Shown piece after piece: positions 1-64,000 of a stretch of 64,000 nucleotides of DNA; within the stretch, counting starts at the first letter, position 1; the number at the start of each line of letters is the position of its first letter. The stretch lies in the IMG/VR virus record IMGVR_UViG_3300036940_000262; one strand, written 5' to 3'. This DNA comes from an uncultured virus (IMG/VR IMGVR_UViG_3300036940_000262) (lineage: Duplodnaviria > Heunggongvirae > Uroviricota > Caudoviricetes). The notes under the pieces were generated by a model that worked only from the letters and a program-made list of their open reading frames with translations, was not told the origin of the DNA and made no database searches. A program made the translations under genes and the position numbers.

Positions 1-1
1 A

Positions 2-607
2 CGTAACTACACCGTCGAAGAAGCGGCACAGACAGCTTTGGGTAGAGAGTACCATACAAATTCCTACTTAGGTAATGTGGTTAATTCAAGAACAGTAACC
101 AATGAGCGAGATTTATTGGGTTCAGCTAATATCTTGTTCCTCAATGACCTAAACAGAACCTATATCGGTTCAGAGGAAACCAACGGGGTAGACAGAAATC
201 CTGTCGGTGAAGACGGTGTTGAAGTCTTGTCAGAAGAACAGTACGCACAACAAGCTCAAAGATGGCATTTCACGCTAGGTTTACCGTCATCATCGGTCTT
301 TGTCGAAGCAGAACAAGATTGTACTGACGATAACATTCTTGATTTACAAGGCAGTAATCGGGTGATTATCTGTACTCTAGATATTAAAGCGAGAGGTTCT
401 GTATGGACTCTGCAATATCAAGGGGGTACAGGTAACTTCCAAGTCTTTGAAGGCGGACAGTGGTATGAACCACCTGCTTTCGACGATGCTGGAGAACCTG
501 TGGCTGTCGGTAGTGCGGACGATACAACTTCACAAAACATAGTTGTTACCGTATACCCATCAGACAAGACCTCAGCAGACGACTTAACAACTCAAGGAAC
601 ACATTAA
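2..607 (+). CDS. C-terminal part of an unknown, probably extracellular protein (truncated by window start)
   Basis: Frame is open from position 2 to TAA at 605-607; acidic/Thr-rich composition; followed by a terminator hairpin. Confidence 0.7.
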   Translation, partial: RNYTVEEAAQTALGREYHTNSYLGNVVNSRTVTNERDLLGSANILFLNDLNRTYIGSEETNGVDRNPVGEDGVEVLSEEQYAQQAQRWHFTLGLPSSSVFVEAEQDCTDDNILDLQGSNRVIICTLDIKARGSVWTLQYQGGTGNFQVFEGGQWYEPPAFDDAGEPVAVGSADDTTSQNIVVTVYPSDKTSADDLTTQGTH

Positions 608-623
608 TATTTAGCACCATATT

Positions 624-659
624 AACAGAGTCTATCTAGTATAGGCTCTGTTTTCTTTT
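624..659 (+). terminator. Intrinsic terminator
   Basis: AACAGAGTCTAT-ctagt-ATAGGCTCTGTT stem followed by T-rich tract. Confidence 0.7.
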
Positions 660-672
660 ATTTACAACAATA

Positions 673-706
673 TTGACTTTTAAGACAATGTACGCTATAA
701 TGTACA
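673..706 (+). promoter_or_regulatory. SigA-type promoter with YefM/Axe-type operator
   Basis: TTGACT(673-678)-17 nt-TATAAT(696-701); TGTACG (689) and TGTACA (701) cores 12 bp apart overlap the -10, as in yefM-yoeB operators. Confidence 0.7.
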
Positions 707-721
707 TATATAATAAATGAG

Positions 722-970
722 GTGATTAAAATGACAACGATCAATGCGACAAGTTTAAGAAAAAATTTGTTTGAATATCTTAATTCTGCTGTTGAGTACA
801 GCGATGTAATTAACGTAAACACAAAAAAAGGAAATGCAATAATCATCAGTGAAGAAGAGTACAATGGTCTTTTAGAAACTCTTTATTTGATGGCTGTGCC
901 GGGAATGAAAGAAGCCCTAGATGAAGGGGTATCCTTAACGGCTGAAGACTGTGAGGATTTTGAGTGGTAA
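722..970 (+). CDS. yefM: Phd/YefM family antitoxin
   Basis: INATSLRKNLFEYL...AIIISEEEYNGLLETLYL signature; overlaps the toxin gene. Confidence 0.88.
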   Translation: MIKMTTINATSLRKNLFEYLNSAVEYSDVINVNTKKGNAIIISEEEYNGLLETLYLMAVPGMKEALDEGVSLTAEDCEDFEW

Positions 971-1233
971 CTTATAAGTTAAAGGTTTCTAAAAGAGCGA
1001 AAAAGGACAAAGAAAAGATAAAACAGTACCCTGTTCTAGCAGAAAAGGTTAAAAGCCTAATCGATCTGATAGAGGTAAACCCTTATCAGAACCCTCCACA
1101 CTACGAGAAACTGGTAGGAGACTACAAAGATATGTATTCCAGACGGATCAACCGCCAGCATCGATTAATTTACAAAGTAGACGAGGAGCAGAAAACGGTA
1201 ATTATTCTCAGTATGTGGACTCATTATGAGTAA
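964..1233 (+). CDS. yoeB: Txe/YoeB family mRNA interferase toxin
   Basis: NPYQNPP.YEKL.GD...YSRRINRQHRLIY...WTHYE motifs. Confidence 0.92.
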   Translation: MVTYKLKVSKRAKKDKEKIKQYPVLAEKVKSLIDLIEVNPYQNPPHYEKLVGDYKDMYSRRINRQHRLIYKVDEEQKTVIILSMWTHYE

Positions 1234-1249
1234 CTAAGAGAGGTAAACT

Positions 1250-1621
1250 ATGCGAGATGCTTATCCAATTGTTATATCAAAAGGTGACAACGAGTATTAT
1301 GTGGTTTCAATACCGGACTTCAAATCCGGAACTCAGGGAACAGACATCGCAGATGCTATATACATGGCAAGAGATGCAATTGGTCTATTAGGGGTAGATA
1401 TGGAGGATGATGGTAAAGAATTACCTGAACCATATAGTGCAACTATTACTAAAGAGTACGATGAGGATATTATAACTCTGGTAGACATAGATTTTACAGA
1501 GTACAGAGAGCAACTGGAACTTGAAGATGAGTGTGATTTGAGGTTAATCAGAAAAACACTGGCAGAAAATGACGAAACAACGTATAGCATGGAGGAAGTG
1601 GAAAAAGAGTTAGGTCTGTGA
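1250..1621 (+). CDS. HicB family antitoxin (orphan) with atypical C-terminus
   Basis: AYPIVI...YVVSIPDF...TQG.DIADAIYMARDAIGL...LPEP HicB N-domain; no hicA adjacent. Confidence 0.8.
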   Translation: MRDAYPIVISKGDNEYYVVSIPDFKSGTQGTDIADAIYMARDAIGLLGVDMEDDGKELPEPYSATITKEYDEDIITLVDIDFTEYREQLELEDECDLRLIRKTLAENDETTYSMEEVEKELGL

Positions 1622-1677
1622 GGTATAAATTTTATAAAACAGGTAGATTATTTGTCCACCTGTTTTATTTTTAATGT

Positions 1678-1713
1678 AACAAGGTAAAATAAATTTTTAT
1701 TATAAAGTATAAT
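1678..1713 (+). promoter_or_regulatory. Element-specific promoter (AACWRGGTA box-N21-TATAAT)
   Basis: AACAAGGTA, 21 nt, TATAAT(1708-1713). Confidence 0.7.
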
Positions 1714-1744
1714 ATTATACATAGTAAAAATTACGAGAGAGGTA

Positions 1745-3196
1745 TTGAAAATGAAAAAGAAATTAATAACCGCTTTATTCGCAGGGGTAATGCTTTTTGC
1801 GACAATGGGAAGTGCCAATGCAGAGGAATTGCCTGTATTAGATGGCACAGAGTTTGAATCATATGCAACAAAGGGTACGGTTGAGACAATGGCATTGCCC
1901 ATCTATCCAACATCTTATCCAGAGGGTTTCAATATGTATGAAACAGTCGCATCAGTAGATGCAGACGGGTGTTTGGAAATGCTCAATCTTCTAAATGCTG
2001 AAAGAGAGCGTATTGGAATTACACCTTTACAACTAGATGCAACTATGACAAAAGCAGCTATGTATCGTGCTTCGGAGATTGGTTTAGTCTATCGTCATAA
2101 AAATCCTGCAGGTGGTTGGGGGCAATCAGAATACTCTTATTATGGAGGGGCGGAAAACATAGTAATCGGACGAGATTCAGGGGTAAGTGCTTACTCTGCA
2201 TTTGAAACCTCGGCACAACACTATATTCAAATGACTGCAAACAGAAATACCAGAGTAGGAGTTGGGAATTTTGGCAATGCTTGGGTATTGGTGTTTACTG
2301 ATGAAACAAACCCAAACATCAAAGACATGTCATCATCCGAACTCTTATCATACAACACCGAGAACCGAATCGCAAAAACAGTGGTAGACAGCAACACTTA
2401 TGATGTTAAATTATCACTCAACTATATGCATAAAACATCAGCAAGCATCACATTAGACAAAGGGACAACTTATCAAACAACACCACAGTCTTCACCTGAT
2501 CCACAGTCGCAGAATGATAGATATAATGGTGGCACGACACCAATCGTCCCCTCAACCGTAAACTGGTCATCATCAAACTCTGCAATCGCAAGTGTAGACA
2601 AAAATGGTATCATTACAGGTCTTAAAAACGGAACAGCCACAATCACAGGAGAATTGTACGGTGACATTATAACCTACACCGTAACGGTAATAGGTGATGG
2701 TGCTGACATCGTTGACATTGGAGAAGACTACTTAGTTAAGTACCGAACTCATGTTCAAAACGTAGGCTGGCAGAACTATGTAGCTGACGGCTCAATGTCG
2801 GGTACAGAAGGTAGAAGTTTAAGACTTGAAGGTATTAACATTGATTTAGGCGAAGCCATCGACGGCGGTATAACATACACCACCCATGTAGAAAACATCG
2901 GTTGGCAGTCTTATGTATCTGATAACGCCATGGCAGGTACATCAGGTAGAGGTTTAAGACTTGAAGGAATCCGCATTAAGTTAACTGGAAACGCCGCAAA
3001 TCAGTATGATGTATACTATCGAACACATGTTCAAAACATTGGTTGGATGGCATGGGCGAAGAACGGTGCTGATAGCGGTTCAGCGGGATATGGTTGGAGA
3101 CTGGAAGGCATTGAGATCCAGCTAATACCTAAAGGGGGTACAGCACCGAGTAATGCAGATGCACAACGAGATGTGCCTTTTCAAGAAGCAAACTAA
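1745..3196 (+). CDS. Secreted CAP/SCP-domain protein with Ig-like (Big_2) domain and C-terminal ChW repeats
   Basis: Signal peptide; LLNAER...AMYRASEI...AENI (CAP); WSSSNSAIASVDKNG.ITG (Big_2); three YRTHVQNVGWQ...GTEGRSLRLEGI repeats (ChW). Confidence 0.88.
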   Translation: MKMKKKLITALFAGVMLFATMGSANAEELPVLDGTEFESYATKGTVETMALPIYPTSYPEGFNMYETVASVDADGCLEMLNLLNAERERIGITPLQLDATMTKAAMYRASEIGLVYRHKNPAGGWGQSEYSYYGGAENIVIGRDSGVSAYSAFETSAQHYIQMTANRNTRVGVGNFGNAWVLVFTDETNPNIKDMSSSELLSYNTENRIAKTVVDSNTYDVKLSLNYMHKTSASITLDKGTTYQTTPQSSPDPQSQNDRYNGGTTPIVPSTVNWSSSNSAIASVDKNGIITGLKNGTATITGELYGDIITYTVTVIGDGADIVDIGEDYLVKYRTHVQNVGWQNYVADGSMSGTEGRSLRLEGINIDLGEAIDGGITYTTHVENIGWQSYVSDNAMAGTSGRGLRLEGIRIKLTGNAANQYDVYYRTHVQNIGWMAWAKNGADSGSAGYGWRLEGIEIQLIPKGGTAPSNADAQRDVPFQEAN

Positions 3197-3206
3197 ATAA
3201 GTAAAC

Positions 3207-3239
3207 AAATAAACCACCTAATCTGTAGGTGGTTTATTT
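3207..3239. terminator. Bidirectional terminator between convergent genes
   Basis: AAATAAACCACCTA-atctg-TAGGTGGTTTATTT perfect inverted repeat. Confidence 0.75.
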
Positions 3240-3608
3240 TGTATGATTTTTAATCCAATCAATTAGATTATCAAAACTTAGCTTATTATTTGCTATACTC
3301 AAACCAATATTTATAAGTTCTTTGTCACTGCATTTAATAGAGGTATTATTTATTTCAAGAAAATACTCCATTGCCAGAATACCTGTACGTTTATTGCCAT
3401 CAATAAACGGATGGTTTTTGATTAAAGATATACATAATCTCGATGCTTTAGATTCTATAGTTTTATACAAATCCACACCTTCAAAACTGTGATTTGGGGA
3501 CTGTACTGCAGAGTCTAGTAACTTAAAATCCCTAATACCCAGTATACCTCCAGTTTCTCTAATCAGAAGATCATGCAAAATAATAACTTGTTCGATCGTA
3601 ATCATCAT
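3234..3608 (-). CDS. doc: Death-on-curing (Doc, Fic superfamily) toxin
   Basis: GGILGIRD..LLDSAV and HPFIDGNKRTG motifs. Confidence 0.9.
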   Translation of the reverse strand: MMITIEQVIILHDLLIRETGGILGIRDFKLLDSAVQSPNHSFEGVDLYKTIESKASRLCISLIKNHPFIDGNKRTGILAMEYFLEINNTSIKCSDKELINIGLSIANNKLSFDNLIDWIKNHTK

Positions 3609-3841
3609 TTCGCTAATTCTTCGTAAGCCTTTCTGTGCCTGTTAATTATATCTAAAGCAACGAGTTCAATATCTTCTTTCTTGTAAGAATTTTCAACACT
3701 ACTATATTCAATTAAAACATATTTAGGTGTATTGTTTTTCAGTATAATCACAGAACCTTTCTCATCGACTTGTTTTGCAACTTTGGAGAAGTTTTGATTA
3801 GCTTCTGTAACAGAAACTAAGTTTTCGCTGTTAATTTTCAT
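3605..3841 (-). CDS. phd: Phd family antitoxin
   Basis: LVSVTEANQNFSKVAKQVDEKGSVIILKNN.PKY; overlaps doc. Confidence 0.88.
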   Translation of the reverse strand: MKINSENLVSVTEANQNFSKVAKQVDEKGSVIILKNNTPKYVLIEYSSVENSYKKEDIELVALDIINRHRKAYEELAK

Positions 3842-4067
3842 TAGATAGTACCTGCCTTTCTTTGTAGCAATTTTATCATATTTCTAGGTATAATTCAACC
3901 TAATTTTTAATGGCTTGTATTCGTTCAATCTTGTGATAAAAGGGAGGCAGTTATGCAAATTTGTAGCGAGATTCGATTCTGAAAGGTTTTTAATTATTTC
4001 TGGTATCCTTTTCTAAGTAAGATAAAAAAGTCTCTTAAAAAGGCTTTTAGAGCTAAATAAAGTAGGG

Positions 4068-4107
4068 TTGCAAAAATTTGTAGAATAGTATATACTATGT
4101 ATATACT
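4068..4107 (+). promoter_or_regulatory. SigA promoter and palindromic operator of mazEF-like operon
   Basis: TTGCAA(4068)-17-TATACT(4091); AGTATATAC-tat-GTATATACT palindrome 4087-4107. Confidence 0.65.
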
Positions 4108-4128
4108 TTACAGAAAGGCGGTGCGATT

Positions 4129-4374
4129 ATGCAAGCGGAAGTAAAAAAGTGGGGTAATTCTTTAGGTGTTCGACTTCCTAAACTCATTTTAGAACAAGTA
4201 AACGTAAAAGAAAATGACAAAATAGAGATAGAGGTTGTTTCAGGTGAGATTGTGATTAAGAAGAAGGATATCTTAAACTGTAATTCATTAGAGGAGTTGT
4301 TTGAAAATTTTGATGGAGAGTATGAGAGGGTGGAGATAGATTGGGGTAAGCCTGTTGGGAGAGAAGTATGGTAA
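4129..4374 (+). CDS. mazE: AbrB/MazE family antitoxin
   Basis: VKKWGNSLGVRLPK...EIDWGKPVGREVW. Confidence 0.9.
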   Translation: MQAEVKKWGNSLGVRLPKLILEQVNVKENDKIEIEVVSGEIVIKKKDILNCNSLEELFENFDGEYERVEIDWGKPVGREVW

Positions 4375-4700
4375 AACAAGGGGATATTATTAAGTTTGAC
4401 TTCGATCCTGTTATAGGACATGAGCAAGGCGGTTATCGACCTGCGATAGTTGTTAGCAACTCTTTTATGCATCAAACTACGGGTATTATAGTTGTTTGTC
4501 CAATAACAAATACTGTTAAAGACTATCCTGTAAGAGTAAGGTTAACTGATGAGGATTGTGTAACTGGTGTTGTAATGTGCGACCAAATCAAATCTGTAGA
4601 CTTGAGTGAAAGGAGTTACAGATTAGTTGGTAGAGCAACAACATGGTTAATGGACAGAGTTTTACATATACTTAGCTTGGAATTGAAAAGAGAGGGGTAG
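4368..4700 (+). CDS. mazF: PemK/MazF family endoribonuclease toxin
   Basis: QGDII..DFDP..GHEQ.G.RPAIVVSN...VCPIT...DQIKSVD. Confidence 0.9.
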   Translation: MVKQGDIIKFDFDPVIGHEQGGYRPAIVVSNSFMHQTTGIIVVCPITNTVKDYPVRVRLTDEDCVTGVVMCDQIKSVDLSERSYRLVGRATTWLMDRVLHILSLELKREG

Positions 4701-4755
4701 TTATGTGCAAAGATATGGATTATATTAAACAAATAATAGAGAAAGGAATACTGTA

Positions 4756-5232
4756 ATGAACAAAATGATACAAAGAATTGAACATATAGATAGAATCAGA
4801 AAATGTTATATCATGTATGGAAACGAAGCAGTTGGTGAGTTGATTGAGGAGACGAGTTCAATAAGTGGTGAGGAAGACTGGGTAATTAAACCTTATCATG
4901 ATGTGATTGAGCGATTAGGTTGGAGAGCGGAACTACCGGGAATAGATAAATCACTAAGAAAAGAGGAATACATCAGAAGAGGTAAACCTGTCATTGTGAG
5001 ACAACGTGTTATCCCTGCTGGTAGAGGAGATTTAGATGCAGAGTTGAAAAGACTGGGATTGAACGAGTATGATGTATTTGAGATGATGTGTCGAAATCAC
5101 GCTGTTTGTGGAAATAATAAACTATATATAGCAAGAACACCACAAGATGTTATAGATGCGGATTCTATAGAGGACAGGTTATCTGTAGCTCCTTCACCAG
5201 ATAACTACGAGGAGTTAGGTTGGTTGTACTAA
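4756..5232 (+). CDS. Hypothetical protein, resembles N-terminal/partner domain of Firmicutes HipA-like kinases
   Basis: RQRVIPAGR.DL...LKRLGLNEYD.FEM segment recalled from HipA-associated proteins; resemblance only. Confidence 0.45.
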   Translation: MNKMIQRIEHIDRIRKCYIMYGNEAVGELIEETSSISGEEDWVIKPYHDVIERLGWRAELPGIDKSLRKEEYIRRGKPVIVRQRVIPAGRGDLDAELKRLGLNEYDVFEMMCRNHAVCGNNKLYIARTPQDVIDADSIEDRLSVAPSPDNYEELGWLY

Positions 5233-5246
5233 ACTATTGATAGAGA

Positions 5247-5303
5247 AAAATTTTGTACCCTACAAATGCTTGTAAAAATGAGATTTGTAGGGTACAAAAT
5301 TTT
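5247..5303. repeat. Perfect 21-bp inverted repeat with 15-nt loop
   Basis: AAAATTTTGTACCCTACAAAT (5247-5267) / ATTTGTAGGGTACAAAATTTT (5283-5303). Confidence 0.85.
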
Positions 5304-5426
5304 ATAAATAAAGGGTAATTAGCAGTTACATTTAATTAAGAAATTTCTTAAAAATATTCTTATTTTTCTTAAAATGGTATTGATTAGTAAAGGTTTTTCT
5401 GTTATAATGTAAGAAAAATAGGAGTT

Positions 5427-6110
5427 TTGATTATGGTGTATGAGAGTGAACTAAAAAAAGAATGGTATAGACCGGGTGAGATAGCAAAAATGTTGGGTGT
5501 TTCATCGAGAACTATTTTAAACTACAGAGAAAACGGTTTATTTGAGATGCGTTTAGATGAGTCGAACAATAGAAGATACGCTTCAAAAGAGGAGTTAATT
5601 AAACTGTTAAAATATAAAGGTGTTTTTTATTCTGATGTTGTAAATGATGGTAGAAAGGTAGCGATATATGCAAGAGTTAGTTCTTATGACCAGAAAAAGA
5701 ACGGTGACTTAGATAGGCAGATTATTAAACTTGAAAAACACATTAAAAACAGCGGTATTCACAATTATGAGCTGTTTTCAGATGTAGGTTCAGGGTTAAA
5801 CACAAAAAGAAGAGGTTTGAACAAATTATTAGATGAGGTTGTTGCATCTAAGATTTCTGTTGTTTATGTTACTTATTTAGATAGGTTGACAAGGTTTGGG
5901 TTAGAGTATTTAGATAAAATTTTTAAATACTTTGATACTAAGGTTATTTCTTTGGATGAGAGAGAGGAGAAAACTGAACAAGAGGAGTTAGTAGATGATA
6001 TGATAACTTTATTAGCCTCTTTTAGTGGTAAACTATATGGCATGAGAAGTCATAGCAAAGTTAAAGTAAAGAAAGCTTTTAAAGGGATTGAAGAAGAAAT
6101 GGGGGAGTGA
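5427..6110 (+). CDS. tnpA: IS607 family transposase (N-terminal HTH + serine recombinase)
   Basis: GEIAKMLGVSSRTI HTH; AIYARVSS..QK..DLDRQ; SDVGSGLN.KR.GL; DRLTRFG; EELVDD...FSGKLYGMRS. Confidence 0.93.
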   Translation: MIMVYESELKKEWYRPGEIAKMLGVSSRTILNYRENGLFEMRLDESNNRRYASKEELIKLLKYKGVFYSDVVNDGRKVAIYARVSSYDQKKNGDLDRQIIKLEKHIKNSGIHNYELFSDVGSGLNTKRRGLNKLLDEVVASKISVVYVTYLDRLTRFGLEYLDKIFKYFDTKVISLDEREEKTEQEELVDDMITLLASFSGKLYGMRSHSKVKVKKAFKGIEEEMGE

Positions 6111-7290
6111 TTTGAGTTTAGATAGTGCAGGATTTAAGATTTGTTTACATCCTAATAAAACACAAGAAAAACTGTTATGGGTGTATTCAAGTCATTCAAG
6201 AGGGTTATATAATCTTTTACTAGCAGAAGCTCAGAGAGCTTACAAAGAGGATAGTATTTCTATTAATTTTAATTATCTTTACAGTTATTATAAACAGTTA
6301 AAAGTTTCTGAGGATTATTCTTGGCTTGCAGAGTTACCTGAAGCCGCAGGAAAGCAGATTTGTAAAGACTTAGTAGAGAACTATAAAAGAGTTTTTAAAT
6401 CTAACTTCGGATTTCCTAAGTTTAAAAAGAAAGGATTGGTTACTCCATCTTTTTATCAAAGAACTGATACACTCTATTTTAAAGGTAACAATAGAGTAGC
6501 CTTAACAGGTGTAGGAGTTGTTAAAGTTACTAAAGGAGATTATTTACCTAAGAAAGAGTTTCAGAGTTTAAAAATATGTAATCCTCGCATTAAGTTTGAT
6601 GGAAAGTACTGGTATTTAAGTTACTCTATTCAATCTCGAAACGAAGAAGGGTTTTCTAAACCTTATACATCCGAAACAAAAGGAATTGGTATTGATTTAG
6701 GTATTAAAGAGTTTATAACAGTCAGTAATGGAACTGTGTTTAGTAATTATAATAAAACAGATAAAGAGTTGATAAGGTTAGATAAGAAGCTTAAAGACTT
6801 ACAGAGAACAAAAGCTTGGAAATTAGAATGTCGTAAGAAGTTTAATCAAAAAGAGATAAGTAATAATATATTAAAACTTAATCAAAAGATTAAACTTGTT
6901 TATAGACGTATTGGAAATATTAAAGATAACTATACTCATTTATACACTTCTACTCTGGTAAAAACCAAGCCTGAGTTTATAGCGGTAGAGAGTTTAGGTA
7001 TTAAAGAAATGAAAGAAGCAACTAATGATGTATCTAAAGAGATTCAAAAAGTAAAATGGTATGAGACTCTAAGACAACTTAATTACAAAAGTAATTATCA
7101 TGAAATACCTTATATTGAGATAGACAGATATTACCCGTCTACTAAGTTATGCAGTGGTTGTGGTAGCATACAAGAAATGTTATTAGAAGAAAGAGTTTAT
7201 AACTGTCCTGTTTGTGGTTTAAGTATTGATAGGGACTTTAATGCTTCTATAAACATAGAAAATAGAGGTAGAGAGCTGTTAACAGCTTAA
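6088..7290 (+). CDS. tnpB: RNA-guided endonuclease TnpB
   Basis: RuvC motifs GIDLG / IAVESL / DRDFNASINI intact; Zn ribbon CSGC...CPVC; GFPKFKKK. Confidence 0.92.
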   Translation: MKKKWGSDLSLDSAGFKICLHPNKTQEKLLWVYSSHSRGLYNLLLAEAQRAYKEDSISINFNYLYSYYKQLKVSEDYSWLAELPEAAGKQICKDLVENYKRVFKSNFGFPKFKKKGLVTPSFYQRTDTLYFKGNNRVALTGVGVVKVTKGDYLPKKEFQSLKICNPRIKFDGKYWYLSYSIQSRNEEGFSKPYTSETKGIGIDLGIKEFITVSNGTVFSNYNKTDKELIRLDKKLKDLQRTKAWKLECRKKFNQKEISNNILKLNQKIKLVYRRIGNIKDNYTHLYTSTLVKTKPEFIAVESLGIKEMKEATNDVSKEIQKVKWYETLRQLNYKSNYHEIPYIEIDRYYPSTKLCSGCGSIQEMLLEERVYNCPVCGLSIDRDFNASINIENRGRELLTA

Positions 7291-7588
7291 GTAGTTTTAA
7301 AACTCAGTAACCGTAGGACTGAGTCTAATCAACCATTCATGAGGTGGGAAAATAATACTAAGAGTGATAATTTCTTATTTTTCTTATTGTTATTATACGG
7401 TTGCGGTAGTGGAATATTTAGATAAGTTCTATGAAGTTTTGACAATTGTAAACAATGTAAAACTATTAAACTCTGTTGTATTAAGAAGTAAACTTAACTT
7501 ATTAACAAAGAAAGAGGTTGATTTAGTAGAAGATTTTTGTTTAAATAACAACATAAATCTACAAAAAGAGTTTAGCATTTAGTTTGTT

Positions 7589-7625
7589 AAACTAGGTAAT
7601 CTTTTCATCTAGTTTTTGTTATAAT
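7589..7625 (+). promoter_or_regulatory. Element-specific promoter (box-N21-TATAAT)
   Basis: AAACTAGGTA(7589-7598), 21 nt, TATAAT(7620-7625); near-identical to the promoter at 8190. Confidence 0.75.
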
Positions 7626-7658
7626 ATAGGTAAAGTAAAGAGTATAGGTGGTATATTT

Positions 7659-8179
7659 ATGAGATTAGAAACAGCACTTTTACAGGATAAAATTGTAGAC
7701 CTATTCCAAAGAGGGGTACAAGTAGAGGTTTTAATGGGTAATCATTTAGGTGCGAAAGATACTGAGGATTATCGCATGATTGGCGGTATGAAGCCAAAAG
7801 AAAGTATCTTTAGTTTTACTTATAAACTATATACAGATGAAGGTCAAGTATTAAAAGGTGCAAATTACCCAACTTTAGAAGAAGCCATGTCAGCAGGAGT
7901 TATGTCTGCAGAGTTTTAGATGTAATCAACAGTAAGTTTTTACTGAAACTGGCAGGTTACCGTATTATATCTATAGTAGAGTATTTAAAAGAAGTTTCTG
8001 CAGTAGGTTGAGTATCTGCAAAGTTCTGGGGACGACTTGAAGCAATAAAAGAAAACGACATAGTTGGGTTTGATTTAGGAGACAACAACTTAGATAGAGA
8101 ATGGTCTAAGATATTAAGCAATGGTTTTGAAGCAATGGGATGTGATAAAACTGAAGATGAGTATATGGGTTGGTTTTAA
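7659..8179 (+). pseudogene. Hypothetical gene, probably degraded (86-aa ORF followed by a frameshifted, TGA-interrupted continuation)
   Basis: ORF 7659-7919; an overlapping frame reads VLDVINSKFLLK...EVSAVG*VSAKFWGRLEAIKE...YMGWF* to 8179 with no start of its own. Confidence 0.45.
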
Positions 8180-8189
8180 TTATTCCGGA

Positions 8190-8226
8190 AAACTAGGTAA
8201 AACATTTACCTAGTTTTTGTTATAAT
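8190..8226 (+). promoter_or_regulatory. Element-specific promoter (box-N21-TATAAT), box part of an inverted repeat
   Basis: AAACTAGGTA(8190-8199), 21 nt, TATAAT(8221-8226); AAAACTAGGTAAA/TTTACCTAGTTTT inverted repeat. Confidence 0.75.
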
Positions 8227-8259
8227 AGTGGTATATCAAGATAGAGGTCGGTATTTAAT

Positions 8260-8982
8260 ATGGATACACTAACAATCAAAGAGAAGTATGTTGAAGGAAT
8301 TGAAGAATGGGTTGGCTCTAACAAAAGTTTATTAATAGAGGGCGGTTTTTTGCATGGTGATGTACCTCTACCTCTAAACGATTTTAAACTAACTATAATC
8401 TACGAGAATGTAGATGTGGACTTATGGGTTTCTGTAAAAGGGACAACTTTTAAAGACATAGTAATTAAATTACTAGACGATAAAGGTTCGGCATTATCAA
8501 CTTACATAATATCAGATTTTATAACAAAAGAAGTAGAAGAAGGTATATTCAACTTCGGTTTTCAGTTAGACGACAGTGTACTTAGAACACCACACTATTT
8601 GTTGAGTACAGAGGAGAAAAAAGCTGAAATTGTGTCAGCAGGGCAACAATCCTGTTCTTTGATAATTGAAATTATGATTTACTTAATGTTCCATAAACAA
8701 GAACTTGTTCTTGAAAAGAAGGTTGTAAACAGTGGTGGTAAGAAGTCTAAGAAGAAGTCAAAAAGTAAGAGAAGCAATAAGAAGACCTATCTTGAACATC
8801 ATTATCGTCTAGAAGGGTATGAGGTTGGAAAGAGAGGCAGTTCAGGACGAGAATTTACAAGGCATACAGAGTCATGGACTGTAAGAGGTCATCTTAGAAA
8901 ATTACCAAACGGTAAGGTAGTCTATATCAAACCTTATGTCAAAGGAACAGGTAAGAAAAAAGATAAAGACTATGTTTTGTAG
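8260..8982 (+). CDS. Hypothetical protein with Lys-rich tract and phage-type C-terminal motif
   Basis: KKSKKKSKSKR tract; WTVRGHLRKLPNGKVVYIKPYVKG. Confidence 0.7.
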   Translation: MDTLTIKEKYVEGIEEWVGSNKSLLIEGGFLHGDVPLPLNDFKLTIIYENVDVDLWVSVKGTTFKDIVIKLLDDKGSALSTYIISDFITKEVEEGIFNFGFQLDDSVLRTPHYLLSTEEKKAEIVSAGQQSCSLIIEIMIYLMFHKQELVLEKKVVNSGGKKSKKKSKSKRSNKKTYLEHHYRLEGYEVGKRGSSGREFTRHTESWTVRGHLRKLPNGKVVYIKPYVKGTGKKKDKDYVL

Positions 8983-9169
8983 TATAAGTGGTATAAAAAG
9001 GAAGGGTAGACTCATTTAAAGAGCTGGTTGACAGGTTAGAGAACTACAACATCAACTTCTGATTAAAAGAGTTTTATTAGTCGAACACTGGTTTAATAAA
9101 TGTATTCACTAAAATGTTTTTGGTAAATTTCTCTATAGTAAGTAGAGTAAGAATAGTGGAGGTAGATTT

Positions 9170-9772
9170 TTGAAAAAAGTAACAGCACTAATACTAAGTG
9201 GGGTAATGATTACTGGCTTATTATTTACAGGTTGCAGTAGTTCTAGTGAGGACGATACAAGTAATCTTAGTTCAGAGTTCAGTGTTAACAATGAACAAAC
9301 AGACTCAAACGACGAAGAACAACCTAAAGATGGTTCTCAGGCTTCAACGAACATATCAGACATTACAGTTGTAGATGGCTCAACTGATGAAGCAGTAACA
9401 CAAACAGCACCACAAAGCAGTGGTGAGGCTTCTACAGAAACAGCAGAGGCTTCTGGAACAGTAGACGAATCAGAGTTGCCTGATTTAGAGGATGCACCTA
9501 ATCCTTTTTCTGCAATAGGTGACGAGGGTGCAAGTGTTGATATGGTTGGGGCATATATGGCAGTTAAACAAAGTGATGGCACAATTGCTCATTTTCTAGA
9601 TTATCAGACAGATGAAAATCCGTATGGTCATGTGCAGATCGTGTATGACGGTCATAATGAAGCATTGTTTTCAGAGGGTACAACAATTAAAGTTGTCGGT
9701 ACAAGTGGTTATGTGACAGTTGTAGACTTAAAGATCCCTGCAATTATCGCATCGAGTGTAACTCAGGTTTAG
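9170..9772 (+). CDS. Putative lipoprotein
   Basis: GGAGG RBS, TTG start, LFTGC lipobox, acidic S/T linker. Confidence 0.75.
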   Translation: MKKVTALILSGVMITGLLFTGCSSSSEDDTSNLSSEFSVNNEQTDSNDEEQPKDGSQASTNISDITVVDGSTDEAVTQTAPQSSGEASTETAEASGTVDESELPDLEDAPNPFSAIGDEGASVDMVGAYMAVKQSDGTIAHFLDYQTDENPYGHVQIVYDGHNEALFSEGTTIKVVGTSGYVTVVDLKIPAIIASSVTQV

Positions 9773-9783
9773 GGGGTAGAAGT

Positions 9784-10773
9784 TTGAAAAGATTAGTTGT
9801 TTTAGGTTTGGCATTTGTAATGTTGTGTGGTTTAGCTGTGCCGTTATTTACAGGGTGCAGTACAACTACAGAACAGGGTTCAGAGAATTTAAATATTGTA
9901 TGCACAACTTATCCTGTATACGATTGGGTGACTAATTTAGTAGAGGGCGTAGACGGCGTAAATGTATCATATCTACTAAATGATGGGGTAAGTTCTCACA
10001 GTTATGAACCGTCAGCAGATGATATCATTGAGATTGGCAAAGCGGATTTATTTATCTTTAACGGCGGTGAATCTGAGGAGTGGGTTGAGAGTGTCTTAGA
10101 GACAGCAAATATTGAGGGTCAGGAGGTGTTGTGCTTAATGGATTATCTTAAAGAAGCCAACATGGCTGTACCTGTTCCACATATTGAGGGGTCAACCTAT
10201 TTTACAGAGGAGGAGCATGAGGATGATGTGGAGTATGACGAGCACATCTGGTTGTCAATTAAAAACGCTGGAAGTCTTGTAGATGTGATAGCTGGTAAGC
10301 TATCTTTGATGGACTCTCAGAATAGTGGTAGATATACATCAAATTCAGTGAATTACATTGCGAAACTCACATCTTTAGACGATGAATATACATCAATGAC
10401 TTTAAGTTCACCATCTAACACATGGGTATTTGCAAGTATGTTCCCATTTGCTTATATGGCAAACGATTATGGAATAACAACTTATGCCGCTTTTAGTGGC
10501 TGTTCAGCTTCATCAGAGGTATCATTTGACACAATCACTTTCTTAAGTAAAAAGGTAGACGAATTAGGGGTAACTCATGTAATTGTACCGGTAGGTAACG
10601 ATACAGACATCGAAGAAACAATTGCTGAAAACACCAATGCAGGTAGTTTGGAAGTTGTAAGCATCGACACTTTACATGCAATAACTCAAGAAGAAGCGGA
10701 TAGTGGAGAGGTGAGTTACTTATCTACGATGAAAAATAACCTAGAGTTGTTGAAACCAGTATTTAATCAGTAG
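9784..10773 (+). CDS. Zn/Mn ABC transporter substrate-binding lipoprotein (ZnuA/AdcA/TroA family)
   Basis: FTGC lipobox; IVCTTYPVYDW; SHSYEPS..DI; DEHIWLS. Confidence 0.9.
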   Translation: MKRLVVLGLAFVMLCGLAVPLFTGCSTTTEQGSENLNIVCTTYPVYDWVTNLVEGVDGVNVSYLLNDGVSSHSYEPSADDIIEIGKADLFIFNGGESEEWVESVLETANIEGQEVLCLMDYLKEANMAVPVPHIEGSTYFTEEEHEDDVEYDEHIWLSIKNAGSLVDVIAGKLSLMDSQNSGRYTSNSVNYIAKLTSLDDEYTSMTLSSPSNTWVFASMFPFAYMANDYGITTYAAFSGCSASSEVSFDTITFLSKKVDELGVTHVIVPVGNDTDIEETIAENTNAGSLEVVSIDTLHAITQEEADSGEVSYLSTMKNNLELLKPVFNQ

Positions 10774-10780
10774 GTGGGAT

Positions 10781-11419
10781 ATGCAGATAAGTTGTGAGAA
10801 TCTTTCAGTAGGTTACGGAACTACAGAAATTCTAAGAGGTATTAATTTTGAGATATTTAAAGGTGATTTTGTCTGCATTATCGGAGAAAATGGGGTAGGA
10901 AAAACTACCCTTTTTAAAACTCTATTAGGCATACAAAAACCTTTAAGTGGTGAAGTGGTGTATGGTGATGGTGTAAAAGAGTCTGGTATAGGGTATGTTC
11001 CACAGCAGTTAAGTATCCAAATAGGTTTTCCTGCATCTGTTCAGGAAGTTGTACAATCAGGGGTGAAATCCAAAGGTATCTTTTATTCAAAACAGGAGAA
11101 AGAGTTAGTAAGCAGTTACTTGAAAAGACTGGGTCTATGGGGTATGAGGTATAAACCTTTCAATGATTTGTCAGGTGGTCAAAAGCAAAGAGTATTGATT
11201 GCAAGAGCATTATGCACAACGGATAAAATACTTCTTTTAGATGAACCAACAGCAGGTTTAGATTCTCCAGCAATTAACGGGGTATATGCTCTGCTTGAGG
11301 ATCTAAACAAAGAAGGTATTACAATCATCATGATTACGCACGACAGTGGCTTTTTAAATCATTTTGAGAGTAAGGTGTTTAAGTTATCAAAAGGTAGATT
11401 AGAGGAGAGACATCAATGA
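10781..11419 (+). CDS. Metal ABC transporter ATP-binding protein (ZnuC-like)
   Basis: GENGVGKTT; GYVPQ; LSGGQKQR; LLLDEP; ITHD. Confidence 0.93.
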   Translation: MQISCENLSVGYGTTEILRGINFEIFKGDFVCIIGENGVGKTTLFKTLLGIQKPLSGEVVYGDGVKESGIGYVPQQLSIQIGFPASVQEVVQSGVKSKGIFYSKQEKELVSSYLKRLGLWGMRYKPFNDLSGGQKQRVLIARALCTTDKILLLDEPTAGLDSPAINGVYALLEDLNKEGITIIMITHDSGFLNHFESKVFKLSKGRLEERHQ

Positions 11420-11649
11420 AAAAATATGTTTTAAAATATAACTTCAATATTTATAATGCTGAAACTTTGCAAGTAAGAGAAGTAGAGGCTAGAGAACGTA
11501 TATTTAGTGAATTTGAGGATTTATTAAAAGAGTTTAGACGGTTAAGAGAACAGAAGTTTATGGGTATATACGAGGTAAACCACAATTTTGAGTACTACGT
11601 ACTTGAGGGTGAAAAACGAAGTGTGAATGATTTAATAAGTTTATTATAG
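11416..11649 (+). CDS. Hypothetical protein inside the ABC operon
   Basis: GAGGAG RBS; ATGA overlap with the ATPase stop. Confidence 0.6.
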   Translation: MKKYVLKYNFNIYNAETLQVREVEARERIFSEFEDLLKEFRRLREQKFMGIYEVNHNFEYYVLEGEKRSVNDLISLL

Positions 11650-11657
11650 GAGGGTAA

Positions 11658-12500
11658 ATGGAGGTATTTGAGAAGTTAATTTATTATTTGCAGTATCCTT
11701 TTGTTCAATACGCTTTAATAACAGGGGTATTCATATCTCTAAGTACAGCTCTATTGGGAGTACCACTGGTGTTGAAACGAATGTCATTTCTAAGTACAGG
11801 GCTATCAAACTTTGCATTTGCCATGACTACTGTAGTGAGTGTCTCTAGCTTAAGCAAAAACTTATTTATAGTGTTAGGCTCAACAATTCTTTGTGCGGTC
11901 TATTTACTTTGTTTCAGTAAAAACGATAGTGTACAAGGTGGTGATGCAAGGTTAGCAGTACTATCAGTAGGTGCATTATCGGTAGGGTATATCGTGTTGA
12001 GTATGTTTTCCTCATCAGGGAACGTATCAACAGATGTTTGTACCATTCTGTTTGGTGCAACGACAATATTAACTCTATCATCAACTGATGTGATGTTGTG
12101 TATAGGGTTGTCAGTACTGGTAGTATTAGTATTTATAATTTTTTATAAACAAATATTCACAACAACATTTGATGCAGACTTTGGTAAAGCATCAGGGGTA
12201 GGTTCTGGGAAGATAGACATATTAATAGCAGTGATAACAGCGGTAGTTATTGTATTAGCCTTAAATCTGGTTGGTTCATTACTGATTTCAGCACTTATAG
12301 TATTGCCTGTGTTGTCGGCTATGACAGTCGTAAAAACATATAGAAATGTTGTTATATTTTCAGCGGTCTATTCTATAATCTGTTCAGTGATTGGTTTATG
12401 TCTTGCAATCTTATTGGGTTCACCTGTCGGGGCAACGATTGTGGTGTTTGATTTATCGGTATATAGTGTATTGTTTGTAATTTCAAAAATAAGAAAGTAG
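11658..12500 (+). CDS. Metal ABC transporter permease (ZnuB-like)
   Basis: Multi-TM; LLG..LVLKRMS; ILFG; TTFD..F.KASG; VGSLLISALIVLP. Confidence 0.92.
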   Translation: MEVFEKLIYYLQYPFVQYALITGVFISLSTALLGVPLVLKRMSFLSTGLSNFAFAMTTVVSVSSLSKNLFIVLGSTILCAVYLLCFSKNDSVQGGDARLAVLSVGALSVGYIVLSMFSSSGNVSTDVCTILFGATTILTLSSTDVMLCIGLSVLVVLVFIIFYKQIFTTTFDADFGKASGVGSGKIDILIAVITAVVIVLALNLVGSLLISALIVLPVLSAMTVVKTYRNVVIFSAVYSIICSVIGLCLAILLGSPVGATIVVFDLSVYSVLFVISKIRK

Positions 12501-12501
12501 G

Positions 12502-13110
12502 TTGAGAATGAGTAAACGGTTAAAATTGGCATTAAGTATTTTGTTGTTGGTAGGGTTTCTTTCCGGGTGTAGTGGGGAGAGTACGGGTTTGAACGGAACA
12601 ACTAGCAACACAGCAACTACAGATCAAGTTTTACAAGAGCAATCAGGTGGTGATACAAGTGCAGATAAAAGTCAAGAAGGGCGTATCACAGACCCTAGTA
12701 CACTTAATGTTCAAAATGGTTCTGCATCAGATTTAGTTCAGACTAATGAGGTAGAAACTTTAGCATTCGGGGATACAGGTCAGTCTATTGATATGGATAT
12801 GTCGGGCGACAATAATCTAATGGTATATTCGCAATGCATTGAGTTGTTCAATAATTATCAGGATTATGAAGGTAAAGTAGTTAGTATCCCAGGGACTTAT
12901 GCTTCATATTATTATGAGGGCACAGACACAACATACTATTATGTAATTGTATCAGATTCAACTGCTTGTTGTCAAACAGGTTTGGAGTTCACATTTGCAG
13001 ATGGTACAGACCCATCAACTGTATTAAATGAGTTTGATCCGGTAACCTTGACAGGGGTATTCTCTACTTATGAAGAGGACGGTGTAACTTACGCCACAAT
13101 AACGGTATAA
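12502..13110 (+). CDS. Lipoprotein with CC motif, metal-transport associated
   Basis: LSGC lipobox; DYEGK.V...G...DSTACCQTGLEF OB-fold-like region; last gene of the ABC operon. Confidence 0.7.
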   Translation: MRMSKRLKLALSILLLVGFLSGCSGESTGLNGTTSNTATTDQVLQEQSGGDTSADKSQEGRITDPSTLNVQNGSASDLVQTNEVETLAFGDTGQSIDMDMSGDNNLMVYSQCIELFNNYQDYEGKVVSIPGTYASYYYEGTDTTYYYVIVSDSTACCQTGLEFTFADGTDPSTVLNEFDPVTLTGVFSTYEEDGVTYATITV

Positions 13111-13132
13111 GTATTTGTCAGATTTTTAGCGT

Positions 13133-13167
13133 AACAAGTAAAAGATAAGTGGGGTATTTCATATAAT
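13133..13167 (+). promoter_or_regulatory. Element-specific promoter, variant box
   Basis: AACAAGTA(13133-13140), 21 nt, TATAAT(13162-13167). Confidence 0.55.
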
Positions 13168-13234
13168 AATTGAAGTGGGGATCTGCTTCAATTATTATTA
13201 TGTTCATAGACAAGAGAGAAGGAGTAAGTGATTA

Positions 13235-16200
13235 ATGAGTAAACTAAGAAAAGTGGGATTGGCACTGACCTTGGTTCTCGGATTATTCTCTGCGAGTGTA
13301 AATGCTCAAGGGAGTACTGTATCAAGTGGTGTTTACTATAAAACACACATTCAGAATGTAGGGTGGGAGACTGCCTTATCAAAAGATGGGGTAACATCAG
13401 GTACAGAGGGACGAAGCTTAAGGTTAGAGGGTATTGAGATTGATTTGGGTGATTCTTTATCAGGACATATTGAGTACAGAACTCATGTACAAAATGTGGG
13501 CTGGGAGTCCGAATGGTCACAAGACGGTGAAACAGCAGGAACACAAGGTAAGGGTTTAAGACTTGAAGGCATTCAGATTAGATTAGTCAACATGCCGGGG
13601 TACTCAATCGAATATCGAACTCATGTTCAAAATGAGGGTTGGGAGACTGAATGGTCAGCAGATGGAGAAACAGCAGGAACTCAAGGTAAAGGGTTAAGAC
13701 TTGAGGGGATTCAAATCAGGCTGGTTTCTAATAGGAGTGATTTGACAGACTATAACAGCCTTTTGTCAAAAATATCTAAGTTAGATGAGTCATTGTATAC
13801 AGACTATTCTATAACATACTTAGATGAGACTGTGTCGGCAAATACTGTTAAAGATACAAATACACAAGATGAAGTTGATTCAGCAGTTGAAGCAATTCAA
13901 GATGCCTACAGTAGTTTAGAAAAGCTTTCAAGCTATAAAAGCTACTCTACAGCAGGAACATTTGGTACTTCTACAGTAACAACCATATCTAGTGGTGTAA
14001 TTGTTGAGAAAGGCGAGACAACATTACAGAATCTTATCATTCGGGGTGATTTGATTTTAGATAGTAGTGCATCAGGCTCAATAACATTAGATAATGTTGA
14101 AGTAACAGGAGATATCTTAGTAAGAGGCAGTTTGACAACTCTAAACTACGATAGTTCAGAAGATGTAAACTTGATATTCCAGACATTTAGCAATGGTTCT
14201 CTAACAGTAAACAGTAGTGGAGATGGTTTACTAAACATCTACTACAGTGAGGAAATGTCAGGGGTAGTAACTCAGGCAACAAGCAAGAGTGTTGTTTTAT
14301 CAGGTAGTTTTGGAGAGGTTGGTTTTGACGGAACTTTATTCAAAATAAGTGTTTCAGACGATTCTTATGTTGATTGGTTGACATTGGGTGATGATTCAGA
14401 GGGAAGTACTATTTCTGTATCAGAAGGTGCAACTGTTGCAAGGATGACTTTGTACTCCAAAACAGCAATGACAGGAACAGGTGTAGTTACTTTGTTAGAA
14501 GCAAACGCCAATAACATTACGTACACAAAATCACCTAAAAAAGTAACAGTAGGTTCTTATGTTACAGTAGATCCAAAACTAGAAGCGATTTTAGTGAAGT
14601 CAATCACTTTAACATCAAGCTCAAGTAATTTGTATATGGGTTCTACAGTAACAATGACAGCATCTACTTCACCTACTGATGCTACAGACGACAGCATTAA
14701 TTGGTCAATTATTAATGGTACAGGTTCAGCAACAATCTCATCAGACGGGGTAATAACACCTACTGCTTTAGGTTCTATAACAGTTAGAGCAACAGCAGGA
14801 GACGGTTCTGGTATTAAAGCAATTAAGACTTTTATAGTTAAAGAGCCTGTAGGTGGTATATTAACATCAATGACAACTAAGTTGCCAATGGGTACAATTA
14901 GTCCTGTAATTAACATTACGTTGACAGGAGATACCTTTACAACAGAAGCATCAACTGTATCAAATTGGACAATTGACTCAGCGAGTGGGTTAAGCATTCG
15001 TTCTATTGTTAGAAACTCATCGACAAGCGTAACAGTATATACAACAGGTACAGCAGCATCAGGAACATTCACACTTCATGCAAATGAAGAAGCTATGACA
15101 AGCGGGGTAGAGAGTGAGGAGTTAAATATTGAGATATATCTACAGGAAGTATCACTTTTAACGATTCCTGGAATCGTAGCACCTGTAACTGGTGCAACTC
15201 CTAGTTTAGCAGGTATTTCAACTGACCAATATACAGGTACTATTATGTGGTATCCTACTGCATCAACATTCCAAGAGGGTGTTTCATACACTGCATCAGT
15301 CGTATTAACACCTAAGTCTGGGTATACTTTTGAGGGTGTTAATGCAAACTCATTTGTGGTAGCTGGTGCAAGTTCAGTAACAAACACAGCCAATTCAGGG
15401 GTAGTTACAGTGGTATTCCCTGCAACATCTTTAATAAGTACAGATGCTAATATACTGAGCGGTACTTTAGGCGGTGCGACAATTGGTGGGGAATCTTTTA
15501 CAGGTGCATCGACAATTGCAACAAGCACATCGTTAACAGTTGCAGTTCCTGCTGAAAGTAGAACAGATGCGATTTTAAGCTTAACGAAGTCAAATTCAGC
15601 TTCTACAATTACTTATGGTAAGAATACAGGTGTCGTTCCCGATAATACTATCTATTCTGTAAATTTATCAACAACAGGAACAATTGCATCATTAAATAGT
15701 GGTGATGTTATTTGGGTAAAAGTCGTAGCCGAAGACGGTATAACTACAAGATATTACAAAATAACAGTAGTAGATATCGTATATGACTTATTAACAGTAA
15801 CTCAACCATCAGGTGTTGCTATTGCGACAGAACAGACTACAGTAGAAGATGCTCTGACATACTTAAACGAGAATTATTCTACTGTTACGGTGACTTCCTC
15901 ACCTTCTGGGGTAACTACACTTCCTGTAATCTGGTCATTTACAACAGTAGATAATTGGGATAGTGAGTTTAGTAGTGATAAAGATGCCTATAATGTGTTC
16001 AGATGGACAGCGGTTTTAGGGTCTGTTACAAATACAAATTCTGTAAATACAACAGGTGTAACAACTGTAAAATCTACATGGGTTCACACTTATGATGTAG
16101 CTTTTGTTACAAACAATGATCAAACAATTGAAACAATCACAGTTGAAGAAGGTAACATCTTAGGTGAACCTGAAGGAATGGTTAAAGAAGGTTCCACTTT

Positions 16201-16294
16201 AGATGGATGGTATCTTGAAGAAACATTTGAAACAAAATGGGATTTCGCAGATGCTATATCAGGGGATATGACATTATATGCAAAATGGGGTTAA
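13235..16294 (+). CDS. Large surface protein: N-terminal ChW repeats, FIVAR-like, Ig-like domains, C-terminal InlB B-repeat
   Basis: Signal peptide; three ChW repeats; TQDEVDSAVEAIQDA; P.DATDDSINWS (Big_2); KEGSTLDGWY...WDF...ISGDMTLYAKW. Confidence 0.88.
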   Translation: MSKLRKVGLALTLVLGLFSASVNAQGSTVSSGVYYKTHIQNVGWETALSKDGVTSGTEGRSLRLEGIEIDLGDSLSGHIEYRTHVQNVGWESEWSQDGETAGTQGKGLRLEGIQIRLVNMPGYSIEYRTHVQNEGWETEWSADGETAGTQGKGLRLEGIQIRLVSNRSDLTDYNSLLSKISKLDESLYTDYSITYLDETVSANTVKDTNTQDEVDSAVEAIQDAYSSLEKLSSYKSYSTAGTFGTSTVTTISSGVIVEKGETTLQNLIIRGDLILDSSASGSITLDNVEVTGDILVRGSLTTLNYDSSEDVNLIFQTFSNGSLTVNSSGDGLLNIYYSEEMSGVVTQATSKSVVLSGSFGEVGFDGTLFKISVSDDSYVDWLTLGDDSEGSTISVSEGATVARMTLYSKTAMTGTGVVTLLEANANNITYTKSPKKVTVGSYVTVDPKLEAILVKSITLTSSSSNLYMGSTVTMTASTSPTDATDDSINWSIINGTGSATISSDGVITPTALGSITVRATAGDGSGIKAIKTFIVKEPVGGILTSMTTKLPMGTISPVINITLTGDTFTTEASTVSNWTIDSASGLSIRSIVRNSSTSVTVYTTGTAASGTFTLHANEEAMTSGVESEELNIEIYLQEVSLLTIPGIVAPVTGATPSLAGISTDQYTGTIMWYPTASTFQEGVSYTASVVLTPKSGYTFEGVNANSFVVAGASSVTNTANSGVVTVVFPATSLISTDANILSGTLGGATIGGESFTGASTIATSTSLTVAVPAESRTDAILSLTKSNSASTITYGKNTGVVPDNTIYSVNLSTTGTIASLNSGDVIWVKVVAEDGITTRYYKITVVDIVYDLLTVTQPSGVAIATEQTTVEDALTYLNENYSTVTVTSSPSGVTTLPVIWSFTTVDNWDSEFSSDKDAYNVFRWTAVLGSVTNTNSVNTTGVTTVKSTWVHTYDVAFVTNNDQTIETITVEEGNILGEPEGMVKEGSTLDGWYLEETFETKWDFADAISGDMTLYAKWG

Positions 16295-16387
16295 ACTAAG
16301 GGGGTAAAGCGGTGTAATAACCGCTTGCCTTTTTATAAGTTAAAGGGATAATTTTTATTGATTAAAAAAGAGAAAGGAGAGGGTGTT

Positions 16388-17356
16388 TTGAAAGTACGTA
16401 AAAGGGTAGTTTTGGCAGTATTAACAGCGACAATGTTGGTAAGTACGGTTTCAGTCAGTGCTGTGACAGAAGAAAGTTTGTATGAAAGATTTGGAAAAGT
16501 TTACGGCATAAACATTGTCGGAACAGATACATCAGCATTGAGCGACAGACTTGACTTGTTATATAATGCCTACACATCTGGTATTCAGTTAAATGCAGAA
16601 GCTTCATCAAAAGAAAATATTGAAAACGTAATTGATGAGATGAATGCAGAAATAAATGATAAAACTTCAAAAGAGTTAGAGGAACTGACAATTAAAAAAG
16701 AAAATATTTCTCAGAAAATAGAAGACAATCTTGTATTAGGGGAAATTGAGGATTTACAGTCATTATTAGCAGAGTATAAGGGGTACGAGGAACAGATAAA
16801 AGATGTTCTTGAGGAAAGAAACTCATTATATAAACTAGAAGGTTCAATGAAGATTGACAAGGTAGACTTAGATCCAATTGAACAAGAGATTATGAAGTAT
16901 GAGTCTGCAATAGATGTTGCTTCAAAAGCAAAAGTAGACTTGGGTGATTTATCTGAACTAAAACGTCCATTTAATTATGAATTAGACATAACTGATAGAG
17001 CTGGTTGGAGACTCCATCCAATTTGGGGGGATTATCGATTTCACTCAGGGGTAGATTATGCAATGCCGACTGGAACAGAACTGTATTCACTATTTAATGG
17101 AACAGTCTTATCCGCAGGGTGGTATGGTGGTTATGGTAATTGTGTAAGAATCGATTGTGGTGATGGGATTGTACTGTTATACGGTCACATGGACAGTATA
17201 AGTGACAATATCAGAGAAGGGTATCATGTTAGTCAGAATGAGTTAATCGGGTATTCAGGTAGTACAGGAGATTCAACTGGGCCACATTTACATCTCGGTA
17301 TGTACTATCAAGAGGAAATCTTAGATGTGGAGGACTTGTTTGAGTATGGGAAGTAG
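16388..17356 (+). CDS. M23 family metallopeptidase with N-terminal coiled coil
   Basis: FHSGVD (HxxxD), GGYGN, YGHM, STGPHLH; TTG start after AAAGGAGAGG. Confidence 0.9.
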   Translation: MKVRKRVVLAVLTATMLVSTVSVSAVTEESLYERFGKVYGINIVGTDTSALSDRLDLLYNAYTSGIQLNAEASSKENIENVIDEMNAEINDKTSKELEELTIKKENISQKIEDNLVLGEIEDLQSLLAEYKGYEEQIKDVLEERNSLYKLEGSMKIDKVDLDPIEQEIMKYESAIDVASKAKVDLGDLSELKRPFNYELDITDRAGWRLHPIWGDYRFHSGVDYAMPTGTELYSLFNGTVLSAGWYGGYGNCVRIDCGDGIVLLYGHMDSISDNIREGYHVSQNELIGYSGSTGDSTGPHLHLGMYYQEEILDVEDLFEYGK

Positions 17357-17897
17357 TTACTACAGATATAAAGGTATTCTTTATGAAGAACCCCCTTTTG
17401 AATCGTTTAAAGTAGTTAATGCGGACTACAAAGACGATGGAACAATCATCTATAACATTAAATCAAAAAGACCTTCGATTCTAAACTTGTTTTTACTACT
17501 ACCTGTTATTGGGTTGATTCTTTTTAATGTTGCTGTATACGATATGCGCACAGGTGATGGATTCACACATATTACTAGAATCCCTGAACAAATGTATTAC
17601 GACTCAGCATCAGGAACAATTGATGTTGATGTAGAAAACGATGTTCAAAATGTTGGGAGTATAAGTTTAAAGCTTATAGATGATGTAAATAGTCAGACTT
17701 TACTAGAGTTAGAAGGTATAGAACCAGGTGAGTCTGTAGGTGCAATACCAATTGAAAATGTTGAAACAGGTATGCCTGTAATGTGTACATTGTATTATAC
17801 AGTGACACCAGCTTATGTGTCATTAACACCTTTAGAAAAGAAGGTGATGTTAGTAGATAGAGTTAATTCAGATAGTGAGTTAAACTCATATTTTTAG
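17325..17897 (+). CDS. Hypothetical single-TM protein
   Basis: One hydrophobic helix; operon context. Confidence 0.65.
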   Translation: MWRTCLSMGSSYYRYKGILYEEPPFESFKVVNADYKDDGTIIYNIKSKRPSILNLFLLLPVIGLILFNVAVYDMRTGDGFTHITRIPEQMYYDSASGTIDVDVENDVQNVGSISLKLIDDVNSQTLLELEGIEPGESVGAIPIENVETGMPVMCTLYYTVTPAYVSLTPLEKKVMLVDRVNSDSELNSYF

Positions 17898-17906
17898 GAG
17901 GTAAAC

Positions 17907-18308
17907 GTGAGGAGATTAAAAGATATTCAATTAACAGTCTCAGGGGTAGTTTTTGACGGCAGACACGTCTTAGTGTTTGGGATAGGATTAATTCTATCAA
18001 TAGGTATATCTGCTAGTTTTATTGTAAGTGCTTTAAATAGCGATGCAAAACAGTACGAACCTTATCAGGATAATGTTAAACTATTAAGTAGTTTTAGTGG
18101 TTATTCACGATCAGAAAGGGGTAGCGAGAACACAATCTATTTAGAAGGTAAAGGACTGGTAGAGAAGTCAGAAAAGACAGAATCGATGGGGTATAGTAGT
18201 TCTGGTAGTAGTACAGGTGATATGTCTTCTATTAATTTAGTTAAAATGGGAAACGGCAGTAGTTTTGATTGGGGTGGTGGTTCAAACTACTCCAATGCAA
18301 CAGAGTGA
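17907..18308 (+). CDS. Hypothetical single-TM protein
   Basis: GGAGG RBS, TM helix, Ser/Gly-rich tail. Confidence 0.65.
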   Translation: MRRLKDIQLTVSGVVFDGRHVLVFGIGLILSIGISASFIVSALNSDAKQYEPYQDNVKLLSSFSGYSRSERGSENTIYLEGKGLVEKSEKTESMGYSSSGSSTGDMSSINLVKMGNGSSFDWGGGSNYSNATE

Positions 18309-18321
18309 GAGAGGTTTGTAA

Positions 18322-20091
18322 ATGAAGAAAATTAGTAGATTGTTGTTAAGCTTAACGTTTATTCTTTCTATTTTAGCATCATCTGTTTTTGCAATAGAGA
18401 ACAATGCAACAACAGATTCATCTGGAAATACAGAGCAGACACCTTATGCTTATTACAATTCAGACCAGTATATGTGGAAAGCATCGTTGTATGTTGCTAA
18501 AAGCGATACAGTAACAACAGAGTCATCAACAATGAATGACTTTTATAAAGTAGGTGAAAATCCGCTTTATCTATCTCCTGTAGACAGTTGGGGTGGTTGG
18601 ACTTGTGGAGCAAGACCTTCTGATTTATCAGAAGTTAAATTCTCAACATCAAGTAAAGTATCAGTATTACAAGAATTAGCAACTAACGGTGGTGATGCTA
18701 GCACATTGACTCCTGTCAATTTTGTTAATCAGGACACTATTCAGTATATGTATGTACCTGAGATTAATGGAAATAGACTCCCTCCCATCCCAGGGGTAAA
18801 TGATGGCTACTACTATGGTTCTGGTGAACAGCAACAAGGTTTAGTAGGGGACTTTAACGAGGTCAACACATTCTTTACAAGTAATACTTTAATCTATAAT
18901 GTGTTAAGTACATACACCTCTTTGCAAGGAACTACTCCTGAAGCCTATGTGTCAACATTAGAATTAACAATCGATGGCGAAACAAAGACAGGCTGGGATT
19001 CTAATTTAGTACTGCCAATTCAAGACGGCGCAGGGGTACAAGGTAATCATGTACAATGGTTATTAGTATATGAACCTGTATCAATCATCTATGTAGGAAC
19101 AGTAGGGTATGCGGTAACAGCAACAGACGTATCCTTAATGCAGATTAAGCAACAAATGGATTGGTGGTATGATGAAACTGTCTTTACAGATTGGGCTGGT
19201 CAGCAACAGTATTCATGGGCTGATAACAGTTCTAGACAGAATATTGCTAGATTAGCATTTCTTGTATTGGGTAACTCTATTCTAACAGATAAAACATGGT
19301 TTGGTTTAGAAGCTAGTCAAAATATCCCTAGTGGTTCATCAGCTATTCCACAATGTAGATGGAATCCATTAGATCAATTGAAATATGGCGGTTGGGGTAT
19401 GGTTAGATGGTCAAATAACACATCCTCTGTATCGCACACAACTGGTGAATATGCTGTGTCTTATGTATGCTCAAATGGTGCGACAATGGCTACCTCTTAT
19501 TACAATACAGGTGATAAGATAGAAGAACCAACAATGGTAGCAGATGAGGGGTATACATTTGTAGGTTACTACACAGATGATACTTATACTACAGTATTTG
19601 ATTTTGACACTTATGTGGTAGGTAGTGATGTGCAGATTTATGCTAAGTTTGTAAAGAATGACGATGTGAACATTACTATTAACTTTAACTCAAACGGCGG
19701 TTCTAGTGTTGATAGTGTTACTACAACATCGGGAAGTGAGATTGAAGCACCTGTAACCCCTACAAAAGATAACAGTGTATTTACAGGATGGTTCAAAGAT
19801 AGTGCATTAACAGAAGAATTTGATTTTAGAGAGTCTGTGACAGACAGCATTACTTTGTATGCTGGGTGGACTATTAATAAAGCAACTGTAGAGTATATTG
19901 TTGATGGAGCAGTTGTTGCAACTGTAACAGCAGATGGCGGCAGTAAACTGACTTCAAGAACAGCACCTACAAAAGCAGGTGAAATCTTTGTAGGGTGGTT
20001 TACATCAGATGATTACGATGAGATTTGGGATTTTAATAATGATATTGTTGAAAGTGATATGACTCTGTATGCGTATTATGTATCAGAGTAA
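18322..20091 (+). CDS. Secreted protein with three C-terminal InlB B-repeats (Flg_new)
   Basis: Signal peptide; three P.(K/A).GY.F.GW....FDF...V..DITLYA repeats. Confidence 0.85.
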   Translation: MKKISRLLLSLTFILSILASSVFAIENNATTDSSGNTEQTPYAYYNSDQYMWKASLYVAKSDTVTTESSTMNDFYKVGENPLYLSPVDSWGGWTCGARPSDLSEVKFSTSSKVSVLQELATNGGDASTLTPVNFVNQDTIQYMYVPEINGNRLPPIPGVNDGYYYGSGEQQQGLVGDFNEVNTFFTSNTLIYNVLSTYTSLQGTTPEAYVSTLELTIDGETKTGWDSNLVLPIQDGAGVQGNHVQWLLVYEPVSIIYVGTVGYAVTATDVSLMQIKQQMDWWYDETVFTDWAGQQQYSWADNSSRQNIARLAFLVLGNSILTDKTWFGLEASQNIPSGSSAIPQCRWNPLDQLKYGGWGMVRWSNNTSSVSHTTGEYAVSYVCSNGATMATSYYNTGDKIEEPTMVADEGYTFVGYYTDDTYTTVFDFDTYVVGSDVQIYAKFVKNDDVNITINFNSNGGSSVDSVTTTSGSEIEAPVTPTKDNSVFTGWFKDSALTEEFDFRESVTDSITLYAGWTINKATVEYIVDGAVVATVTADGGSKLTSRTAPTKAGEIFVGWFTSDDYDEIWDFNNDIVESDMTLYAYYVSE

Positions 20092-20107
20092 AAATAGGTA
20101 AATTAAT

Positions 20108-20138
20108 AAGGGGTTGCTTAGGCAATCCCTTTTATTTA
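20108..20138 (+). terminator. Intrinsic terminator
   Basis: AAGGGGTTGC-ttag-GCAATCCCTT + T tract. Confidence 0.65.
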
Positions 20139-20208
20139 AGTCGGTTTATTTATACAAGTATTATAGAATTGTAGTAATTATATAAGTAAATGGATAGGAG
20201 GAGGTGTC

Positions 20209-20904
20209 ATGAAGAAATTAGTGGCGGTTTTTAAAAAGATTTTATTAGTAGTAACGATAATGGCAGTAGCTGTGGAGGGGTATAATGTTGTCAATTCAGT
20301 AAAAGCTGATGAGTCAACAGAGGATGTTGATATTGTAACAGTAGAGGATATGTCATTAACTGGCACTGAATTGATAGATTCTTTAGATATTCTAGAAAGA
20401 GGTAATGTTACAATTAATTCTTCTTTACTAGAAGGGGGTAGTGGGCTTGTTTCTACAATCGATGATGTTAGACAGGATGGGTACGAGTACTTATACTTAA
20501 ACAGCAGTAGACAAAATGTAAAGTATATTTATCTTTTAGAAGAAGATAAAACGTATACATTTGATGCAGATACTAGAGAAGGTTTAATACAGGAAGGGAA
20601 TCATGCAAAGCTAGGCTACGATGCAATAGGTCTATCTCTATATGAGTATTTAGAGGAGTACAAAAACGACATCACTTCCGCTTCTATTGTAGATTACATA
20701 GAGGGTGAAAAGGTTTTATACATTGAGGCAACAAGGGTAATGCGAACAGACCATATATGGTATTCATTAGAGCATGGTGAAATACTGCGATTTGAAAATT
20801 ATCGTAACAATGATTTAGTTATAACTATGATAACAAATACTATAACAACAGATGAGGTAGGAGAGAGTTTGTTCTCAATACCAGAGGATGTTGTCTTTAA
20901 TTAA
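20209..20904 (+). CDS. Hypothetical secreted protein
   Basis: GGAGG RBS; signal peptide; C-terminal LFSIPEDV. Confidence 0.7.
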   Translation: MKKLVAVFKKILLVVTIMAVAVEGYNVVNSVKADESTEDVDIVTVEDMSLTGTELIDSLDILERGNVTINSSLLEGGSGLVSTIDDVRQDGYEYLYLNSSRQNVKYIYLLEEDKTYTFDADTREGLIQEGNHAKLGYDAIGLSLYEYLEEYKNDITSASIVDYIEGEKVLYIEATRVMRTDHIWYSLEHGEILRFENYRNNDLVITMITNTITTDEVGESLFSIPEDVVFN

Positions 20905-20922
20905 GAAAAAGAAGGGGTAAGC

Positions 20923-21483
20923 ATGGAAAGGTTGGTAATAAATTTATATGGAGCACCGGGTACTGGGAAGTCAACAACGGCTTCTTACTTATTTTACAGG
21001 CTTAAAAAAGACGGGTATAAGTGTGAGTTAGTAGCTGAGTATGCAAAAGATAAAGTTTACGAGAGAAATGATATGGCATTATCCAATCAAGTATACTTGT
21101 TCGCAAAGCAGTACTATGCAATGGATAAGGCATTTTCAAGTGGTGATGTAGACATAATTATAGCAGATAGTCCACTACTATTGTCTAATGTATACAATAA
21201 TGATTTTGGTATACACGAATCGTTATGTAGGTTAGTTGGGGATGTTAATAAAAAGTACACTAATTTAAATATACTACTAACACCTGTAGGTATCTACAAA
21301 GAGGAAGGTAGAACTCAAAATGAGGAGGAAGCTTGGGCTATCCATGACAAAATACTAAAGATGTCAAATTTAGAGTTCCACTATGAAACTAATAAGTTTG
21401 AAGTGACAACTACAGATTTAATTTATAAGGGAATTAGGCTATGGTTAGGTGGTTTTAATTTTATAAAAACTCAAACTGGGTAA
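20923..21483 (+). CDS. P-loop NTPase/kinase (NadR/AAA_28-like, phage type)
   Basis: INLYGAPGTGKST; ELVAEYAKD; IIADSPLLLS; GR.Q..EEA. Confidence 0.82.
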   Translation: MERLVINLYGAPGTGKSTTASYLFYRLKKDGYKCELVAEYAKDKVYERNDMALSNQVYLFAKQYYAMDKAFSSGDVDIIIADSPLLLSNVYNNDFGIHESLCRLVGDVNKKYTNLNILLTPVGIYKEEGRTQNEEEAWAIHDKILKMSNLEFHYETNKFEVTTTDLIYKGIRLWLGGFNFIKTQTG

Positions 21484-21509
21484 TAATCATTAATTGATTA
21501 TGATATAAT
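21473..21509 (+). promoter_or_regulatory. Element-specific promoter (box-N21-TATAAT)
   Basis: AAACTGGGTA(21473-21482), 21 nt, TATAAT(21504-21509). Confidence 0.75.
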
Positions 21510-21530
21510 ACTAATATTAAGAGGTGCGAA

Positions 21531-21806
21531 ATGTTATTAGAATTAAATGCTGTAGCAACTTGTTGTGGTGGTGTGACTGGCATGAATTTTCATAGTACCT
21601 GCATTAAAGTACTGGAACAGGTATTGATAAAATTCAAAAATAAGGTTGAGGTTGGAGAGGATATTTTCGAATCCTTAACAGACTATCAAGGAGCGTCTTT
21701 TGTTATAAACGGACAAGCTTTGTGTGTTTTGATATGGACAAACGATGGTTATGTATCAGTCAATCATTTAAAAGATTCGATAGAGAGTGTGAGATTGAGA
21801 GCATAG
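21531..21806 (+). CDS. Hypothetical protein
   Basis: GAGGTG RBS directly after promoter. Confidence 0.6.
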   Translation: MLLELNAVATCCGGVTGMNFHSTCIKVLEQVLIKFKNKVEVGEDIFESLTDYQGASFVINGQALCVLIWTNDGYVSVNHLKDSIESVRLRA

Positions 21807-21822
21807 AAGGGTAGAGTAGAGT

Positions 21823-22539
21823 ATGATATATGTTGGTAGTAAAAGTAAATTAACTAAAGAACTATTACCTATAATCCTAAAAGATAGAAAAGAAGGGCAG
21901 TGGTATGTAGAACCTTTCGCAGGTGGCATGAATATGATCTCAGAGGTAAGTGGTAATCGTATAGCAAACGATTTACATACACCTTTAATTGAGATGTGGA
22001 AAGCTTTAATTGAGGGGTGGAGACCTGGAGGTGTTTACACAAGAGAGGAATATAATTACATAAAAGACAACAGAGAAGAGTTTCCTGAGCATGAGTTAGG
22101 CTGGGTAGGTTTTACTTGTTCTTTTAAAGGTATTTATATGGGAGGATTTGCGGACGAGTCTGTAACAAGAGATAAGGTAATAAGAAACTATCAGATAGAG
22201 TTGGCAAATAACATCCTAAACCATATACCAAAAATGAAGGATGTTGTTTTCTGCAACAAGTCTTATAATGAGTTGGAAATCCCGGAAGGTAGCATTATTT
22301 ATTGTGATCCACCTTATATAGGCACGAAGGAGTACGATGGAAGTTCCTTCAATCACGAGAAATTTTGGGACTGGGTTAGGTTTAAAGACAATGAAGGGCA
22401 TAACATTTTTGTAAGTGAGTACACAGCTCCAAAGGATTTTAGGATTGTTTGGGAAAAGGATTTAATCACCACCTTAAGTAATAGTTCGCAAAATAGAACA
22501 GAAAAACTATTTAAGTATGGTGAGTTTAGTTGGATGTAG
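21823..22539 (+). CDS. Orphan DNA adenine methyltransferase (D12/Dam-like), copy 1
   Basis: YVGSK; YVEPFAGG (motif I); IANDL; IIYCDPPY (motif IV); FVSEY. Confidence 0.88.
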   Translation: MIYVGSKSKLTKELLPIILKDRKEGQWYVEPFAGGMNMISEVSGNRIANDLHTPLIEMWKALIEGWRPGGVYTREEYNYIKDNREEFPEHELGWVGFTCSFKGIYMGGFADESVTRDKVIRNYQIELANNILNHIPKMKDVVFCNKSYNELEIPEGSIIYCDPPYIGTKEYDGSSFNHEKFWDWVRFKDNEGHNIFVSEYTAPKDFRIVWEKDLITTLSNSSQNRTEKLFKYGEFSWM

Positions 22540-22560
22540 TAGAGAAAGGGTAGATTTAGA

Positions 22561-23274
22561 ATGATATACATGGGTAGTAAGAGCAGGATAGTTGATGGTT
22601 TTCTTCCAACTGTTCTTAAAGACAGAAAAGAAGGACAGTTATATATTGAGCCATTCGGAGGTGGCATGAATGTTATCTGTAATGTTGATGGCAGAAGAAT
22701 TGCAAACGATATTCACACACCATTAATCGAAATGTGGAAGAAATTGGTAGATGGTTGGATTCCTAATCTATACAGTAAAGAGGAGTACGAGTATATCAAG
22801 CACCATAGACATGAGTACGAGGATTATGAACTGGGTTGGGTTGGTTTTGTCTGTGCTTACAGGGGTATGTACTTTTGTGGTTTTGCTGACGAAGTTAGGG
22901 TTAGTGAGAGCAGGCATGCAAATGGTCAACTTGCTATGAGAAAAAACATCTTAGCTCAAGTTGAGAAAATGAAGGGTGTTGAGTTCTTAAATAAACCATA
23001 TTATGAGTTAGAAATACCTGATAACAGTATAATTTACTGCGATCCACCTTATAAAGATACAGAGGAGTATGCTGTAAAAGGTTTTGACCACGACAGATTT
23101 TGGGAGTGGGTTAGGGTTAAAGATAACGAAGGTCATAGTGTATTTGTCAGCGAGTATCAAGCACCTGATGATTTTAGAAGTGTTTGGAACAAAGAGATAT
23201 TGATGTTAGCTGGCTCAAAAAAAGTAGTTAGACTAGAGCATCTATTCAAATACGGAAGATTTGAATGGGCTTAA
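22561..23274 (+). CDS. Orphan DNA adenine methyltransferase (D12/Dam-like), copy 2
   Basis: YMGSK; YIEPFGGG; IIYCDPPY; paralogue of the preceding gene. Confidence 0.88.
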   Translation: MIYMGSKSRIVDGFLPTVLKDRKEGQLYIEPFGGGMNVICNVDGRRIANDIHTPLIEMWKKLVDGWIPNLYSKEEYEYIKHHRHEYEDYELGWVGFVCAYRGMYFCGFADEVRVSESRHANGQLAMRKNILAQVEKMKGVEFLNKPYYELEIPDNSIIYCDPPYKDTEEYAVKGFDHDRFWEWVRVKDNEGHSVFVSEYQAPDDFRSVWNKEILMLAGSKKVVRLEHLFKYGRFEWA

Positions 23275-23291
23275 CAGAGAGAGGGTGCAAC

Positions 23292-23972
23292 ATGTTAGTA
23301 GTTATTGAAGGAGTGGATGGTTCAGGTAAAGAGACTCAATCTTTAGAATTACATAAAAGATTGAACCAAGAAGGGATACAATCTTTTAGTATCGGGTTTC
23401 CTAGATACAGCAGGGAATCTTCTACAATGGTAAAGAAGTATTTAAACGGGGATTTTGGTAAAGATGCTAAACAGGTAGATCCTTATATAGCATCGACATT
23501 TTATGCATCAGACAGGTATGCTTCTTATGTAGAGGAGTTTGGATTTGCTCTGGATAATGGCATGGTTGTGATAGCGGACAGATACACAACATCCAATATG
23601 GTGCATCAAGCCGGGAAGTTTGATTCAAAACAAGAAAAAGATAGATTTTTGGATTGGTTATGTGCTTACGAGTACGAGTTGTTAAAACTGCCTAAACCTG
23701 ATTTAGTTATCTTTTTAAATATGCCACTTAAAGACAGTTTAAAGTTGACAAGTAAAAGAAAATCAAAAGATGGTGTTAAAAACGACATCCATGAAAAAGA
23801 TAAACAACACTTAGAGGATGCTTATAGTAACTCATTATATGTCGCTGAAAAGTATGGCTGGGTTTCAGTAGACTGCATAAGAGACGGTTCTCTTAGAACA
23901 ATCGAGGATATAAACAATGAGATATTTAAGATTGTTAGTGATTTACTTAGAAAGAACAAATTAATTCAATAA
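23292..23972 (+). CDS. tmk: Thymidylate kinase
   Basis: VIEGVDGSGKETQ; FPRY; DRY.S; IADRYTTSN.VHQ; PKPDLVIFL; DIHE. Confidence 0.88.
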   Translation: MLVVIEGVDGSGKETQSLELHKRLNQEGIQSFSIGFPRYSRESSTMVKKYLNGDFGKDAKQVDPYIASTFYASDRYASYVEEFGFALDNGMVVIADRYTTSNMVHQAGKFDSKQEKDRFLDWLCAYEYELLKLPKPDLVIFLNMPLKDSLKLTSKRKSKDGVKNDIHEKDKQHLEDAYSNSLYVAEKYGWVSVDCIRDGSLRTIEDINNEIFKIVSDLLRKNKLIQ

Positions 23973-23973
23973 T

Positions 23974-24010
23974 AAACTGGGTAAAATCTCTTTCAAAAGT
24001 CTGATATACT
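23974..24010 (+). promoter_or_regulatory. Element-specific promoter (box-N21-TATACT)
   Basis: AAACTGGGTA(23974-23983), 21 nt, TATACT(24005-24010). Confidence 0.72.
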
Positions 24011-24046
24011 ATTTGTAAAGTAAAATTATAAAGGCGGTAAATTTAG

Positions 24047-24496
24047 ATGAGTACCTTGATTAAATTGGCTTTTGAGCAGTCGAAGGCAGAGAGTTTAGTT
24101 GCTGAAGGAAAGTCCTTCAAATCGGCAGATACGGGCAAATATGAGGTAATGATTAATTTAGCTTCTATTTATAGCAAGCTGATTCAAGAGGTTGGGCGAT
24201 TTGTTGAGCAGTATGCAAGTGACGCTCTTTACACAATTGATTCGATTAACAAACTCATCAACGACAGTAAGGGAACGTCAACAGAGATGTACTATGTGTT
24301 TGCTCTACGTCAATGCGGTGTTGATGGGGAGTTGTCTCTATTAAACAACTTTACAGAGCGAGGTTCATCGTATACGTCAGTTTATTACAGAAAAGTGTAT
24401 GTGGTTAAAGTATTTAAACAAGAGGATAACATTACTTGTAGTTTAAAAGAGATAGGAGACAGCCTTGAATACTGGTATAATAAATCAAATAACTGA
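24047..24496 (+). CDS. Hypothetical protein
   Basis: ORF with RBS after promoter. Confidence 0.65.
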   Translation: MSTLIKLAFEQSKAESLVAEGKSFKSADTGKYEVMINLASIYSKLIQEVGRFVEQYASDALYTIDSINKLINDSKGTSTEMYYVFALRQCGVDGELSLLNNFTERGSSYTSVYYRKVYVVKVFKQEDNITCSLKEIGDSLEYWYNKSNN

Positions 24497-25157
24497 TGCT
24501 GTATCGGACAGTCTTGAATTGTCCACAGATTTCAATGATTCATATACACCTATATTTACATACTGTTTAAGTGGTGGAAGTGTGTTGGAGGACAAACCGT
24601 TGCAAGTAAAACGAGTAATTGTTCCAACAGTATTAGCGTCCTTAAGGGGTGCTGATTTAGATTTTGAACATCACTGTGATGGGTTTATCTGTGAGGAGCA
24701 GAGCATAGATGAAGTATACAACTGGCTGTATAGGACAGATATCTTAGGGGTAGAGGCGCTGTTAACAGAGTATTTCAAAGTATCTCCCAATTATTCACTT
24801 CTCATAAACAAACTTAGAGAAAATGTAGACTTGATTGCGTACATGAATCCTTACTTCTTTGTTCGGTCTGTAGGACGAGAAATAGATAAAGCCTACAAAG
24901 ATGGTAGAGCTGTAGACATCTTTGCATTGAGAAATATTCTTGAAAAATATGAGAAAAGACAATCTATTAAAGACTGCTTCAAACTCCCGATTTTGAGAAC
25001 TGATATAGGTTACGACTTAACTCAAGAGTACGAAAAAGGACTAGATGAGGTTAGAAGAGCCTTAACAGTAGAAGCACGAAAACGTAAATCGATAGATACG
25101 TCATTGTTAGATTCTATATTTAATCAAATAGTTAGATTGGCTATAACAGAGAGGTAA
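24465..25157 (+). CDS. Hypothetical protein, possibly a degenerate phage nucleotidyltransferase-like protein
   Basis: ORF in operon; weak resemblance only, catalytic acidic motif not evident. Confidence 0.5.
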   Translation: MNTGIINQITDAVSDSLELSTDFNDSYTPIFTYCLSGGSVLEDKPLQVKRVIVPTVLASLRGADLDFEHHCDGFICEEQSIDEVYNWLYRTDILGVEALLTEYFKVSPNYSLLINKLRENVDLIAYMNPYFFVRSVGREIDKAYKDGRAVDIFALRNILEKYEKRQSIKDCFKLPILRTDIGYDLTQEYEKGLDEVRRALTVEARKRKSIDTSLLDSIFNQIVRLAITER

Positions 25158-25160
25158 GTT

Positions 25161-25433
25161 ATGCTACAAATATTTGCAAATAATAACGGAGTCACTTATC
25201 AGATTCTCGGTGAAGGGTTAGATGAAAGTGGTCGTACCATACTCTTATTAAGAGGTACACATCAAGGGTTTATCGTTGCTTGAGGTGTAAATTATGATAT
25301 TGGTGATTGGGATCAAGGACGATACTTTAAAGAGGACTTGGAAAGTGCTAAAGTATTCTTTCATCGGAGTATTGAGAAGTGCATTTTCATTGAAGAAGGT
25401 TATGGGGTACTGGCGAGCTTTAGAAAAAGTTAG
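25161..25433 (+). pseudogene. Small gene interrupted by in-frame TGA (probable Trp codon nonsense mutation)
   Basis: GAGGT RBS; MLQIFANNNG...GFIVA*GVNYDIGDWDQGRYF...; TGA at 25281-25283, frame stays open to TAG at 25433. Confidence 0.65.
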
Positions 25434-25538
25434 AGCGAGTAAGAGCTTAGCATTTAAATAGTGTCTATTAAATGTATTTAATAAAGTGTTTTCGGTAATT
25501 TGTCTACAGTAACTAGAGAAAATATTGGAGGTGGTTTT

Positions 25539-26102
25539 TTGAAAAAAGTTAAAGCATTGATTCTGAGTGGGGTACTGATAATAAACTTAGTTTTTACAGG
25601 TTGTGGTGGTACAGGGGTTGAGAGTACGAGTAATTTAAGTTCAGAGTACAGTACTAATAATGAACAAACAGTTTCAACAGATCAGGATAAGAGTAATTTA
25701 AGTTCAGAGTATAGTAATAACAATGAACAAACAGCTTCAACGGATGAGGAACATCCTAAAGATGGTTCTCAGTCTACTATAAGCCTGTCAGACAGTATAG
25801 TTGTAGATGAATCTAATGATGAACCAGAAATTGAGGGTCAGTCAGAATTTTCATTGGCACAATTGGAGGTAGACTCCGAAGTAACACAAGAAGCTGAACA
25901 AGATATAGTAGTAGAACCAGTTGTTGATGAACAGTCAGGGTTTTCAGAAACTACTACAGTCATAGTGTACACTACAGATACGGGGAGCAAGTATCATGTT
26001 GTGGGTTGTCGATATCTGGATAAAAGTCAAGTTCAAATCTCACTTGAGGATGCTAAAAAAGCTGGATTAACACCTTGTAGTGTTTGCAAACCTACTAAAT
26101 AA
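25539..26102 (+). CDS. Lipoprotein with C-terminal Cys/His metal-binding (Ada-like) domain
   Basis: GGAGG RBS + TTG; FTGC lipobox; YTTDTGSKYH..GC.YL...AKKAGLTPCSVCKP; N-terminus paralogous to 9170-9772. Confidence 0.8.
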   Translation: MKKVKALILSGVLIINLVFTGCGGTGVESTSNLSSEYSTNNEQTVSTDQDKSNLSSEYSNNNEQTASTDEEHPKDGSQSTISLSDSIVVDESNDEPEIEGQSEFSLAQLEVDSEVTQEAEQDIVVEPVVDEQSGFSETTTVIVYTTDTGSKYHVVGCRYLDKSQVQISLEDAKKAGLTPCSVCKPTK

Positions 26103-26191
26103 GAGGATGTATGGAATCAGTATTATCAGATTTGATTAAAGTCAATAACTGAATTATTCAGTTAAATATATTAAAATAATGGAGGTAGTGC

Positions 26192-27547
26192 ATGGTAATT
26201 AAGAAGTTGATGGTGGGGTGCTTAGTGGCATCGGTGTTGATGAGTGGTAGCAGTGCGGTAATGGCAAGTCCTGCAGAGGTTGAAGTAGACGGTACTGTAG
26301 ATGTACAATTTGACTACTCGCAAGTTCCTTCATCAGTTGGTGGGGATGTACACCTAGAAGTTCCAAGCTCAGGAGTGACCGTAAAAGGTCTTGAAAATGT
26401 ACTTAGTAGCTTAAAGGTACTCAATTATGAAGGAGTAGAACTGTCAGGCTATACTTTATCTTTCTGCAAAGAAGGTGGTAAGGTGACTCACTATACAGTA
26501 GAAGAAGCTGTAGAGTATATTAATAACAAATTAAATTCTGGTTTAGAAACTGCTGTTATTAACTTCTATGCCGGTGGTGGTGACTATGATTCAATCATTT
26601 CTACAGGCACTTTAATAGTCAGCATTAACGATACAGGGGTAATTGATGTACCTGACGAGGGTGCAGACGATTCTCTAGGCGATATATCTGGTGATGTATT
26701 TTATTCTACCCATGTACAAAACGTAGGTTGGCAGGGATTTGTCTCAGACGGCGATATGTCAGGTACAGAGGGTAAGTCTTTAAGACTTGAAGGTATTGTA
26801 CTAGGTACTAATATCGAAGGTTTAGACCTTGAATATGCTACTCATGTTGAGAATATTGGCTGGCAAGAACCTGTAACTTCTGGAATCATGTCAGGAACAG
26901 AAGGAATGGGGTATCGCTTAGAGGCTATCCGTATTAGCTTAACAGGAGAACAAGCAGAAAACTACGATGTTTATTACCGAGTCCACGCTCAGAATGTAGG
27001 CTGGATGGGTTGGGCATCAAACGGTGCTGATTCAGGAACAGCTGGGTACGGTTATCGCTTAGAGGGTATCGAGATTAAAATTGTAGAAAAAGGTGCAACA
27101 GCACCGGGGACAACTGAAAATGCTTTTCAAGATGCTAATTCTGTAGTTGAAACACCTGTAGTTGAAGATGGAAATTATAAAGTAGCAGAAGCAGACTTCT
27201 CCAATGCTACAATTATCTGTGACCGAGACGGTGTTAAAATTGGATTGGTGACTGAAAGAGGCTCTGGAAATGCAGTACAAAGAACAAGAATTGTGTATGA
27301 GAATAATAGTGGTGCAGACTGTAAATTCTTTATCGGCACAAAAGAGGTGTACTGTACTTATTCAATGCCTACAACAGCTTTGATGAAAGCAGGAGAGTCA
27401 GGAATGACTGATACACTGTACAATATCTGTGATTGTACAACTGATGAAACAAGTTCACCAGCTATCGGCGGTATGAATTATGTCTTAGAAGTCAAAGGCG
27501 ACTCTGTAGGATGGGGTCAAGAACGAGGTTTCTACACTGTATATTAA
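26192..27547 (+). CDS. Secreted ChW-repeat protein
   Basis: Signal peptide; three central ChW repeats (YSTHVQNVGWQ...GTEGKSLRLEGI). Confidence 0.88.
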   Translation: MVIKKLMVGCLVASVLMSGSSAVMASPAEVEVDGTVDVQFDYSQVPSSVGGDVHLEVPSSGVTVKGLENVLSSLKVLNYEGVELSGYTLSFCKEGGKVTHYTVEEAVEYINNKLNSGLETAVINFYAGGGDYDSIISTGTLIVSINDTGVIDVPDEGADDSLGDISGDVFYSTHVQNVGWQGFVSDGDMSGTEGKSLRLEGIVLGTNIEGLDLEYATHVENIGWQEPVTSGIMSGTEGMGYRLEAIRISLTGEQAENYDVYYRVHAQNVGWMGWASNGADSGTAGYGYRLEGIEIKIVEKGATAPGTTENAFQDANSVVETPVVEDGNYKVAEADFSNATIICDRDGVKIGLVTERGSGNAVQRTRIVYENNSGADCKFFIGTKEVYCTYSMPTTALMKAGESGMTDTLYNICDCTTDETSSPAIGGMNYVLEVKGDSVGWGQERGFYTVY

Positions 27548-27561
27548 GTGTTTATAAGCTG

Positions 27562-27588
27562 ACAGGGGTAAACTACCCCTGTTTCTTA
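27562..27588 (+). terminator. Intrinsic terminator
   Basis: ACAGGGGTA-aac-TACCCCTGT + TTCTT. Confidence 0.65.
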
Positions 27589-27723
27589 TAAATACTTAAT
27601 AAATAGAGAGAGACTGATTTGTAAAGCAAGTTTGAATAAAAAGTAAACAGTCTCTTTATAGGTATGTTTTAAATAAGAGTCTCTGAAATAATTTATTATA
27701 AGCAAAAGGGAGGTAGATTTTGA

Positions 27724-28512
27724 ATGATACTATACAGTAAAGAGCAGAAAGCGATTTCAGCACAAGGGGTACTAGGTGTAAACTTAAATGACGATAAAGG
27801 TTTCTTGTACATAACAACAAGCTTATTCGCTCAGTTAATAAGTTTAGAAACAACGTATGGAACAGTAGCGAATTTAATAGAGAAAGTACATTTTGAAAGC
27901 AATCAAGGTGCTGTAGTAAAAGATATGCAAGAATTACTACCTGCCCCATTCAATTTCTTAGCACCTTTCATTAATCTGATTGACCAATCTGAAGTTCCTT
28001 TATCTAAACTTGATTTAGAGACAGCTTTTGGCTTATTGGGAATAGTCGCAAAGGATGTTGATTTTGTAGACTATACGAGAGGAGAGCACAGCACTCATTT
28101 AAAGTATTCAACACCAATATTGGTTGACTATGAGTTAAGTTGTAAAGATGTTGAATGTACTTTTGGATTAATTGATGTAGAGGTAGAGGATGAGACAAGA
28201 ATATCAACTTTATCAGATACAGATGGGACAGTTTGGGGTGGGGATATGGATGATCCAATTGTAGTGGAGTCCCCTGAGTATCTTGATAAAATTGATGGGT
28301 TGGTAAAACATTATAGTAAGTATCTTAAGAAAGACCATAATGTAAAGGTTGGGAGTTGGAAAGAGGATACTGAGTACACTAAAATAGACGAGAACACAGA
28401 ATCGTTAGAAGGTCTTAACGAATCTGAAATCTCTTTTATTGATAAAGAAATGGAAAGACTAAAAGAAGAGTTTAGTAAAGACTTAGAAGGTGAGGAAACA
28501 GAGTTATTATGA
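27724..28512 (+). CDS. Hypothetical acidic protein
   Basis: GGGAGG RBS; long ORF. Confidence 0.7.
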   Translation: MILYSKEQKAISAQGVLGVNLNDDKGFLYITTSLFAQLISLETTYGTVANLIEKVHFESNQGAVVKDMQELLPAPFNFLAPFINLIDQSEVPLSKLDLETAFGLLGIVAKDVDFVDYTRGEHSTHLKYSTPILVDYELSCKDVECTFGLIDVEVEDETRISTLSDTDGTVWGGDMDDPIVVESPEYLDKIDGLVKHYSKYLKKDHNVKVGSWKEDTEYTKIDENTESLEGLNESEISFIDKEMERLKEEFSKDLEGEETELL

Positions 28513-29237
28513 CAGGATTTAAAAAAATAGTTTTACTCGTAACACTGTCAATGTTATGGGTAGTAGCATTGACAGGGTGTTCAGGTTCAGATGTTTTGGA
28601 AGTATCGTCAGATGGTACTAACATATATCTAAACGGTGAGGTAGCAAATCACTTATCAGAATACGATGGGTATACAGGGAAGTACGAATCAGATACAGAC
28701 CCTTACCATATCACTTATCAAATCTGTTCTGCAGAGGAGATGAAGGATTGCCCAGATAACAGACAAGGGGTACATGAAGATGATCTAAGTGAGTATAAAG
28801 ACAGCACTTATTTTGATGCTTATTTAAGTACATTGAGTGTTATGTATGTCCCATTAAAGGGTGATGTAACTGGAAATAAAGAAGCAATAATTGAAACATC
28901 TGACAAAGCAGTTGCAACTTTAGAAGCTGTAAGACCTGACGCTTATGAAAATCTAAACAAGTTAGATTTTGCTGGTTTAACAACAGCAACTTTTGCTGAT
29001 AAAGCAGTTGTAAACTCTAACGGTGGCACGTTAATTGTTAGACAGAATGGTATTGTAATTCCAGGAACTCTAGTAGTTTCAAAAGGGGTTAAAGAAGGTG
29101 CCAACACACAAGAAGAAGTTGGCGGTATTACTGTTATGAAATACGAATCAAACAACTACAACTTCTATCAATACGGTGATTGTGTTGTTAAAATTGTGAA
29201 GTCTGCTAATATTTCAGATTATGTGCAGTTCAAGTAA
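28509..29237 (+). CDS. Putative lipoprotein
   Basis: ALTGC lipobox. Confidence 0.75.
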   Translation: MTGFKKIVLLVTLSMLWVVALTGCSGSDVLEVSSDGTNIYLNGEVANHLSEYDGYTGKYESDTDPYHITYQICSAEEMKDCPDNRQGVHEDDLSEYKDSTYFDAYLSTLSVMYVPLKGDVTGNKEAIIETSDKAVATLEAVRPDAYENLNKLDFAGLTTATFADKAVVNSNGGTLIVRQNGIVIPGTLVVSKGVKEGANTQEEVGGITVMKYESNNYNFYQYGDCVVKIVKSANISDYVQFK

Positions 29238-29248
29238 GTGGTGTACTT

Positions 29249-29614
29249 ATGTTTTTAACTAAAGAACAAGTAAGAGCTTCATTAGATGATACTGTAAAGG
29301 ATTTTGAAACAGTAAAAACAGCTTTTGAATCAACTCCAAAAAATTCTGCATTTATGTTAGATATGAATCATAAAAATGTATATGCAGTGTATTATGGTGA
29401 GGATAAAGTAACACTTGTTTTTAAATTAAAGTATGATTCTTTAACGCAGGATGAGGATGCCTCTTTGGAAAGAGAGTTAGACACGCTCAAAGCAAAAGAT
29501 AAGAAACATAAAAAGATGTTCTTAAAGAACAGTTACGGTTTCTTTCGTAGTCTTGCTCTTGCAGGTATTTTTGGTATATTTGTAGTTTTAATGGGTTTAA
29601 TATATTTTATATAA
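29249..29614 (+). CDS. Hypothetical protein with C-terminal TM anchor
   Basis: C-terminal hydrophobic helix. Confidence 0.65.
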   Translation: MFLTKEQVRASLDDTVKDFETVKTAFESTPKNSAFMLDMNHKNVYAVYYGEDKVTLVFKLKYDSLTQDEDASLERELDTLKAKDKKHKKMFLKNSYGFFRSLALAGIFGIFVVLMGLIYFI

Positions 29615-29630
29615 CAACGTGGAGGATTAA

Positions 29631-31340
29631 ATGATAGTAGGTACAAAGAAGGTATCGGTTTATTTGAAAGGTCTTGTCGGTAAGGATGATTTCTTATCAA
29701 CAACTATTGAGTCTATAATGGCTTCTATTCCGGAGAATCCAGAGGAGACAAAAAAGAACATTTTTGTAATCTCAAGTGATGATGTGAAGTCACCTAGAGT
29801 CAGACAACCTTTTGCAGATAGCCTTGAGCAGAAACATGAAGGGGTAAGAATCTTGTACATCGATAAAACACGTGCAGGATTACCTGGGCTAGACCCAGAG
29901 GATTTTGATATTGTCATTCCAAATCCACCAAAAGGCGATAAGCAGAAGATAAACGACGCTTTGCAGGATTTGATGAGAGATATCGATCAATACGAAAAAG
30001 GCGATAAGAACTTTTTGAGTAGAGAAAGTGTTGATGAGGATTATGAACCACCTACAACTGACTTATCTGAAGAGGATGAGACAACTTTATTAGAGGAAGA
30101 AGTTCAGCCTATTCCTCAAGTTGTTGAGCAAATTGAGTTGCCGATTGAACTTGTGAGTGAACCAATTGAGGAGTTACCTGCATTAGTTCCACCTAGTCAT
30201 GACGGTTATATGTACCATCTTAAGAAGATGGAGGGTGAGAGTTTAGGGGCAGCACTAATTCTTAGTGAATTTGCTAAAGCAGAGTTCTCAAGTAAAGAGA
30301 TTGAAGCGGAACTGCTTAAGGTTGATGTAAAGATTGAGGATGTCCTAAACAACAAAGAACTGTATGCTGAAGAAAAGTTAAACAAACTTAGTGAGCTGAC
30401 AGAGGAAAAGAATAAGCTAAAATCGGACAAAGACGAAGCAGGTGTATTATCCGTAGATAATATTATTGACCGATTAGTAGAGAGTGCCACAAATGATGAC
30501 GGTGCTTTAGACTCAGATAATAAACCGCCAATTGTAGCATTGATTGATGAAATGGCTAAAAGACTTGCTAAGGTGACAACTGAATTAACTGCTCTTGAGA
30601 GAAAACATCTTGAGGAAATGGCTGAAATGGAAGTTAAGATGGGTGAAATCAAAGCAGGGGTAGCAGGTGGATTTCAAAAGATTCGTGAGGAGAAGCCTAT
30701 ATTCAGCTACCATATTGTAACATCAGATATGGATAGCGTGTCCTTATCTTATATGTTGGCAAGACAAAGTAATGATTGGGGTAACAATGTTGCCTATATC
30801 GACTTGACAAATAGTGGTATGCTAGAGTGCTTTGTAAATGGAATTATTTCCGTAGAAGACTTGTTAACAGGGAACTTTGAATCAGGCGGTTTACTGGTGG
30901 CATCCTCTTATGACAACGACAACCCTTTCTCTCAGGTAGAGTTAGACATCGAATCGTTTAAAGAGATGCTAGAAGGGTTGCATAGTAAATTCAATGAAGT
31001 GGTTGTATCTGTAGGTTTAGATCAGCTTGAAAATATTGAAAAATTAAAAGAGTTAACAACAGTGTTTACTCATTTAATTGACTGTACTCCTGCAAACATC
31101 AGAGCTGAAAGGACTGCTTTTGGGGGTAATGAGGACTCACTTGACAGAGCAATCCTATTAAACTGTTTAGGTAATGCTGAGGTTATTAAAGATTCTTTAG
31201 GTATGTCAAAACATACTCTGGACAACTTGGTTGTGCTTGAGCCAATTAAGGAGATTCGAGAAAAAGTTTTAAACAATGAAGATCCTTTTGAAGTAGAGTC
31301 TGTACAACAGGTAGTAAAAGACATCTTTAACAGAGTTTAG
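29631..31340 (+). CDS. Hypothetical coiled-coil protein with possible degenerate ParA/MinD-like C-terminal fold
   Basis: Acidic linker and coiled coil; NVAYIDL strand but no intact Walker A. Confidence 0.6.
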   Translation: MIVGTKKVSVYLKGLVGKDDFLSTTIESIMASIPENPEETKKNIFVISSDDVKSPRVRQPFADSLEQKHEGVRILYIDKTRAGLPGLDPEDFDIVIPNPPKGDKQKINDALQDLMRDIDQYEKGDKNFLSRESVDEDYEPPTTDLSEEDETTLLEEEVQPIPQVVEQIELPIELVSEPIEELPALVPPSHDGYMYHLKKMEGESLGAALILSEFAKAEFSSKEIEAELLKVDVKIEDVLNNKELYAEEKLNKLSELTEEKNKLKSDKDEAGVLSVDNIIDRLVESATNDDGALDSDNKPPIVALIDEMAKRLAKVTTELTALERKHLEEMAEMEVKMGEIKAGVAGGFQKIREEKPIFSYHIVTSDMDSVSLSYMLARQSNDWGNNVAYIDLTNSGMLECFVNGIISVEDLLTGNFESGGLLVASSYDNDNPFSQVELDIESFKEMLEGLHSKFNEVVVSVGLDQLENIEKLKELTTVFTHLIDCTPANIRAERTAFGGNEDSLDRAILLNCLGNAEVIKDSLGMSKHTLDNLVVLEPIKEIREKVLNNEDPFEVESVQQVVKDIFNRV

Positions 31341-31359
31341 AAGTTTTAAACAAAAAAGT

Positions 31360-31383
31360 AAGAGGGCGAAAGCCCTCTTTTTG
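31360..31383 (+). terminator. Intrinsic terminator
   Basis: AAGAGGGC-gaaa-GCCCTCTT + T tract. Confidence 0.85.
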
Positions 31384-31542
31384 CTACAATAAACAAAAGA
31401 ACATATAAGCAAAAATAGTTATTTAATACAGGTATAGATTAAGTATAGAAACTTAAACAACTTGAGGGTGAGTTGGTACAGTACCTTTAAAATCAATATT
31501 AATATTTAGAGGGAAATTTTTAATCAAAAGAGGTGTAAGGGT

Positions 31543-32046
31543 ATGTGTATAAAAACGGATGTAGAGAGGTTATTTAGCCATTTTAATGGTAAAATAATGC
31601 AAAACGGTAAAGTGTATGGTGGGAGAAATGATTTAAGCGGAACACTAGCGGGGTACAAGGGTAGTATCTTTCGTCAAGGTGTTTATTTGTTAAGTGACAA
31701 AGTATTAAAAGAGGGTTATAAGTATCGAATGAGATGTTGTTCAGGTACTTTAGTATCAGAGAACGGATATGTAAGCCTCTATCTCAACGGTAATAAACTA
31801 GACAATTTTCAGAATAGCGTGCTTTTAAAGAGCAGGTTAAAATATAACTTAAGTGATAGACCTCAAAACTATAAGATTATGTTTTTATATAAAGAGTATA
31901 AAAATAAAAACAGAGGTAGTATTATACTTGGTTTTAAACTTATGCATTTGACAAAGAGAGAGATTGTAAAAGGTGACTATATGACTATGATAAATACGCC
32001 TGTCGTAGCAGTGAATTTAGGCAAGAAGGTAATGGAAGCTTGTTAA
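31543..32046 (+). CDS. Hypothetical basic protein
   Basis: ORF with GAGGTG RBS. Confidence 0.6.
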   Translation: MCIKTDVERLFSHFNGKIMQNGKVYGGRNDLSGTLAGYKGSIFRQGVYLLSDKVLKEGYKYRMRCCSGTLVSENGYVSLYLNGNKLDNFQNSVLLKSRLKYNLSDRPQNYKIMFLYKEYKNKNRGSIILGFKLMHLTKREIVKGDYMTMINTPVVAVNLGKKVMEAC

Positions 32047-32066
32047 CTAAATGAGAGAAGGTAAAT

Positions 32067-32753
32067 ATGGAATTTAATATTCATACAACAAAAGGTAAAC
32101 GAGAAGAAAATCAGGATACGTACTGGTGTGTAAAGCTAAACGTAGAGGGGTATGAGTTGTGTGTAGTTTGCGTATGTGATGGTATGGGTGGTTTAAACGA
32201 AGGTCGTTTAGCAAGTTCATTAGTTGCTAAAGCAGTCAGAGACTACTATACTGGTGGTAATTATGATTTTGAGGGGTTGCAAAGTGTCTTAGAGGATGTC
32301 AATAGAGAGATTTATATTAAGGGACTTAGTGTAGGTGCTATTGGAACTACTTGTACATTATTATCAACTTACAAAGGTCAGTACAAGATATTCCATACAG
32401 GTGACAGCAGATGTTATAAGGTGTCAAATCAAAATGTTGAGATACTGACTGAAGACCACTCAGCTCTTGCAAAATGTAGGCGAGAAGGCAAAGTATTAAC
32501 TCCTGAGAAAGAGAAGAAGTATAGAAATACTTTAACAAGAGCTTTAGGGGTATCTGGTGAGTTTAAAATAGACTACATTGATGGTGAATACAATCAAGAT
32601 GATCTGTTTTTAGTTTGTTCTGACGGTTTTTGGCATTATTTGCAGGATGATGATTTTAAGAGTGGTGAAATAAATAATCTCAAAAATTTAACTGGCAGAT
32701 TTATCGAATTGGGTGAGACAGATAACATAACAAGTATTGTATTGACAGTATAG
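32067..32753 (+). CDS. PP2C/PPM family Ser/Thr phosphatase
   Basis: GKREENQD; VCDGMGG; GTT; GDSRCY; LTEDHS; LTRALG; CSDG; DNIT. Confidence 0.93.
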   Translation: MEFNIHTTKGKREENQDTYWCVKLNVEGYELCVVCVCDGMGGLNEGRLASSLVAKAVRDYYTGGNYDFEGLQSVLEDVNREIYIKGLSVGAIGTTCTLLSTYKGQYKIFHTGDSRCYKVSNQNVEILTEDHSALAKCRREGKVLTPEKEKKYRNTLTRALGVSGEFKIDYIDGEYNQDDLFLVCSDGFWHYLQDDDFKSGEINNLKNLTGRFIELGETDNITSIVLTV

Positions 32754-32765
32754 AGAGGAAATAAG

Positions 32766-33011
32766 ATGAATACAAGAGGGTTTAAAAACGGTGATTTTGT
32801 AAAAGCGAGTGTTGCGTATGGTGGTAGTAAGAATTCAAGAACAGGGGTAGAGAAAAGTGGTATTGTTGAGAAATGTTTTCCATACTTTGCACTTGTTCAG
32901 TTTAACAAGTTTAAACAATGCTTTTTCTATAATGAATTATCAAGAGTAACACAATCGGAGTATAAAAAAAGTCATAATCAAAAGGTAGATTTTGTCTACT
33001 GTACAGATTGA
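32766..33011 (+). CDS. Small beta-barrel protein, weakly Veg-like
   Basis: EKSGIVEKCFPYFALVQF...FFYNEL pattern; resemblance only. Confidence 0.5.
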   Translation: MNTRGFKNGDFVKASVAYGGSKNSRTGVEKSGIVEKCFPYFALVQFNKFKQCFFYNELSRVTQSEYKKSHNQKVDFVYCTD

Positions 33012-33020
33012 GAGGTAGTT

Positions 33021-34148
33021 GTGCGTAGAGTTTTAGTAAAAGGTACAATTGTTTTAGAGAAGTACAAAATTATAGAAGTAGTAAACTCTGGAGGTATGTC
33101 AAACATCTATAAAGTTATTGACAATAAACTTGGTAAAGAGTGGTGCTTAAAGGAAATTATTAAGTCTAGAACTGCTGAAAGTGAATTAGAGTATCGCAGT
33201 TTAATTCAAGAAGCAAACATTATGAGATACTTAGATCATCCTAGCATACCAAGGATTGTCACAATAGAGGATACAGGTTCTTCTATATTTATTATAATGG
33301 ACTTCGTAAAAGGGTTGGATATAAGGAAAACAGTTGAAAAAGATGGTAAATTTTCTTTTGAAAGAACTGTTGATGTTTCTAAGCAAATATGTGATGTTTT
33401 AATTTATTTACATAGTTTAGAAAATCCTATCTTTTACAGAGATATGAAACCTTCTAATGTGGTATTGCAGGAGGATGGTAAGGTAAGGGTATTGGATTTT
33501 GGAATTAGCTTAGTTCTGAGAGGTGGGGATAAAATTGAAGAACCCCTAGGGACAAGAGGGTATGCTCCACCAGAACAAGCTAAAAAAGGCAGTAATTGCG
33601 ACTTAAGGAGTGATATCTATTCATTTGGTATGACAATGTACTATATGTTGACTGGCATAAATCCAAAAACAACAAAAGAAAAACTAAAACCAATAAGTTT
33701 AGCTTCAAACGAGTTTAATAATGACTTAGACAGTATTGTGTATAAGTGTATAGATGTAGATCCAGATAATCGGTATCAAACTGCACATGAACTTAAAGAG
33801 GCTTTATTAAAGTGCAAAAAAGAAGAACCTGAGGCAAGCAAAAAAAGTACTCCTAAAATAGTAGCAACGGTAGTATGTGCTGTAGCAGGGGTTTTAGGGG
33901 TAATACTTTCTTTAAAAACATTATTTGCTTTAATCTTGGCAGTTGGGGGGTTTGTGGCAATACCTTTAATTTGGTTAAAAGGCAAGAAACAAGTAAAATC
34001 TATAAAGAGAGAGAAGTTTGTAAAAAGCAGACCTACCAAAGAAATAGATTTACTTGACTTAATACCAGACAACGTTGTCAAAGAGGTGGAGGACAAGCCA
34101 TTAAAAAATATCTATATTGTTGAAGAATACACTAATCTATTTGATTAA
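33021..34148 (+). CDS. Membrane-anchored Hanks-type Ser/Thr protein kinase
   Basis: GGMS.IY; CLKE; YRDMKPSN; DFG; GTRGYAPPE; SDIYSFG; two C-terminal TM helices. Confidence 0.93.
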   Translation: MRRVLVKGTIVLEKYKIIEVVNSGGMSNIYKVIDNKLGKEWCLKEIIKSRTAESELEYRSLIQEANIMRYLDHPSIPRIVTIEDTGSSIFIIMDFVKGLDIRKTVEKDGKFSFERTVDVSKQICDVLIYLHSLENPIFYRDMKPSNVVLQEDGKVRVLDFGISLVLRGGDKIEEPLGTRGYAPPEQAKKGSNCDLRSDIYSFGMTMYYMLTGINPKTTKEKLKPISLASNEFNNDLDSIVYKCIDVDPDNRYQTAHELKEALLKCKKEEPEASKKSTPKIVATVVCAVAGVLGVILSLKTLFALILAVGGFVAIPLIWLKGKKQVKSIKREKFVKSRPTKEIDLLDLIPDNVVKEVEDKPLKNIYIVEEYTNLFD

Positions 34149-34170
34149 GATAACAGCATTTCAGTAATTC

Positions 34171-34207
34171 AAACTGGGGTGCTGTTTTTTATTATATGTG
34201 GTATAAT
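34171..34207 (+). promoter_or_regulatory. Element-specific promoter, variant box
   Basis: AAACTGGGGT(34171-34180), 21 nt, TATAAT(34202-34207). Confidence 0.65.
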
Positions 34208-34243
34208 AATCATCAGTCAAAAAAGGGAGGAGTGGGTTAAATT

Positions 34244-35227
34244 ATGAGTGAAAAGAAAACACCTGCAGATATTATTATTGAGAGATTTTTAAAGGATGTA
34301 GAAGCAACAGGAACATTGCCTTGGCAGAACCCAGACAAGATGTTTCAAGCTTTTAACTATTTTACTTTACGTCCTTATAGTGGGTTTAATAAGATAATCC
34401 TACCCTCTGGCGAGTATATGACAAAGAAGCAGATAGATGAGTACAACAAAAAGAACGAAACACACTATCTCTTTCAAAAAGGAATCAAGTGGTATACAAT
34501 CAGTTACAAGTCTGAAAAGAAGTATAAAATTTCTTTAAGCGATGTACAAAAACTCTTTCCTAATGTTTCTCAGACAACTTCTGCAGGACGTATTGGGTAT
34601 GAGTATCCATATTCCTATCATAAGTTGCTAGACGGAACATTTGAAAAGCGTAGAAGTATTTTATTGTATTCACAAGTAGCTGAAAGACAGCACTTTAAAA
34701 ATGAGCATGGTGAGATGTTGCCATCTCGGTATGATACAGGAGATATTAGATTTATAACGAGTGATGCGAATACTTTTATTAAAGACTACACCACTAGGGA
34801 AAAGATAAAAGTAAAGAAAAGTGAAGATGGGATTTATGAGTACGATGTTACAATGGATAAGATTGAGACAGCTACTCTTAATCCTAAAAACATTGACGAA
34901 TTTTGTAATATCTTTAGAGAGTTATCTCGTTCGACAGGTCATAGTAAAAGATTAGATAGAGAAGGGGTAACAAACTTAAATTTAGGTTTTGGTTCAGATG
35001 AGTATGCGATAGAGGAGTGTATTGAGGAGATAGCAACATCATTAATGTGTAATGAGTGTGGTTTAACTTCTTTCTCAGAAAGGTATACAGAGCAGTATAA
35101 GAACAGTGTCGAGTACATTAGAATATGGAAAAGCCGGATGCAGAACTGGGGTTCATCATTTATTTACATCGCTTCAAAAGCAGATGAATCTTTTAACAGA
35201 GTGTTAAGTGGTGGTTCAGATGAGTAA
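34244..35227 (+). CDS. ArdC-like ssDNA-binding antirestriction protein with degenerate zincin domain
   Basis: GTLPWQ.P...N..T.RPYSG.N...YMT.KQ (ArdC N); RELSRSTGHSKRLDR...FGSDEYA.EE...E (MPTase-like, HExxH lost). Confidence 0.8.
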   Translation: MSEKKTPADIIIERFLKDVEATGTLPWQNPDKMFQAFNYFTLRPYSGFNKIILPSGEYMTKKQIDEYNKKNETHYLFQKGIKWYTISYKSEKKYKISLSDVQKLFPNVSQTTSAGRIGYEYPYSYHKLLDGTFEKRRSILLYSQVAERQHFKNEHGEMLPSRYDTGDIRFITSDANTFIKDYTTREKIKVKKSEDGIYEYDVTMDKIETATLNPKNIDEFCNIFRELSRSTGHSKRLDREGVTNLNLGFGSDEYAIEECIEEIATSLMCNECGLTSFSERYTEQYKNSVEYIRIWKSRMQNWGSSFIYIASKADESFNRVLSGGSDE

Positions 35228-36875
35228 TGAATACACAATGATGGATAAAGCAACATTAGAAATCTTTGTAAAAGCAATTAATCCTTTAAGAGAGGCTATA
35301 GGCATATATTATAAAGATAACACAACTCAATTAAATAATGCTGTATTTAATTTTTATGAGAATCAGGGGTATATGGTGCTTGAAAACGCTACATCAGGCA
35401 ATTTTTTATTAAAAGTAAATCATCAGGACGAGTCAATGTTAGATTATCTAGGTTTTCAAGGGAGCTTTAAACCTGAGTATCTAAGGGGTAAAGTATTTAC
35501 AACGTTAAAAAAGCTTGTAGATACTTCACCTGTACCTATCAAACAGATTTCTTTTGAGGTCGGGGAGTTAATTAAGAGTGGGGGTATGAGACCTTCTCTT
35601 ATTGAGGCAGGGAGTTTTGAGATAGGGTTATTCAAAAATCCTCAAAAAAGTCGCAAGAGTAGTCCTAAAATTAAAGAAAAAGAGAAAGCGGTATCTGAGG
35701 GCACTTTAGATAAAAAACCTGTTAAAAAGGCTGTGAGAGCCAAAAAAGCGGAGGTTGAAAAAATTGACCGTTATCTGACAATGGTTGATGCAGGGGAGAA
35801 TAATTACAAGTATTACAGTATTAAAGTAAATGGTGATACGTTTGAAGCCACTTGGGGTAGAATGGGTGTAACTGGTAGAGTTATGGCAGGAAACAAAGTC
35901 TATCCAATAAAAGATTATTCAAAGAAGTATAATGAAAAGATAGCGAAGGGGTATAAAGACAGAACTGAAATTCTAACAAGTAGTGGTTCAGACGAGTCTA
36001 CAAGTGCATCAAAAGAAGCAACAATGCTGTATAATTTTCTTCTTAAATACTCAAAAGAGAGAGTTCACAGTACTTTAGTATCAGATAATCTTACTAAAGG
36101 CATGGTAGAACACTCAAGAAAGTTGTTAAATGATTTGTACAACTCCAACGATATACGGTCTTTCAACAATGTATTGTTAGAGTTGATGGCAATCTGTCCT
36201 CGTAAAGTAGATAAGGTAGAATCCCAACTAGCAAAGAGTAGACGAGATATTCCTTTTATTTTTGACAGAGAAGAAGACCTGCAAAAAGCTATGGAAGGGG
36301 TAGTCGGCAACGGTGGAGGAACATTAGATGCAGATGTATTAATGGCAACTGATGAACAAAGAGAGCAGGTACTTGATAAACTTTCTGATAAATTGAAGCC
36401 TAAAGTTGTAGATGTTTACAGGGTTAAACCAAACAGACAGCAAGTCAAGTTTGATAACTATATTAAACAAAGAAATATTACTAAAATCAAGCAGTTGTGG
36501 CATGGTAGTAGAAATGAGAACTGGATTTCTATAATTAGAAACAGTTTAAGTTTAAGTCCCAATGCTCAAATAACAGGTAAGATGTTTGGTAATGGTATTT
36601 ATTTTGCCCCATCAAGTATGAAATCATGGGGGTACACCTCTGGTGATGGTGCTTATTGGACAGGTGGGGGTAGTAAAGATGCTGTAATGGGTTTATATGC
36701 AACAGCTTATGGTGAACCTCACATCACTGAAAGAGCAGGTAAATTTACAGAGGACACTATTTATGGTAAAGATTGTGTTCATGCAAAAGCAGGTTCACAA
36801 CTCAGAAATGATGAGATAATCTATTATAATGAAGCGGCAATGGTGTTGAATTATATTGTAACGTTTAAGTGTTAG
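35220..36875 (+). CDS. WGR-domain poly(ADP-ribose) polymerase (PARP-like ADP-ribosyltransferase)
   Basis: NNYKYY...ATWGRMG...KYNEKIAKGYKD (WGR); helical region; LWHGS, GKMFGNGIYFA, KSWGY, LRNDEIIYY give the H-Y-E triad. Confidence 0.9.
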   Translation: MSNEYTMMDKATLEIFVKAINPLREAIGIYYKDNTTQLNNAVFNFYENQGYMVLENATSGNFLLKVNHQDESMLDYLGFQGSFKPEYLRGKVFTTLKKLVDTSPVPIKQISFEVGELIKSGGMRPSLIEAGSFEIGLFKNPQKSRKSSPKIKEKEKAVSEGTLDKKPVKKAVRAKKAEVEKIDRYLTMVDAGENNYKYYSIKVNGDTFEATWGRMGVTGRVMAGNKVYPIKDYSKKYNEKIAKGYKDRTEILTSSGSDESTSASKEATMLYNFLLKYSKERVHSTLVSDNLTKGMVEHSRKLLNDLYNSNDIRSFNNVLLELMAICPRKVDKVESQLAKSRRDIPFIFDREEDLQKAMEGVVGNGGGTLDADVLMATDEQREQVLDKLSDKLKPKVVDVYRVKPNRQQVKFDNYIKQRNITKIKQLWHGSRNENWISIIRNSLSLSPNAQITGKMFGNGIYFAPSSMKSWGYTSGDGAYWTGGGSKDAVMGLYATAYGEPHITERAGKFTEDTIYGKDCVHAKAGSQLRNDEIIYYNEAAMVLNYIVTFKC

Positions 36876-36907
36876 GTATACAATAAGGTGTGAAGGAGTA
36901 AACCGTT

Positions 36908-37036
36908 ATGGAAGTTCCGAATGTAGAGTGCGTGGGTTTTGGTTGTGAGTGCGATATTCAAACAGAAATGAAGTATTTCATCGACTGCGAAGAAGAACAG
37001 GAACAAACGGAAAAAGAAACAATCTTAACTACATAG
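36908..37036 (+). CDS. Small Cys-containing acidic peptide (42 aa; not in the ORF track)
   Basis: AAGGAG RBS; MEVPNVECVGFGCECDIQTEMKYFIDCEEEQEQTEKETILTT*; hairpin 37018-37047 follows. Confidence 0.5.
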   Translation: MEVPNVECVGFGCECDIQTEMKYFIDCEEEQEQTEKETILTT

Positions 37037-37065
37037 TTAAGATTGTTTTTATTTTAAAAAGTCTT

Positions 37066-37102
37066 GAACTAGGTAAAAAAGGCAGTCTAATTGTAGTATA
37101 AT
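37066..37102 (+). promoter_or_regulatory. Element-specific promoter (box-N21-TATAAT)
   Basis: GAACTAGGTA(37066-37075), 21 nt, TATAAT(37097-37102). Confidence 0.75.
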
Positions 37103-37133
37103 ATTGATAATAAATAAATTAATGGGGGACAGT

Positions 37134-37556
37134 ATGGAACTGTTATATACGGAAAAGCAAGTCAAAGGGGTAGGCGATGTAGTTATTAATGCGATTGGTG
37201 AAAACATCTCTGGAAAACCTTTATCTAATGAAGTTGAGAGTGCTTTAGATAAAAATTGGGAGTTGTCCAGCAATGGCATTAGTCGTCTACTAACAAATGA
37301 GAACATCGTTATGTTGGTAGAGTATGATGAGGAGATGGCTGACAGATACAACACTTCACTAGATTCATTGTACGATAAAATGTGGAAGGGTTTAAAAGAA
37401 CTTGAAGACCATGAGGAGTTTGACGATTTAAAGGTTGTTATCTGTAAAGATGTGGAATTTATGCATCAACATGAGTTGTATGTATTACTTCCTCTAGACT
37501 CAGACAATCAATTTGTAGGTATAGTTGAGGATATTGTATTTGACGCATTTTGTTAA
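37134..37556 (+). CDS. Hypothetical acidic protein
   Basis: GGGGG RBS before ATG at 37134, downstream of promoter. Confidence 0.65.
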   Translation: MELLYTEKQVKGVGDVVINAIGENISGKPLSNEVESALDKNWELSSNGISRLLTNENIVMLVEYDEEMADRYNTSLDSLYDKMWKGLKELEDHEEFDDLKVVICKDVEFMHQHELYVLLPLDSDNQFVGIVEDIVFDAFC

Positions 37557-37565
37557 AATATTTTT

Positions 37566-37602
37566 AAACTTGGTAGAATAAAAATAGAACTTAATGTATA
37601 AT
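37566..37602 (+). promoter_or_regulatory. Element-specific promoter (box-N21-TATAAT) upstream of candidate ncRNA-1
   Basis: AAACTTGGTA(37566-37575), 21 nt, TATAAT(37597-37602). Confidence 0.72.
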
Positions 37603-37609
37603 AGTATCA

Positions 37610-37795
37610 TAAAGTGGTTGAGGCGGCACAGAAATCTGTTTCCACTTTTATACAGCACATTATTAATGTCTTGTAATTACAGATTGGGATATCAGTTGTT
37701 CCTGTAATCACAACTGATACTTCTTCTTTTCTTATTTCATTTACCACCATCAATATTAAGCTTGTGATTGGGTCATATTGATGGTGGGCTTGCAA
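37610..37795 (+). ncRNA. Candidate structured ncRNA-1 (short paralogue)
   Basis: No RBS or ORF after promoter; stems AAAGTGG/CCACTTT, TATCAGTTG/CAACTGATA, CCACCATCAATAT/ATATTGATGGTGG; motifs shared with ncRNA-2. Confidence 0.55.
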
Positions 37796-37835
37796 TCAAC
37801 GATAATGTTTATATAAAATATTTTTAAAGATATCT

Positions 37836-37872
37836 AAACTAGGTATTACAAAAATAAAACATATCGTATAAT
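37836..37872 (+). promoter_or_regulatory. Element-specific promoter (box-N21-TATAAT) upstream of candidate ncRNA-2
   Basis: AAACTAGGTA(37836-37845), 21 nt, TATAAT(37867-37872). Confidence 0.75.
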
Positions 37873-37879
37873 ATTAAAT

Positions 37880-38314
37880 ATAGGGTGGTTGAGCCAATGT
37901 AGATTAGTTTCTGTTCCCACTCTTTAGTAAATAGCGTAATCTTTATTGGGTTATAAAGATTACGCTGAACAAATCCCTACAGAAATATGTAGTGGCTATC
38001 AATTCTAGACAAGGTAGTCAACTGTTTTTGAAAAAAAGGGTTCTCGTAATTACAGAAACATTTTTTGTAAAGGGATGGTTGCGCGAAGGCAATAAACCCT
38101 AGACAGGTTACCGTTAGTATCTGCGGTTGAACTCTGCTGAAGCATTAGAAGTTAGAGATGTAAGAAGATGTTCCGGTACATCAGTAGTGAACTGAGTACT
38201 CCATCGTTAAAGAGAGACACTTGCGAGGTACTGGATTGGTAGCTATCTCTGTAATCATCAACTACCAACTTTATAAGAGACCGCACAGTTAGTATATCCT
38301 GTGCGGTCATTTTT
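37880..38314 (+). ncRNA. Candidate large structured ncRNA-2 (~430 nt)
   Basis: Promoter-to-terminator unit without a credible ORF; many stems, including 14-bp AGCGTAATCTTTAT/ATAAAGATTACGCT, AGGGTT/AACCCT and TTGGTAG/CTACCAA. Confidence 0.65.
38279..38314 (+). terminator. Intrinsic terminator closing ncRNA-2
   Basis: GACCGCACAG-10 nt-CTGTGCGGTC + ATTTTT. Confidence 0.75.
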
Positions 38315-38333
38315 CATCAATAAGAGGTAATAT

Positions 38334-38618
38334 ATGGTAGAGTTAAAAGGAACAACTAAACAAATAGCTTGGGCGGAAACTGTTAGAGAAGAAATTATAG
38401 ACAGGGTTGAAAGACATTTAGAGGTGATGGTAACAGGTGAAAATTTGCTTGAAAGAAATAAACAAGTTTCTTATTTAAGGGATAAAGAACTTCAATCAAT
38501 GAAAATACCTGTAAAGTACTATAAAGAGCTTTTAGATTTTTGCGATGACTTTAACTTCGCTATTAAAGAATCTGTAACTATATTACTTGAAAATAAACTG
38601 GGTTTAATACCTGAATAA
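38334..38618 (+). CDS. Hypothetical protein (phage/plasmid-type N-terminal motif)
   Basis: ELKGTTKQIAWAE.VR motif; GAGGT RBS. Confidence 0.65.
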   Translation: MVELKGTTKQIAWAETVREEIIDRVERHLEVMVTGENLLERNKQVSYLRDKELQSMKIPVKYYKELLDFCDDFNFAIKESVTILLENKLGLIPE

Positions 38619-38631
38619 ATTTTGCTATAAT
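38595..38631 (+). promoter_or_regulatory. Element-specific promoter (box-N21-TATAAT)
   Basis: AAACTGGGTT(38595-38604), 21 nt, TATAAT(38626-38631). Confidence 0.7.
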
Positions 38632-38661
38632 AAAGTAAATAGATGGGGAGGTTGATAGAGT

Positions 38662-38928
38662 ATGGCAACTAAAATTTATGTATTGTTGGAGTGCGATAAG
38701 TTTGAGACAGGTGATAGCATTAGATATATTGATGCATCATTAAATCCAGACAAAATTGCAGATAGAGTGATAAGTTTATTAAGACAAGGGATTATGGAGT
38801 ATAAAAACTCAGGAGGTAAAAAAGCTGTAGAAAAGTTTGAAACTGATAAAAATAGTGGGACATCTATTGAAGACTTGTTTAACGATATTAAGTACGGTTG
38901 CTTAGATGTTATTGAGGAACAACAGTAG
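38662..38928 (+). CDS. Hypothetical protein
   Basis: GGGGAGG RBS. Confidence 0.65.
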   Translation: MATKIYVLLECDKFETGDSIRYIDASLNPDKIADRVISLLRQGIMEYKNSGGKKAVEKFETDKNSGTSIEDLFNDIKYGCLDVIEEQQ

Positions 38929-38994
38929 TGAATGTAGTGAATGAGGTTATTTTAGAATTGTAAAACAAGCTAAAAGAAAGGCGTAGTAGATTAT

Positions 38995-39348
38995 ATGCTA
39001 ACTAAAGATAAAATATATTATTTTGCCCATCCCTGCACAACAGGAAATTTAACTATTGTTGAGAATCGGGTTATTGAGGAAAGTTTGTATAATCAGGTAT
39101 TAGCTGTTCATGGAATCAAGGTTCTCAGACCTCTGCAATTAATACCAGAAACAATGGGGCATCGAGAAGCAATGGAAAAGTGCTTTAAACTATTAGATGT
39201 GGCTGATTGTGCTATCTTCCCACAAAACTGGGAAACAAGTAAAGGTTGTAGAATGGAGTATGATTGGTGTTTAGCAAATGGTAAAACAATACTATTTATA
39301 AACAGGTACTACGAAGTAGTGAGAGAGTTGGAGGGAAAGATATGGTAA
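38995..39348 (+). CDS. DUF4406 / nucleoside 2-deoxyribosyltransferase-like protein
   Basis: YYFAHP.T; CFKLLDVAD; NWETSKGCRMEY..C...GK. Confidence 0.75.
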   Translation: MLTKDKIYYFAHPCTTGNLTIVENRVIEESLYNQVLAVHGIKVLRPLQLIPETMGHREAMEKCFKLLDVADCAIFPQNWETSKGCRMEYDWCLANGKTILFINRYYEVVRELEGKIW

Positions 39349-39704
39349 ACATGAGTACTTTAAATTTAATCTCAATGTTAAATATGTTTGCAAGAAAACA
39401 AGGACTTGGTGGTGTACCTTTCTCAGACTGTCAAGAAGGGGTAGATTACTCTAAGTTTATTGTATATGACGATAGAGATGGTGTTGCTTATGATGGGGAA
39501 CAAGTGAAGTCACATCCAATAGTGGATAGTTATATTGTAGATAGTGGTAGAAAAGAAGTTCTGTCTAATTATTCAGACAACAATCCAGGGTACATCTTTA
39601 ATTACGATATAGACAAAGTGACTGGCAAACATAGAATAGTTATAGAGTTAATCGAGGAGTGCGGAATCATAATGATTGAAGATGGACAATGGTATGTAGC
39701 ATAA
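39342..39704 (+). CDS. Hypothetical protein
   Basis: ORF overlapping the previous gene. Confidence 0.6.
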   Translation: MVNMSTLNLISMLNMFARKQGLGGVPFSDCQEGVDYSKFIVYDDRDGVAYDGEQVKSHPIVDSYIVDSGRKEVLSNYSDNNPGYIFNYDIDKVTGKHRIVIELIEECGIIMIEDGQWYVA

Positions 39705-39750
39705 TGTAGTAATCAAATGCACTTAGTAAAATCTAGGTGCTTTTTTAGTA

Positions 39751-39787
39751 CAACAAGGTTATATTAAAATGCGACTATTGGTATAAT
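39751..39787 (+). promoter_or_regulatory. Element-specific promoter (box-N21-TATAAT)
   Basis: CAACAAGGTT(39751-39760), 21 nt, TATAAT(39782-39787). Confidence 0.7.
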
Positions 39788-39821
39788 ATATGTATTATCA
39801 GTAAAAAGAGAGGTGGTTTTT

Positions 39822-41144
39822 ATGTACCCTGTAATTAATGTTTGGGTGGATGAAAATAATAAACAAGTTGGTGCAAGATTATTTGTAGATGGCGAACCCA
39901 AGGATTTTACACTAAAGGAGTTACATAAAAACTTTAAAGGAAGTCTGTCTAATGCACTTATTACAGATAAAGGATTAAGGGGTAAGAAAGGTGTTCATTT
40001 AAAAAGACGATTATCTGAGCGAAATACGGATAAAGGTAAACCTTTACTTTACACATTAATGCACAAAGATACGGTTGTATTTGAAGTATATCAAGAGTGC
40101 GTAACTATTAAAGATAGTAGTAAAATACCTTTTGAATTGAGAAATATCTTATTAAAGAAAACAGATACAATGGGTGAAATATACAAGGTAGTCTCATTTT
40201 ATAGGTGGTTAGAAGATAGAGTAAACCACCTATCAAGAGAGTATATGAATAAAGTTTATATTAAAAGAAAAGTCGGTAGAGACAGGGAGAGAATATTAAA
40301 AGATAGTTGTGCAGTATCGGTAACAGACAATTTTTGGGTACTTCGGTCAGATTTAAAAACTTCTTGGAGTGAGTTGAGAGAGGTTTTAGATACAAGTTTA
40401 TCTTTAGTAAACACAGCATTAACAGGAGACATAGAGTATAAAGGTTTTGATAAAACTGAAAAGGATACAACTTCAATTTTCTCTATAAAAGGATTTTTTC
40501 CAAAGGCTATCCATAAAGGGGTATTACTAAAACAAGGATATACCGCTGAGTACGAGGTTTTAGGTATGGAGGTGGCCAGCTACCTAAACATACCGGTTGC
40601 GCAGTCATATTACAAAGAGAACGGTGTTGTGGCTAGTAAATTGTTCACATCATCTGAAAAGTCATTAGTCCATGCAAAAGAATTATTAACATACTTGGGG
40701 TACACAAGACCTGATGAAAGTATTTCTAACGATGATGAGGTACATGAAATAGTTTATAATTATTTCAAATCTATTAGAAGGACAGATATAACTAGAGATT
40801 TAGAAAGACTGTATTTACTGACCTATATAATTGGAAATGAGGATTTGCACGAGGAAAATTTTGGGTTTTTATACAGTAACACGAGATTTGAAAATGGTAC
40901 TTTTAAGATATTAGAGGTATCCCCAGCCTATGATTTTAATAATGCTTTTTCTATTTCAACAACTTATAGCCCTTATAAGTGGATAGCAGAAAATGCAAAT
41001 TATTTTTTGTCAAATAACAAAGATATAGAGGAGAGATTAAGTTCAAGTAAATTTAAAAAACTTGTAGAGAACTTAAAACATCTTAATGACAAAGAAAAGA
41101 AAGCGATTTTAATTAGAGTAAGTAAACTCTTGAAGGAGGTTTAA
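39822..41144 (+). CDS. HipA-like kinase
   Basis: SVTDNFW; KG.FPK; EYEV; IIGNEDLHEENFG (catalytic loop); SPAYDFN. Confidence 0.82.
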   Translation: MYPVINVWVDENNKQVGARLFVDGEPKDFTLKELHKNFKGSLSNALITDKGLRGKKGVHLKRRLSERNTDKGKPLLYTLMHKDTVVFEVYQECVTIKDSSKIPFELRNILLKKTDTMGEIYKVVSFYRWLEDRVNHLSREYMNKVYIKRKVGRDRERILKDSCAVSVTDNFWVLRSDLKTSWSELREVLDTSLSLVNTALTGDIEYKGFDKTEKDTTSIFSIKGFFPKAIHKGVLLKQGYTAEYEVLGMEVASYLNIPVAQSYYKENGVVASKLFTSSEKSLVHAKELLTYLGYTRPDESISNDDEVHEIVYNYFKSIRRTDITRDLERLYLLTYIIGNEDLHEENFGFLYSNTRFENGTFKILEVSPAYDFNNAFSISTTYSPYKWIAENANYFLSNNKDIEERLSSSKFKKLVENLKHLNDKEKKAILIRVSKLLKEV

Positions 41145-41146
41145 AA

Positions 41147-41746
41147 ATGAGATATTTTATAAGTGATTTGCACTTCAATCATGAAGTGGCCTTAATAAAC
41201 TATAAAAGACCATTCAGCTCAGTAGAGGAGATGAATGAGTCAATAATAGATAACTGGAATAATGCAGTAGGAAACAAAGATACAGTATATCTTTTGGGTG
41301 ATGTAGCCTTTGGTAGTGGAAAAACTATTTCTGATTTAGTGTCAAGACTAAACGGCAGAAAACACCTAATAGCAGGTAATTGGGACAGTAAATTTTTATT
41401 TAGCAGAGGGTTTGACAATCGAGTATTCAAATCAATAACCTCTTACAACACGAGAAGTCATACAATAGAGGGGTACGAAGGAAGATTGATTTTAAGTCAC
41501 TACCCTTTTGCCGATTGGGATTCTTCACATAAAGGTACAATCCATCTTCATGGACATATTCATAACAGAGTCCCTAGTTTTCAGTTATTGGGAGATGCTT
41601 CTAAACGATTTATGTTCAATGTATCTTTAGAGGTAATGGATTATAGACCACAAACCTTAGAAGAGATTATGAATGGACGACTTGAGGAGTGGGTAGACTT
41701 TATAAAGTCTGGTAAGAGATTAAACGGTTTAGAGGGTTTAATATAA
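41147..41746 (+). CDS. Calcineurin-like metallophosphoesterase
   Basis: SDLHFNH; LLGD; AGNWD; LSHYP; HLHGHIH; FNVS. Confidence 0.9.
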   Translation: MRYFISDLHFNHEVALINYKRPFSSVEEMNESIIDNWNNAVGNKDTVYLLGDVAFGSGKTISDLVSRLNGRKHLIAGNWDSKFLFSRGFDNRVFKSITSYNTRSHTIEGYEGRLILSHYPFADWDSSHKGTIHLHGHIHNRVPSFQLLGDASKRFMFNVSLEVMDYRPQTLEEIMNGRLEEWVDFIKSGKRLNGLEGLI

Positions 41747-41756
41747 GGAGGTTAAA

Positions 41757-42557
41757 ATTAAAGTAGAAAGAGAACTTGTACGTGGAGATGTGATTGTCTG
41801 TAAAGGAACTCGTGCTGTCATTGCAGAAGTATTGGCTCAAGATGCATATGAGGGGTACGAGGGACGAGAGGGATATTATGATATTGAGATTAAAGACACA
41901 AGGGGCAAATATCGTCATTGGAAGTCCGACTCAGATGGCGGTCATGTAGAATTGCTTGGTGGGATGAAAGAGTTTGGCATTTTAGTAGATTGTTTTAGCG
42001 GTAAAACAATGAACTACATGAGAGAGTGTGTAAAGGTACTTAAAAGTCATAACTACAATCCTGATAAAGTTTTAACTTCTCTACACATGAAAGTGATTGA
42101 CTATAAACCTGGGTGGCATTTAGAGTACTCATTTAAGGATTTGGGTGTCATGTCAAACAAAAATGATGGAACAGATACTTCTTATAAAAATCTAGTATCT
42201 TCTATTAGAGAGGACTTCGGTGAGTTCGAGCGGTTGGTATTCCCTTGCAGTATAGGAGAGGGGTATGTGTTTGATAACAAGTTGGTAGCATATAAGCACA
42301 ACTCTTATTTACAAGATTATTATGAATTATTAGAGAGTACAGTAGAGATGTACTATAACGGTTCACCTTTGGACGAATCTCAATTATCAAACATGATGTT
42401 AAGGGATGAGGTGTATTTGAGTAAAGGTAGTCATGAAAAGATTATTGCTTCACTCAATAAGTTTAAAGGCGGAACTTGGAAATATGATGGTGATGGAACA
42501 CCTGACGATATTGTATACACAGACGGAACTAACTTCTTTGTAGTATACATAAGATAA
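41757..42557 (+). CDS. Hypothetical protein (possible ATT start; ORF track uses GTG at 41790)
   Basis: AAGGAGG RBS at 41745-41751 precedes in-frame ATT at 41757. Confidence 0.6.
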   Translation: MKVERELVRGDVIVCKGTRAVIAEVLAQDAYEGYEGREGYYDIEIKDTRGKYRHWKSDSDGGHVELLGGMKEFGILVDCFSGKTMNYMRECVKVLKSHNYNPDKVLTSLHMKVIDYKPGWHLEYSFKDLGVMSNKNDGTDTSYKNLVSSIREDFGEFERLVFPCSIGEGYVFDNKLVAYKHNSYLQDYYELLESTVEMYYNGSPLDESQLSNMMLRDEVYLSKGSHEKIIASLNKFKGGTWKYDGDGTPDDIVYTDGTNFFVVYIR

Positions 42558-42575
42558 GTTTAGAGGGGTAGTTTT

Positions 42576-43088
42576 ATGACATTAGCTGACAGAATCCAAT
42601 TAGCAATGAAAAAAAGAAAGCTTAAACAGGTAGATTTAGTAAACTTGACAGGTATACCACAGAGTACATTAAGTCTCTACATAAGAGAAGGTCACATACC
42701 TAAGAAAGAGGTACTTCAAACGATTGCGGATGCACTAGACGTATCAGTATTCTGGCTAAAGGGGTATGATGAGTATGAGAAAATTCCAGAGACAACTGAA
42801 AAAATAAGTGCTGTATTGATAGGTAAATTAATAGAATCTCATTATGAGAAAAATGAACAGAAGTTTAAAGACTATGCGGAGTTCATTCATAGCAAGTATA
42901 CTGAAACTAGAGACGATAGGTCAGCTAAGATAATCAGAAACAAGATAGACGGGGTAATTGGGACGCAAGTTGTTCTTGATGAGGTTTCTGAGTTGGAGGA
43001 GTTGGTCGTAATAGATAAACGAGGGCAGTCAGACTTAGTTGAGATTAAAAACATTCTCAGGGAAATCGCAAAGAAACTGGAAGTTTAA
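42576..43088 (+). CDS. XRE-family HTH transcriptional regulator
   Basis: RI...MKKRKLKQVDL..LTGIPQSTLSLY..G..PK...IADALDVS..WL.G. Confidence 0.85.
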   Translation: MTLADRIQLAMKKRKLKQVDLVNLTGIPQSTLSLYIREGHIPKKEVLQTIADALDVSVFWLKGYDEYEKIPETTEKISAVLIGKLIESHYEKNEQKFKDYAEFIHSKYTETRDDRSAKIIRNKIDGVIGTQVVLDEVSELEELVVIDKRGQSDLVEIKNILREIAKKLEV

Positions 43089-43191
43089 AAGTGCTATTGT
43101 GAAATAAAAATATTTTTATTTCAGGGGAGGGGTTAACTACAAAAAGAAAGTTATACCGCAAGAAAACGCATCCTAGCATTGGTGAATGGGA

Positions 43192-43219
43192 ACTATACTA
43201 TATTTACTATACTATATTT
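43192..43219. repeat. Tandem 14-bp direct repeat
   Basis: ACTATACTATATTT x2 in a 427-bp intergenic region. Confidence 0.8.
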
Positions 43220-43432
43220 AAGGAAGAGGGGCAGGTCTTATCTTTAAAATAAGACCGCCTTTTCCTGTTTTTGGTTTTCAGAGTCTTTTTAAAAGCCTTA
43301 AAAAGATTTACGCTTGGAAAGTTACTGCAGTTTGGTTTTGTCGGCTTATTTTGGCGATATTAAGCAAATAAAGGGTTAGGTGGCTTTCAAAAAGGGATAA
43401 AAAGTTTTTAAAAAATATTTTAAAAGCATAGT

Positions 43433-43469
43433 GAACAAGGTAAAAGTGCAAGACAATTTATGTTATACT
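43433..43469 (+). promoter_or_regulatory. Element-specific promoter (box-N21-TATACT)
   Basis: GAACAAGGTA(43433-43442), 21 nt, TATACT(43464-43469). Confidence 0.72.
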
Positions 43470-43515
43470 ATACAGGTAAGTTAAGATAGGGTTTTAACGT
43501 TTATAGAAAGGTAGT

Positions 43516-44157
43516 GTGTATGTTATGTTATTAGAGAAGGAAATACCTGAATTTAAGAAGTTTCTTGAAAAACATGGTTATGTTACGCTAGAGAACTCAA
43601 AAAATGAGTATGAAATCTTAAGATGCGAAAGACGACCAAACAAGCCAATGGGTATTACGAAAGACTTGATTGTTCTGTACCGTAAAAAGTCTGGTATGAT
43701 AACAGTTGTAAGCAAAAGTAATGTTATGCTGGATGAGTTTGAAAAAATAAAAACAAAAGACTACACTGTTAAGTATGTAGAATCTGGGGGAGATTACGGG
43801 TACTCACTTCTAGATCCACAAGCCAGAAATGGCAACTTTAGTAAGTTGGCTCAATTCTTAACAAAGTTGGGGTACAAACCTTCTTTTGTTAAATATCCTG
43901 TACTGTTTAAATTTAGCAAAGGAAACGATTCTTTTGAAGTAAAAACAGGTTATAAAGTTTCCGATAATGACCTTAAGATGGTAGAGGTTTGTGATAGAGT
44001 ATCAGGAACAAACTTAAAAAGATTATTTCTACTTGGCGAAAACTATGTTATGAGTGAAGTAGATACTACTATTGTCAGTGAGTACTCAAATCAAGAGGAT
44101 TATCCTAATTACGGTAGTGTACCTTTTCCAGACGACTATTTTGAAGGGCAGTTATGA
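43516..44157 (+). CDS. Hypothetical protein
   Basis: First ORF of a long operon. Confidence 0.65.
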   Translation: MYVMLLEKEIPEFKKFLEKHGYVTLENSKNEYEILRCERRPNKPMGITKDLIVLYRKKSGMITVVSKSNVMLDEFEKIKTKDYTVKYVESGGDYGYSLLDPQARNGNFSKLAQFLTKLGYKPSFVKYPVLFKFSKGNDSFEVKTGYKVSDNDLKMVEVCDRVSGTNLKRLFLLGENYVMSEVDTTIVSEYSNQEDYPNYGSVPFPDDYFEGQL

Positions 44158-44378
44158 CTACTGAGTTAGAGAGGAATTTAGTCGAGGAGTTTTGTGACTT
44201 CTTAGCAAGTCAAGGTTTTGAGTGCAGGGTAGACGGCATTTATGAAAACACTCAAACAGATGTAAGTATCCAAATTTCAGATTTAGGTGAGCTTTGCACA
44301 GTAAAGTGCAACCATAACGAAACAAGTTACTTATCTGAATATTATGTAGATAAGTTTAAAAGAGAAAGGGCTAGTTAA
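44154..44378 (+). CDS. Hypothetical protein
   Basis: ATGA overlap. Confidence 0.6.
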   Translation: MTTELERNLVEEFCDFLASQGFECRVDGIYENTQTDVSIQISDLGELCTVKCNHNETSYLSEYYVDKFKRERAS

Positions 44379-44406
44379 GAAAACTAGCAGAGGAGGTAGT
44401 TTAGTA

Positions 44407-45564
44407 GTGGGACAAAGAGTAGTAATTGTAGATTTTAATCACATGGTGCATACCTATGCAAACAGTAGTCATCGTTTATCAGAGGTAATTGACGGTGAAA
44501 GAGTTGACACAACAATTCAGAGTGGGACAATTAAAGCAATTCATAAATGGTCAAGAGGTGGGTGTAATCCAACGGCTGTGTGTTTTGACAGCCCTGTAGC
44601 TATTAAGAAATCATATTTTGCAGAAGCATTGGGGATGGATACACAAACAGAAAAAGAGTACAAAGGTGGCAGAAAAGGCCTTGGAGGAGACATTTACGAA
44701 ACGATGGACGCTATTAAGAAGATGTTGATGCGTTCAGGGGTATCATGCTATAAAGCAGAAAACTACGAGGCTGACGACTTAATTTCAGCTTGTGTAGACA
44801 GAGCAAAAGAGCAGTACCCAGGTATGCCAATCGACATCATTACTAATGATGCGGATATTCTTCCTTTAGTGGATGAACAAGTATCAGTTTTTCTGAGAAG
44901 TAAAAAGATGACTTGGGCAGAAAGCAAGGAATTAATAAAACCTAAGTATGTCCAGGTAAAACCTGAGAACTTACAAGAGGTTGTTGAGGGTATGTCGGCA
45001 TTTAAGGGGTTTAAGATTCCTTACAACACAGTTTTACTTCATAAACTACTAAGAGGAGACAGTTCTGATAACATTAATACTGATAGTGTTAAAGAAGTCA
45101 GTAAACTTTTTCCACCTAAGAAGTTTAATGAAATGATTGACAGAATGGAAGAGGCTAACGTAGACTTTTCTAAACTTTTTAGATACGGTAAAAACGAGCA
45201 GATTTTCATTGACAAAGATAACAAGCCAATTGCACCTCATAAGTTAGGTAGATATGAACAAGGTGAGTTGCAGAAAATCTACTTAGATCCAAAAGAGTTA
45301 ACAAATATGGCAGGTATCTTATCTTGGTACTACGACTTTGGAAATAAAGTAACTGATGAAGAAAAAGAGGAGCTTATTCAAAAGGTAACTAAACACATCG
45401 AGGTTATGTACAGGGGCATGAACTTAAATGGTCGTCTGGTTGTAAACGGTGGTGAGTTCATCAGAAATCCTGCACAGGTAAAACAAATTAATACCTTTGA
45501 GGAGTACGATTTACAAAAGAGCATCAAGAAATGGGGTATAACTCTATCATTAGGAAGGTTCTAA
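44407..45564 (+). CDS. Stand-alone 5'-3' exonuclease / flap endonuclease (PolA N-domain, T4 RNase H/T5 exo-like)
   Basis: VIVDFN; AVCFDS; YKGGR; YEADDLI; ITND.D; LRGDSSDNI. Confidence 0.88.
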   Translation: MGQRVVIVDFNHMVHTYANSSHRLSEVIDGERVDTTIQSGTIKAIHKWSRGGCNPTAVCFDSPVAIKKSYFAEALGMDTQTEKEYKGGRKGLGGDIYETMDAIKKMLMRSGVSCYKAENYEADDLISACVDRAKEQYPGMPIDIITNDADILPLVDEQVSVFLRSKKMTWAESKELIKPKYVQVKPENLQEVVEGMSAFKGFKIPYNTVLLHKLLRGDSSDNINTDSVKEVSKLFPPKKFNEMIDRMEEANVDFSKLFRYGKNEQIFIDKDNKPIAPHKLGRYEQGELQKIYLDPKELTNMAGILSWYYDFGNKVTDEEKEELIQKVTKHIEVMYRGMNLNGRLVVNGGEFIRNPAQVKQINTFEEYDLQKSIKKWGITLSLGRF

Positions 45565-45565
45565 T

Positions 45566-46696
45566 ATGGGATTAAGGACAAGTTTTAGGGATTCTTTAAA
45601 CAATCAGGAAAAGGTTGAAACAGAAGAACCTGTTGTAGTTAAGGAGTATCAAACAAAGCAAAATAAAAAGAAATCTAAAAGAGGCTGGAAGGCTCCACCA
45701 CCTGTAGTAGAGGATGAGACAGGGGAACTTCCACCAGAGGATAGACCCGAACCATCAGAGGATGCTTTAGAGGTTAAGCCTAAAAAGAAAAAGAGGAAGT
45801 GGCTCAGGAGGTTGGTAACAAGTATTTTGCTTTTACTTGTTGTTGGTTTTGGCATCACTTTTGCAATGAGTTCAGGGGTACTGGAGTCCACATCTGACAA
45901 GGTTTCAGGTTTATATACTGACTCTAGTAAGAGTGATATTATAAGCACTGTAACTGTAGATGATCTAGATATCTACTATGCAAAAGCAGGTGATGACGAA
46001 TCGTTAGTTTCTGAGTTAGATACGATTGCGCTATATCTTAGTGATAAAGAGTTGATCAGTAGTGCTAGTAGTAGTAATGTAGAGTTAAATGAAGGTCTAG
46101 TATCTATAACTACTGTAAGCGATAATTTAGAAAACTATACTGTAACAGGTTTAGCATTGACTATGTCAGAGTATGTAAACGAATTTATGACAGAATATGG
46201 TGAGTATACTTCTTTAAGAAACGAACTAACATCTATATCTGATTATGCTACATTTGATGAAAACTTGTATATAGATAGACTAGATAAGATAACTCATACA
46301 GAAAACAGAGAAGAACTTGATAATCTGGTATCGATTTTAAATGATTCTAAAGCAATGTCAGAGTCAATAGCGGGTTTACAAGGTGCTGAGTTAGATGCTA
46401 AAAATGCAGAGATTGCACAACAAGCTTCTGAAATAGAGGAGTATAAGTCTGAAATAGACAGTTATCAGAAAAAGGCGGATAAGTTTACAGAAGACATCCA
46501 AGAGGTACTAGAAAAGTACCTGCCTATTGAAAAAATAGAGGATGGTGATTCGGAATCATCAACAGTGAATCTAGACAATATCCAGGACAAAGTTTCTGAG
46601 ACATCTGACAATATAAATAATACAATAGAAACTGTTCAAGAAAAGAAGAATATTGTTGAGAATATAATTACAACAGTTAAGAGTTTATTTGAATGA
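45566..46696 (+). CDS. Single-TM coiled-coil protein
   Basis: Basic stretch, TM helix, then coiled coil. Confidence 0.7.
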   Translation: MGLRTSFRDSLNNQEKVETEEPVVVKEYQTKQNKKKSKRGWKAPPPVVEDETGELPPEDRPEPSEDALEVKPKKKKRKWLRRLVTSILLLLVVGFGITFAMSSGVLESTSDKVSGLYTDSSKSDIISTVTVDDLDIYYAKAGDDESLVSELDTIALYLSDKELISSASSSNVELNEGLVSITTVSDNLENYTVTGLALTMSEYVNEFMTEYGEYTSLRNELTSISDYATFDENLYIDRLDKITHTENREELDNLVSILNDSKAMSESIAGLQGAELDAKNAEIAQQASEIEEYKSEIDSYQKKADKFTEDIQEVLEKYLPIEKIEDGDSESSTVNLDNIQDKVSETSDNINNTIETVQEKKNIVENIITTVKSLFE

Positions 46697-46760
46697 TGGT
46701 GTATATTGGGGTATGTTGGTGACAATATACCCTTTTATAATAATTTTGTTTTGAAAGGGT

Positions 46761-47582
46761 GTGGTTTCTTTGGCAGTTAGTGTTGAACAGAATTTTATAA
46801 GGGAGTTTAAAAAATCTTGTAATAAAACAAATTATCGGTTTTCCACAAACTTCGTAAAGTCCATATCTCCACCAGAATCCGCAGGTTGGGAAGTGTCTGG
46901 ACTTCATAAAGGGTTTGTTGTAATTCCTAAAGAAGCGTCTGTAGGCTTATTTAAGCAATTAAACAATACGGTAGTAGACTTGTATCCACCTTCAAAAAGG
47001 TTGGCTAAGAGGAGGGTCAATTTAGTAACAAGAGATTTTGAGAGAGATTCAAAAGGTAAACCTGTATTGCAGGATGTTACAAGACACTCTGGTTCTATCG
47101 CCGTAATCTCTGAAATAGATTTAAAACTACCTTTCAAGAGAGTGCCTATAGAAGGCTTCGACTATGTGGATTTTTTCATCAACAAGCAAGGGGTGAAGAA
47201 GTTTATCTACATCATACCTAAAAAGATGATTCACCTGGTAAATCAAGTAGCATTGGTAATCTCGACAAAGAATATGAGGAACTACCATGGAAAGGCTTAT
47301 CAAACATGGAGACATGGGACTTTCTATCTTCACCTAGTACCTTATAAACCAAAAGCAAACTATGTTGGTAGTAAAGTGATCTGCACGAAAACATCTTTAG
47401 ATTTTAGTAAAGAGATTTCTACTATTGTAAACTACTGGATGCAGATAGGGTTTATTCCTGAAATAAGATTATGTAACACTTCTTTAGGTAACATGGTTGT
47501 AAGAGATGTAGAACAGGCATTTGAGTCATTTACAAAGATTGAAAGGTTATCTTTAGCAGACAAGGAGATTTATGGAGAGTAA
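46761..47582 (+). CDS. Hypothetical basic protein
   Basis: Long ORF in operon. Confidence 0.65.
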   Translation: MVSLAVSVEQNFIREFKKSCNKTNYRFSTNFVKSISPPESAGWEVSGLHKGFVVIPKEASVGLFKQLNNTVVDLYPPSKRLAKRRVNLVTRDFERDSKGKPVLQDVTRHSGSIAVISEIDLKLPFKRVPIEGFDYVDFFINKQGVKKFIYIIPKKMIHLVNQVALVISTKNMRNYHGKAYQTWRHGTFYLHLVPYKPKANYVGSKVICTKTSLDFSKEISTIVNYWMQIGFIPEIRLCNTSLGNMVVRDVEQAFESFTKIERLSLADKEIYGE

Positions 47583-47943
47583 TATCGTATACTGCAGAAA
47601 AAGCAACGAGTATTATGTGCTAGACTTAACTGATGAAAGTTTCAGAAGGTATAATAACTTTGGAAAGGCTGTTAGTCGAAAGGGGTACATAGGACTAAGC
47701 ACAGACTGGTTACATGTGGAAGTTTTATCTGTAATTACAAAAGGGTTGGGTTGCGAGTTATATTACAGCGGTAATAAAAAGCTTGTAAACAACTCATTGC
47801 AAGACTGCTTAAGTTTTATTAGACATTTCGGTGGGTATTATGCAGGAAACTTATTTGACAACTTTGGTGAGTACACACAAGTTATTTTCTGTTATCCACA
47901 ACATTCAAAAATACCGTTTAAAATATTGAATAAAGTCCGTTAA
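47572..47943 (+). CDS. Hypothetical protein
   Basis: AAGGAG RBS. Confidence 0.6.
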   Translation: MESNIVYCRKSNEYYVLDLTDESFRRYNNFGKAVSRKGYIGLSTDWLHVEVLSVITKGLGCELYYSGNKKLVNNSLQDCLSFIRHFGGYYAGNLFDNFGEYTQVIFCYPQHSKIPFKILNKVR

Positions 47944-47977
47944 CAAGGTAACATTGGTAGATTTTTTATAGTATAAT
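47941..47977 (+). promoter_or_regulatory. Element-specific promoter (box-N21-TATAAT)
   Basis: TAACAAGGTA(47941-47950), 21 nt, TATAAT(47972-47977). Confidence 0.75.
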
Positions 47978-48008
47978 AGTGTTATAAAATTAAGGAGAGT
48001 GGGGTAGT

Positions 48009-49292
48009 TTGGACGTAAATTTATTTAATAAAACAACTGTAAGAACGACTGGTATAATGTCGGCAAAAAGGCACTACGCATCATTGATGAGTGCCTACAG
48101 AGTAAAGTTATACGATGGGTGTTGGATTTCTAATGCATCGTATGTTTGGGAAAATGAAGTAAGGGATACTATTACAGGTACACCAGAACTTGTAGACTAC
48201 TTAACAACTAATTCAGGTGAAATTCTTCTAGACAACATCGGGATGCTAAAGTTTGCTAGTTGGAAACTGCCACCTGATGATGAGATTCAATATTTCTTAA
48301 AAGACTACATTAAGTATTTAGAGTACAGAGATTGCTGTAAAAGCATTGACATTGTCTACAACAAGTTAAGGGTGAAGAGAAAAGGTGTGACAATGATGAT
48401 GCATAGAGATTCTATACAGATTTTCTATTCAAAACATTTCACAAACATTAACAAGGGTTTCGTATCTGCTTTCTATCCGGATAAATCAATTGAAGTTTAC
48501 GATGTAAGAGACAAGCTATACTCATTAGCTTTAGAGAAACTGGGGTTACCTGACTCAAACAAAGAAGGGGTTTTCATCAAAGGTCTTAGTCGTGAGCAAG
48601 AGGTTGAGTTATTAGATCTCATACTAGACGGGATAATCAAGTACGAGTATCTGAACGGTGTCTATGCACCTATTTTAATAGAGTGGTTAAAAACACAAAA
48701 AGAGCAACAAGGGGTATACGCCTACAGCTATTTAGGTTTCTATACATTCTTAACTAAAAAAAGTATAGATGAAGTAAAAGCCTGTCAAGATAGTGTAATA
48801 GAGGAACTACAATCAAAAGGTAAAAACATTGTGTGTATGAGTACAGATAGAATCTTTTGTGCTGAGGATTTAGATGAAACACAGTTTGCATTAAGTGCTT
48901 TCTTATTAGATTATTACAGTCAAGAGGATATATCAGAACAAAACAGATTAAACGGCTACACAGGAGAAGTACTTGAGTTATCGCAGACAGACATAGTGGA
49001 GATGCAAGTAACTGGTTGTCCAATCATGATAAATAACAATAAAAAGCAACTTAAAAAATACTACATTAGAGAGGATATAGGTGTTCTAAACAGTGGTATT
49101 GGTGAGGATACATTGTTTGAGAAGCATGGTGCTGACTTAAGTTTCGATTCTGACTTTGTAGAGATGGACTCAAGTGATGTAGAAGTATACATCCAAAATG
49201 CAGTAAATCAGTTAGATTCAGGTGAGTTGATTCACACTGTAAACTGTTGTATAGAGAAATTTAAGGAGATAAAAGAAAAGTTAGAGAGGTAA
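48009..49292 (+). CDS. Hypothetical protein
   Basis: 427-aa ORF after promoter. Confidence 0.7.
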   Translation: MDVNLFNKTTVRTTGIMSAKRHYASLMSAYRVKLYDGCWISNASYVWENEVRDTITGTPELVDYLTTNSGEILLDNIGMLKFASWKLPPDDEIQYFLKDYIKYLEYRDCCKSIDIVYNKLRVKRKGVTMMMHRDSIQIFYSKHFTNINKGFVSAFYPDKSIEVYDVRDKLYSLALEKLGLPDSNKEGVFIKGLSREQEVELLDLILDGIIKYEYLNGVYAPILIEWLKTQKEQQGVYAYSYLGFYTFLTKKSIDEVKACQDSVIEELQSKGKNIVCMSTDRIFCAEDLDETQFALSAFLLDYYSQEDISEQNRLNGYTGEVLELSQTDIVEMQVTGCPIMINNNKKQLKKYYIREDIGVLNSGIGEDTLFEKHGADLSFDSDFVEMDSSDVEVYIQNAVNQLDSGELIHTVNCCIEKFKEIKEKLER

Positions 49293-49293
49293 A

Positions 49294-49791
49294 ATGATGT
49301 CACTGATATTGAGCGTAAAAAACGATGGTAAAAGATTTGCATTTGTAGAAAGATACTCTGTTTACTGCTATAGAGGTAAAGGTCATATCACCTCTTTGTG
49401 TGCAGTAACAAAGAAGGGTATAATTGCACCATCGTATGCGTTTAAGAGAGAATCTTTTATCAATCTAAAAGAAATAGATAAAACAGTAGGTATTGATAGT
49501 TACTTGAAAGCTAAGAAAGCTTTATACTCTATAATAGGACAAGGTTTCATTGTAGAAATGAGAATTGGGGTAGACTTTACAACAGGTAAATACCTAGAAA
49601 AGAATACTTATGTAAAAGGGTTTACTGTTAAGCCGGGGAGTAGATTAGAAGATGAACAGCTTGAAATGGTTGCTGAGAAAGCTAGTCCCCAGCTTCTTAA
49701 ACTAGTTGAGAGACCGATGAAAATACTTTTAAACTCTAGTGGTGATAGGGTAAAGTATTTGAGGTTGAGGGGTGAGTTGAATGATTTCTAG
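49294..49791 (+). CDS. Hypothetical protein
   Basis: GAGGT RBS. Confidence 0.65.
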   Translation: MMSLILSVKNDGKRFAFVERYSVYCYRGKGHITSLCAVTKKGIIAPSYAFKRESFINLKEIDKTVGIDSYLKAKKALYSIIGQGFIVEMRIGVDFTTGKYLEKNTYVKGFTVKPGSRLEDEQLEMVAEKASPQLLKLVERPMKILLNSSGDRVKYLRLRGELNDF

Positions 49792-50197
49792 GATAGAGTT
49801 TTTTGATAAGAAAGGGTTATCAAAGCAAGTCAAGGGGTACACAGCAAGGGATCTACTTGATGTAATAACTTACGCTGAAGTTGCTTATTGGCTGTGGTAC
49901 ACAGGACAACTTCGTGAAAACTTATCTTATTTTGAAACAGAAAGTATTGTTGAGAAAAGCGGAACTCCTATAAGACGAGCATCTATAATAAAAGGCAGTA
50001 TTGTTGAGAAAGATATTACCGTATATAAACAAGGTTTAAGTATGGAGAATTATATAAAGTCAATCTTAAAGGGGTATCGATTGACTCCAATTGTTTTCTC
50101 ACACGCATTCTTAAACTTTATAAATGTGTATAACTTAGAAAATAAGTTAGATATAAGTATGTTATACAAACGTGTAGAATTGGGAGATTTTAACTAA
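49781..50197 (+). CDS. Hypothetical protein
   Basis: Overlapping ORF in operon. Confidence 0.6.
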   Translation: MISRIEFFDKKGLSKQVKGYTARDLLDVITYAEVAYWLWYTGQLRENLSYFETESIVEKSGTPIRRASIIKGSIVEKDITVYKQGLSMENYIKSILKGYRLTPIVFSHAFLNFINVYNLENKLDISMLYKRVELGDFN

Positions 50198-50213
50198 GGT
50201 TGGAGGTATATAA

Positions 50214-51380
50214 ATGTTTTTGGGTAGTGGTAGATTTGATGAGTTGGGGACTTTGAATGGGTTTAGGGAGTTAATGGAACTGTACATAAAACAAGAAGTA
50301 CAAAATGGTAATTGGTTTACTGTGTGCCATCAGGTAGATGACAGCCAGATAGACTTAATGAAATTACAGGGTGATGATGGAGTAAAACTTGGTTCTGTCC
50401 TAGCGGATACGTATAAAGAATCCATGTATCGTGTAGCAATTTACAAGTATTTACTTAGAAACTTCTTATGTTATGTAGAAGTACCTAAGATAAGACAAAA
50501 AGAAGGGATTGCAATTAACTCATTTGATAAGGTCTTGGCAACGTCGAACATTGACGTAGTACGAGGCTGGCTACAAGAAGGTGAGGTTAGTCAAAGACAT
50601 ATAACTAGGCTATCCAGAGTAGATTTGGATTTAGTAGACAGTGAGTTCCCGTATCTCAAATGCAACGAATCAAAAGGGGTAAGAAGTGTCTCTGTCCCTA
50701 AAAAAGACATTGACTTATGTGTAAAAGGGATTAGAGTAATCCCTGTGTTTATGCTAAAAGCAGGGGTAGACACTCTTTATAGTAAGTTATCAGAGGGTTG
50801 CACAAAGGTTACATACTTGAAAGATAACGGTCAAAAAAGACAGTTTACTACAACAACTTCTAGACAGTTGATAAAAGACATTTATGGTGATTCAGATTAC
50901 TATAGAAGTGCTGTGGATGAATCGTATACTGGTGATTTTTTAAACAATCCTACTTTGTCAAGAGGGTATATTCGGGCAGTAGAGATTGGTGGAAGTAAGT
51001 ATGCACAAGCTGTAAAAGCAATTAATTATGCTAGGATTGTTTCAATAGAGTACGGGGTAGAACCTGATTTGTCTTTTGTAAACATTGATTTAAAGTCAGT
51101 AACATATAATTTTGAAAGAATGTTAATGGATAAAACAAGACATCTCCCAAGCATAAAGAGTGAGTTAGTATTGTTTGGGTTGGCTTCAGAAAAGGAAATC
51201 GACGGGTACGGCATTTCAGACTTAGTTAATTTTGTAGAAACCAAAGAGATTGTATTAACAACTCTGTTTCAGCAAGATTTAGCAATGTTTATGTTGATGC
51301 ATCCACAGTGGTTTCCAAACTATACAGGTGAGAAAGCGATTGCAGACGAAAGCATGACAGGTGATGTAGGAATACTTTAG
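50214..51380 (+). CDS. Hypothetical protein with WYL_2/Sm-like SH3 beta-barrel-like segment(s)
   Basis: LSEGCTKVTYLKDNGQKRQFTTT...VKAINYARIVSI pattern. Confidence 0.6.
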   Translation: MFLGSGRFDELGTLNGFRELMELYIKQEVQNGNWFTVCHQVDDSQIDLMKLQGDDGVKLGSVLADTYKESMYRVAIYKYLLRNFLCYVEVPKIRQKEGIAINSFDKVLATSNIDVVRGWLQEGEVSQRHITRLSRVDLDLVDSEFPYLKCNESKGVRSVSVPKKDIDLCVKGIRVIPVFMLKAGVDTLYSKLSEGCTKVTYLKDNGQKRQFTTTTSRQLIKDIYGDSDYYRSAVDESYTGDFLNNPTLSRGYIRAVEIGGSKYAQAVKAINYARIVSIEYGVEPDLSFVNIDLKSVTYNFERMLMDKTRHLPSIKSELVLFGLASEKEIDGYGISDLVNFVETKEIVLTTLFQQDLAMFMLMHPQWFPNYTGEKAIADESMTGDVGIL

Positions 51381-51389
51381 GAGGATGTA

Positions 51390-53270
51390 ATGAGATTAAA
51401 TCAAGTAATGGTAGACGATTTTGAGAGGGTTTTTAAAAATAAGGGGTATTACAGTGAGGTATCGGGTTTAGAAGCGTGTGGTTGTCAAGAATTTATTAAA
51501 AACTGGATATCGAACAGTATTAATAAAGACAACTTTGCACTTCCAGAAATAAACTTATTTATGTCCAGCAATCCCGATGCTGAGAAAGCCCTTGTTGCTT
51601 TCTATGATGACTATTTTAAATCAATCTTAACGAAGCCATCAGAACATAAGATGATTGCTGAGGTTGAGAATAGAGTAAAGGCAGTACAGGCATACGGTAT
51701 GTTCGGTCTTTTGTATGGCTTAAACTTAAATAAAGACAGTGGTGAAATGGAGATTTATTATGCACCTAAAACAATAGATCCCAAAAGTAAGTACGGGTTT
51801 AAAGTAGACTTAGGTGCAAAAGAGAATACAGCGGTAAAAAAGAACAAAGAAGGGGTATTGTGCCTATATCGTTGGGATATTCCTGATGAACTAGAGTCAA
51901 TGGCAACAGAGGGTGAAATTAAGAAACCATCGGGCGCTAATGCCTTAGAGTTATTAGGGGTAGGAGACGGTAAAGTAGCTTTCGCACCTTTTACAATGAT
52001 ACAGTATTTAAAGGAGTTCTTCTACAGTGTACTTCCTGAAAGAACAGTAAAAATTACAACAAAATCCATGAAAGGAGCGTATGGTTCACATTATGTTTCA
52101 GCTAACAAAGAAGCTCTTTTAGAGTATGGAGAAGAGGGGTACTCAGACTCTTTACAAATGGTTAAAAACAATATTCGTCCATTCATCTATTCCCCTGTTC
52201 TTGGTGCTGATTCAACCTCATTAGGTTTAACAAGAATTGATTTCATTGAGTTGACAAGTGTGAATGTGCTTGAAAAAGGTGAAAAACCTGGACTAGATTT
52301 AGTTAAATCTAAAGGTGTCGATATTTCAAACTACTTAAAACATCAAATCACTATCTCAACACTAGGGGTAATGAGAAGTACAGATATAACTAAGTACAGT
52401 AAAGTTGTAAAATCATTCCCTCATTCTGGTGCGTACTTTGATGGTGACGAGCCTTTAATCTCAGATATGAGTAGTTATTTGAGGTCTTTATCTGAAGGCG
52501 ACATTGATAGAATCTATAACAGTGTCCCTAATATAGAAAGACGGTTCAACTCTGCAAGTAAGTATATCAAAGGGTTTAAACTTGTACCATCTGAAGGAAT
52601 GACAGATGTTGAGTTAGACTCGCTCTTAAAAGAAGGGGTATGCAGAGTCGTGACAGAGACTAAAGGTTCTCGATTCTTAAATATGTTAGTAACAAAAAAC
52701 AGAACTATTCTCCAAGAACTTTATGGGCCAAATTATATCGACAAGTTTGAATCTGAAACATATAAACTTGGGCTACTACACAAAGCTTTAAAAGAAAAAG
52801 CTCAGGACTTCAAAACTGTAACGGAGTTAGACCGATTTGTAAACTCTTTCGACAACATTGCTAGTATCGTAGAAGCATACAATGTCATATCAAGTATTTC
52901 AAGAGCCTACTTCAAGGATGATATTGAAATGGTAACAATAAGCGGTAGTAAGAGTACTTTAAATGAAGAACAAACAATCACAGGTATATCCGAAGTAATA
53001 GAAAAGAATTTGGGGTATAAAAGCTTATACTGTAAAAAGATTGCCGAGATAATCTTTGATGCGGGTGGTTTCTATCAAGCTATCCTTAGTGCATTAACAG
53101 ATTTTGATGCGTTATATCTTCTTTTCTACGGTAAGCCATCATCGTATAAATCAACAAGTGGAACAAGTGATGGTATTGTTTACGCTAGAGATTGTTTCGG
53201 TATCTCAGATGATATTATAAGACCGATAAAAATGTCTTTAGTAAAACAAGTGTTCAAGGCTGTAGTGTAG
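51390..53270 (+). CDS. Hypothetical protein with repeated segments similar to the preceding gene
   Basis: LKEGVCRVVTETKG.RFLNMLVTKNRTILQELYG; ERTVKITTKSMKG...ALLEYG. Confidence 0.65.
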   Translation: MRLNQVMVDDFERVFKNKGYYSEVSGLEACGCQEFIKNWISNSINKDNFALPEINLFMSSNPDAEKALVAFYDDYFKSILTKPSEHKMIAEVENRVKAVQAYGMFGLLYGLNLNKDSGEMEIYYAPKTIDPKSKYGFKVDLGAKENTAVKKNKEGVLCLYRWDIPDELESMATEGEIKKPSGANALELLGVGDGKVAFAPFTMIQYLKEFFYSVLPERTVKITTKSMKGAYGSHYVSANKEALLEYGEEGYSDSLQMVKNNIRPFIYSPVLGADSTSLGLTRIDFIELTSVNVLEKGEKPGLDLVKSKGVDISNYLKHQITISTLGVMRSTDITKYSKVVKSFPHSGAYFDGDEPLISDMSSYLRSLSEGDIDRIYNSVPNIERRFNSASKYIKGFKLVPSEGMTDVELDSLLKEGVCRVVTETKGSRFLNMLVTKNRTILQELYGPNYIDKFESETYKLGLLHKALKEKAQDFKTVTELDRFVNSFDNIASIVEAYNVISSISRAYFKDDIEMVTISGSKSTLNEEQTITGISEVIEKNLGYKSLYCKKIAEIIFDAGGFYQAILSALTDFDALYLLFYGKPSSYKSTSGTSDGIVYARDCFGISDDIIRPIKMSLVKQVFKAVV

Positions 53271-53287
53271 TAATAACGAAGCGTTTA

Positions 53288-53320
53288 AAGGCTGTGATGT
53301 AAAAGTCACAGCCTTATTTT
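53288..53320 (+). terminator. Intrinsic terminator
   Basis: AAGGCTGTGA-tgtaaaag-TCACAGCCTT + ATTTT. Confidence 0.7.
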
Positions 53321-53349
53321 TGTATTATCTTAGAGAGGTGGTGAGATTT

Positions 53350-54390
53350 GTGAGCAGTTATACAGATTATTTACAAAAGAGATTAGAGTATTATAATAAA
53401 ACAAATTTATTTGAAATAGAGACAGAAGGTCTAGTCTTAGAAGACGTTTTAACATCTCTTGGGATTATAAAAGATTTTTTACAAACAAAAGATACTTTTG
53501 AGTCTGGTGAAGAGTTGCTGACGTCATACAGGTATCCTCAATCTAACAATAATAAATTTAAGGCTAAGTCAGAAGAAACTAATGCTGGAGAACTTACTAA
53601 TAACAGTGGTATATTACTAGACGATGACGAAGATGAAAGTACTGGTATACTTCTAGATGAAGACGAGGAGGACTTTGATGATTGGGGTTCTGACGAGGAC
53701 GGTGAAGAAGGTGGTATTTTATTCGACGATGAGGATGAGTCTGAGGATGAGGAGGATTTTGACGATTGGGGCAGTTCAGAGGACGGTGAAGAAGAGGGTA
53801 TTTTATTAGACGATGAGGACGAAGACGACTTCGAAGACGATTGGGGTTCAGGAGATGAAGAGGAGTCTGAGGACGACTTCGAAGATGACTGGGGTTCTGA
53901 TGAGGAGGACGACTTCGAAGACGAATGGGGTTCAGAAGATGAAGAGGAGTCTGAGGACGAAGAAGATGACTTCGAAGACGAGTGGGGTAGTTCTGACGAG
54001 GACGAATCAGAAGATGAGTTTGAGGACGAATTTGAAGACGATTGGGGTTCTGACGAGGACGAATCAGAGGATGAAGAAGACGACTTCGAGGATGACTGGG
54101 GTTCCAGTGAAGATGAGGATGATGAAGTAGAGCTAGATGAGGATAGCGATTGGGGTAGTTCTGAGGAAGATGAGGATGATTTCGAGGATGGTCTACATGA
54201 TTACGAAGAAGATTACAACAATTGGGCAAATCATGAAGGTGCTTATTCAAACACAAGTAACGGTAAAAACAAATTAGATTTAGAAAAAGAGAAAAATGAA
54301 GCAATGAGTAAATTTTTACAAAACATTGTTATAGACGGTGGTGGTGCTGTTAAAAAGAAAGTAGACAAGGTGTTTTTATCAGAACTGTAA
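53350..54390 (+). CDS. Extremely acidic repeat protein (FEDDWGS and GILLDD repeats)
   Basis: About 200 aa D/E tract with nine xDxWGS-type repeats; start uncertain (53320-53350). Confidence 0.8.
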   Translation: MSSYTDYLQKRLEYYNKTNLFEIETEGLVLEDVLTSLGIIKDFLQTKDTFESGEELLTSYRYPQSNNNKFKAKSEETNAGELTNNSGILLDDDEDESTGILLDEDEEDFDDWGSDEDGEEGGILFDDEDESEDEEDFDDWGSSEDGEEEGILLDDEDEDDFEDDWGSGDEEESEDDFEDDWGSDEEDDFEDEWGSEDEEESEDEEDDFEDEWGSSDEDESEDEFEDEFEDDWGSDEDESEDEEDDFEDDWGSSEDEDDEVELDEDSDWGSSEEDEDDFEDGLHDYEEDYNNWANHEGAYSNTSNGKNKLDLEKEKNEAMSKFLQNIVIDGGGAVKKKVDKVFLSEL

Positions 54391-54459
54391 AATCTTTTAA
54401 AGAAAAAGAGTATTATATGCGTAAAGGTAAATAAAATAAAACAAACAAAGGAGTTTTTA

Positions 54460-55356
54460 ATGGAGATTATTAGTGCAAGTCAGAAAAATGCTGTTTTAGA
54501 GAATTTTCGAGAGATTTTAGCGTTGAATGTTGCAGAGGATGATGGTTATCTTCTAGAAGTTTGCAAACTGAAAGATTCAGAGGATCGTGTTAGAAACAGA
54601 TTAAAACAGTTTAAAAAAGTGTTTGAAAATGTTTTAAAAGAAATTCTAAAAGAGGACGACTCAGCAAAAGAGGTTTCTACAGCAACTTATTTTAAATTCT
54701 CGTACTCAGGAGACGAGATGCGGTTTATTGACGTAGTGATCCGCTACAGTCTCGGTGGTGAGTATGTCGATAAATTCAGAGTTGGGGTATCTGTAGATGA
54801 GAATATGTACGGTTCTTTAGTGTACAACTTGACTGAAATTTTTGAGACAATTTTAGTAGATGTACTTAAAAACATCAATCTTTCTAAAATCAACGAAGCT
54901 TATAAAAAAGCTACAGACGAAGCAGGTGTTGATTATACTGTGTCTTTCGTAACTGAGCTAGCAGGTGGTAAAAAGAATGTATTTAAAATCACTGATACTG
55001 AATTGGTAATGGTTGCTCATAAAGACTTGTTTGAAGAAATCTTGACTCTTGAGGATCTGGCTGAATATAAGTTAAGCAAAGAGGTTGAAGCTTTAAAAGC
55101 ATCTCAAACACCACAGTTATATATGGACAAAAAGACAGAACTGTATCTGCTGTTAACTGGTCTTAGTAAACGTTCTAAAGTGTCTGTTCTTATCAAAAAA
55201 GCTTACACAAAGAAAATTGAGAACGTTGGAACATCTACTGACCTGTATGCTAACAAGTTAGATGGTGATGTATTCTCTGTAGTTTATGTAGATAAAGACG
55301 GTTTACAGAAAGAAGTACTCAGCCCATTCAACTTAGAAACATTGCTGAGAGTATAA
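54460..55356 (+). CDS. Hypothetical protein
   Basis: AAGGAG RBS; 298 aa. Confidence 0.7.
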   Translation: MEIISASQKNAVLENFREILALNVAEDDGYLLEVCKLKDSEDRVRNRLKQFKKVFENVLKEILKEDDSAKEVSTATYFKFSYSGDEMRFIDVVIRYSLGGEYVDKFRVGVSVDENMYGSLVYNLTEIFETILVDVLKNINLSKINEAYKKATDEAGVDYTVSFVTELAGGKKNVFKITDTELVMVAHKDLFEEILTLEDLAEYKLSKEVEALKASQTPQLYMDKKTELYLLLTGLSKRSKVSVLIKKAYTKKIENVGTSTDLYANKLDGDVFSVVYVDKDGLQKEVLSPFNLETLLRV

Positions 55357-55359
55357 TCT

Positions 55360-55944
55360 ATGGAAGAGCCGGAAAAACAACCTAAGAAATACAGTTTTAA
55401 AACAATTGGTATAGTTTTAACTGCAATAGTGTTTGTCATTCTGGTAGTACTTGTAACTGTTAATAGTTGTAGTATAGAAAAAGAAAATTCAAATACAACT
55501 GAGGTACAACAAAGCCAAGTAGAGGTTGAAGTTCAAGACAGCACTGAAACCTCTACTTCAAAAGAAGGGGCAGTTAAAACAGAAGAAGAACCTTCAACTG
55601 ATGGGACAAAAGAGGATGAAGAAGTTGAATTTGTCTTAGAAGGAAAAGGGAGGGATACCGAGGAAGTGCCGATACAGAGTTCATTACAAGAGGTTACGGG
55701 TGAAGTTTCTGGAAAGGTCTTTGAGGTAAATTGTGCTGTATCAAGTAAGAAAGTATATGAGTACGAAGGAAATTATGTGTTCTCAGTTAATTTGATGATT
55801 CCTGTAGAATCGAGCGGGTATGTGTCTACAGATTATTTTTGCAATAAGAATACCTATGATGCGGTAAATTTTGGTGATTTACTGTTAGTAGAGTACTTGG
55901 TGTCAGATACAGGGAAAATCGGAATAATTTCAGTATCGAATTAG
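55360..55944 (+). CDS. Single-TM protein with acidic linker
   Basis: N-terminal TM helix. Confidence 0.7.
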   Translation: MEEPEKQPKKYSFKTIGIVLTAIVFVILVVLVTVNSCSIEKENSNTTEVQQSQVEVEVQDSTETSTSKEGAVKTEEEPSTDGTKEDEEVEFVLEGKGRDTEEVPIQSSLQEVTGEVSGKVFEVNCAVSSKKVYEYEGNYVFSVNLMIPVESSGYVSTDYFCNKNTYDAVNFGDLLLVEYLVSDTGKIGIISVSN

Positions 55945-56001
55945 TATATCATACTTACAGAACAAAGTACAGTAATTTTTTTAGTAAATGGTTATAATGG
56001 G

Positions 56002-56030
56002 TTGTAAATGTGTAGAGTATTTGGTATAAT
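56002..56030 (+). promoter_or_regulatory. SigA-type promoter with extended -10
   Basis: TTGTAA(56002)-17-TATAAT(56025), TG at the extended position. Confidence 0.55.
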
Positions 56031-56106
56031 ACATATATCAAGTAAGTAAGGCAGTTAAGTTAAACTGCTGAAGAAAATAAAAAAATATATATCAATCAGG
56101 AGGAAA

Positions 56107-56922
56107 ATGATTATGGCATTTGCGTATGATGGAAAAGAAGAAGCTAAAAAAGAAGTTAAAGGTGCAGAAGCAACTAAAGCTACTCCAGTAGAATCTGTTG
56201 CAAAAGAAACAGTTGTTGAAGCAGGTGTTGAGTATGGTTCAAAACAGGGTGCATTAGAATTCATGGCATCACTTGTTGATCCTTCAAACCCAATTACACG
56301 AGTTTCTAAAAATAAAGCTCCAGACCACAAAGCGGTTACTTCACCACAGGTTGTCGGCTACCAGTTTAAATTACTGGAGGATATGCTTATTCCTGAATGT
56401 GGTTTAACAAACAAGTTCAAAGGAAAAGGCGGACGTATGGACTTCATTGAAGCTCAGTTCGATAACATGGTTCCACATAAAAAAGGCGATATCGTAAACT
56501 TAACTCCTTTCGAAGCAGCTAAACTGTTATCTCAGGATCAGTTCAATGGTAAAGCTTCTGGTGGGGAGTTTCCAGTCAAATGTTCTTATACTTCAAACAC
56601 TGTAACAAACAAAAAAGGCGAAAAAGCTATTGTTGAAAACGGCTCTATCCCTAATGTTGTACTGAAAGGCGTTGGCGGTGCTTCTATCCTTGACTTCCGT
56701 TCAATTGAAGTATTAACAGTAACTACTTCAAAAGGAGAAGGCGGACGAAGCGTTAAAGAACGTAAAATCGTGCCAGGTTTTGAAAAATGGGAATGTTTGA
56801 CTGTAGTTGGTGGTACTGGTACAGGACGTACTTCTTCTCGAAAAGCTGACGGGCCAGACGAAAAAGCTATCTCTTTCAACAAACTTATGGCTAACCGAGC
56901 TAAGAAACTGCAAGCTAAATAA
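56107..56922 (+). CDS. Hypothetical protein, likely highly expressed
   Basis: AGGAGG RBS, own promoter and terminator; codon use (GCT, CGT, TTC, AAC, AAA) unlike neighbours. Confidence 0.75.
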   Translation: MIMAFAYDGKEEAKKEVKGAEATKATPVESVAKETVVEAGVEYGSKQGALEFMASLVDPSNPITRVSKNKAPDHKAVTSPQVVGYQFKLLEDMLIPECGLTNKFKGKGGRMDFIEAQFDNMVPHKKGDIVNLTPFEAAKLLSQDQFNGKASGGEFPVKCSYTSNTVTNKKGEKAIVENGSIPNVVLKGVGGASILDFRSIEVLTVTTSKGEGGRSVKERKIVPGFEKWECLTVVGGTGTGRTSSRKADGPDEKAISFNKLMANRAKKLQAK

Positions 56923-56952
56923 GAGCCAACAAAACATTACTTATATACCGAG

Positions 56953-56986
56953 AAATCGAGATTGTGTAAACAGTCTCGATTTTTTT
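56953..56986 (+). terminator. Intrinsic terminator
   Basis: AAATCGAGATTGT-gtaa-ACAGTCTCGATTT + T tract. Confidence 0.75.
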
Positions 56987-57144
56987 AGATTGAGGTTCTT
57001 TTTGAGTACGGTTGGTAGAAATTATTCTTAGAAATAAAGGGGGTAAGTCTCTCTTAATTGAATTGTTTCTAAAAGGGGTAAACGAATGAGTATAGATATA
57101 AGTAGTAAGTTAAGATGTGAGAGTGTGAAAAGAGGTATTGCAGA

Positions 57145-58515
57145 GTGAGTGAGAACTTTGAAAAAGACGATATCAGTTATGCCAGACAATACCGACCTTC
57201 CACGCTAGACGGATATATTGGTAATGATAGAGTAAAAGAGACAGTGGTAAACTTACTTTCAAAAGGAAACTACCCTCAGAGTATATTATTAGAGGGTAAT
57301 ACTGGTTGTGGTAAAACTACATTATCAAGAATTGTCACCTCTTGGTATACTTGTGAGGATAAGAAAGAGGATGGTTCTCCTTGTGGTGAATGTGTGACTT
57401 GTGGGTATATGAAAGAGTATATACGGACAGGTAAGAATGAAATGTTGTCGGATATTCAAGAGATAGATACTTCTGACAAGTCTGGTAAACATGATATGGA
57501 TTCATTATTAGAGGAGATTGAATACCCTGCATACGGTGGCGGTTGGAAGGTGTATATACTTGATGAGTGCCACGCTATGAGTCAGGGAGCTGCAACAAGG
57601 CTGTTAAAGGTACTTGAGGAACCACCTGAGAAGGTTTTAATAATATTCTGCACTACAGAACCTCAAAAAATGTTAGATACGTTAAAAAACAGATGTCAAC
57701 TAAAGTTGAAAATTGTAAAACCGACTCTAAAAGAGTTAGGTAGTCTTTTAATTGGGGTGTGTAATCGGGAAGGTGTTGAGTATGACTCTGAGGGGGTAAG
57801 AATGATTTGTAGTCGTTCAGACTTTGTTATCAGGGATGCCTTAAATAACATCGAAAGAGTTATAAAAACAAGGGGTAATGCTCTAGGTACAAGTGTTTCC
57901 GATGAGTTTCTGGAGATTTCAGATAACATAATATTTGATTTCTATGATGCTTACTTAGACGGAAATGACTTTATGTACATAAATGTACTGTACAGGATTA
58001 AAACAACGTATAACTTCAAAGATTTTATGCAAGCGTTGCTCAACTTTACAATCAGAGGTGTATATGTAGTAAACTCAATACCTGTCGAGGGTTTATCTGA
58101 ACTTGAAATGAAGACATATAAAGAGGTGTTTTCTAAATTCACTCTACCTGAGCTTTCGGGGGTACTTGAAAGACTTTTAAATATAAACTCAAAAAGCACA
58201 AATATTGAAGCATCTTTAATCGCTTTTATGTATAGTGTAAACGAAAAAGAAGCTGATTTAAACATCGAGGATTCAAAAAATGAGCAGGGTACTTTTAAAA
58301 GAACACCAAAATCAAAGACAGTTGAAAATTCTATAGTAGAAGATAGAGGTGTGGTAGGTTTAGGTAAGGAGCGTGAGTTCAGGGATCAGAATATTAAGAA
58401 TCTTGAACAGCGTTCTCTAAACAGAGGTATTGAGTCTGTCAAGAAGTCTAGTAGTGATGTGGTGGATTTTGGGGATGTTTTAAATCTGTTTGAGGTAGAG
58501 AAAGTTAGGGGATAG
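57145..58515 (+). CDS. dnaX: DNA polymerase III gamma/tau (clamp loader) subunit
   Basis: ARQYRP..L...IG; GNTGCGKTT; C...PCGECVTC; VYILDECH; LLK.LEEPP; TTEPQK...T..NRC. Confidence 0.9.
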   Translation: MSENFEKDDISYARQYRPSTLDGYIGNDRVKETVVNLLSKGNYPQSILLEGNTGCGKTTLSRIVTSWYTCEDKKEDGSPCGECVTCGYMKEYIRTGKNEMLSDIQEIDTSDKSGKHDMDSLLEEIEYPAYGGGWKVYILDECHAMSQGAATRLLKVLEEPPEKVLIIFCTTEPQKMLDTLKNRCQLKLKIVKPTLKELGSLLIGVCNREGVEYDSEGVRMICSRSDFVIRDALNNIERVIKTRGNALGTSVSDEFLEISDNIIFDFYDAYLDGNDFMYINVLYRIKTTYNFKDFMQALLNFTIRGVYVVNSIPVEGLSELEMKTYKEVFSKFTLPELSGVLERLLNINSKSTNIEASLIAFMYSVNEKEADLNIEDSKNEQGTFKRTPKSKTVENSIVEDRGVVGLGKEREFRDQNIKNLEQRSLNRGIESVKKSSSDVVDFGDVLNLFEVEKVRG

Positions 58516-58531
58516 AAAGAGAGGTAAACAT

Positions 58532-59290
58532 TTGAAATCGAGGAGAATTTTTAGTTTGATGCTGTTGGTGTTAGTACTTCTAAACTGTGGGACAGTCTTA
58601 GCTGTTTCCTTAGATGATAACGTAACACCATCAGGAGGTAGTGGTGGTATAGCAGGGTACATTGAGGATTATGAACCGATAACTGATGAACAGATGACAT
58701 CAGCGGCAAATATAGCATCACCTGCTGTAAGCATTATTGGTAAGGTAGTCGGGGTAATACTTGTTCTTGTGATAGCTGGTGTTAGTGCGATAACTGCCCT
58801 AGATTTAGTCTATATTGGTATCCCACCTGTACGAGGTCTACTATACTCAGGAGGGACTACATCTGGTAACAGTGCTATGGGTAATCAAGGCATGGGCATG
58901 GGTGGTATGGGCTATGGAAGTAATCATTATGGTAGAGGTGGCATGGGCATGAACGGTATGCAACAGCCTAATAATGGTCAGGTATCCTCTTTCGGCGGTA
59001 TGCAATGGGTGTCCGATGAGGCTGTAGACTGTGTTGCCCAGGCAGGGGGTTCTGCTAATATGCAACAGCAAAATCCTTCTCAAATGATGCCAGGGATGGA
59101 TGGTGGACAGCAACCTAAAGGTACTAAGTCTGTAATCATTATGTACTTAAAAAGAAGAACTGTATTTATTGTAATCTTCATTGTGTGTTCAGTAGTTTTA
59201 TTCAGTTCAGCAGTCATGGGAACAGGGGTAAATATTGGAAACTGGATTATTAGGATTCTAGAAATGTTTAACGGGTATTCACCGTCATGA
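58532..59290 (+). CDS. Membrane protein, paralogue 1 of a three-member family (G/M/Q/N-rich loop)
   Basis: Signal peptide + TMs; DLVYIGIPPVR...WVSDEA...YLKRR. Confidence 0.75.
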   Translation: MKSRRIFSLMLLVLVLLNCGTVLAVSLDDNVTPSGGSGGIAGYIEDYEPITDEQMTSAANIASPAVSIIGKVVGVILVLVIAGVSAITALDLVYIGIPPVRGLLYSGGTTSGNSAMGNQGMGMGGMGYGSNHYGRGGMGMNGMQQPNNGQVSSFGGMQWVSDEAVDCVAQAGGSANMQQQNPSQMMPGMDGGQQPKGTKSVIIMYLKRRTVFIVIFIVCSVVLFSSAVMGTGVNIGNWIIRILEMFNGYSPS

Positions 59291-59565
59291 GTGAGTTAAC
59301 AAATCATTTTAAGAGGAAATGGTTTGGAAAAACATCATCTACAAACGATATAAAGTCTAAGATGGAATTGAAGTCACAGATAATGTCCATGTGCAACAGA
59401 GAGCTTGTAGAGAACAAAAACAAATCATTTATTTTTGAAGTTTCAGAGGATAAACTTCATTTAGCAGTTATTGTTATAACAGACGAGCCTTTAAAATCAT
59501 TATATAATATAATTCAACAAAGTGAAAGCTTATTTAAGGCAAGTCTAGTGGAGGTGGACTTATGA
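59287..59565 (+). CDS. Hypothetical protein
   Basis: ATGA overlaps at both ends. Confidence 0.65.
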   Translation: MSELTNHFKRKWFGKTSSTNDIKSKMELKSQIMSMCNRELVENKNKSFIFEVSEDKLHLAVIVITDEPLKSLYNIIQQSESLFKASLVEVDL

Positions 59566-60008
59566 TTGAGACAGTTTATAAACTTGATCAAGTATATAGA
59601 ATAAGTAAGGATTTAAAAGTTACTCAGAGGGATGTTAAAGCTATACTAGACACATACTTCAACTTATTACGCTATCAATTAGAGAACGGTAAATCAGTAA
59701 AGGTGTTAAGCATCTGTCACTTAATATCGGAGTTTGATAATGATGAGTCATTCAACACATTAGCTTTTATATCGACAGAAATCGCATCAGTATTAAAGTT
59801 AGGAAAGCATACAGTATTTGGGGTACTGAACTACTTAAATGAGCTTATCATTGACGATTTAAGAAAATCAAAAGCTTATGTGCTGTACGGTCTAATAAGA
59901 GTAGAGTTGACTTATGAATCTGTAACAGTTTTAAAGTCTAAAGTATATCAAAATATGGGTATACGGGTATACACAAGCAATAGTTTCAAAAGAAAGGTTT
60001 TAGCATGA
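59562..60008 (+). CDS. Tandem HU/IHF-like histone-like protein (putative)
   Basis: Two repeats of the HU helix-helix-strand pattern: ISKDLKVTQRDVKAILD...QLENGKSVKV and IASVLKLGKHTVFGVLN...DLRKSKAYVLYG. Confidence 0.55.
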   Translation: MIETVYKLDQVYRISKDLKVTQRDVKAILDTYFNLLRYQLENGKSVKVLSICHLISEFDNDESFNTLAFISTEIASVLKLGKHTVFGVLNYLNELIIDDLRKSKAYVLYGLIRVELTYESVTVLKSKVYQNMGIRVYTSNSFKRKVLA

Positions 60009-60697
60009 CAGGCAAAACTCACCGAATCGGTGGGGTTTTCTGTGTTTTAGGGGGGTATACATTACTATCTGCAAATGGCATGTTGTTGAGTGGTGTAAAT
60101 CCACTTTTACAACTTGGTGTTATGTATCCTTTCGCTATGTATGGTGCTATTGTATCTGACTTAGATCATCATTGGGAGTCTTGCCCATCAAAAGATTTGG
60201 TAAGCTACGGTATTAATAAGACCCTACATCTTTTTAATAAAGTAGAGGATATAACAGAGGTAGTAGCAGATGGTTCATTATTAGATGAAACTTTTTCATT
60301 TTTTAGTGTAAAGCATAGAAGTTGGCAAACACATTCTGATCTGTTTCTGTTAGTGATGATAGGGTTAATGTTTTATCTATTGACAGGCGAGGTAACGACT
60401 GCTGATCAAGTTATTATAAAGTTGATGTTTACTGGTCTTATTTTAGGCATAATTAGTCATTTAGCCTTAGATATGCTGACACCTGAAGGTGTGTGGTGTT
60501 TTGCTTTTATGGCTTTAAAAAAGCTGTCAAAGCGGTTTAAAGGGTTGCGGGATAAAATAAATCTTGTACCTAAAACAGAGTTCTTCAGTACAGGTGGGCG
60601 GTGGGAAAAGATAGTAAGAGGGGTATTATGGCTCTCTAGTTTTATCTTAGCTGTGCCTATAATACTTGCTATGTTTGGGTACAAACTAAAATTTTAA
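60005..60697 (+). CDS. Membrane metal-dependent hydrolase (YdjM-like)
   Basis: MTGKTH..GG; DLDH; HRS.QTHS; SHL.LDMLT. Confidence 0.85.
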   Translation: MTGKTHRIGGVFCVLGGYTLLSANGMLLSGVNPLLQLGVMYPFAMYGAIVSDLDHHWESCPSKDLVSYGINKTLHLFNKVEDITEVVADGSLLDETFSFFSVKHRSWQTHSDLFLLVMIGLMFYLLTGEVTTADQVIIKLMFTGLILGIISHLALDMLTPEGVWCFAFMALKKLSKRFKGLRDKINLVPKTEFFSTGGRWEKIVRGVLWLSSFILAVPIILAMFGYKLKF

Positions 60698-60707
60698 GGA
60701 GGTTCTT

Positions 60708-61571
60708 ATGTTAAAAACTAGAACAACAAATTCATTAAAAGGTTCACTATTATTTTTATTAGCATTACTTTGTACAATGCTTCCCGTATATGCAAACGTT
60801 AGTGAGGATGTAGCGATGACTAATCTTCAATCGTATGTATACAAAGCTATTTCAGGTAACAGCTATGGTTTAGAAGCAGGTGGTTCAGTTTCAGGGAGTG
60901 ATATTCTTGTATTAGATCAAACAGGTGGGACTACAAGGTACACTATGAACGAAACACAATTTACAAAGCTTTCAAAATCTGCACAGGAGGATTTTGTAAA
61001 TGATATTGCAGAATACTCTGAAGAAGCTGTGTATGTGGCCGAGAATGGTACAGGTACAGGAACATCAGTAGAAGGTGTAACAAACAGTACAGTACAAAAT
61101 TGGTGGCAACAGTTACAAACTGTAGATGGTGTAGGTACTAAGTTCTTAAACGTAATATTAGAGGACACTAAACCAGACTTTGTAACGGCAAAGAAAATAT
61201 ATTCACCTTTTGATAATGTAGTAGCTGTAATCCTAGCCCTAATCGCAATCCTAATCATGGCGCTGCTAGGGGTAGTAATGGGTGCGGATATTGCGTATAT
61301 TGTACTGCCACCCTTCAGGTTATTTGTAACTGAGAAAGACGAATCTGAAGGGGGTAAAATCCCCGTATCAAAACTAATTTCTCATGCGGCGCTATCTGCT
61401 GTAAAAGAGGGAGAAGGCGAAGAGTCAAAACAAGTTTTAGGTATCTACTTAAAAAGAAGAGTAGTAATGATTTGTTTACTTGCTATCTGTTTAATGTACT
61501 TAGTACAGGGCCAGATTTACACATTTGTTGGTTGGGTATTAGACTTAATGAACGGATTTTTAAATTTCTAA
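60708..61571 (+). CDS. Membrane protein, paralogue 2
   Basis: Signal peptide; DIAYIVLPPFR...ISHAA..AVKE...YLKRR...GQI..FVGW. Confidence 0.75.
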   Translation: MLKTRTTNSLKGSLLFLLALLCTMLPVYANVSEDVAMTNLQSYVYKAISGNSYGLEAGGSVSGSDILVLDQTGGTTRYTMNETQFTKLSKSAQEDFVNDIAEYSEEAVYVAENGTGTGTSVEGVTNSTVQNWWQQLQTVDGVGTKFLNVILEDTKPDFVTAKKIYSPFDNVVAVILALIAILIMALLGVVMGADIAYIVLPPFRLFVTEKDESEGGKIPVSKLISHAALSAVKEGEGEESKQVLGIYLKRRVVMICLLAICLMYLVQGQIYTFVGWVLDLMNGFLNF

Positions 61572-61582
61572 TATAACTGTAT

Positions 61583-61610
61583 AAGAGTGCTTTAACAGGC
61601 ACTCTTTTTT
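61583..61610 (+). terminator. Intrinsic terminator
   Basis: AAGAGTGC-tttaacag-GCACTCTT + T tract. Confidence 0.7.
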
Positions 61611-61630
61611 AATAAGGTGGTGAAATACTG

Positions 61631-62380
61631 TTGAAAAGAAAAACAGGGTTTATGTTACTAATATGGTTAACTTTATTTACATCCTGCGTTTTAGCTGATA
61701 GATTAGAGGTTGATTCAGTTACTTATATTGTAAAAAACTCAAGTGAATTAGGTTTGATATGTAGCGTTGGAAATACACAGGCAGGTGTGGAGGTGTTGGT
61801 TTATGATGGTTCTGATGGAACATTATCTTTTAGCTCAAAAAACTACTCAACACTAACTGTATTAGAAAAAAGAGAGTTTATGGAAGTGACTTTATTAAGT
61901 GTAAACTCTAGTGGTTTGAGTCCACAAGCAAAGAACAAAACATATAACTTCATAGAGGAGAAAGACTCAACTGCATCAGCGGGCGTAAAATATCTTAAAT
62001 CGGATGCTGGGGTAGATTTTGCAACAGCTGCATATCTACTAAGACCTTTTTCAGGTTTTGTTGGCATTGTACTAGGAGTAATGTCAGTCTTTATCTTTAT
62101 TATGCTAGGTGTTGTTATGGCTTCGGATTTAGCTTATATGGTATTGCCATCAGTTCGAATCATAGGTGACAGGTCTGATGGGGAGAGACCAAGATGGGTT
62201 TCAAGAGAAGCTTTCCATGCTGTGAAAGAGGCAGAGGGTTCTACAACGTATAAAGGTGTATTAGGTATGTATTTGAAATTAAAGATACCTTTGATACTTG
62301 GGATGTCTGTTTGCATGACTTATTTAATCAGTGGTAAAGTATTTGACATAATCGGGTTCTTAGTAGATGCGTTTGGGTGA
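61631..62380 (+). CDS. Membrane protein, paralogue 3
   Basis: Signal peptide; DLAYMVLPSVR...WVSREA..AVKE...YLKLK...GKV..IIGF. Confidence 0.75.
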   Translation: MKRKTGFMLLIWLTLFTSCVLADRLEVDSVTYIVKNSSELGLICSVGNTQAGVEVLVYDGSDGTLSFSSKNYSTLTVLEKREFMEVTLLSVNSSGLSPQAKNKTYNFIEEKDSTASAGVKYLKSDAGVDFATAAYLLRPFSGFVGIVLGVMSVFIFIMLGVVMASDLAYMVLPSVRIIGDRSDGERPRWVSREAFHAVKEAEGSTTYKGVLGMYLKLKIPLILGMSVCMTYLISGKVFDIIGFLVDAFG

Positions 62381-62388
62381 GGTAGATA

Positions 62389-64000
62389 ATGAATATGTTT
62401 AAAAGAATAACGAGTTTATTAGCAGTTTTTATGGTCGTACTAAACATAGTGATTCCACTGGTAGAAGTAAACGCTGCAACAGACTCTAACGGTAGAATAA
62501 GTGCATTTATTAGTTGGAGTGCGGGTAAAGAGGTAAATGTCTCAGACTTTGAAAACACTAAGTTTACTCAAAGAGATCTTCAATTCTTAGGTGTATATTT
62601 GTCAAACTTCTATGTACCATTCGGAACAGAGTTAGGTGAGAGTGACGAATTAACAGAGATGAATAAGACAGACATGGTGTCTGCGCTACAAACAAGTTTA
62701 AACTTCGATGATGCTGTAGCAACAAGTTTTGTGGAAACTATACTTGGTATGTCTCGTTCTTCATCTCAAGAGTTGAGTTTATATGTCTCTAACACTTATC
62801 AAGGGGATATGGTGTCTGTACCAGATGTACCTCTCAATTACTATACTGTACTGTCTTGCATGTTAGGTGGTCTACCAGAAATTATGGAGAGTTACGACTC
62901 TACAAATTCTGTATATGCAGGGATGAAGACAGGGTACTATCAGTATGGGTATTTTTGCACAAGTGATGGCAAGCCTGTATTTGATTTTGATCTAGATATG
63001 AGTACAATGACAGCTTCAAACACTGCTTTTATTAAGTGTTTAGAGGCTGTAGATATGGAGAACGGGTATGGTACAAGCTTCTTTGATTTTAAAGAGGGTG
63101 AGATTACAGTAGATAACGATAGTTTTAATATTATTAATGGGGAGGTAACTGACGAGCAATCGTACCAAATGTCAGCATACGGTATGCGACTATCTGTAGA
63201 CTGTTTTGGTAACTTGATCATAAACGGTGCAAATCATCAATTGATAGCTGTACCTGGGTGTATGAATCCGTATACTTGGAAAGAGGTTGATTCGGATGGT
63301 AAAGAAATTTCAGGAATAAATCATGGGGGTACTGCTTATAATTTAATTTCTGTCCCTTCTTTATCGTTGCAGACAGGTCAGGGTAGTAACAGCCTATTCA
63401 GCACTATATCAGCACCAATTGAAAGTACAACAGCAGAAGTTGTAGAGTCTGGGGATGATACAATTGTAATTGCTTTTGACGGCAAACTTGGTGAAAAGAA
63501 CCTTATTTCAGGACGATCAACATATTTGACAATGTTTAAAACGCTTTTAAATTACGGGTTTGGTGGGGAAGATGGCGTAGAGGATCTTTACACAATTGGC
63601 TGGAACGGAAATTCTTTGACAATAAGCGGTAAAGCTTCAGATTTGGTAAAAATGAATCCAAACAGGCTTGATTATGATGTACTTGATTCAGATCCAGATA
63701 AGTACGGAGTGATAAGAGGTGTAAAGAACAATTTCGCCCAGTATTTAGATCCCGGTGTGTCTGGCAATTGGCAGACAATAGACAGTAACTTAACCAAAAT
63801 TTACACTGAAGCACAAAACAAGTTATCTGGTTCTTCTGATGATTCTTCTGCAGTATCAAACACAAAAACAGGTGAAGTTACAATTGATGCTTTGAAAAAA
63901 CACTTAAATAATATGGTTGGTAAAACATATCCTATATTGATGCCCTCTGTAGATGCTGAATATAGTTTTAGAGTTCTTCGAGGAGATAGTGAAACAGCAA
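62389..64000 (+). CDS. Large secreted/membrane protein, N-terminal part (runs off window; absent from ORF track)
   Basis: GAGGT RBS; MNMFKRITSLLAVFMVVLNIVIPLVEVNAA signal peptide; frame appears open to the window end. Confidence 0.75.
   Translation, partial: MNMFKRITSLLAVFMVVLNIVIPLVEVNAATDSNGRISAFISWSAGKEVNVSDFENTKFTQRDLQFLGVYLSNFYVPFGTELGESDELTEMNKTDMVSALQTSLNFDDAVATSFVETILGMSRSSSQELSLYVSNTYQGDMVSVPDVPLNYYTVLSCMLGGLPEIMESYDSTNSVYAGMKTGYYQYGYFCTSDGKPVFDFDLDMSTMTASNTAFIKCLEAVDMENGYGTSFFDFKEGEITVDNDSFNIINGEVTDEQSYQMSAYGMRLSVDCFGNLIINGANHQLIAVPGCMNPYTWKEVDSDGKEISGINHGGTAYNLISVPSLSLQTGQGSNSLFSTISAPIESTTAEVVESGDDTIVIAFDGKLGEKNLISGRSTYLTMFKTLLNYGFGGEDGVEDLYTIGWNGNSLTISGKASDLVKMNPNRLDYDVLDSDPDKYGVIRGVKNNFAQYLDPGVSGNWQTIDSNLTKIYTEAQNKLSGSSDDSSAVSNTKTGEVTIDALKKHLNNMVGKTYPILMPSVDAEYSFRVLRGDSETA

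Follow-up and report, generated by a model that had tools for sequence, protein, structure and literature searches.

Why does one short, asymmetric word, GGGGTA, recur along a whole stretch of viral DNA on almost exclusively one strand? A sequence-only reading had taken it for an orientation signal specific to the element, serving replication, recombination protection, segregation or DNA transfer. Here we ask whether the excess is real, whether it is selected and what might read it. Throughout, "the window" denotes the whole stretch of 64 kb that was analysed.

Abundance, polarity and spacing of GGGGTA

GGGGTA occurs 118 times on the + strand of the window and once on the − strand. Counts made by eye (about 40 in the first 21 kb, about 110 in all, over a background of 15–20) came close to the computed values of 42, 118 and ~17–21, respectively. 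The zero-order expectation for the + strand is 16.5, i.e. the word is found at 7.2 times (about sevenfold) its expected number, and 100 dinucleotide-preserving shuffles, counted on both strands, averaged 20.6 copies and never exceeded 33. All 18 one-mismatch variants lay between 0.26 and 2.1 times their expectation in the window. The copies form the following array:

185..63331, + strand: 118 bare-hexamer copies of GGGGTA, about 1 per 540 bases, in every reading frame as well as in spacers

Density was 1.86 per kb (5.2 times that of the reversed word) and flat along the window, with 11–18 sites per 8 kb. The closest two copies were at least 35 bases apart; no pair was closer than 30 bases, vs 6.1 expected.

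The single TACCCC, earlier located near 27574, was confirmed at 27574–27579. It forms part of a hairpin, in which it occupies the descending arm while the ascending arm contains a + strand GGGGTA copy (27565–27570):

27548..27595, + strand: terminator-like hairpin after the stop of the gene at 26192–27547 (−27.3 kcal/mol, z −7.5; none of 200 shuffles as stable)

As a sign of avoidance, however, the rarity of TACCCC adds no evidence, because only about two copies are expected on the + strand (1.3 under codon shuffle). The gene strand is G-rich (skew about +0.27), and the polarity of GGGGTA is enrichment on one strand combined with G/C skew, not avoidance on the opposite strand.

Codon, frame and context controls

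Most copies (104 of 118) lie inside called + strand genes. Synonymous codons were shuffled within each of the 74 + strand genes (1000 shuffles). The excess survived this codon-aware null model: the shuffled genes contained 31.3 ± 5.1 copies (maximum 48) vs 104 observed, and GGGGTA ranked first of 4096 hexamers (z 15.7). The earlier observation that sites occur in several frames and between genes also held. Observed and codon-shuffled numbers were 60 vs 15.6, 20 vs 11.1, and 24 vs 4.3 in the three reading frames, and spacers carried 12 copies vs 1.4 expected (8.7-fold; maximum 6 in 2000 shuffles). Of 270 sites reachable by synonymous change, 104 are realised. Gly-Val dipeptides are written GGG-GTA in 60 of 134 cases (45%), vs 13.8 expected.

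These controls bear on the reading that the word is a by-product without a reader, i.e. that it results from base skew, repeats, a preference for certain codons or codon pairs, or context-dependent mutation bias. The very G-rich gene strand, the use of GTA as the main Val codon (50% in the window genes) and the 60 of 118 sites that are GGG-GTA codon pairs speak for such an origin. Against it stand the enrichment in all frames and in spacers, and the ranking of hexamers under codon shuffle, in which GGGGTT and GGGGTG were at expectation and GGGGAA was depleted; GGGTC is excluded from the motif strand in all frames. No flank information and no longer or gapped motif was seen within ±12 bases of the sites, and a G-rich IS607-type element has no copy. 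In the relative described below, the same core is enriched mostly at different places. Taken together, the codon, spacer, hexamer-rank and relative controls largely refute the by-product reading, which we consider very improbable. Repeat families were rejected as the cause, given the flanks and the fact that direct repeats explain only two sites, in an acidic repeat protein. A ribosome-binding role was likewise rejected: four of the 118 sites lie 0–14 bases before a start, and hexamers resembling Shine-Dalgarno sequences are depleted inside genes (AGGAGG, 14 vs 27.8; AAGGAG, 17 vs 31.7). The data support GGGGTA as a selected, frame-independent signal at the level of DNA (or RNA); codons, repeats and ribosome-binding sites do not account for it.

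Stretches without the word

The longest interval lacking GGGGTA contains the IS607-type element:

4700..7712, + strand: longest GGGGTA-free stretch (3019 bases), holding the IS607-type element and as G-rich as the rest
5427–6110: serine recombinase of the IS607-type element
6088–7290: TnpB of the IS607-type element

The motif had been described as absent from this element, and no copy is indeed present, but the gap is not significant: the largest gap expected for 118 random points has a mean of 2883, and the IS607 genes offer six reachable sites, none of them realised (P about 0.05). We therefore rejected the interpretation of the element as foreign DNA recognizable by its lack of the word. 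Another interval carries GGGGTA on neither strand:

3234..3841, − strand: a Fic-domain gene with its upstream partner; no other credible − strand genes occur near the array

GC skew of the + strand is negative here (−0.18 and −0.14), and since its sign is reversed at these − strand genes, GC skew follows the coding strand. An additional − strand ORF (4095–4475) was discarded as spurious, a MazE-like + strand ORF occupying the same place. A promoter-like box, AGGTA-N21-TATAAT, is present in six + strand copies. It had been connected with GGGGTA through its letters, but the two have four letters in common and nothing further ties them. The earlier reading is supported in part, as a selected signal and a trait of the element lineage; the IS607 gap, the avoidance of TACCCC and the promoter box lend it no support.

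A relative retains the GGGTA core

One relative was found, a 140-kb IMG/VR contig (G406) that shares 21 syntenic genes with the window at 23–47% protein identity:

32067..63999, + strand: syntenic block of 21 genes common to G406, including those for a PP2C phosphatase, a Ser/Thr kinase, an ArdC-like metallopeptidase, a 5′-3′ exonuclease, an HU-like and a YdjM-like protein
57145–58515: DnaX-like clamp loader, within the syntenic block
62389 onwards: large protein, within the syntenic block

Every credible gene of G406 lies on one strand. The pentamer GGGTA occurs 660 times on this gene strand and 52 times on the other; for GGGGTA, the numbers are 164 and 10. Under codon shuffle, GGGTA was the top 5-mer (600 vs 261.7). 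Its 52 copies on the other strand compare with a zero-order expectation of about 26, hand-calculated from the base composition of a 21-kb locus (L052), and so there is no avoidance there. Spacing was more even than chance (CV 0.85 vs 0.996, a value that none of 3000 simulations reached). The largest gap was 1080 vs 1506 expected, close pairs numbered 42 vs 84, and counts were flat over 140 kb (15–33 per 5 kb). In the syntenic block, 27 GGGGTA sites of the window fall in positions aligned without gaps, and four of the 27 coincide with GGGTA in G406, which shows that individual sites turn over while density is kept across a deep lineage. Contigs from sequencing runs that are 99.5% identical over 44001–62383 were too close for a test of site conservation; among 40 of their 162 differences that were inspected, none lay within a GGGGTA site. 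Polarity, for which a flip at an origin or terminus or a dependence on gene strand had been suggested as a test, did not flip within 64 or 140 kb, and a word that follows replication is not separable from one that follows transcription because the motif strand carries nearly all of the genes.

G406 encodes replication proteins, namely the CHC2 zinc-ribbon and Toprim parts of a primase (Zn_ribbon_DnaG, E 6e-11; Toprim_2; PHROG 'DNA primase'), a DnaB-like helicase, a sliding clamp and a clamp loader; no primase gene was found within the 64-kb window. It also encodes ParB-like and actin-like proteins and a 748-aa FtsK/SpoIIIE-like protein (PHROG E 5e-21), in which the FtsK gamma domain had no Pfam match and the motor domain fell below the Pfam cut-off. 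Repair nucleases and helicases of the lineage comprise SbcCD-like, DHH, UvrD, and RecD2-like enzymes (the RecD2-like helicase in G406).

Host genomes and searches for other relatives

None of 402 sampled Bacillota genomes showed a GGGGTA excess like that of the window. The highest density was about 1.07 per kb and the highest ratio to the reversed word ~1.9 (both read visually from survey tables), vs 1.86 per kb and 5.2, respectively, in the window, and in stretches of the four densest genomes GGGGTA ranked 204th to 1806th among hexamers. With the core kept on the gene strand of G406, these results agree with the sequence-only view of an element-specific trait.

A megablast with 16 kb as query gave no match in phage or plasmid collections. 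With the clamp loader as query, contigs of viral, metagenomic and genomic origin yielded only 28–40% identical relatives, which lack the word; two further viral scans found no relatives, and a scan with a two-sequence clamp-loader alignment recovered G406 again and nothing else. The best phage match of the clamp loader, LR745208.1 (485 kb), was dismissed (GC 0.54, no GGGGTA excess). TnpB, whose best relative is from Trichococcus, is no guide to the host because its relatives are only 26–38% identical; ZnuA is 33–35% identical to proteins of Oscillospirales plasmids. For a 626-aa protein, the ESM Atlas gave no usable lead (own-model pLDDT 0.32). In a limited literature search, matches to GGGGTA were mostly primers and none of those listed was relevant; the word may have been reported before.

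A possible Chi-like signal as the leading explanation

Some enzyme travelling along one DNA strand probably reads the word. Our tentative first choice, held at well below even confidence, is a Chi-like signal for a helicase-nuclease. GGGGTA (in the relative, its GGGTA core) would then be a distributed, orientation-dependent signal on the single-stranded gene-carrying strand. An AddAB/RecBCD-type enzyme that loads at a free end or a broken fork would encounter the word from the 3′ side of the latter, cease degradation and turn to repair, and a genome with the word every 200–500 bases would count as 'self', to be protected and recombined and not destroyed. We infer a helicase-nuclease as the reader, a motif strand that is 3′-ended at entry, and a word that matches the specificity of the host's or the element's enzyme. 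Even spacing and turnover of sites are expected here, because selection would act on coverage and not on particular sites.

Precedents come from phages without a recombination module, which are described as carrying the host's Chi over-represented in one orientation (Zheng et al. 2025, PMC12315714). In phage LLS, Chi is distributed 20:3 between strands, one per 1.86 kb; in Pseudomonas phage MD8 the distribution is 32:0, and Chi ranks first among octamers in the phage but only 43rd in the host (PMC12315714). As in these phages and P1, the top word is short and G-rich, occurs almost entirely in one orientation and is written through genes at synonymous positions. RecA/UvsX, RecT, Erf, Red-beta, or a Gam-type inhibitor were not detected in the window (66 proteins searched by Pfam, 45 by PHROGs; 39 of 66 without a Pfam family) or in G406 (130 and 63 proteins, respectively; 93 of 124 without a Pfam family), both sequences being incomplete. 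Firmicute Chi is reported to be short, the Chi of B. subtilis AddAB being the pentamer AGCGG on the 3′-ended strand, and over-represented Chi to act in self-recognition (PMC4824097); GGGTA versus GGGGTA offers a parallel. Several observations count against the Chi-like reading or set the word apart from these phages. The word has 5–6 letters instead of eight and recurs every 213–540 bases instead of every 1.9 kb, at 3.5 to 9 times the density in LLS. Its density stays level along both the 64 and the 140 kb (the true genome ends may lie elsewhere), whereas Chi sites of LLS and MD8 crowd towards the RecBCD entry end (PMC12315714), and its core is common to two deeply diverged elements. AddAB/RecBCD genes were not seen in the window or G406 by Pfam or PHROGs, and the RecD2-like helicase of G406 is not known as a Chi reader. 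The numerous repair nucleases and helicases that the lineage itself encodes also weigh on this side, as does the lack of a comparable excess in the 402 sampled Bacillota genomes.

Alternative readers

Nearly as likely as the Chi-like signal, and likewise a possibility well short of even, is a priming site for the DnaG/T7-type primase of the lineage. The lagging-strand template would carry 5′-GGG(G)TA-3′ with a cryptic 3′ A, synthesis would start opposite T to give pppACCC(C), and an AT-rich genome that is poor in G by chance would need enrichment to obtain one start per few hundred bases. The form of the site fits, with a G run, a T, and one 3′ base that are read in single-stranded form on one strand, as in the best T7 site, 5′-GGGTC, which yields pppACCC and has a cryptic C (PMC11109968). 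The single H33A change in the zinc finger of T7 primase is described as shifting recognition to GTA/GTG. Firmicute DnaG recognises CTA/TTA, whose 3′ base is A, and begins at the central T; abundant recognition triplets on the lagging-strand template have been argued to supply more initiation templates (PMC2978363). In the lineage, the primase parts, DnaB-like helicase, clamp, and clamp loader of G406 supply a candidate reader, and with forks moving in the direction of transcription the motif strand would serve as lagging-strand template. The even spacing and the largest gap in G406 are close to the Okazaki scale, given as 1000–2000 bases, and the density of 1 per 213–540 bases matches that of T7 (161 preferred sites on the top strand, 1 per 248). 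However, the 3′ base here is A and not C, GGGTC itself is excluded from the strand, and T7 shows no enrichment of its site (GGGTC: top strand, 39 vs 37.8 expected; bottom strand, 55). P-SSP7, a T7-like phage with an AT-rich genome for which primase specificity was assumed, shows none either (GGGTC/TGGTC/GTGTC, 14/42/17 vs 19.2/25.1/25.1). Furthermore, known primases require just a triplet, the primase genes lie in G406 outside the 64-kb window, and GC skew, which follows the coding strand, is no indicator of fork direction.

A signal at the level of transcription, either GGGGUA in RNA or GGGGTA on the non-template strand of the bubble, appears unlikely. A bound factor would keep the polymerase elongating or protect very long transcripts, which would suit the location of every credible word-bearing gene on the motif strand, a G-richness that tracks the coding strand and not a fixed DNA strand, and spacers within operons that are as dense in GGGGTA as genes. 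GGGGTA is similar to the core of ops, the element recognised by RfaH, a likeness that we counted in favour. Known transcription signals of this kind, in contrast, occur once per operon and not every 200–500 bases, the depletion of words resembling Shine-Dalgarno sequences and the four of 118 sites before starts argue against the ribosome as reader, and no candidate RNA-binding reader was found. More doubtful still is a guide for a directional pump of double-stranded DNA, e.g. the FtsK/SpoIIIE-like ATPase of the lineage, which would steer segregation, transfer, or packaging. KOPS/SRS guides are reported to have polarity above 90% as their hallmark, which GGGGTA matches, and to comprise 7–8 bases at 1 per 2.1 to 12.7 kb with a skew of 0.79–0.91 (PMC3384302). 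They are likewise spread over the whole replicon, and G406 has FtsK/SpoIIIE-like, ParB-like, and actin-like proteins. KOPS/SRS converge on dif, with a gamma domain as their reader. Here, neither the 64 nor the 140 kb revealed a convergence point, Pfam found no such KOPS-reading domain in the FtsK-like protein of G406, and the word is shorter (5–6 bases) and denser (1 per 0.2–0.5 kb).

Three further systems with recurrent words were compared. In T7, CAGCAG occurs 0 times on the top strand and 36 times on the bottom strand, a bias to one orientation that is read as protection against type III restriction. It resembles the present case in that an asymmetric word is confined to one strand and all genes are co-oriented; type III restriction, however, explains orientation and not a 4- to 7-fold excess. 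Such a bias may apply rather to GGGTC, whose exclusion from the gene strand the Chi-like model leaves without explanation. DNA uptake sequences (DUS/USS), about equally frequent in both orientations, were ruled out by the ratios of 118:1 in the window and 660:52 in G406. Stoperators of cluster A mycobacteriophages are asymmetric sites of 13–14 bases in short spacers that are bound by a repressor, and were rejected since GGGGTA is a bare hexamer without flank information and has 104 of its 118 copies inside genes.

Implications

The lineage is deep and almost unannotated, and consists of phage- or plasmid-like giant elements from subsurface metagenomes. Conceivably, although as a joint proposal we think it improbable, GGG(G)TA is a private 'self' code of this previously undescribed giant lineage (at least 140 kb) with its genes on one strand, read by a single-strand reader that the element encodes. 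A split zinc-finger primase or a helicase-nuclease would be productive only on DNA with GGG(G)TA every few hundred bases, and replication or repair machinery would thereby serve the element's genome and not that of the host. The word would co-evolve with its reader, as a pentamer in one branch and a hexamer in the other; the coding cost would be paid by an element-borne tRNA-Gly(CCC), and the neighbouring GGGTC would be forbidden on the same strand.

Chi and KOPS are among the few rules of DNA 'grammar' known for bacterial chromosomes, and phages that load themselves with host Chi were shown only in 2025 (PMC12315714). GGGGTA exceeds the examples compared, LLS (1 per 1.86 kb) and KOPS/SRS as these are described, in both density and polarity. 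Since the lineage encodes candidate readers, the question is testable with recombinant proteins and oligonucleotides, without culture of a host. If the primase is the reader, this would be, to our knowledge, the first genome visibly shaped by a primase site. If the word is Chi-like, it would point to a candidate Chi in an uncultured group of hosts and to an escape route from end-degradation for giant elements; Chi limits CRISPR spacer uptake, and a Chi-like word could also mean escape from such uptake.

Enrichment of GGGGTA beyond composition and coding

Across the window, the hexamer GGGGTA has 118 copies on the + strand and a single copy on the − strand. An estimate by eye in the sequence-only reading (40 sites in the first 21 kb, about 110 overall) agrees well with our recount of 42 and 118. 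The zero-order expectation for the + strand was 16.5 copies, and dinucleotide-preserving shuffles contained 20.6 for both strands summed (maximum 33). All 18 one-mismatch variants occurred at 0.26–2.1 times expectation, compared with 7.2 times for GGGGTA itself. As the flanks carry almost no information (0.01–0.15 bits per position over twelve positions on each side), GGGGTA is a bare hexamer and not a component of a repeat.

As a control for coding, synonymous codons were shuffled inside each of the 74 + strand genes. These genes contain 104 copies compared with 31.3 ± 5.1 in the shuffles (maximum 48, n = 1000), and in this codon-aware null model, a check proposed in the earlier reading, GGGGTA ranked first of 4096 hexamers (z = 15.7). 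The excess extended to all three frames (60 vs. 15.6, 20 vs. 11.1, and 24 vs. 4.3 expected) and to the 5.5 kb of intergenic spacers (12 vs. 1.4 expected), so that sites do lie in different frames and between genes, as had been noticed by eye. The spelling GGG-GTA was used at 60 of 134 Gly-Val pairs (13.8 expected), and the word was present at 104 of the 270 places where a synonymous change could write it. This realized fraction varied little from gene to gene with few exceptions, and cargo genes (ZnuABC transporter) behaved like the rest. The enrichment of GGGGTA thus exceeds what composition and coding produce.

The next independent hexamer relative to the codon shuffle was TAAACT (57 vs. 25.3 expected, z = 7.6), which is non-polar (68 copies on the + strand, 66 on the − strand). 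A role of GGGGTA in ribosome binding was rejected: only 4 of the 118 copies end 0–14 bases 5′ of a called start codon, and genes contain fewer true Shine-Dalgarno-like hexamers than expected. The sole − strand copy (27574–27579) pairs with a + strand copy nine bases upstream to form a stable hairpin (−27.3 kcal/mol, z = −7.5) just 3′ of the stop codon of the gene at 26192–27547.

Gene content and strand polarity of the window

Greedy gene calling yielded 78 genes, 74 of them on the + strand. The − strand call at 4095–4475 is spurious, its place being occupied by a MazE-like + strand ORF. GC content is 0.36 and GC skew about +0.27 nearly everywhere; the skew is reversed in the Fic cassette (3234–3841), the only genuine genes on the opposite strand, and thus tracks the coding strand. 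Polarity of the word is an enrichment on one strand within strongly skewed sequence. The earlier observation that the reverse complement TACCCC occurs just once on the + strand is correct as a count, but its rarity is uninformative, since only about 2 copies are expected there (1.3 under the codon shuffle).

A Pfam family was assigned to 27 of 66 proteins. These include surface proteins of ChW and Listeria-Bacteroides-repeat types; the ZnuABC transporter and toxin-antitoxin genes; thymidylate kinase, a 5′-3′ exonuclease, a DnaX-like clamp loader, and two Dam-family methylases; as well as a Ser/Thr kinase with PP2C phosphatase, a PARP/WGR protein, and an ArdC-like metallopeptidase. No tRNA genes or Rfam families were found in the window. 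Particular features are:

1682, 7594, 8195, 37071, 37841, and 47946, + strand: promoter-like box AAC(T/A)AGGTA, 21 bases, TATAAT, in fixed geometry
5427–7290, + strand: IS607-type element encoding TnpB and a serine recombinase that has a MerR-type HTH
21823–22539 and 22561–23274, + strand: tandem pair of paralogous adenine methylases of the Dam family (D12 class)
53320–54390, + strand: very acidic protein of D/E-rich repeats, each with Trp-Gly (63-base unit, eight times)

The tandem methylase genes are about 71% identical over stretches of 150–255 bases, and such a pair could methylate an asymmetric site on both strands, a possible one being GGGGTA/TACCCC. In a variant contig with 99.5% identity, 84 bases of the acidic repeat gene (53694–53779) are missing and two short stretches are replaced, at 62383–62476 and 62711–63002.

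GGGGTA had been described as apparently missing from the IS607 element. The 3-kb gap exists, but it is unremarkable: 118 random points give a mean largest gap of 2883 bases, and the IS607 genes offer just six reachable sites. The nearest relatives of its TnpB in species genomes are 26–38% identical, mostly from Trichococcus. The promoter-like box is likewise real (the pattern AGGTA-N12-26-TAWAAT has 9 matches, 7 on the + and 2 on the − strand, vs. 4.2 in shuffles) and may point to a sigma factor or activator specific to the element; its suggested tie to the hexamer through a terminal GGTA amounts to nothing beyond four letters in common.

The core word in a distant 140-kb relative

Contigs that contain DNA of the window come from metagenome runs of oil-field and subsurface samples; searches of phage and plasmid collections and of viral, metagenome, and genome contigs returned no close relatives. 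One large protein has only eight homologues among 5.8 billion proteins, and their alignment led to G406, an IMG/VR contig of 140,467 bases labelled as provirus (CheckV completeness 73%). It shares 21 genes with the 32–64 kb part of the window, in the same order and at 23–47% protein identity; the clamp loaders are 49% identical. Neither the window nor G406 has a recognizable capsid, portal, or terminase by Pfam or PHROGs. G406 has a GC content of 0.33, a GC skew of 0.26–0.39 in each full 5-kb bin, and 133 of 138 called genes on one strand, the remaining five looking spurious. Essentially all credible genes of the window (64 kb) and G406 (140 kb) follow a one-strand layout with a GC skew of about +0.3.

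In G406, GGGGTA occurs 164 times on the gene strand vs. 10 times on the opposite one, compared with 42 and 5 for the reversed word used as control. Its core GGGTA gives the stronger signal, with 660 vs. 52 copies, one per 213 bases of the gene strand. GGGTA was the top 5-mer under the codon shuffle (600 vs. 261.7, z = 26.5), with densities of 4.8 per kb in genes and 4.0 per kb in spacers; A or G is mildly favored 5′, and T likewise mildly 3′. The window is enriched in the four-G form only (AGGGTA, TGGGTA, and CGGGTA at 1.2–1.4 times expectation). The two branches therefore have a common core but differ in word length.

Three tRNA genes were located on L058, a piece of G406:

165–238, − strand: tRNA-Leu(AAG)
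893–966, − strand: tRNA-Gly(CCC)
1137–1222, − strand: tRNA-Leu(UAA)

The tRNA-Gly(CCC) reads GGG, a minor glycine codon in G406 (14%), and the word pushes GGG codons into the genes of this element.

Spacing and turnover of sites

GGGTA sites in G406 are spaced more evenly than by chance (CV 0.850 vs. 0.996; 0 of 3000 simulations as low), with a largest gap of 1080 bases vs. 1506 expected (P = 0.012) and 42 pairs less than 30 bases apart where 84 would be expected. For comparison, CVs were 0.96–1.15 in eight other 5-mers with similar numbers of copies. GGGGTA in the window showed the same tendency (CV 0.886, P = 0.12; 0 pairs less than 30 bases apart vs. 6.1 expected). At 27 window sites in gap-free aligned positions of orthologues, G406 has GGGTA at four and GGGGTA at two, and at five further aligned sites it spells Gly-Val as GGTGTA or GGTGTT. 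Few sites kept in place, together with even spacing, indicate that density and evenness are maintained while single sites turn over, which is precisely the prediction for a distributed signal under selection for coverage.

Survey of Bacillota as host proxy

As a proxy for the host, GGGGTA was counted in 402 genomes sampled evenly across the phylum to which both a Clostridiaceae and a Trichococcus genome belong (two draws returned the same 400 genomes). Density reached at most about 1.07 per kb on both strands, compared with 1.86 per kb in the window, and the excess over the reversed word at most about 1.9-fold, compared with 5.2-fold. In stretches of the four genomes with top density or ratio, GGGGTA ranked 204 to 1806. 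A weakly enriched host Chi would be inconspicuous in such a survey, which is therefore still compatible with a host reader.

Candidate readers of the word

Tentatively, GGGGTA might be a Chi-like signal, the only reading with direct precedent in a mobile genome. Chi sites in phage genomes were reportedly the subject of work by Bobay et al. in 2013 (PMC3784561). In lambdoid phages that lack a recombination module, host Chi sites are numerous and share one orientation, and Chi is the commonest octamer of phage MD8 (PMC12315714); the pentamer read by Firmicute AddAB lies on the 3′-ended strand (PMC4824097). However, the distribution of sites is flat, their density is very high, and no AddAB/RecBCD-type enzyme was seen by Pfam or PHROGs in the window or in G406. 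In G406, repair-type genes encode a RecD2-like helicase of 1126 aa as well as SbcCD-like, DHH, and UvrD proteins; no recombinase or Gam-type inhibitor was recognized there, with 93 of 124 proteins lacking a family by Pfam and 51 of 63 by PHROGs. A use of GGG(G)TA as primase site is almost equally likely, and equally tentative. The word is shaped like GGGTC, the best site of T7, with a different cryptic base (PMC11109968), and its 3′ A agrees with Firmicute DnaG sites (PMC2978363). The lineage encodes a zinc-finger primase, predicted in G406 as a split candidate reader (a CHC2 zinc-ribbon part of 172 aa and a Toprim part of 252 aa) alongside a DnaB-like helicase, sliding clamp, clamp loader, and type II topoisomerase. 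Yet the gene strands of T7 and the AT-rich P-SSP7 are not enriched in such sites.

A co-transcriptional or RNA-level signal appears unlikely, although word and genes are always co-oriented and GC skew flips in the one real − strand cassette. Still less probable is a KOPS-like guide: polarity fits, but word length and density do not, and the FtsK/SpoIIIE-like ATPase of G406 has no detectable gamma domain. That the word is a by-product without a reader is very improbable, being contradicted by the excess in all frames and spacers, the top rank against the codon shuffle, and the enrichment of the core in G406 at mostly other places.

Exclusion of GGGTC and other words

The gene strand of the window contains GGGTC only 7 times vs. 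31.4 under the codon shuffle (2, 1, and 4 by frame vs. 15.1, 4.2, and 11.3), and that of G406 once vs. 37.7 (0, 0, and 1 vs. 16, 2.5, and 18.8). In both elements the counts of GGGTT and GGGTG roughly equal those expected, with GGGTG somewhat low in G406. On its other strand, G406 has 43 GGGTC, of which 35 are GAC-CCN (Asp-Pro), a spelling that avoids GATC. None of the Chi, primase, RNA-level, KOPS, or by-product models predicts this exclusion. The absence from one orientation resembles that of CAGCAG in T7, with 0 copies on the top strand and 36 on the bottom, a bias ascribed to type III restriction. By analogy, the exclusion of GGGTC may reflect evasion of type III restriction.

The gene strand of G406 also shows an extreme avoidance of short palindromes relative to the codon shuffle (CTAG 3 vs. 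203, GATC 23 vs. 233, ACGT 11 vs. 167, CATG 40 vs. 182, CCGG 1 vs. 49), as well as CTGG on one strand (54 vs. 275 expected in genes; 58 on the gene strand vs. 216 on the other over the whole record). Palindrome avoidance in the window is mild and limited to GATC and ACGT.

Conclusions

The readers and mechanisms considered above are candidates. The polar GGGGTA signal itself is real, selected, and strand-specific; it belongs among the polar over-represented genomic words, in no single known family. Its core is conserved across a deep lineage of giant elements that carry all their genes on a single strand and are barely annotated.

Follow-up and report, generated by a model that had tools for sequence, protein, structure and literature searches.

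We found that, in one lineage, a PARP gene has probably been inserted directly behind a conserved ArdC-like gene within a stretch of 64,000 nucleotides (hereafter the window), which is part of a larger element. On balance, we favour the reading that a DNA-activated ADP-ribosyltransferase is carried as accessory cargo in a region of conflict genes, where it would be co-expressed with an ArdC-like protein that is predicted to be protease-dead. We infer the activity of the PARP as an enzyme and its activation by DNA, as well as the timing of its action and its targets.

The original prediction treated the two genes as a module, and their co-conservation, the lack of which had been named beforehand as a refuting result, was addressed in a survey of gene neighbourhoods. 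It was not seen. No ArdC-like ORF was found in the flanks of 127 PARP loci (0/47 from genomes, 0/80 viral; 119 of them with at least 1.1 kb of upstream sequence) and no PARP in the flanks of 151 ArdC-like loci (0/71 viral, 0/80 from metagenomes; 107 with at least 1.7 kb of downstream sequence); the closest known matches to the two genes, which lie in Logan/ENA contigs at 44-50% identity, are not among these loci. The colinear relative G001 (179,785 bp) keeps the ArdC-like gene at the same place, and a PARP match was found neither in G001 nor in four other large records with an ArdC-like gene (G002-G005). Because the surveys show no pairing and G001 keeps its ArdC-like gene without a PARP match, the PARP is a lineage-specific insertion behind a conserved gene. 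Since the pairing was seen in no related element, it is probably a local gene insertion and not a conserved two-gene system. In the literature, the only relevant item linking ArdC with PARP among the matches listed was a jumbo-phage review, which treats both separately, and work on leading-region and anti-defence genes gave no link between ArdC and ART proteins.

The features of the locus and its borders are as follows.

34152..34186, + strand: terminator-like hairpin with a T-run, 14 pairs, tail TTTTATTATA, directly 3' of a Ser/Thr kinase gene (stop 34148)
34172..34207, + strand: putative promoter AACTGGG-N23-TATAAT with an extended -10 (TGG before the hexamer), from the fixed-spacing pattern
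34225..34232, + strand: Shine-Dalgarno-like GGGAGGAG, 11 nt 5' of the ArdC-like ATG, read from the sequence
34244..35227, + strand: ArdC-like gene, 327 aa, with an ArdC-type N-domain and a zincin-like C-domain (Pfam, PHROG 7245, alignment to 6i89)
35220..36875, + strand: PARP gene, 551 aa (ORF, Pfam, PHROG 23333)
35220..35654, + strand: orphan N-terminal domain of the PARP, residues 1-145, predicted alpha/beta (homologue searches, model)
35655..35765, + strand: Lys-rich linker, residues 146-182 (translation; pLDDT <60)
35766..35966, + strand: WGR domain, residues 183-249, with W212-G213-R214 (Pfam, alignment, model)
36003..36305, + strand: modelled helical (regulatory-type) domain, residues 262-362 (model helices 265-362; Foldseek to PARP1/2 WGR-HD-ART chains)
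36333..36872, + strand: ART catalytic domain, residues 372-551, with H428, Y461 and E532 (Pfam, alignments, Foldseek)
36908..37036, + strand: putative acidic ORF of 42 codons with four Cys and GAAGGAG 5' of it (sequence reading)
37017..37048, + strand: hairpin followed by a T-rich tract, the likely operon end (stem found as a palindrome on the - strand; TTATTTT after it on the + strand)
37067..37102, + strand: next putative promoter of the same class, AACTAGG-N23-TATAAT, opening the following unit

The overlap of the two genes is as originally described: the TAA of the ArdC-like ORF (35225-35227) falls within the PARP gene, whose frame is open from 35208 and whose ATG (35220-35222) lies inside ATGAGTAA, the TAA of which is the ArdC-like stop. 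The two genes share 8 nt, and GGTGG stands 5 nt 5' of the PARP ATG. Contigs from another study (X4 record 3 and X5 record 8) bridge the junction with 0 differences, so that it is not an artefact of one assembly. The putative 42-codon ORF behind the PARP has no relatives by PHROG or in the surveyed loci.

A promoter ahead of the ArdC-like gene had also been proposed, and a predicted site is present at 34172-34207, whose activity we infer. It belongs to a pattern (box-N23-TATAAT), defined after inspection of the same sequence, all 12 sites of which fall on the + strand and none on the - strand; a Markov simulation gave a mean of 0.075. In 7/11 other sites the box is followed by TAA (in 10/11 by T and two A/T); this TAA is missing here, and the site overlaps the terminator-like hairpin. 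G001 has the same promoter arrangement ahead of its ArdC-like gene.

The assignment of the second gene as a PARP with WGR, helical and catalytic regions was confirmed by Pfam, modelling and Foldseek. The catalytic domain (PF00644) matched with an E-value of 4.2e-17 (62.8 bits, cut-off 26.7) and the WGR domain (PF05406) with 9.6e-10 (38.9 bits, cut-off 22), while PHROG 23333 covers residues 185-550 (E 4.1e-39) and NCBIfam gave no useful match. The proposed H-Y-E triad corresponds to H428, Y461 and E532, which are invariant across 17 as well as across 130 aligned sequences, and the HGS and GIYFA motifs align to PARP2. The triad alone does not separate poly- from mono-ADP-ribosylation. An AF2 fold from the single sequence was unusable (pLDDT 35.4) and was replaced by one from the 130 aligned sequences, with pLDDT >90 over residues 181-551. 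The top Foldseek match of this model is the PARP1 WGR-CAT chain 4opx_C (E 2.3e-18, 465 columns); 455-471 columns align with WGR-HD-ART chains of PARP1/2, and the catalytic domains of PARP1/2/3/4 match at E <= 1e-13. Pfam PARP_reg gave no match in the protein, yet the helices at residues 265-362 (pLDDT >90) confirm, at the level of the model, a helical domain of the regulatory type between WGR and ART. The description of the PARP as eukaryote-like was overstated: more than 1,300 relatives were found at E <= 0.001, the best with 41-50% identity over residues ~184-551, and they come from bacterial genomes, metagenomes and mobile elements.

We know of no established role for bacterial or mobile-element PARPs, although a few are proven to be active enzymes. 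The WGR-PARPs of Herpetosiphon aurantiacus (HaPARP) and C. difficile CD160 (CdPARP) share with the window PARP the WGR-helical-ART layout, the H-Y-E triad, the modelled helical domain despite the lack of a PARP_reg match, and PARP1 and PARP2 as best solved matches. Automodification of both with activated DNA is described in PMC5966428 and PMC4245714, and the former supplies the comparison group, 'Clade 1.2 Clostridiales'; DNA-dependent ADP-ribosylation is shown for these two enzymes only (PMC5966428). In contrast to them, the window PARP has an extra orphan N-domain of 145 residues and a Lys-rich linker, and its gene follows an ArdC-like gene on a large mobile element. Its W-G-R also differs from its close relatives, most of which have Y-G-R. 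Another WGR-PARP on a large Clostridia plasmid, that of Butyrivibrio proteoclasticus pCY360 (WP_013282825.1), is 33% identical over residues 184-549; it is, however, followed by a UvrD-type helicase and has no ArdC-like ORF in its 9-kb flanks.

The original prediction correctly noted an unrecognised N-domain and a Lys-rich linker, and we found no real relative of PARP residues 1-175 among 1.84 billion representatives. The only non-self matches, a Calx-beta protein and a TPR repeat protein, reached E-values of ~1e-4 summed over repeats and were judged spurious. By hhalign, the domain is not a Macro domain (probability 0.2%) and is not akin to the ~80-residue N-extension of a clade of 470-aa PARPs (0.4%), which itself is not a Macro domain (0.5%). 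It is modelled at low pLDDT with a predicted alpha/beta fold. Its structural neighbours in the Atlas include nuclease-fold clusters (RecB-like, Cas4, PDDEXK_1) at TM 0.42-0.48 and are leads only, as all lie under 0.5.

The first gene was rightly identified as ArdC-like. MPTase-PolyVal (PF18818) matched above its cut-off (E 1.2e-7, 32.3 bits, cut-off 27.5) and PHROG 7245, 'anti-restriction protein', covers residues 4-313 (E 5.8e-19); ArdcN (PF08401), carried by 41/62 relatives, stayed under its cut-off (E 0.0019, 18.8 bits, cut-off 22.6). With ArdC of R388 (PDB 6i89, 6sna) the protein shares the two-domain layout, the TGHxxRLxR and YAxEE motifs and a plasmid-like carrier, although the sequences as a whole show low similarity (phmmer E 0.42), with ~25% identity to ArdC-like genes of plasmids. 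According to PMC7213743, the metal ligands of R388 ArdC are H201, H205 and E229, and an E229A mutant still supported transfer. The window copy has R225-E-L-S-R229 in place of HExxH, and E226, E257 and E258 are retained. Judged from this alignment, its metal site (HExxH and Glu) is lost, because R225 and R229 stand at the positions of H201 and H205 (H201-E-A-T-H205 in 6i89). As both zinc-binding histidines are gone, the protein is predicted not to cleave proteins and hence to be protease-dead. All 133 other family members keep H-E-H, and R-E-R occurs in the window copy only (1/134).

Relatives of the PARP lie mainly on viral and mobile contigs beside a Macro gene, often together with an NAD-dependent ligase. 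A Macro-domain gene is directly upstream of 75/99 PARPs of up to 440 aa and of 0/29 longer ones; an NAD-dependent DNA ligase is near the PARP in 21 relative loci and UvrD helicases in four, and at least one relative contig has a terminase. The Macro-PARP pairs of large viral and mobile contigs (PHROG 23333 family) share the PARP core (33-38% identity) and a mobile carrier with the window. However, their PARPs have ~404 aa and a ~145-aa Macro gene immediately upstream, whereas the window has the ArdC-like gene there instead. The claim that no PARG or macrodomain eraser is encoded holds for the 64 kb of the window, out of 181,661 bp or more in the whole element: Pfam scans of its 71 ORFs detected neither family and a Macro HMM on the six-frame translation reached at best E 0.83.

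The element (at least 181 kb) looks like a conjugative megaplasmid. Sixteen window ORFs are colinear with G001 at 21-49% identity, among them PP2C, kinase, ArdC-like protein and 5'-3' exonuclease. G001 encodes ParM-like and ParB partition proteins, an FtsK/SpoIIIE ATPase, a CHAP hydrolase, LPXTG adhesins and its own replisome; no capsid or terminase was found among 68 ORFs with PHROGs or 51 ORFs with Pfam, and no Terminase_6N. At the DNA level the window matched no phage and, among plasmids, gave a single 121-nt match to pCY360; its 40-64 kb part gave no plasmid match in the 'near' mode. The window contains toxin-antitoxin pairs, an M23 peptidase, ChW surface proteins and two Dam methylases. 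The kinase adjoining the locus matches PD-T4-6 defence kinase models (E 5.2e-55) and a HipA-like kinase weakly matches the candidate defence model PDC-M03A (E 1.6e-8). A 5'-3' exonuclease and a clamp loader are encoded 8-20 kb further along.

We propose a short operon in an accessory conflict-gene region, which would run from the promoter at 34172-34207 to the hairpin at 37017-37048. Its first gene would supply the conserved ArdC-like protein of the element, with an N-domain of the ssDNA-binding type and a zincin-like C-domain predicted to be inactive, and its second gene a PARP with an intact triad that this lineage presumably acquired. As the insertion lies directly behind the ArdC-like gene, both would be transcribed together, probably with translational coupling. 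The Herpetosiphon and C. difficile enzymes lead us to expect, by analogy, that the WGR domain binds DNA breaks or gaps; this would relieve the block by the helical domain, and NAD+ could then be used to ADP-ribosylate targets close by as well as the PARP itself. Which targets or which DNA it prefers is presumably determined by the orphan N-domain together with the basic linker.

Alternatively, the two proteins might form a true machine, in which the protease-dead ArdC-like protein guides the PARP to ssDNA or regulates it as a subunit, perhaps seated on its N-domain, and ADP-ribosylation is directed to element DNA on entry or in replication and to the host factors bound there. We regard this reading, which is the module of the original prediction, as unlikely. 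The single operon with its 8-nt overlap, the zinc-ligand loss confined to this copy and an N-domain with no other known role would fit, and the complex of both proteins scored 0.52 (runs 0.52, 0.53 and 0.45; best control 0.00), where the partner pLDDT was 77 or more and the runs had 62% or more of their contacts in common. The pass mark is reached by 116/157 solved complexes and 2/215 mismatches, and scores of 0.60 or under comprise 18/157 solved complexes and both passing mismatches; by the tool's own caveat, most passes in this zone are false unless the complex was likely beforehand. The structure prediction suggested as a check of the original prediction thus passed weakly; however, the tool gave no interface, the N-domain model is of low confidence and the pair is absent from the 127 PARP and 151 ArdC-like loci. 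A conserved module, as proposed, was not supported; a functional link is kept open by the zinc-ligand loss, the orphan N-domain and the weak complex pass. That the unique R-E-R copy is also the only PARP-linked one is a coincidence which hints at co-adaptation. Possibly, though we think it quite unlikely, the ArdC-like protein gave up proteolysis after the PARP arrived and became an ssDNA-targeting partner docked on the N-domain, and that, where the DNA of the element is single-stranded on entry or in replication, the new complex would ADP-ribosylate proteins or DNA.

PARPs consume NAD+, and the PARP might instead serve in defence, on behalf of the element or of its host, by detecting the ends of invading phage DNA and either exhausting NAD+ or modifying proteins of the phage (abortive infection), with the ArdC-like neighbour being incidental. 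The two defence-type kinases and the toxin-antitoxin pairs would suit such a role, but PADLOC-DB 2.0.0 has no family for either protein at E <= 0.001, and the company of the relatives on viral and mobile contigs, a Macro gene, often a ligase and on at least one contig a terminase, suits the element's own use over host immunity; we find a defence role improbable. Just as little weight falls on a repair or replication helper which, like eukaryotic PARP1-3, would signal breaks for the replisome of the element and have no conflict role. The ligases and UvrD helicases near PARP relatives and the replication genes further along the window agree with it. The immediate neighbours here, however, are of the conflict type, with no ligase or eraser nearby, and the PARP is absent from the colinear G001 and therefore dispensable for the shared replisome.

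Overall, our data on the inserted PARP indicate that such an enzyme can settle among the conflict genes of a plasmid-like element in the absence of its usual Macro partner. The Macro-PARP survey, with 75/99 short PARPs in such pairs and a ligase often near, offers a broader and more testable lead than the pair in the window. Moreover, a naturally protease-dead ArdC-like protein is a means to probe the purpose of the ArdC protease domain. Should the weak signal from complex prediction prove real, the pair would join ssDNA binding to ADP-ribosylation in horizontal gene transfer, and if the ArdC-like protein is indeed a docked partner, plasmids would have a device for establishment or anti-defence, based on ADP-ribosylation, of a type not described for them.

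The ArdC-like gene and the PARP gene overlap on the + strand, which carries nearly all long ORFs of the window (G+C 35.6%). The unit and its borders are:

34148: end of the kinase gene, upstream of the ArdC-like gene
34152-34186: hairpin with T-run, between kinase gene and ArdC-like gene
34244..35227, + strand: ArdC-like ORF, 327 aa
open from 35208, ATG 35220, stop 36875, + strand: PARP ORF, starting inside the end of the ArdC-like gene
36908-37036, + strand: 42-codon ORF, acidic, four Cys, with its own GAAGGAG, between PARP gene and terminator hairpin
37017-37048: hairpin followed by a T-rich tract, downstream of PARP; a new promoter comes next

After the first hairpin, a TATAAT with extended -10 lies 5' of the ArdC-like gene, and a strong GGGAGGAG precedes its ATG. 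The PARP ATG at 35220 sits in ATGAGTAA, whose TAA at 35225-35227 is the ArdC-like stop, and GGTGG is found 5 nt 5' of this ATG; translational coupling of the two genes is plausible. The 42-codon ORF has a good ribosome-binding site, and a search for its relatives found none. The unit thus measures about 2.9 kb and holds two sure genes plus a small one that is doubtful. Both genes are covered at ≥99% identity by contigs of another study, and two of these contigs (X4 record 3 and X5 record 8) bridge the junction without any difference. Over a 3-kb stretch, most base differences in these contigs cluster at 35717-35867, the PARP linker and WGR start, where some may be errors given the low depth; none is listed for the ArdC-like gene.

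The original prediction placed the pair under a regulon promoter, and as a pattern this is real: AAC[AT][AG]GG-N23-TA[TC]A[AC]T has 12 occurrences on the + strand and none on the - strand, against a mean of 0.075 sites expected for both strands together in a first-order Markov simulation, a contrast that is inflated because the pattern was written after inspecting the intergenic regions, yet is still large.

Promoter-like sites, + strand: 1678, 7590, 8191, 21474, 23975, 34172, 37067, 37837, 38596, 39752, 43434, 47942

The site at 34172-34207 overlaps the hairpin and has no TAA after the box, unlike 7 of the 11 other sites; T plus two A/T stands there in 10 of the 11. In G001, the distant, colinear relative of the window, only one + strand site was seen (180 kb), immediately 5' of the ArdC-like gene and with an adjoining hairpin. 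The pattern points to a regulator or sigma factor specific to the element.

The best matches of 16 window ORFs (32-62 kb) stand in the same order in G001, including PP2C, kinase, ArdC-like protein, 5'-3' exonuclease and clamp loader. The ArdC-like gene is at the same relative place there and no PARP match was found in G001, which indicates that the PARP was inserted in the lineage of the window. G001 is a 179,785-bp IMG/VR record with terminal repeats, the same G+C as the window and a CheckV completeness of 100%, and is filed as 'virus'. Its genes include those for ParM-like and ParB partition proteins, an FtsK/SpoIIIE ATPase, a CHAP hydrolase, antigen I/II-type LPXTG adhesins and a complete replisome; families for capsid, portal, tail or terminase were not found in it, nor was a relaxase or VirB4 identified. 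By gene content G001 looks more like a plasmid than a phage; it may be read, short of proof, as a conjugative-megaplasmid-like element, and probably represents a circular megaplasmid that was catalogued as viral.

Further genes of the window comprise toxin-antitoxin pairs, an M23 peptidase, ChW surface proteins, a zinc ABC transporter, two Dam methylases and a thymidylate kinase. At 21823-23972, the two Dam-type (D12) adenine methylase genes stand in tandem, with the thymidylate kinase gene after them; a restriction partner for them was not seen, and the genes fit an anti-restriction or establishment region. At 5427-7290, a serine resolvase with MerR-type HTH overlaps a TnpB/Cas12f-like (OrfB_IS605) gene, which identifies an IS607-like insertion. 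At 32067-34148 lie a PP2C phosphatase, an 81-aa ORF and a membrane-anchored Ser/Thr kinase, and the PP2C-kinase pair is kept in G001 at 41-42% identity.

For the PARP, Pfam detects the catalytic domain (E 4.2e-17) and WGR (E 9.6e-10), and residues 185-550 match PHROG 23333 (E 4.1e-39). At E ≤ 0.001 there are over 1,300 matching database proteins; the best reach 41-50% identity, and the majority span only residues ~184-551. H428, Y461 and E532 are invariant among 130 aligned sequences. The fold predicted from this alignment has a pLDDT above 90 over residues 181-551, with a helical bundle between WGR and ART, and its top Foldseek matches are WGR-HD-ART chains of PARP1 and PARP2 bound to DNA breaks (best 4opx_C, E 2.3e-18, 465 columns). 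Residues 1-145 are predicted, at low confidence, to fold as an alpha/beta domain; a Lys-rich linker comes next. When all 1.84 billion representatives were scanned by HMMER, this N-domain matched only itself and two repeat-protein artefacts, and all its Atlas fold neighbours have a TM under 0.5. A Macro domain was considered and rejected, as comparison showed no likeness, and the N-domain is also unrelated to the shorter N-terminal extension seen in the closest clade.

For the ArdC-like protein, zincin-like MPTase-PolyVal is above the Pfam cut-off and ArdcN under it, and PHROG 7245 "anti-restriction protein" matches over almost the full length. Plasmid genes annotated as ArdC or zincin-like share ~25% identity over 89-97% of the protein, and its subfamily comprises 62 clusters at 30-45% identity, often on 120-270 kb contigs. 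The metal ligands of R388 ArdC are H201, H205 and E229, and its E229A mutant remains able to promote transfer into P. putida (PMC7213743). In contrast to R388 ArdC, the window protein has R225 and R229 in place of two metal-site histidines; it retains E226, E257 and E258. Since both histidines are replaced, this copy should bind no catalytic metal. H-E-H is retained in all 62 other subfamily clusters and in 71 of 71 viral-contig relatives.

Elsewhere, PARPs have other neighbours. Clustering showed a ~145-aa Macro-domain gene directly upstream of PARP, usually 9-13 nt apart, at 72 loci; by HMM, 75 of 99 loci with a PARP of ≤440 aa have a Macro gene next to it, against 0 of 29 with a longer one. 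The pair of Macro and ~404-aa WGR-PARP is conserved on large viral or mobile contigs (loci L018, L020, L022, L024-L027 and most of L121-L199), often close to an NAD-dependent DNA ligase gene. A terminase is present on at least one contig with such a pair. Unlike these pairs, the window PARP has no Macro gene directly upstream, and none was found within the 64 kb. At locus L005 (5058-8029), two ORFs resembling a split PARP (313 aa with WGR; 143 aa with the C-terminal ART part) immediately precede an intact 502-aa PARP and appear to be a broken tandem copy. One Clostridium porci contig (L014 and L017) has two different PARP genes ~13 kb apart, one after a UvrD helicase and the other after a DUF2130 protein. 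A calcineurin-like metallophosphoesterase of the window (41147-41746; PHROG 547, E 3.4e-47; PDB 1xm7, E 3.8e-7) has relatives in PARP flanks at three other loci (L002, L043, L149); that it acts in ADP-ribose turnover is no more than a guess.

The best-supported account is that the window PARP is an accessory ADP-ribosyltransferase, probably DNA-activated. It would have been inserted 3' of the conserved ArdC-like gene of the element, in a region rich in conflict genes, and would be co-expressed with the ArdC-like gene. Defence by NAD+ drain is a rival reading; no PADLOC anti-phage model matched the PARP or the ArdC-like protein, and the upstream Ser/Thr kinase matches PD-T4-6 defence-kinase models (E 5.2e-55). 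Another rival is a repair role for the replisome of the element; at other loci, an NAD-dependent DNA ligase lies ≤3 genes from PARP (21 loci) or a UvrD-type helicase adjoins it (4 loci, pCY360 among them).

A dedicated ArdC-PARP machine would be in keeping with the zinc-site loss unique to this ArdC-like copy, with the orphan N-domain and with a weak pass in complex prediction (0.52 against 0.00 for the best control). In complex prediction the runs scored 0.52, 0.53 and 0.45, with partner pLDDT ≥77 and at least 62% of contacts common to runs; the prediction gave no interface for the two proteins. Among reference cases, 116 of 157 solved complexes and 2 of 215 mismatches attain the mark; scores ≤0.60 comprise only 18 of the 157 solved complexes, yet both passing mismatches. 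Against such a machine, the gene pair is not conserved. HMMs of both families, run over every ORF, never found the two together among 47 genome and 80 viral PARP loci and 71 viral ArdC-like loci. A PARP is likewise missing from 80 metagenome ArdC-like loci, and five large ArdC-like-bearing records gave no PARP match at any place. Conservation thus does not support the module of the original prediction, as no locus (127 PARP, 151 ArdC-like) has both genes; flanks were sufficient in 119 of the 127 and 107 of the 151, and the counts cover loci other than those of the closest relatives of both genes, which are known as proteins only.

WGR-PARPs in Clostridia and a few phages (PMC5966428, PMC4245714, PMC7824862) and ArdC-like peptidases in jumbo phages (PMC7824862) have already been published, and our literature search found no paper linking ArdC with PARP. 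Hence, the pair is no new kind of system; what the window adds is a new PARP of this family that bears an orphan N-domain, together with a putatively protease-dead ArdC-like protein.

Follow-up and report, generated by a model that had tools for sequence, protein, structure and literature searches.

Some small RNAs of bacteria are tandem paralogues, as in OmrA/OmrB and in PrrF1/PrrF2, the latter with the read-through RNA PrrH. The OmrA/OmrB and PrrF RNAs are 80-150 nt long and alike in size, each ends in a terminator, and they act by base pairing, together with Hfq. GlmY and GlmZ are a mimic-and-effector pair of homologous RNAs whose genes lie far apart in the genome. ROOL, GOLLD and OLE, often encoded by phages or megaplasmids, are abundant non-coding RNAs of great length and elaborate structure, with unknown function. 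RNAs of the ROOL, GOLLD and OLE type form homo-oligomers, according to the accessible text of a report (PMC12286853), and the available part of a study of phage K describes abundant long non-coding RNAs, again of unknown function, from transcriptomes (PMC9241854). Structured RNAs can also lie at the head of long gene arrays. The pLS20 leader, with its zipper-type attenuator cATT, is 456 nt long, and plasmids of the pLS20 family have a terminator immediately ahead of their first gene's ribosome-binding site (PMC13401043, accessible text). In the conAn system, the conAn2 regions are 260-600 bp long and only 30-40% identical to each other, their RNA has a short GC-rich block and a stem-loop (SL1) and antiterminates, and the ConAn1 protein with Pfam PF17362 (pXO2-34), encoded beside the RNA element, is needed (PMC8191782, accessible text).

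Here we describe two adjacent predicted transcription units, the short S and the long L, in a 64,000-nt stretch of DNA that was analysed as a whole and is referred to below as the window. S and L are a real, orphan and probably functional pair of RNA paralogues, and we hold with moderate confidence that S is a genuine functional short paralogue of L, with a recognition core in common. The pair is a new, unclassified structured non-coding RNA of mobile elements, known from one element only.

The window is A/T-rich (G+C = 35.6%), its plus strand carries nearly all of its ORFs, and at the DNA level it matched none of the phage or plasmid records searched. Its genes include the following:

Window genes: three toxin-antitoxin pairs
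Window genes: an IS607-type recombinase with TnpB
Window genes: ZnuABC
Window genes: ChW-repeat surface proteins, typical of Clostridia
Window genes: two Dam-type methylases
Window genes: a clamp loader, whose nearest protein-atlas clusters are viral
Genes around the S/L locus: a PP2C phosphatase, a Ser/Thr kinase, an ArdC-like protein and a PARP-WGR protein
Genes around the S/L locus: a deoxyribosyltransferase-like protein, a HipA-like kinase and a phosphoesterase
38334..38618, plus strand: an orphan 94-aa gene that starts 24 nt past the stem of the L terminator

The genes flanking S and L form a run of host-takeover or anti-defence type. The PARP-like protein has its best relative on the Butyrivibrio plasmid pCY360, without synteny, and the best identity of ZnuA among 301 genomes is 41%. 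The 94-aa gene behind S and L has no Pfam family and no promoter of the element's own type (the next such promoter is at 38596); among 5.8 billion proteins it matches only itself, on contigs of up to 181,661 bp, which makes the element large and orphan. We take it to be a replicon of phage-like or plasmid-like kind whose host is a low-GC Gram-positive bacterium. It is present in public runs from subsurface, oil-field, wastewater and bioreactor samples. A replication origin was considered and rejected, as there is no skew turn.

The gap at 37557-38333 (777 nt) is the window's longest without an ORF of at least 80 aa on either strand, and two units fill it:

37610..37800, plus strand: S, a predicted short RNA, with a predicted start about 7 nt past the -10 and without a U-tract terminator
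37880..38314, plus strand: L, a long RNA of about 430 nt (ncRNA-2 in the preliminary description), ending in an intrinsic terminator

Both units are non-coding. The only ORFs in the region are 20-62 aa long; among them, a 37-aa ORF on the plus strand begins inside a -10 box, and a 62-aa ORF on the minus strand is without a ribosome-binding site and matches only itself. No long plus-strand frame was opened under translation tables 11 or 4 or with TAG read as Q. In addition, the first two sequence motifs that S and L share (see below) are separated by 12 nt in S but by 16 nt in L, and this 4-nt difference means that the two units have no reading frame in common.

S and L lie in tandem and in the same orientation, with 270 nt between their starts. 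Their promoters are homologous, and so is the predicted transcribed part. This is the arrangement of tandem paralogues, and like OmrA/OmrB and PrrF1/PrrF2 the two units are adjacent and have their own similar promoters, conserved ends and a divergent middle. Unlike those RNAs, they differ in size (about 190 and 430 nt), S is without a terminator, and a target search with its linker (see below) found none.

Each unit is preceded by a promoter of a type used throughout the element:

37553..37606, plus strand: S promoter, aligning with the L promoter (z = 8.5)
37823..37876, plus strand: L promoter, 76% identical to the S promoter
37053..37106, plus strand: a third copy of the same promoter type (61%), 500 nt upstream of S and before the preceding protein gene

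The element's promoter type is AACTNGGTA-N21-TATAAT, for which we scanned the window with the pattern AAC[TA]NGGT[AT]-N21-TATAAT. There were 15 plus-strand matches, against a mean of 1.9 in shuffles; 11 of them stand 2-47 nt ahead of a plus-strand ORF and two are poor and intragenic, which leaves S and L as the sole good matches without an ORF behind. The S promoter consists of the box AACTTGGTA (37567-37575), a 21-nt spacer and the -10 TATAAT (37597-37602), with the A/T-rich stretch AAAATATTTTTAAA upstream at 37555-37568; in the L promoter the box AACTAGGTA (37837-37845) is followed by a 21-nt spacer and TATAAT at 37867-37872. None of 500 shuffles reached the alignment between the two promoters. 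The preliminary description had placed S behind a regulon promoter of its own, and the box, the exact 21-nt spacing, the perfect -10 and the excess of the pattern over shuffles bear this out. S is accordingly predicted to be transcribed, the promoter pattern being the best argument for it, if an indirect one.

Downstream of the promoters, S and L share four motifs in the same order, as first reported in the preliminary description and recovered here at all of the positions reported there. Motif 1, GTGGTTGAG, begins at 37614 in S and at 37885 in L, and these are its sole two exact matches in the 64 kb. Motif 2 reads TCTGTTTCCACT at 37635 in S and TCTGTTCCCACT at 37910 in L, with no other exact matches. 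Motif 3, GTAATTACAGA, lies at 37673 and 38046 and matches exactly once more, at 47728 on the minus strand within a gene, while motif 4, CTGTAATCA, lies at 37702 and 38249 and has one more match at 59130. Motif 3 is part of a longer shared element:

37669..37683, plus strand: near-palindromic 15-mer TCTTGTAATTACAGA around motif 3 of S, 93% identical to 38042-38056
38042..38056, plus strand: its counterpart TCTCGTAATTACAGA around motif 3 of L, with a predicted duplex of -8.7 kcal/mol with the L loop motif

In S, the first bases of the 15-mer also form the 3' arm of a small hairpin (37651-37675). A plain local alignment of S with L finds the 15-mer TCTYGTAATTACAGA only (z = 2.8; reached by 9 of 500 shuffles). 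When exact matches of at least 8 nt are chained collinearly, the S-L score is 37, which is reached by none of 300 dinucleotide shuffles and by none of the 2512 natural 191-nt tiles taken from both strands of the window. For the whole chain, the shared motifs therefore beat shuffled A/T-rich controls, the comparison on which the earlier proposal had been made to depend. The 3' part alone (an 11-mer and a 9-mer) is weaker, being reached by 9/2512 tiles at k=9, 48/2512 at k=8 and 913/2512 at k=7. Outside the four islands S and L are otherwise unalignable, and the spacers between islands are very unequal (27 nt in S vs 124 nt in L, and 18 vs 192 nt), which fits an old divergence with constraint on the islands. 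A search of the 64-kb window for further copies, proposed in the preliminary description, found no third copy of S/L.

The first two motifs and the fourth are held in hairpins that occur in both units:

37611..37648, plus strand: hairpin P1 of S, holding motifs 1 and 2
37882..37923, plus strand: hairpin P1 of L (AGGGUGG/CCACUCU), homologue of S P1
37690..37719, plus strand: 3' hairpin of S, pair probability 0.98
38237..38267, plus strand: 3' hairpin of L (UUGGUAG/CUACCAA), with a loop displaying CUGUAAUCAUCAA

Both units fold better than shuffled sequence: S has z = -3.81, equalled by 1 of 200 shuffles, and L has z = -4.52, equalled by 0 of 100. P1 of S has the outer stem AAAGUGG/CCACUUU, an internal loop UUGAG and the apical stem ACAGA/UCUGU. 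With the two 5' ends aligned, 12 of 12 consensus pairs of P1 are kept, with one compensatory and three one-sided changes; in the outer stem (AAAGTGG/CCACTTT vs AGGGTGG/CCACTCT), for which a compensatory change had been claimed, one A-U pair has become G-C by a double change and another has become G.U. The 3' hairpin of S is a 10-bp stem, UAUCAGUUGU/ACAACUGAUA, whose loop displays CUGUAAUC (motif 4, 37702-37710). When the 3' hairpins are aligned on their shared loop (CUGUAAUCA.CAAC), 6 of 6 pairs are kept, three of them compensatory, so that the stems differ and yet display the same loop, as had been noted before; half of the pairs are retained through changes on both sides. Such a display is uncommon in this DNA, as only 1.16% of the 9-mer positions of the window lie wholly in the loop of a perfect hairpin of at least 7 bp, and both copies of CTGTAATCA qualify. 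Across the two hairpins pairing is kept through four double changes in total, counted between two sequences only, which are paralogues within one element.

The preliminary description further proposed a pseudoknot pairing, ATTACAG:CTGTAAT, between the motif 3 region and the loop of the 3' hairpin, and this pairing is indeed retained, being complementary in both copies (11/12 positions in S and 8/8 in L) with predicted duplex energies of -10.4 kcal/mol (S) and -8.7 kcal/mol (L). Its arms are identical in S and L, and because neither has changed there is complementarity here and no covariation. The earlier inference of selection on RNA structure is consequently supported for P1 and the 3' hairpin, where pairing survives change, and does not extend to the pseudoknot. 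Taken together, perfect islands, unequal spacers and stems that change and still pair argue for selection on the RNA rather than for a fading duplicate.

The minimum-energy folds of full-length S and L differ from this arrangement in that the 5' motif GUGGUUGAG pairs with the 3' end. In S the partner is a second copy of the loop motif:

37788..37800, plus strand: a second, imperfect motif-4-like copy GCUUGCAAUCAAC, which can pair with the 5' motif GUGGUUGAGGC and so close S

The closing helix of S is predicted as UGGUUG/CAAUCA (37615-37620/37793-37798) and AGGC/GCUU (37621-37624/37788-37791), with P = 0.92-0.94, and that of L as GGUGGUUGA/UCAACUACC (37884-37892/38258-38266), with P = 0.99. The closing helix excludes P1 in both RNAs, and in L it also excludes the 3' hairpin. 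The fold of the preliminary description lies 6.6 (S) and 7.5 (L) kcal/mol above the minimum, with the pseudoknot duplexes still to be added, and in these models the two folds are about level energetically. A switch between the closing-helix fold and the P1 fold is conceivable on these energies.

RNA-level evidence concerns L only. Of the 1.6 kb compared with a gut metatranscriptome library, only 37903-38274 is covered, by two contigs that are 95-99% identical to it; they fit L as an abundant discrete RNA, DNA carry-over being possible. The library has no contig on S or the flanking genes, an absence that carries no weight either way. In our own comparison of these contigs with the predicted L fold, five of six substitutions affect bases that the fold pairs, and four of the five leave pairing intact (38000 C>U, 38123 G>A, 38124 C>U and 38134 C>U), while the fifth, 37958 G>U in a 14-bp hairpin, breaks a pair. 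Separately, a DNA contig of 201 nt in one public run (X4) spans exactly 37607-37807 and was taken as a low-depth fragment.

The two units end differently, as the elements behind their 3' hairpins show:

37720..37743, plus strand: pyrimidine-rich linker CUUCUUCUUUUCUUAUUUCAUUUA of S, unpaired in the predicted folds
37744..37787, plus strand: perfect 13-bp hairpin of S with an 18-nt loop (P = 0.99)
38279..38314, plus strand: L terminator, a 10-bp stem GACCGCACAG/CUGUGCGGUC with a 10-nt loop, then AUUUUU (P = 1.00)

As a seed against ribosome-binding sites the linker was rejected (mean duplex -11.1 kcal/mol, vs -11.3 kcal/mol for shuffled linkers); of its targets the site at 20209 scores best, and 2 of 30 shuffles do as well. 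The 13-bp hairpin that had been described behind it is present, its arms (37744-37756/37775-37787) being 100% complementary. It is followed by GCUUGCAAU and no U-tract, and the terminator scan does not list it. A G+C-rich stem followed by a U-tract, the mark of a terminator-ended small RNA, is therefore found in L and is missing from S, and transcripts from the S promoter may run into L; many of them probably continue into L and end at its terminator. In this respect the locus is like PrrF1/PrrF2, where the upstream unit may read into the downstream one.

Taken further, S could be just the 5' part of a transcript of about 700 nt that runs from the S promoter through the 13-bp hairpin and the L promoter to the L terminator, with the duplicated motifs acting within one molecule, which would then resemble PrrH. 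We consider this a possible if doubtful alternative. Besides the missing U-tract, it is favoured by the L terminator (38279-38314) being the sole strong one and by the loop region of S (37697-37711), which is 87% complementary over 15 nt to 38046-38060 in L (motif 3). On the other hand, S can close through its own 5' and 3' ends by the helix described above, and a full L promoter stands only 20-80 nt behind S, both of which speak for S as a unit of its own.

The 15-mer allows a reading at the level of DNA. GTAATTAC is its own reverse complement, the 15-mer is a palindrome with one extra base, and loop motif 4 repeats the left half-site of the 15-mer; from the letters alone, the 15-mer and loop could equally well serve as a DNA site, in RNA dimerisation or as a repeated motif for protein binding. 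A dimeric regulator of the element, such as the HTH protein encoded at 42576-43088, could use TCTYGTAATTACAGA as its near-palindromic operator and CTGTAAT as an additional half-site, in which case S would consist of a duplicated promoter region and regulatory DNA. The element does appear to use operator-like palindromes, given that its promoter box occurs as a perfect inverted repeat at 7590 and 8191. However, the 15-mers lie at unequal distances from the predicted starts (about +63 and +166), GTAATTACAGA occurs just once more in the 64 kb and there within a gene, and a DNA site leaves unexplained why the half-site sits twice in a hairpin loop whose stems differ at 3 of 6 pairs and still pair. 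For these reasons we think a purely DNA-level role unlikely.

Relatives of S and L were sought in several collections, and none yielded an orthologue or other relative of either. Over the whole window, the Rfam 15 families (including ROOL, GOLLD, OLE, 6S, Y RNA-like, T-box, tmRNA and RNase P) gave 0 matches at the gathering score; at E <=10, the region 37400-38450 gave four matches of 16.6-20.5 bits, against thresholds of 44-70, all with E >1. No tRNA or tmRNA was found. In blastn searches, 37400-38400 matched none of 50,697 phage records, which sets the pair apart from the long non-coding RNAs of phage K in sequence, and no plasmid; the two flanking proteins likewise had no tblastn match in plasmids. 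Pattern searches returned four and two loci in viral contigs (all in coding or unrelated sequence), at least 120 loci in genome contigs (none of the 122 matches listed having the other motifs convincingly) and one locus in metagenome contigs (inside a transporter gene), all of which were rejected. Against viral contigs, the flanking proteins matched a high-GC phage over a motif of 30 residues and had one further, weaker match, neither of them taken as a relative, and other searches gave nothing. In the order to which a Butyrivibrio assembly belongs, 14 of 401 genomes matched. Almost all of their matches lie in the A/T-rich stretch of the promoter, which accounts for 12 of the 14 best ones and for 14 of the 16 listed places; the body of S has two weak matches, 27-50 nt long (E ~7e-4). 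Five Clostridia assemblies gave no match. No described match was found in the accessible parts of the literature on phage structured or large non-coding RNAs.

An orphan element offers nothing for comparison, and this lends some room to the view that S has no function and is a decaying tandem duplicate of part of L (its promoter and 5' end), the remaining similarity being a residue. The adjacency of the units, their common orientation and their 270-nt distance would suit such a duplication, as would the similarity itself, which peaks at the promoter and the first 40 nt. Decay would be expected to blur the copy evenly, whereas we see perfect 9- to 15-mers amid unalignable sequence, a perfect -10, box and spacing kept in the S promoter, and both hairpins still paired through their double changes, all of which makes a decaying duplicate very unlikely.

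L, finally, recalls the attenuators of conjugative systems in its layout. Like pLS20, it comprises a promoter, a long structured leader and a terminator, followed by the first gene of a one-directional array, and its terminator falls 0-26 bp before the ribosome-binding site as in pLS20 (terminator to 38314, AAGAGG at about 38321 and ATG at 38334), an arrangement that S does not have. An antiterminator fold was not found: in the fold of 37880-38292 the 5' arm of the terminator (38282-38287) is >90% unpaired, and the best upstream duplex with this arm reaches only -12.6 kcal/mol. PF17362 (ConAn1) was absent from 18 neighbouring proteins (E <=0.01) and from the four small flanking proteins (E <=10), and there were no conjugation genes among the Pfam matches of the 72 window proteins scanned. 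That S and L are cis-acting leaders of the genes behind them, be it as a pLS20 zipper-type attenuator or as an RNA for processive antitermination like conAn2 or HK022 put, is therefore most improbable, despite a length of L close to that of the 456-nt pLS20 leader with a terminator directly before the ribosome-binding site (PMC13401043, accessible text) and within the 260-600 bp of conAn2 regions (PMC8191782, accessible text), a 94-aa gene without its own promoter and genes that all run in one direction, because no antiterminator is predicted before the 3' arm of the terminator is made, ConAn1 and conjugation genes are missing from the proteins searched, the next gene has its own promoter at 38596 and, unlike in pLS20 and conAn, S has neither a terminator nor a gene behind it.

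We thus return to S as a functional short paralogue of L. On this reading, S and L would be transcribed from starts near the AUA at 37609-37611 and 37878-37880, and P1, at the 5' end, would form first. The linker UCUYGUAAUUACAGA and the loop CUGUAAUCA would then dock by 7-8 bp, with four more in S, and make a compact core that would be almost bare in S, whereas L would add about 310 nt of extra domains. The shared core would most likely serve as a recognition module for a partner that both RNAs have in common, be it a protein (encoded by the element or the host) or the other RNA of the pair, reached through the palindromic 15-mer, and S may be a short mimic or competitor of L or an upstream module. 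This would be similar to GlmY/GlmZ, homologous RNAs with a common structured module, where one without the rest could compete for the module's partner. S and L are unrelated to GlmY and GlmZ in sequence and family and, unlike them, are adjacent, and mimicry is suggested here by analogy. Similarly, the palindromic 15-mer could join two molecules, as in the ornate RNAs ROOL, GOLLD and OLE; in contrast to these, S and L have no Rfam match, L is shorter (430 nt), and oligomers of S and L are conjectural.

A bolder version, which we regard as quite unlikely, would make S and L a mimic-effector or hetero-oligomer pair and a new class of phage RNA in a host-takeover island. The bare core, consisting of the 5' hairpin and the loop-linker pseudoknot on the palindromic 15-mer, would bind a partner or join RNA to RNA, and S would be a natural minimal version that tunes or caps the activity of L. 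Its neighbours in the island would be the kinase, the phosphatase, the ArdC-like protein, the PARP-like ADP-ribosyltransferase and the HipA-like kinase.

For now the value of the pair is limited, as it comes from one element only and the transcription of S is predicted. If real, S and L would be a candidate for a new family of structured RNAs, found in a large phage-like element that is uncharted. They also illustrate that internal paralogues can supply covariation evidence where orthologues are absent. The pair would also amount to a natural deletion experiment in which S marks the conserved core of a 430-nt RNA and so tells experimenters what to probe, mutate or use as bait.

Two sequences recur among the hairpins of the RNA units. 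The loop UUAGUAU is displayed both by an internal hairpin of the long RNA L (38110-38127) and by its terminator (38285-38302), and the two changes that the internal hairpin carries in the metatranscriptome variant (contigs of one gut RNA library covering most of L) keep its pairs. The motif AUUGGGUYAUA lies at the junction of loop and 3' arm in the 13-bp hairpin of the predicted short RNA S and in a 14-bp hairpin of L (37767-37782 in S vs. 37945-37960 in L, 81% identity over 16 nt). Because the order of these hairpins along the two RNAs differs, this likeness may be due to chance.

Across the element we found one promoter type, consisting of a box AAC[TA]NGGT[AT], a gap of exactly 21 nt, and TATAAT, at window positions 1678, 7590, 8191, 21474, 23975, 34172, 37067, 37567, 37837, 38596, 39752, 43434, and 47942. 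The gap exceeds the distance for a normal -35 hexamer, and at 7590 and 8191 the box belongs, as one of the two arms, to a perfect inverted repeat, AACTAGGTA...TACCTAGTT. These features suggest a regulator site or the mark of an unusual sigma factor.

Behind L is an orphan gene of 94 aa (38334-38618), its start codon 24 nt past the L terminator stem. As this gene lacks a promoter of its own, its expression would be expected to depend entirely on read-through of L. A search of 5.8 billion proteins returned no relative of its product other than itself. One contig from a public DNA sequencing run (X3) aligns to 38411-38481 and, after about 650 extra letters, to 38479-38655, with 24 differences. 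This indicates that in a variant of the element the 94-aa gene contains an insertion or a replaced segment.

Further genes of the window are listed below; those on both sides of the RNAs form a cluster of host-takeover or anti-defence type.

Genes around the RNAs and elsewhere in the window
32067-36875 and 38995-42557: PP2C phosphatase, Ser/Thr kinase, ArdC-like zincin, PARP catalytic domain with WGR, DUF4406 deoxyribosyltransferase-like protein, HipA-like kinase, and phosphoesterase
5427-7290: IS607-type serine recombinase, then TnpB (Cas12f-like TNB domain)
722-1621 and 4129-4700: three toxin-antitoxin modules (Phd/YoeB-like, HicB-like, and MazE/MazF)
1745-3196, 13235-16294, 18322-20091, and 26192-27547: several surface proteins with ChW or Listeria-Bacteroides repeats

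TnpB is followed by a non-coding stretch of about 370 nt, at the position expected for a guide (omega) RNA. The toxin-antitoxin modules and repeat-bearing surface proteins are not what a phage usually carries.
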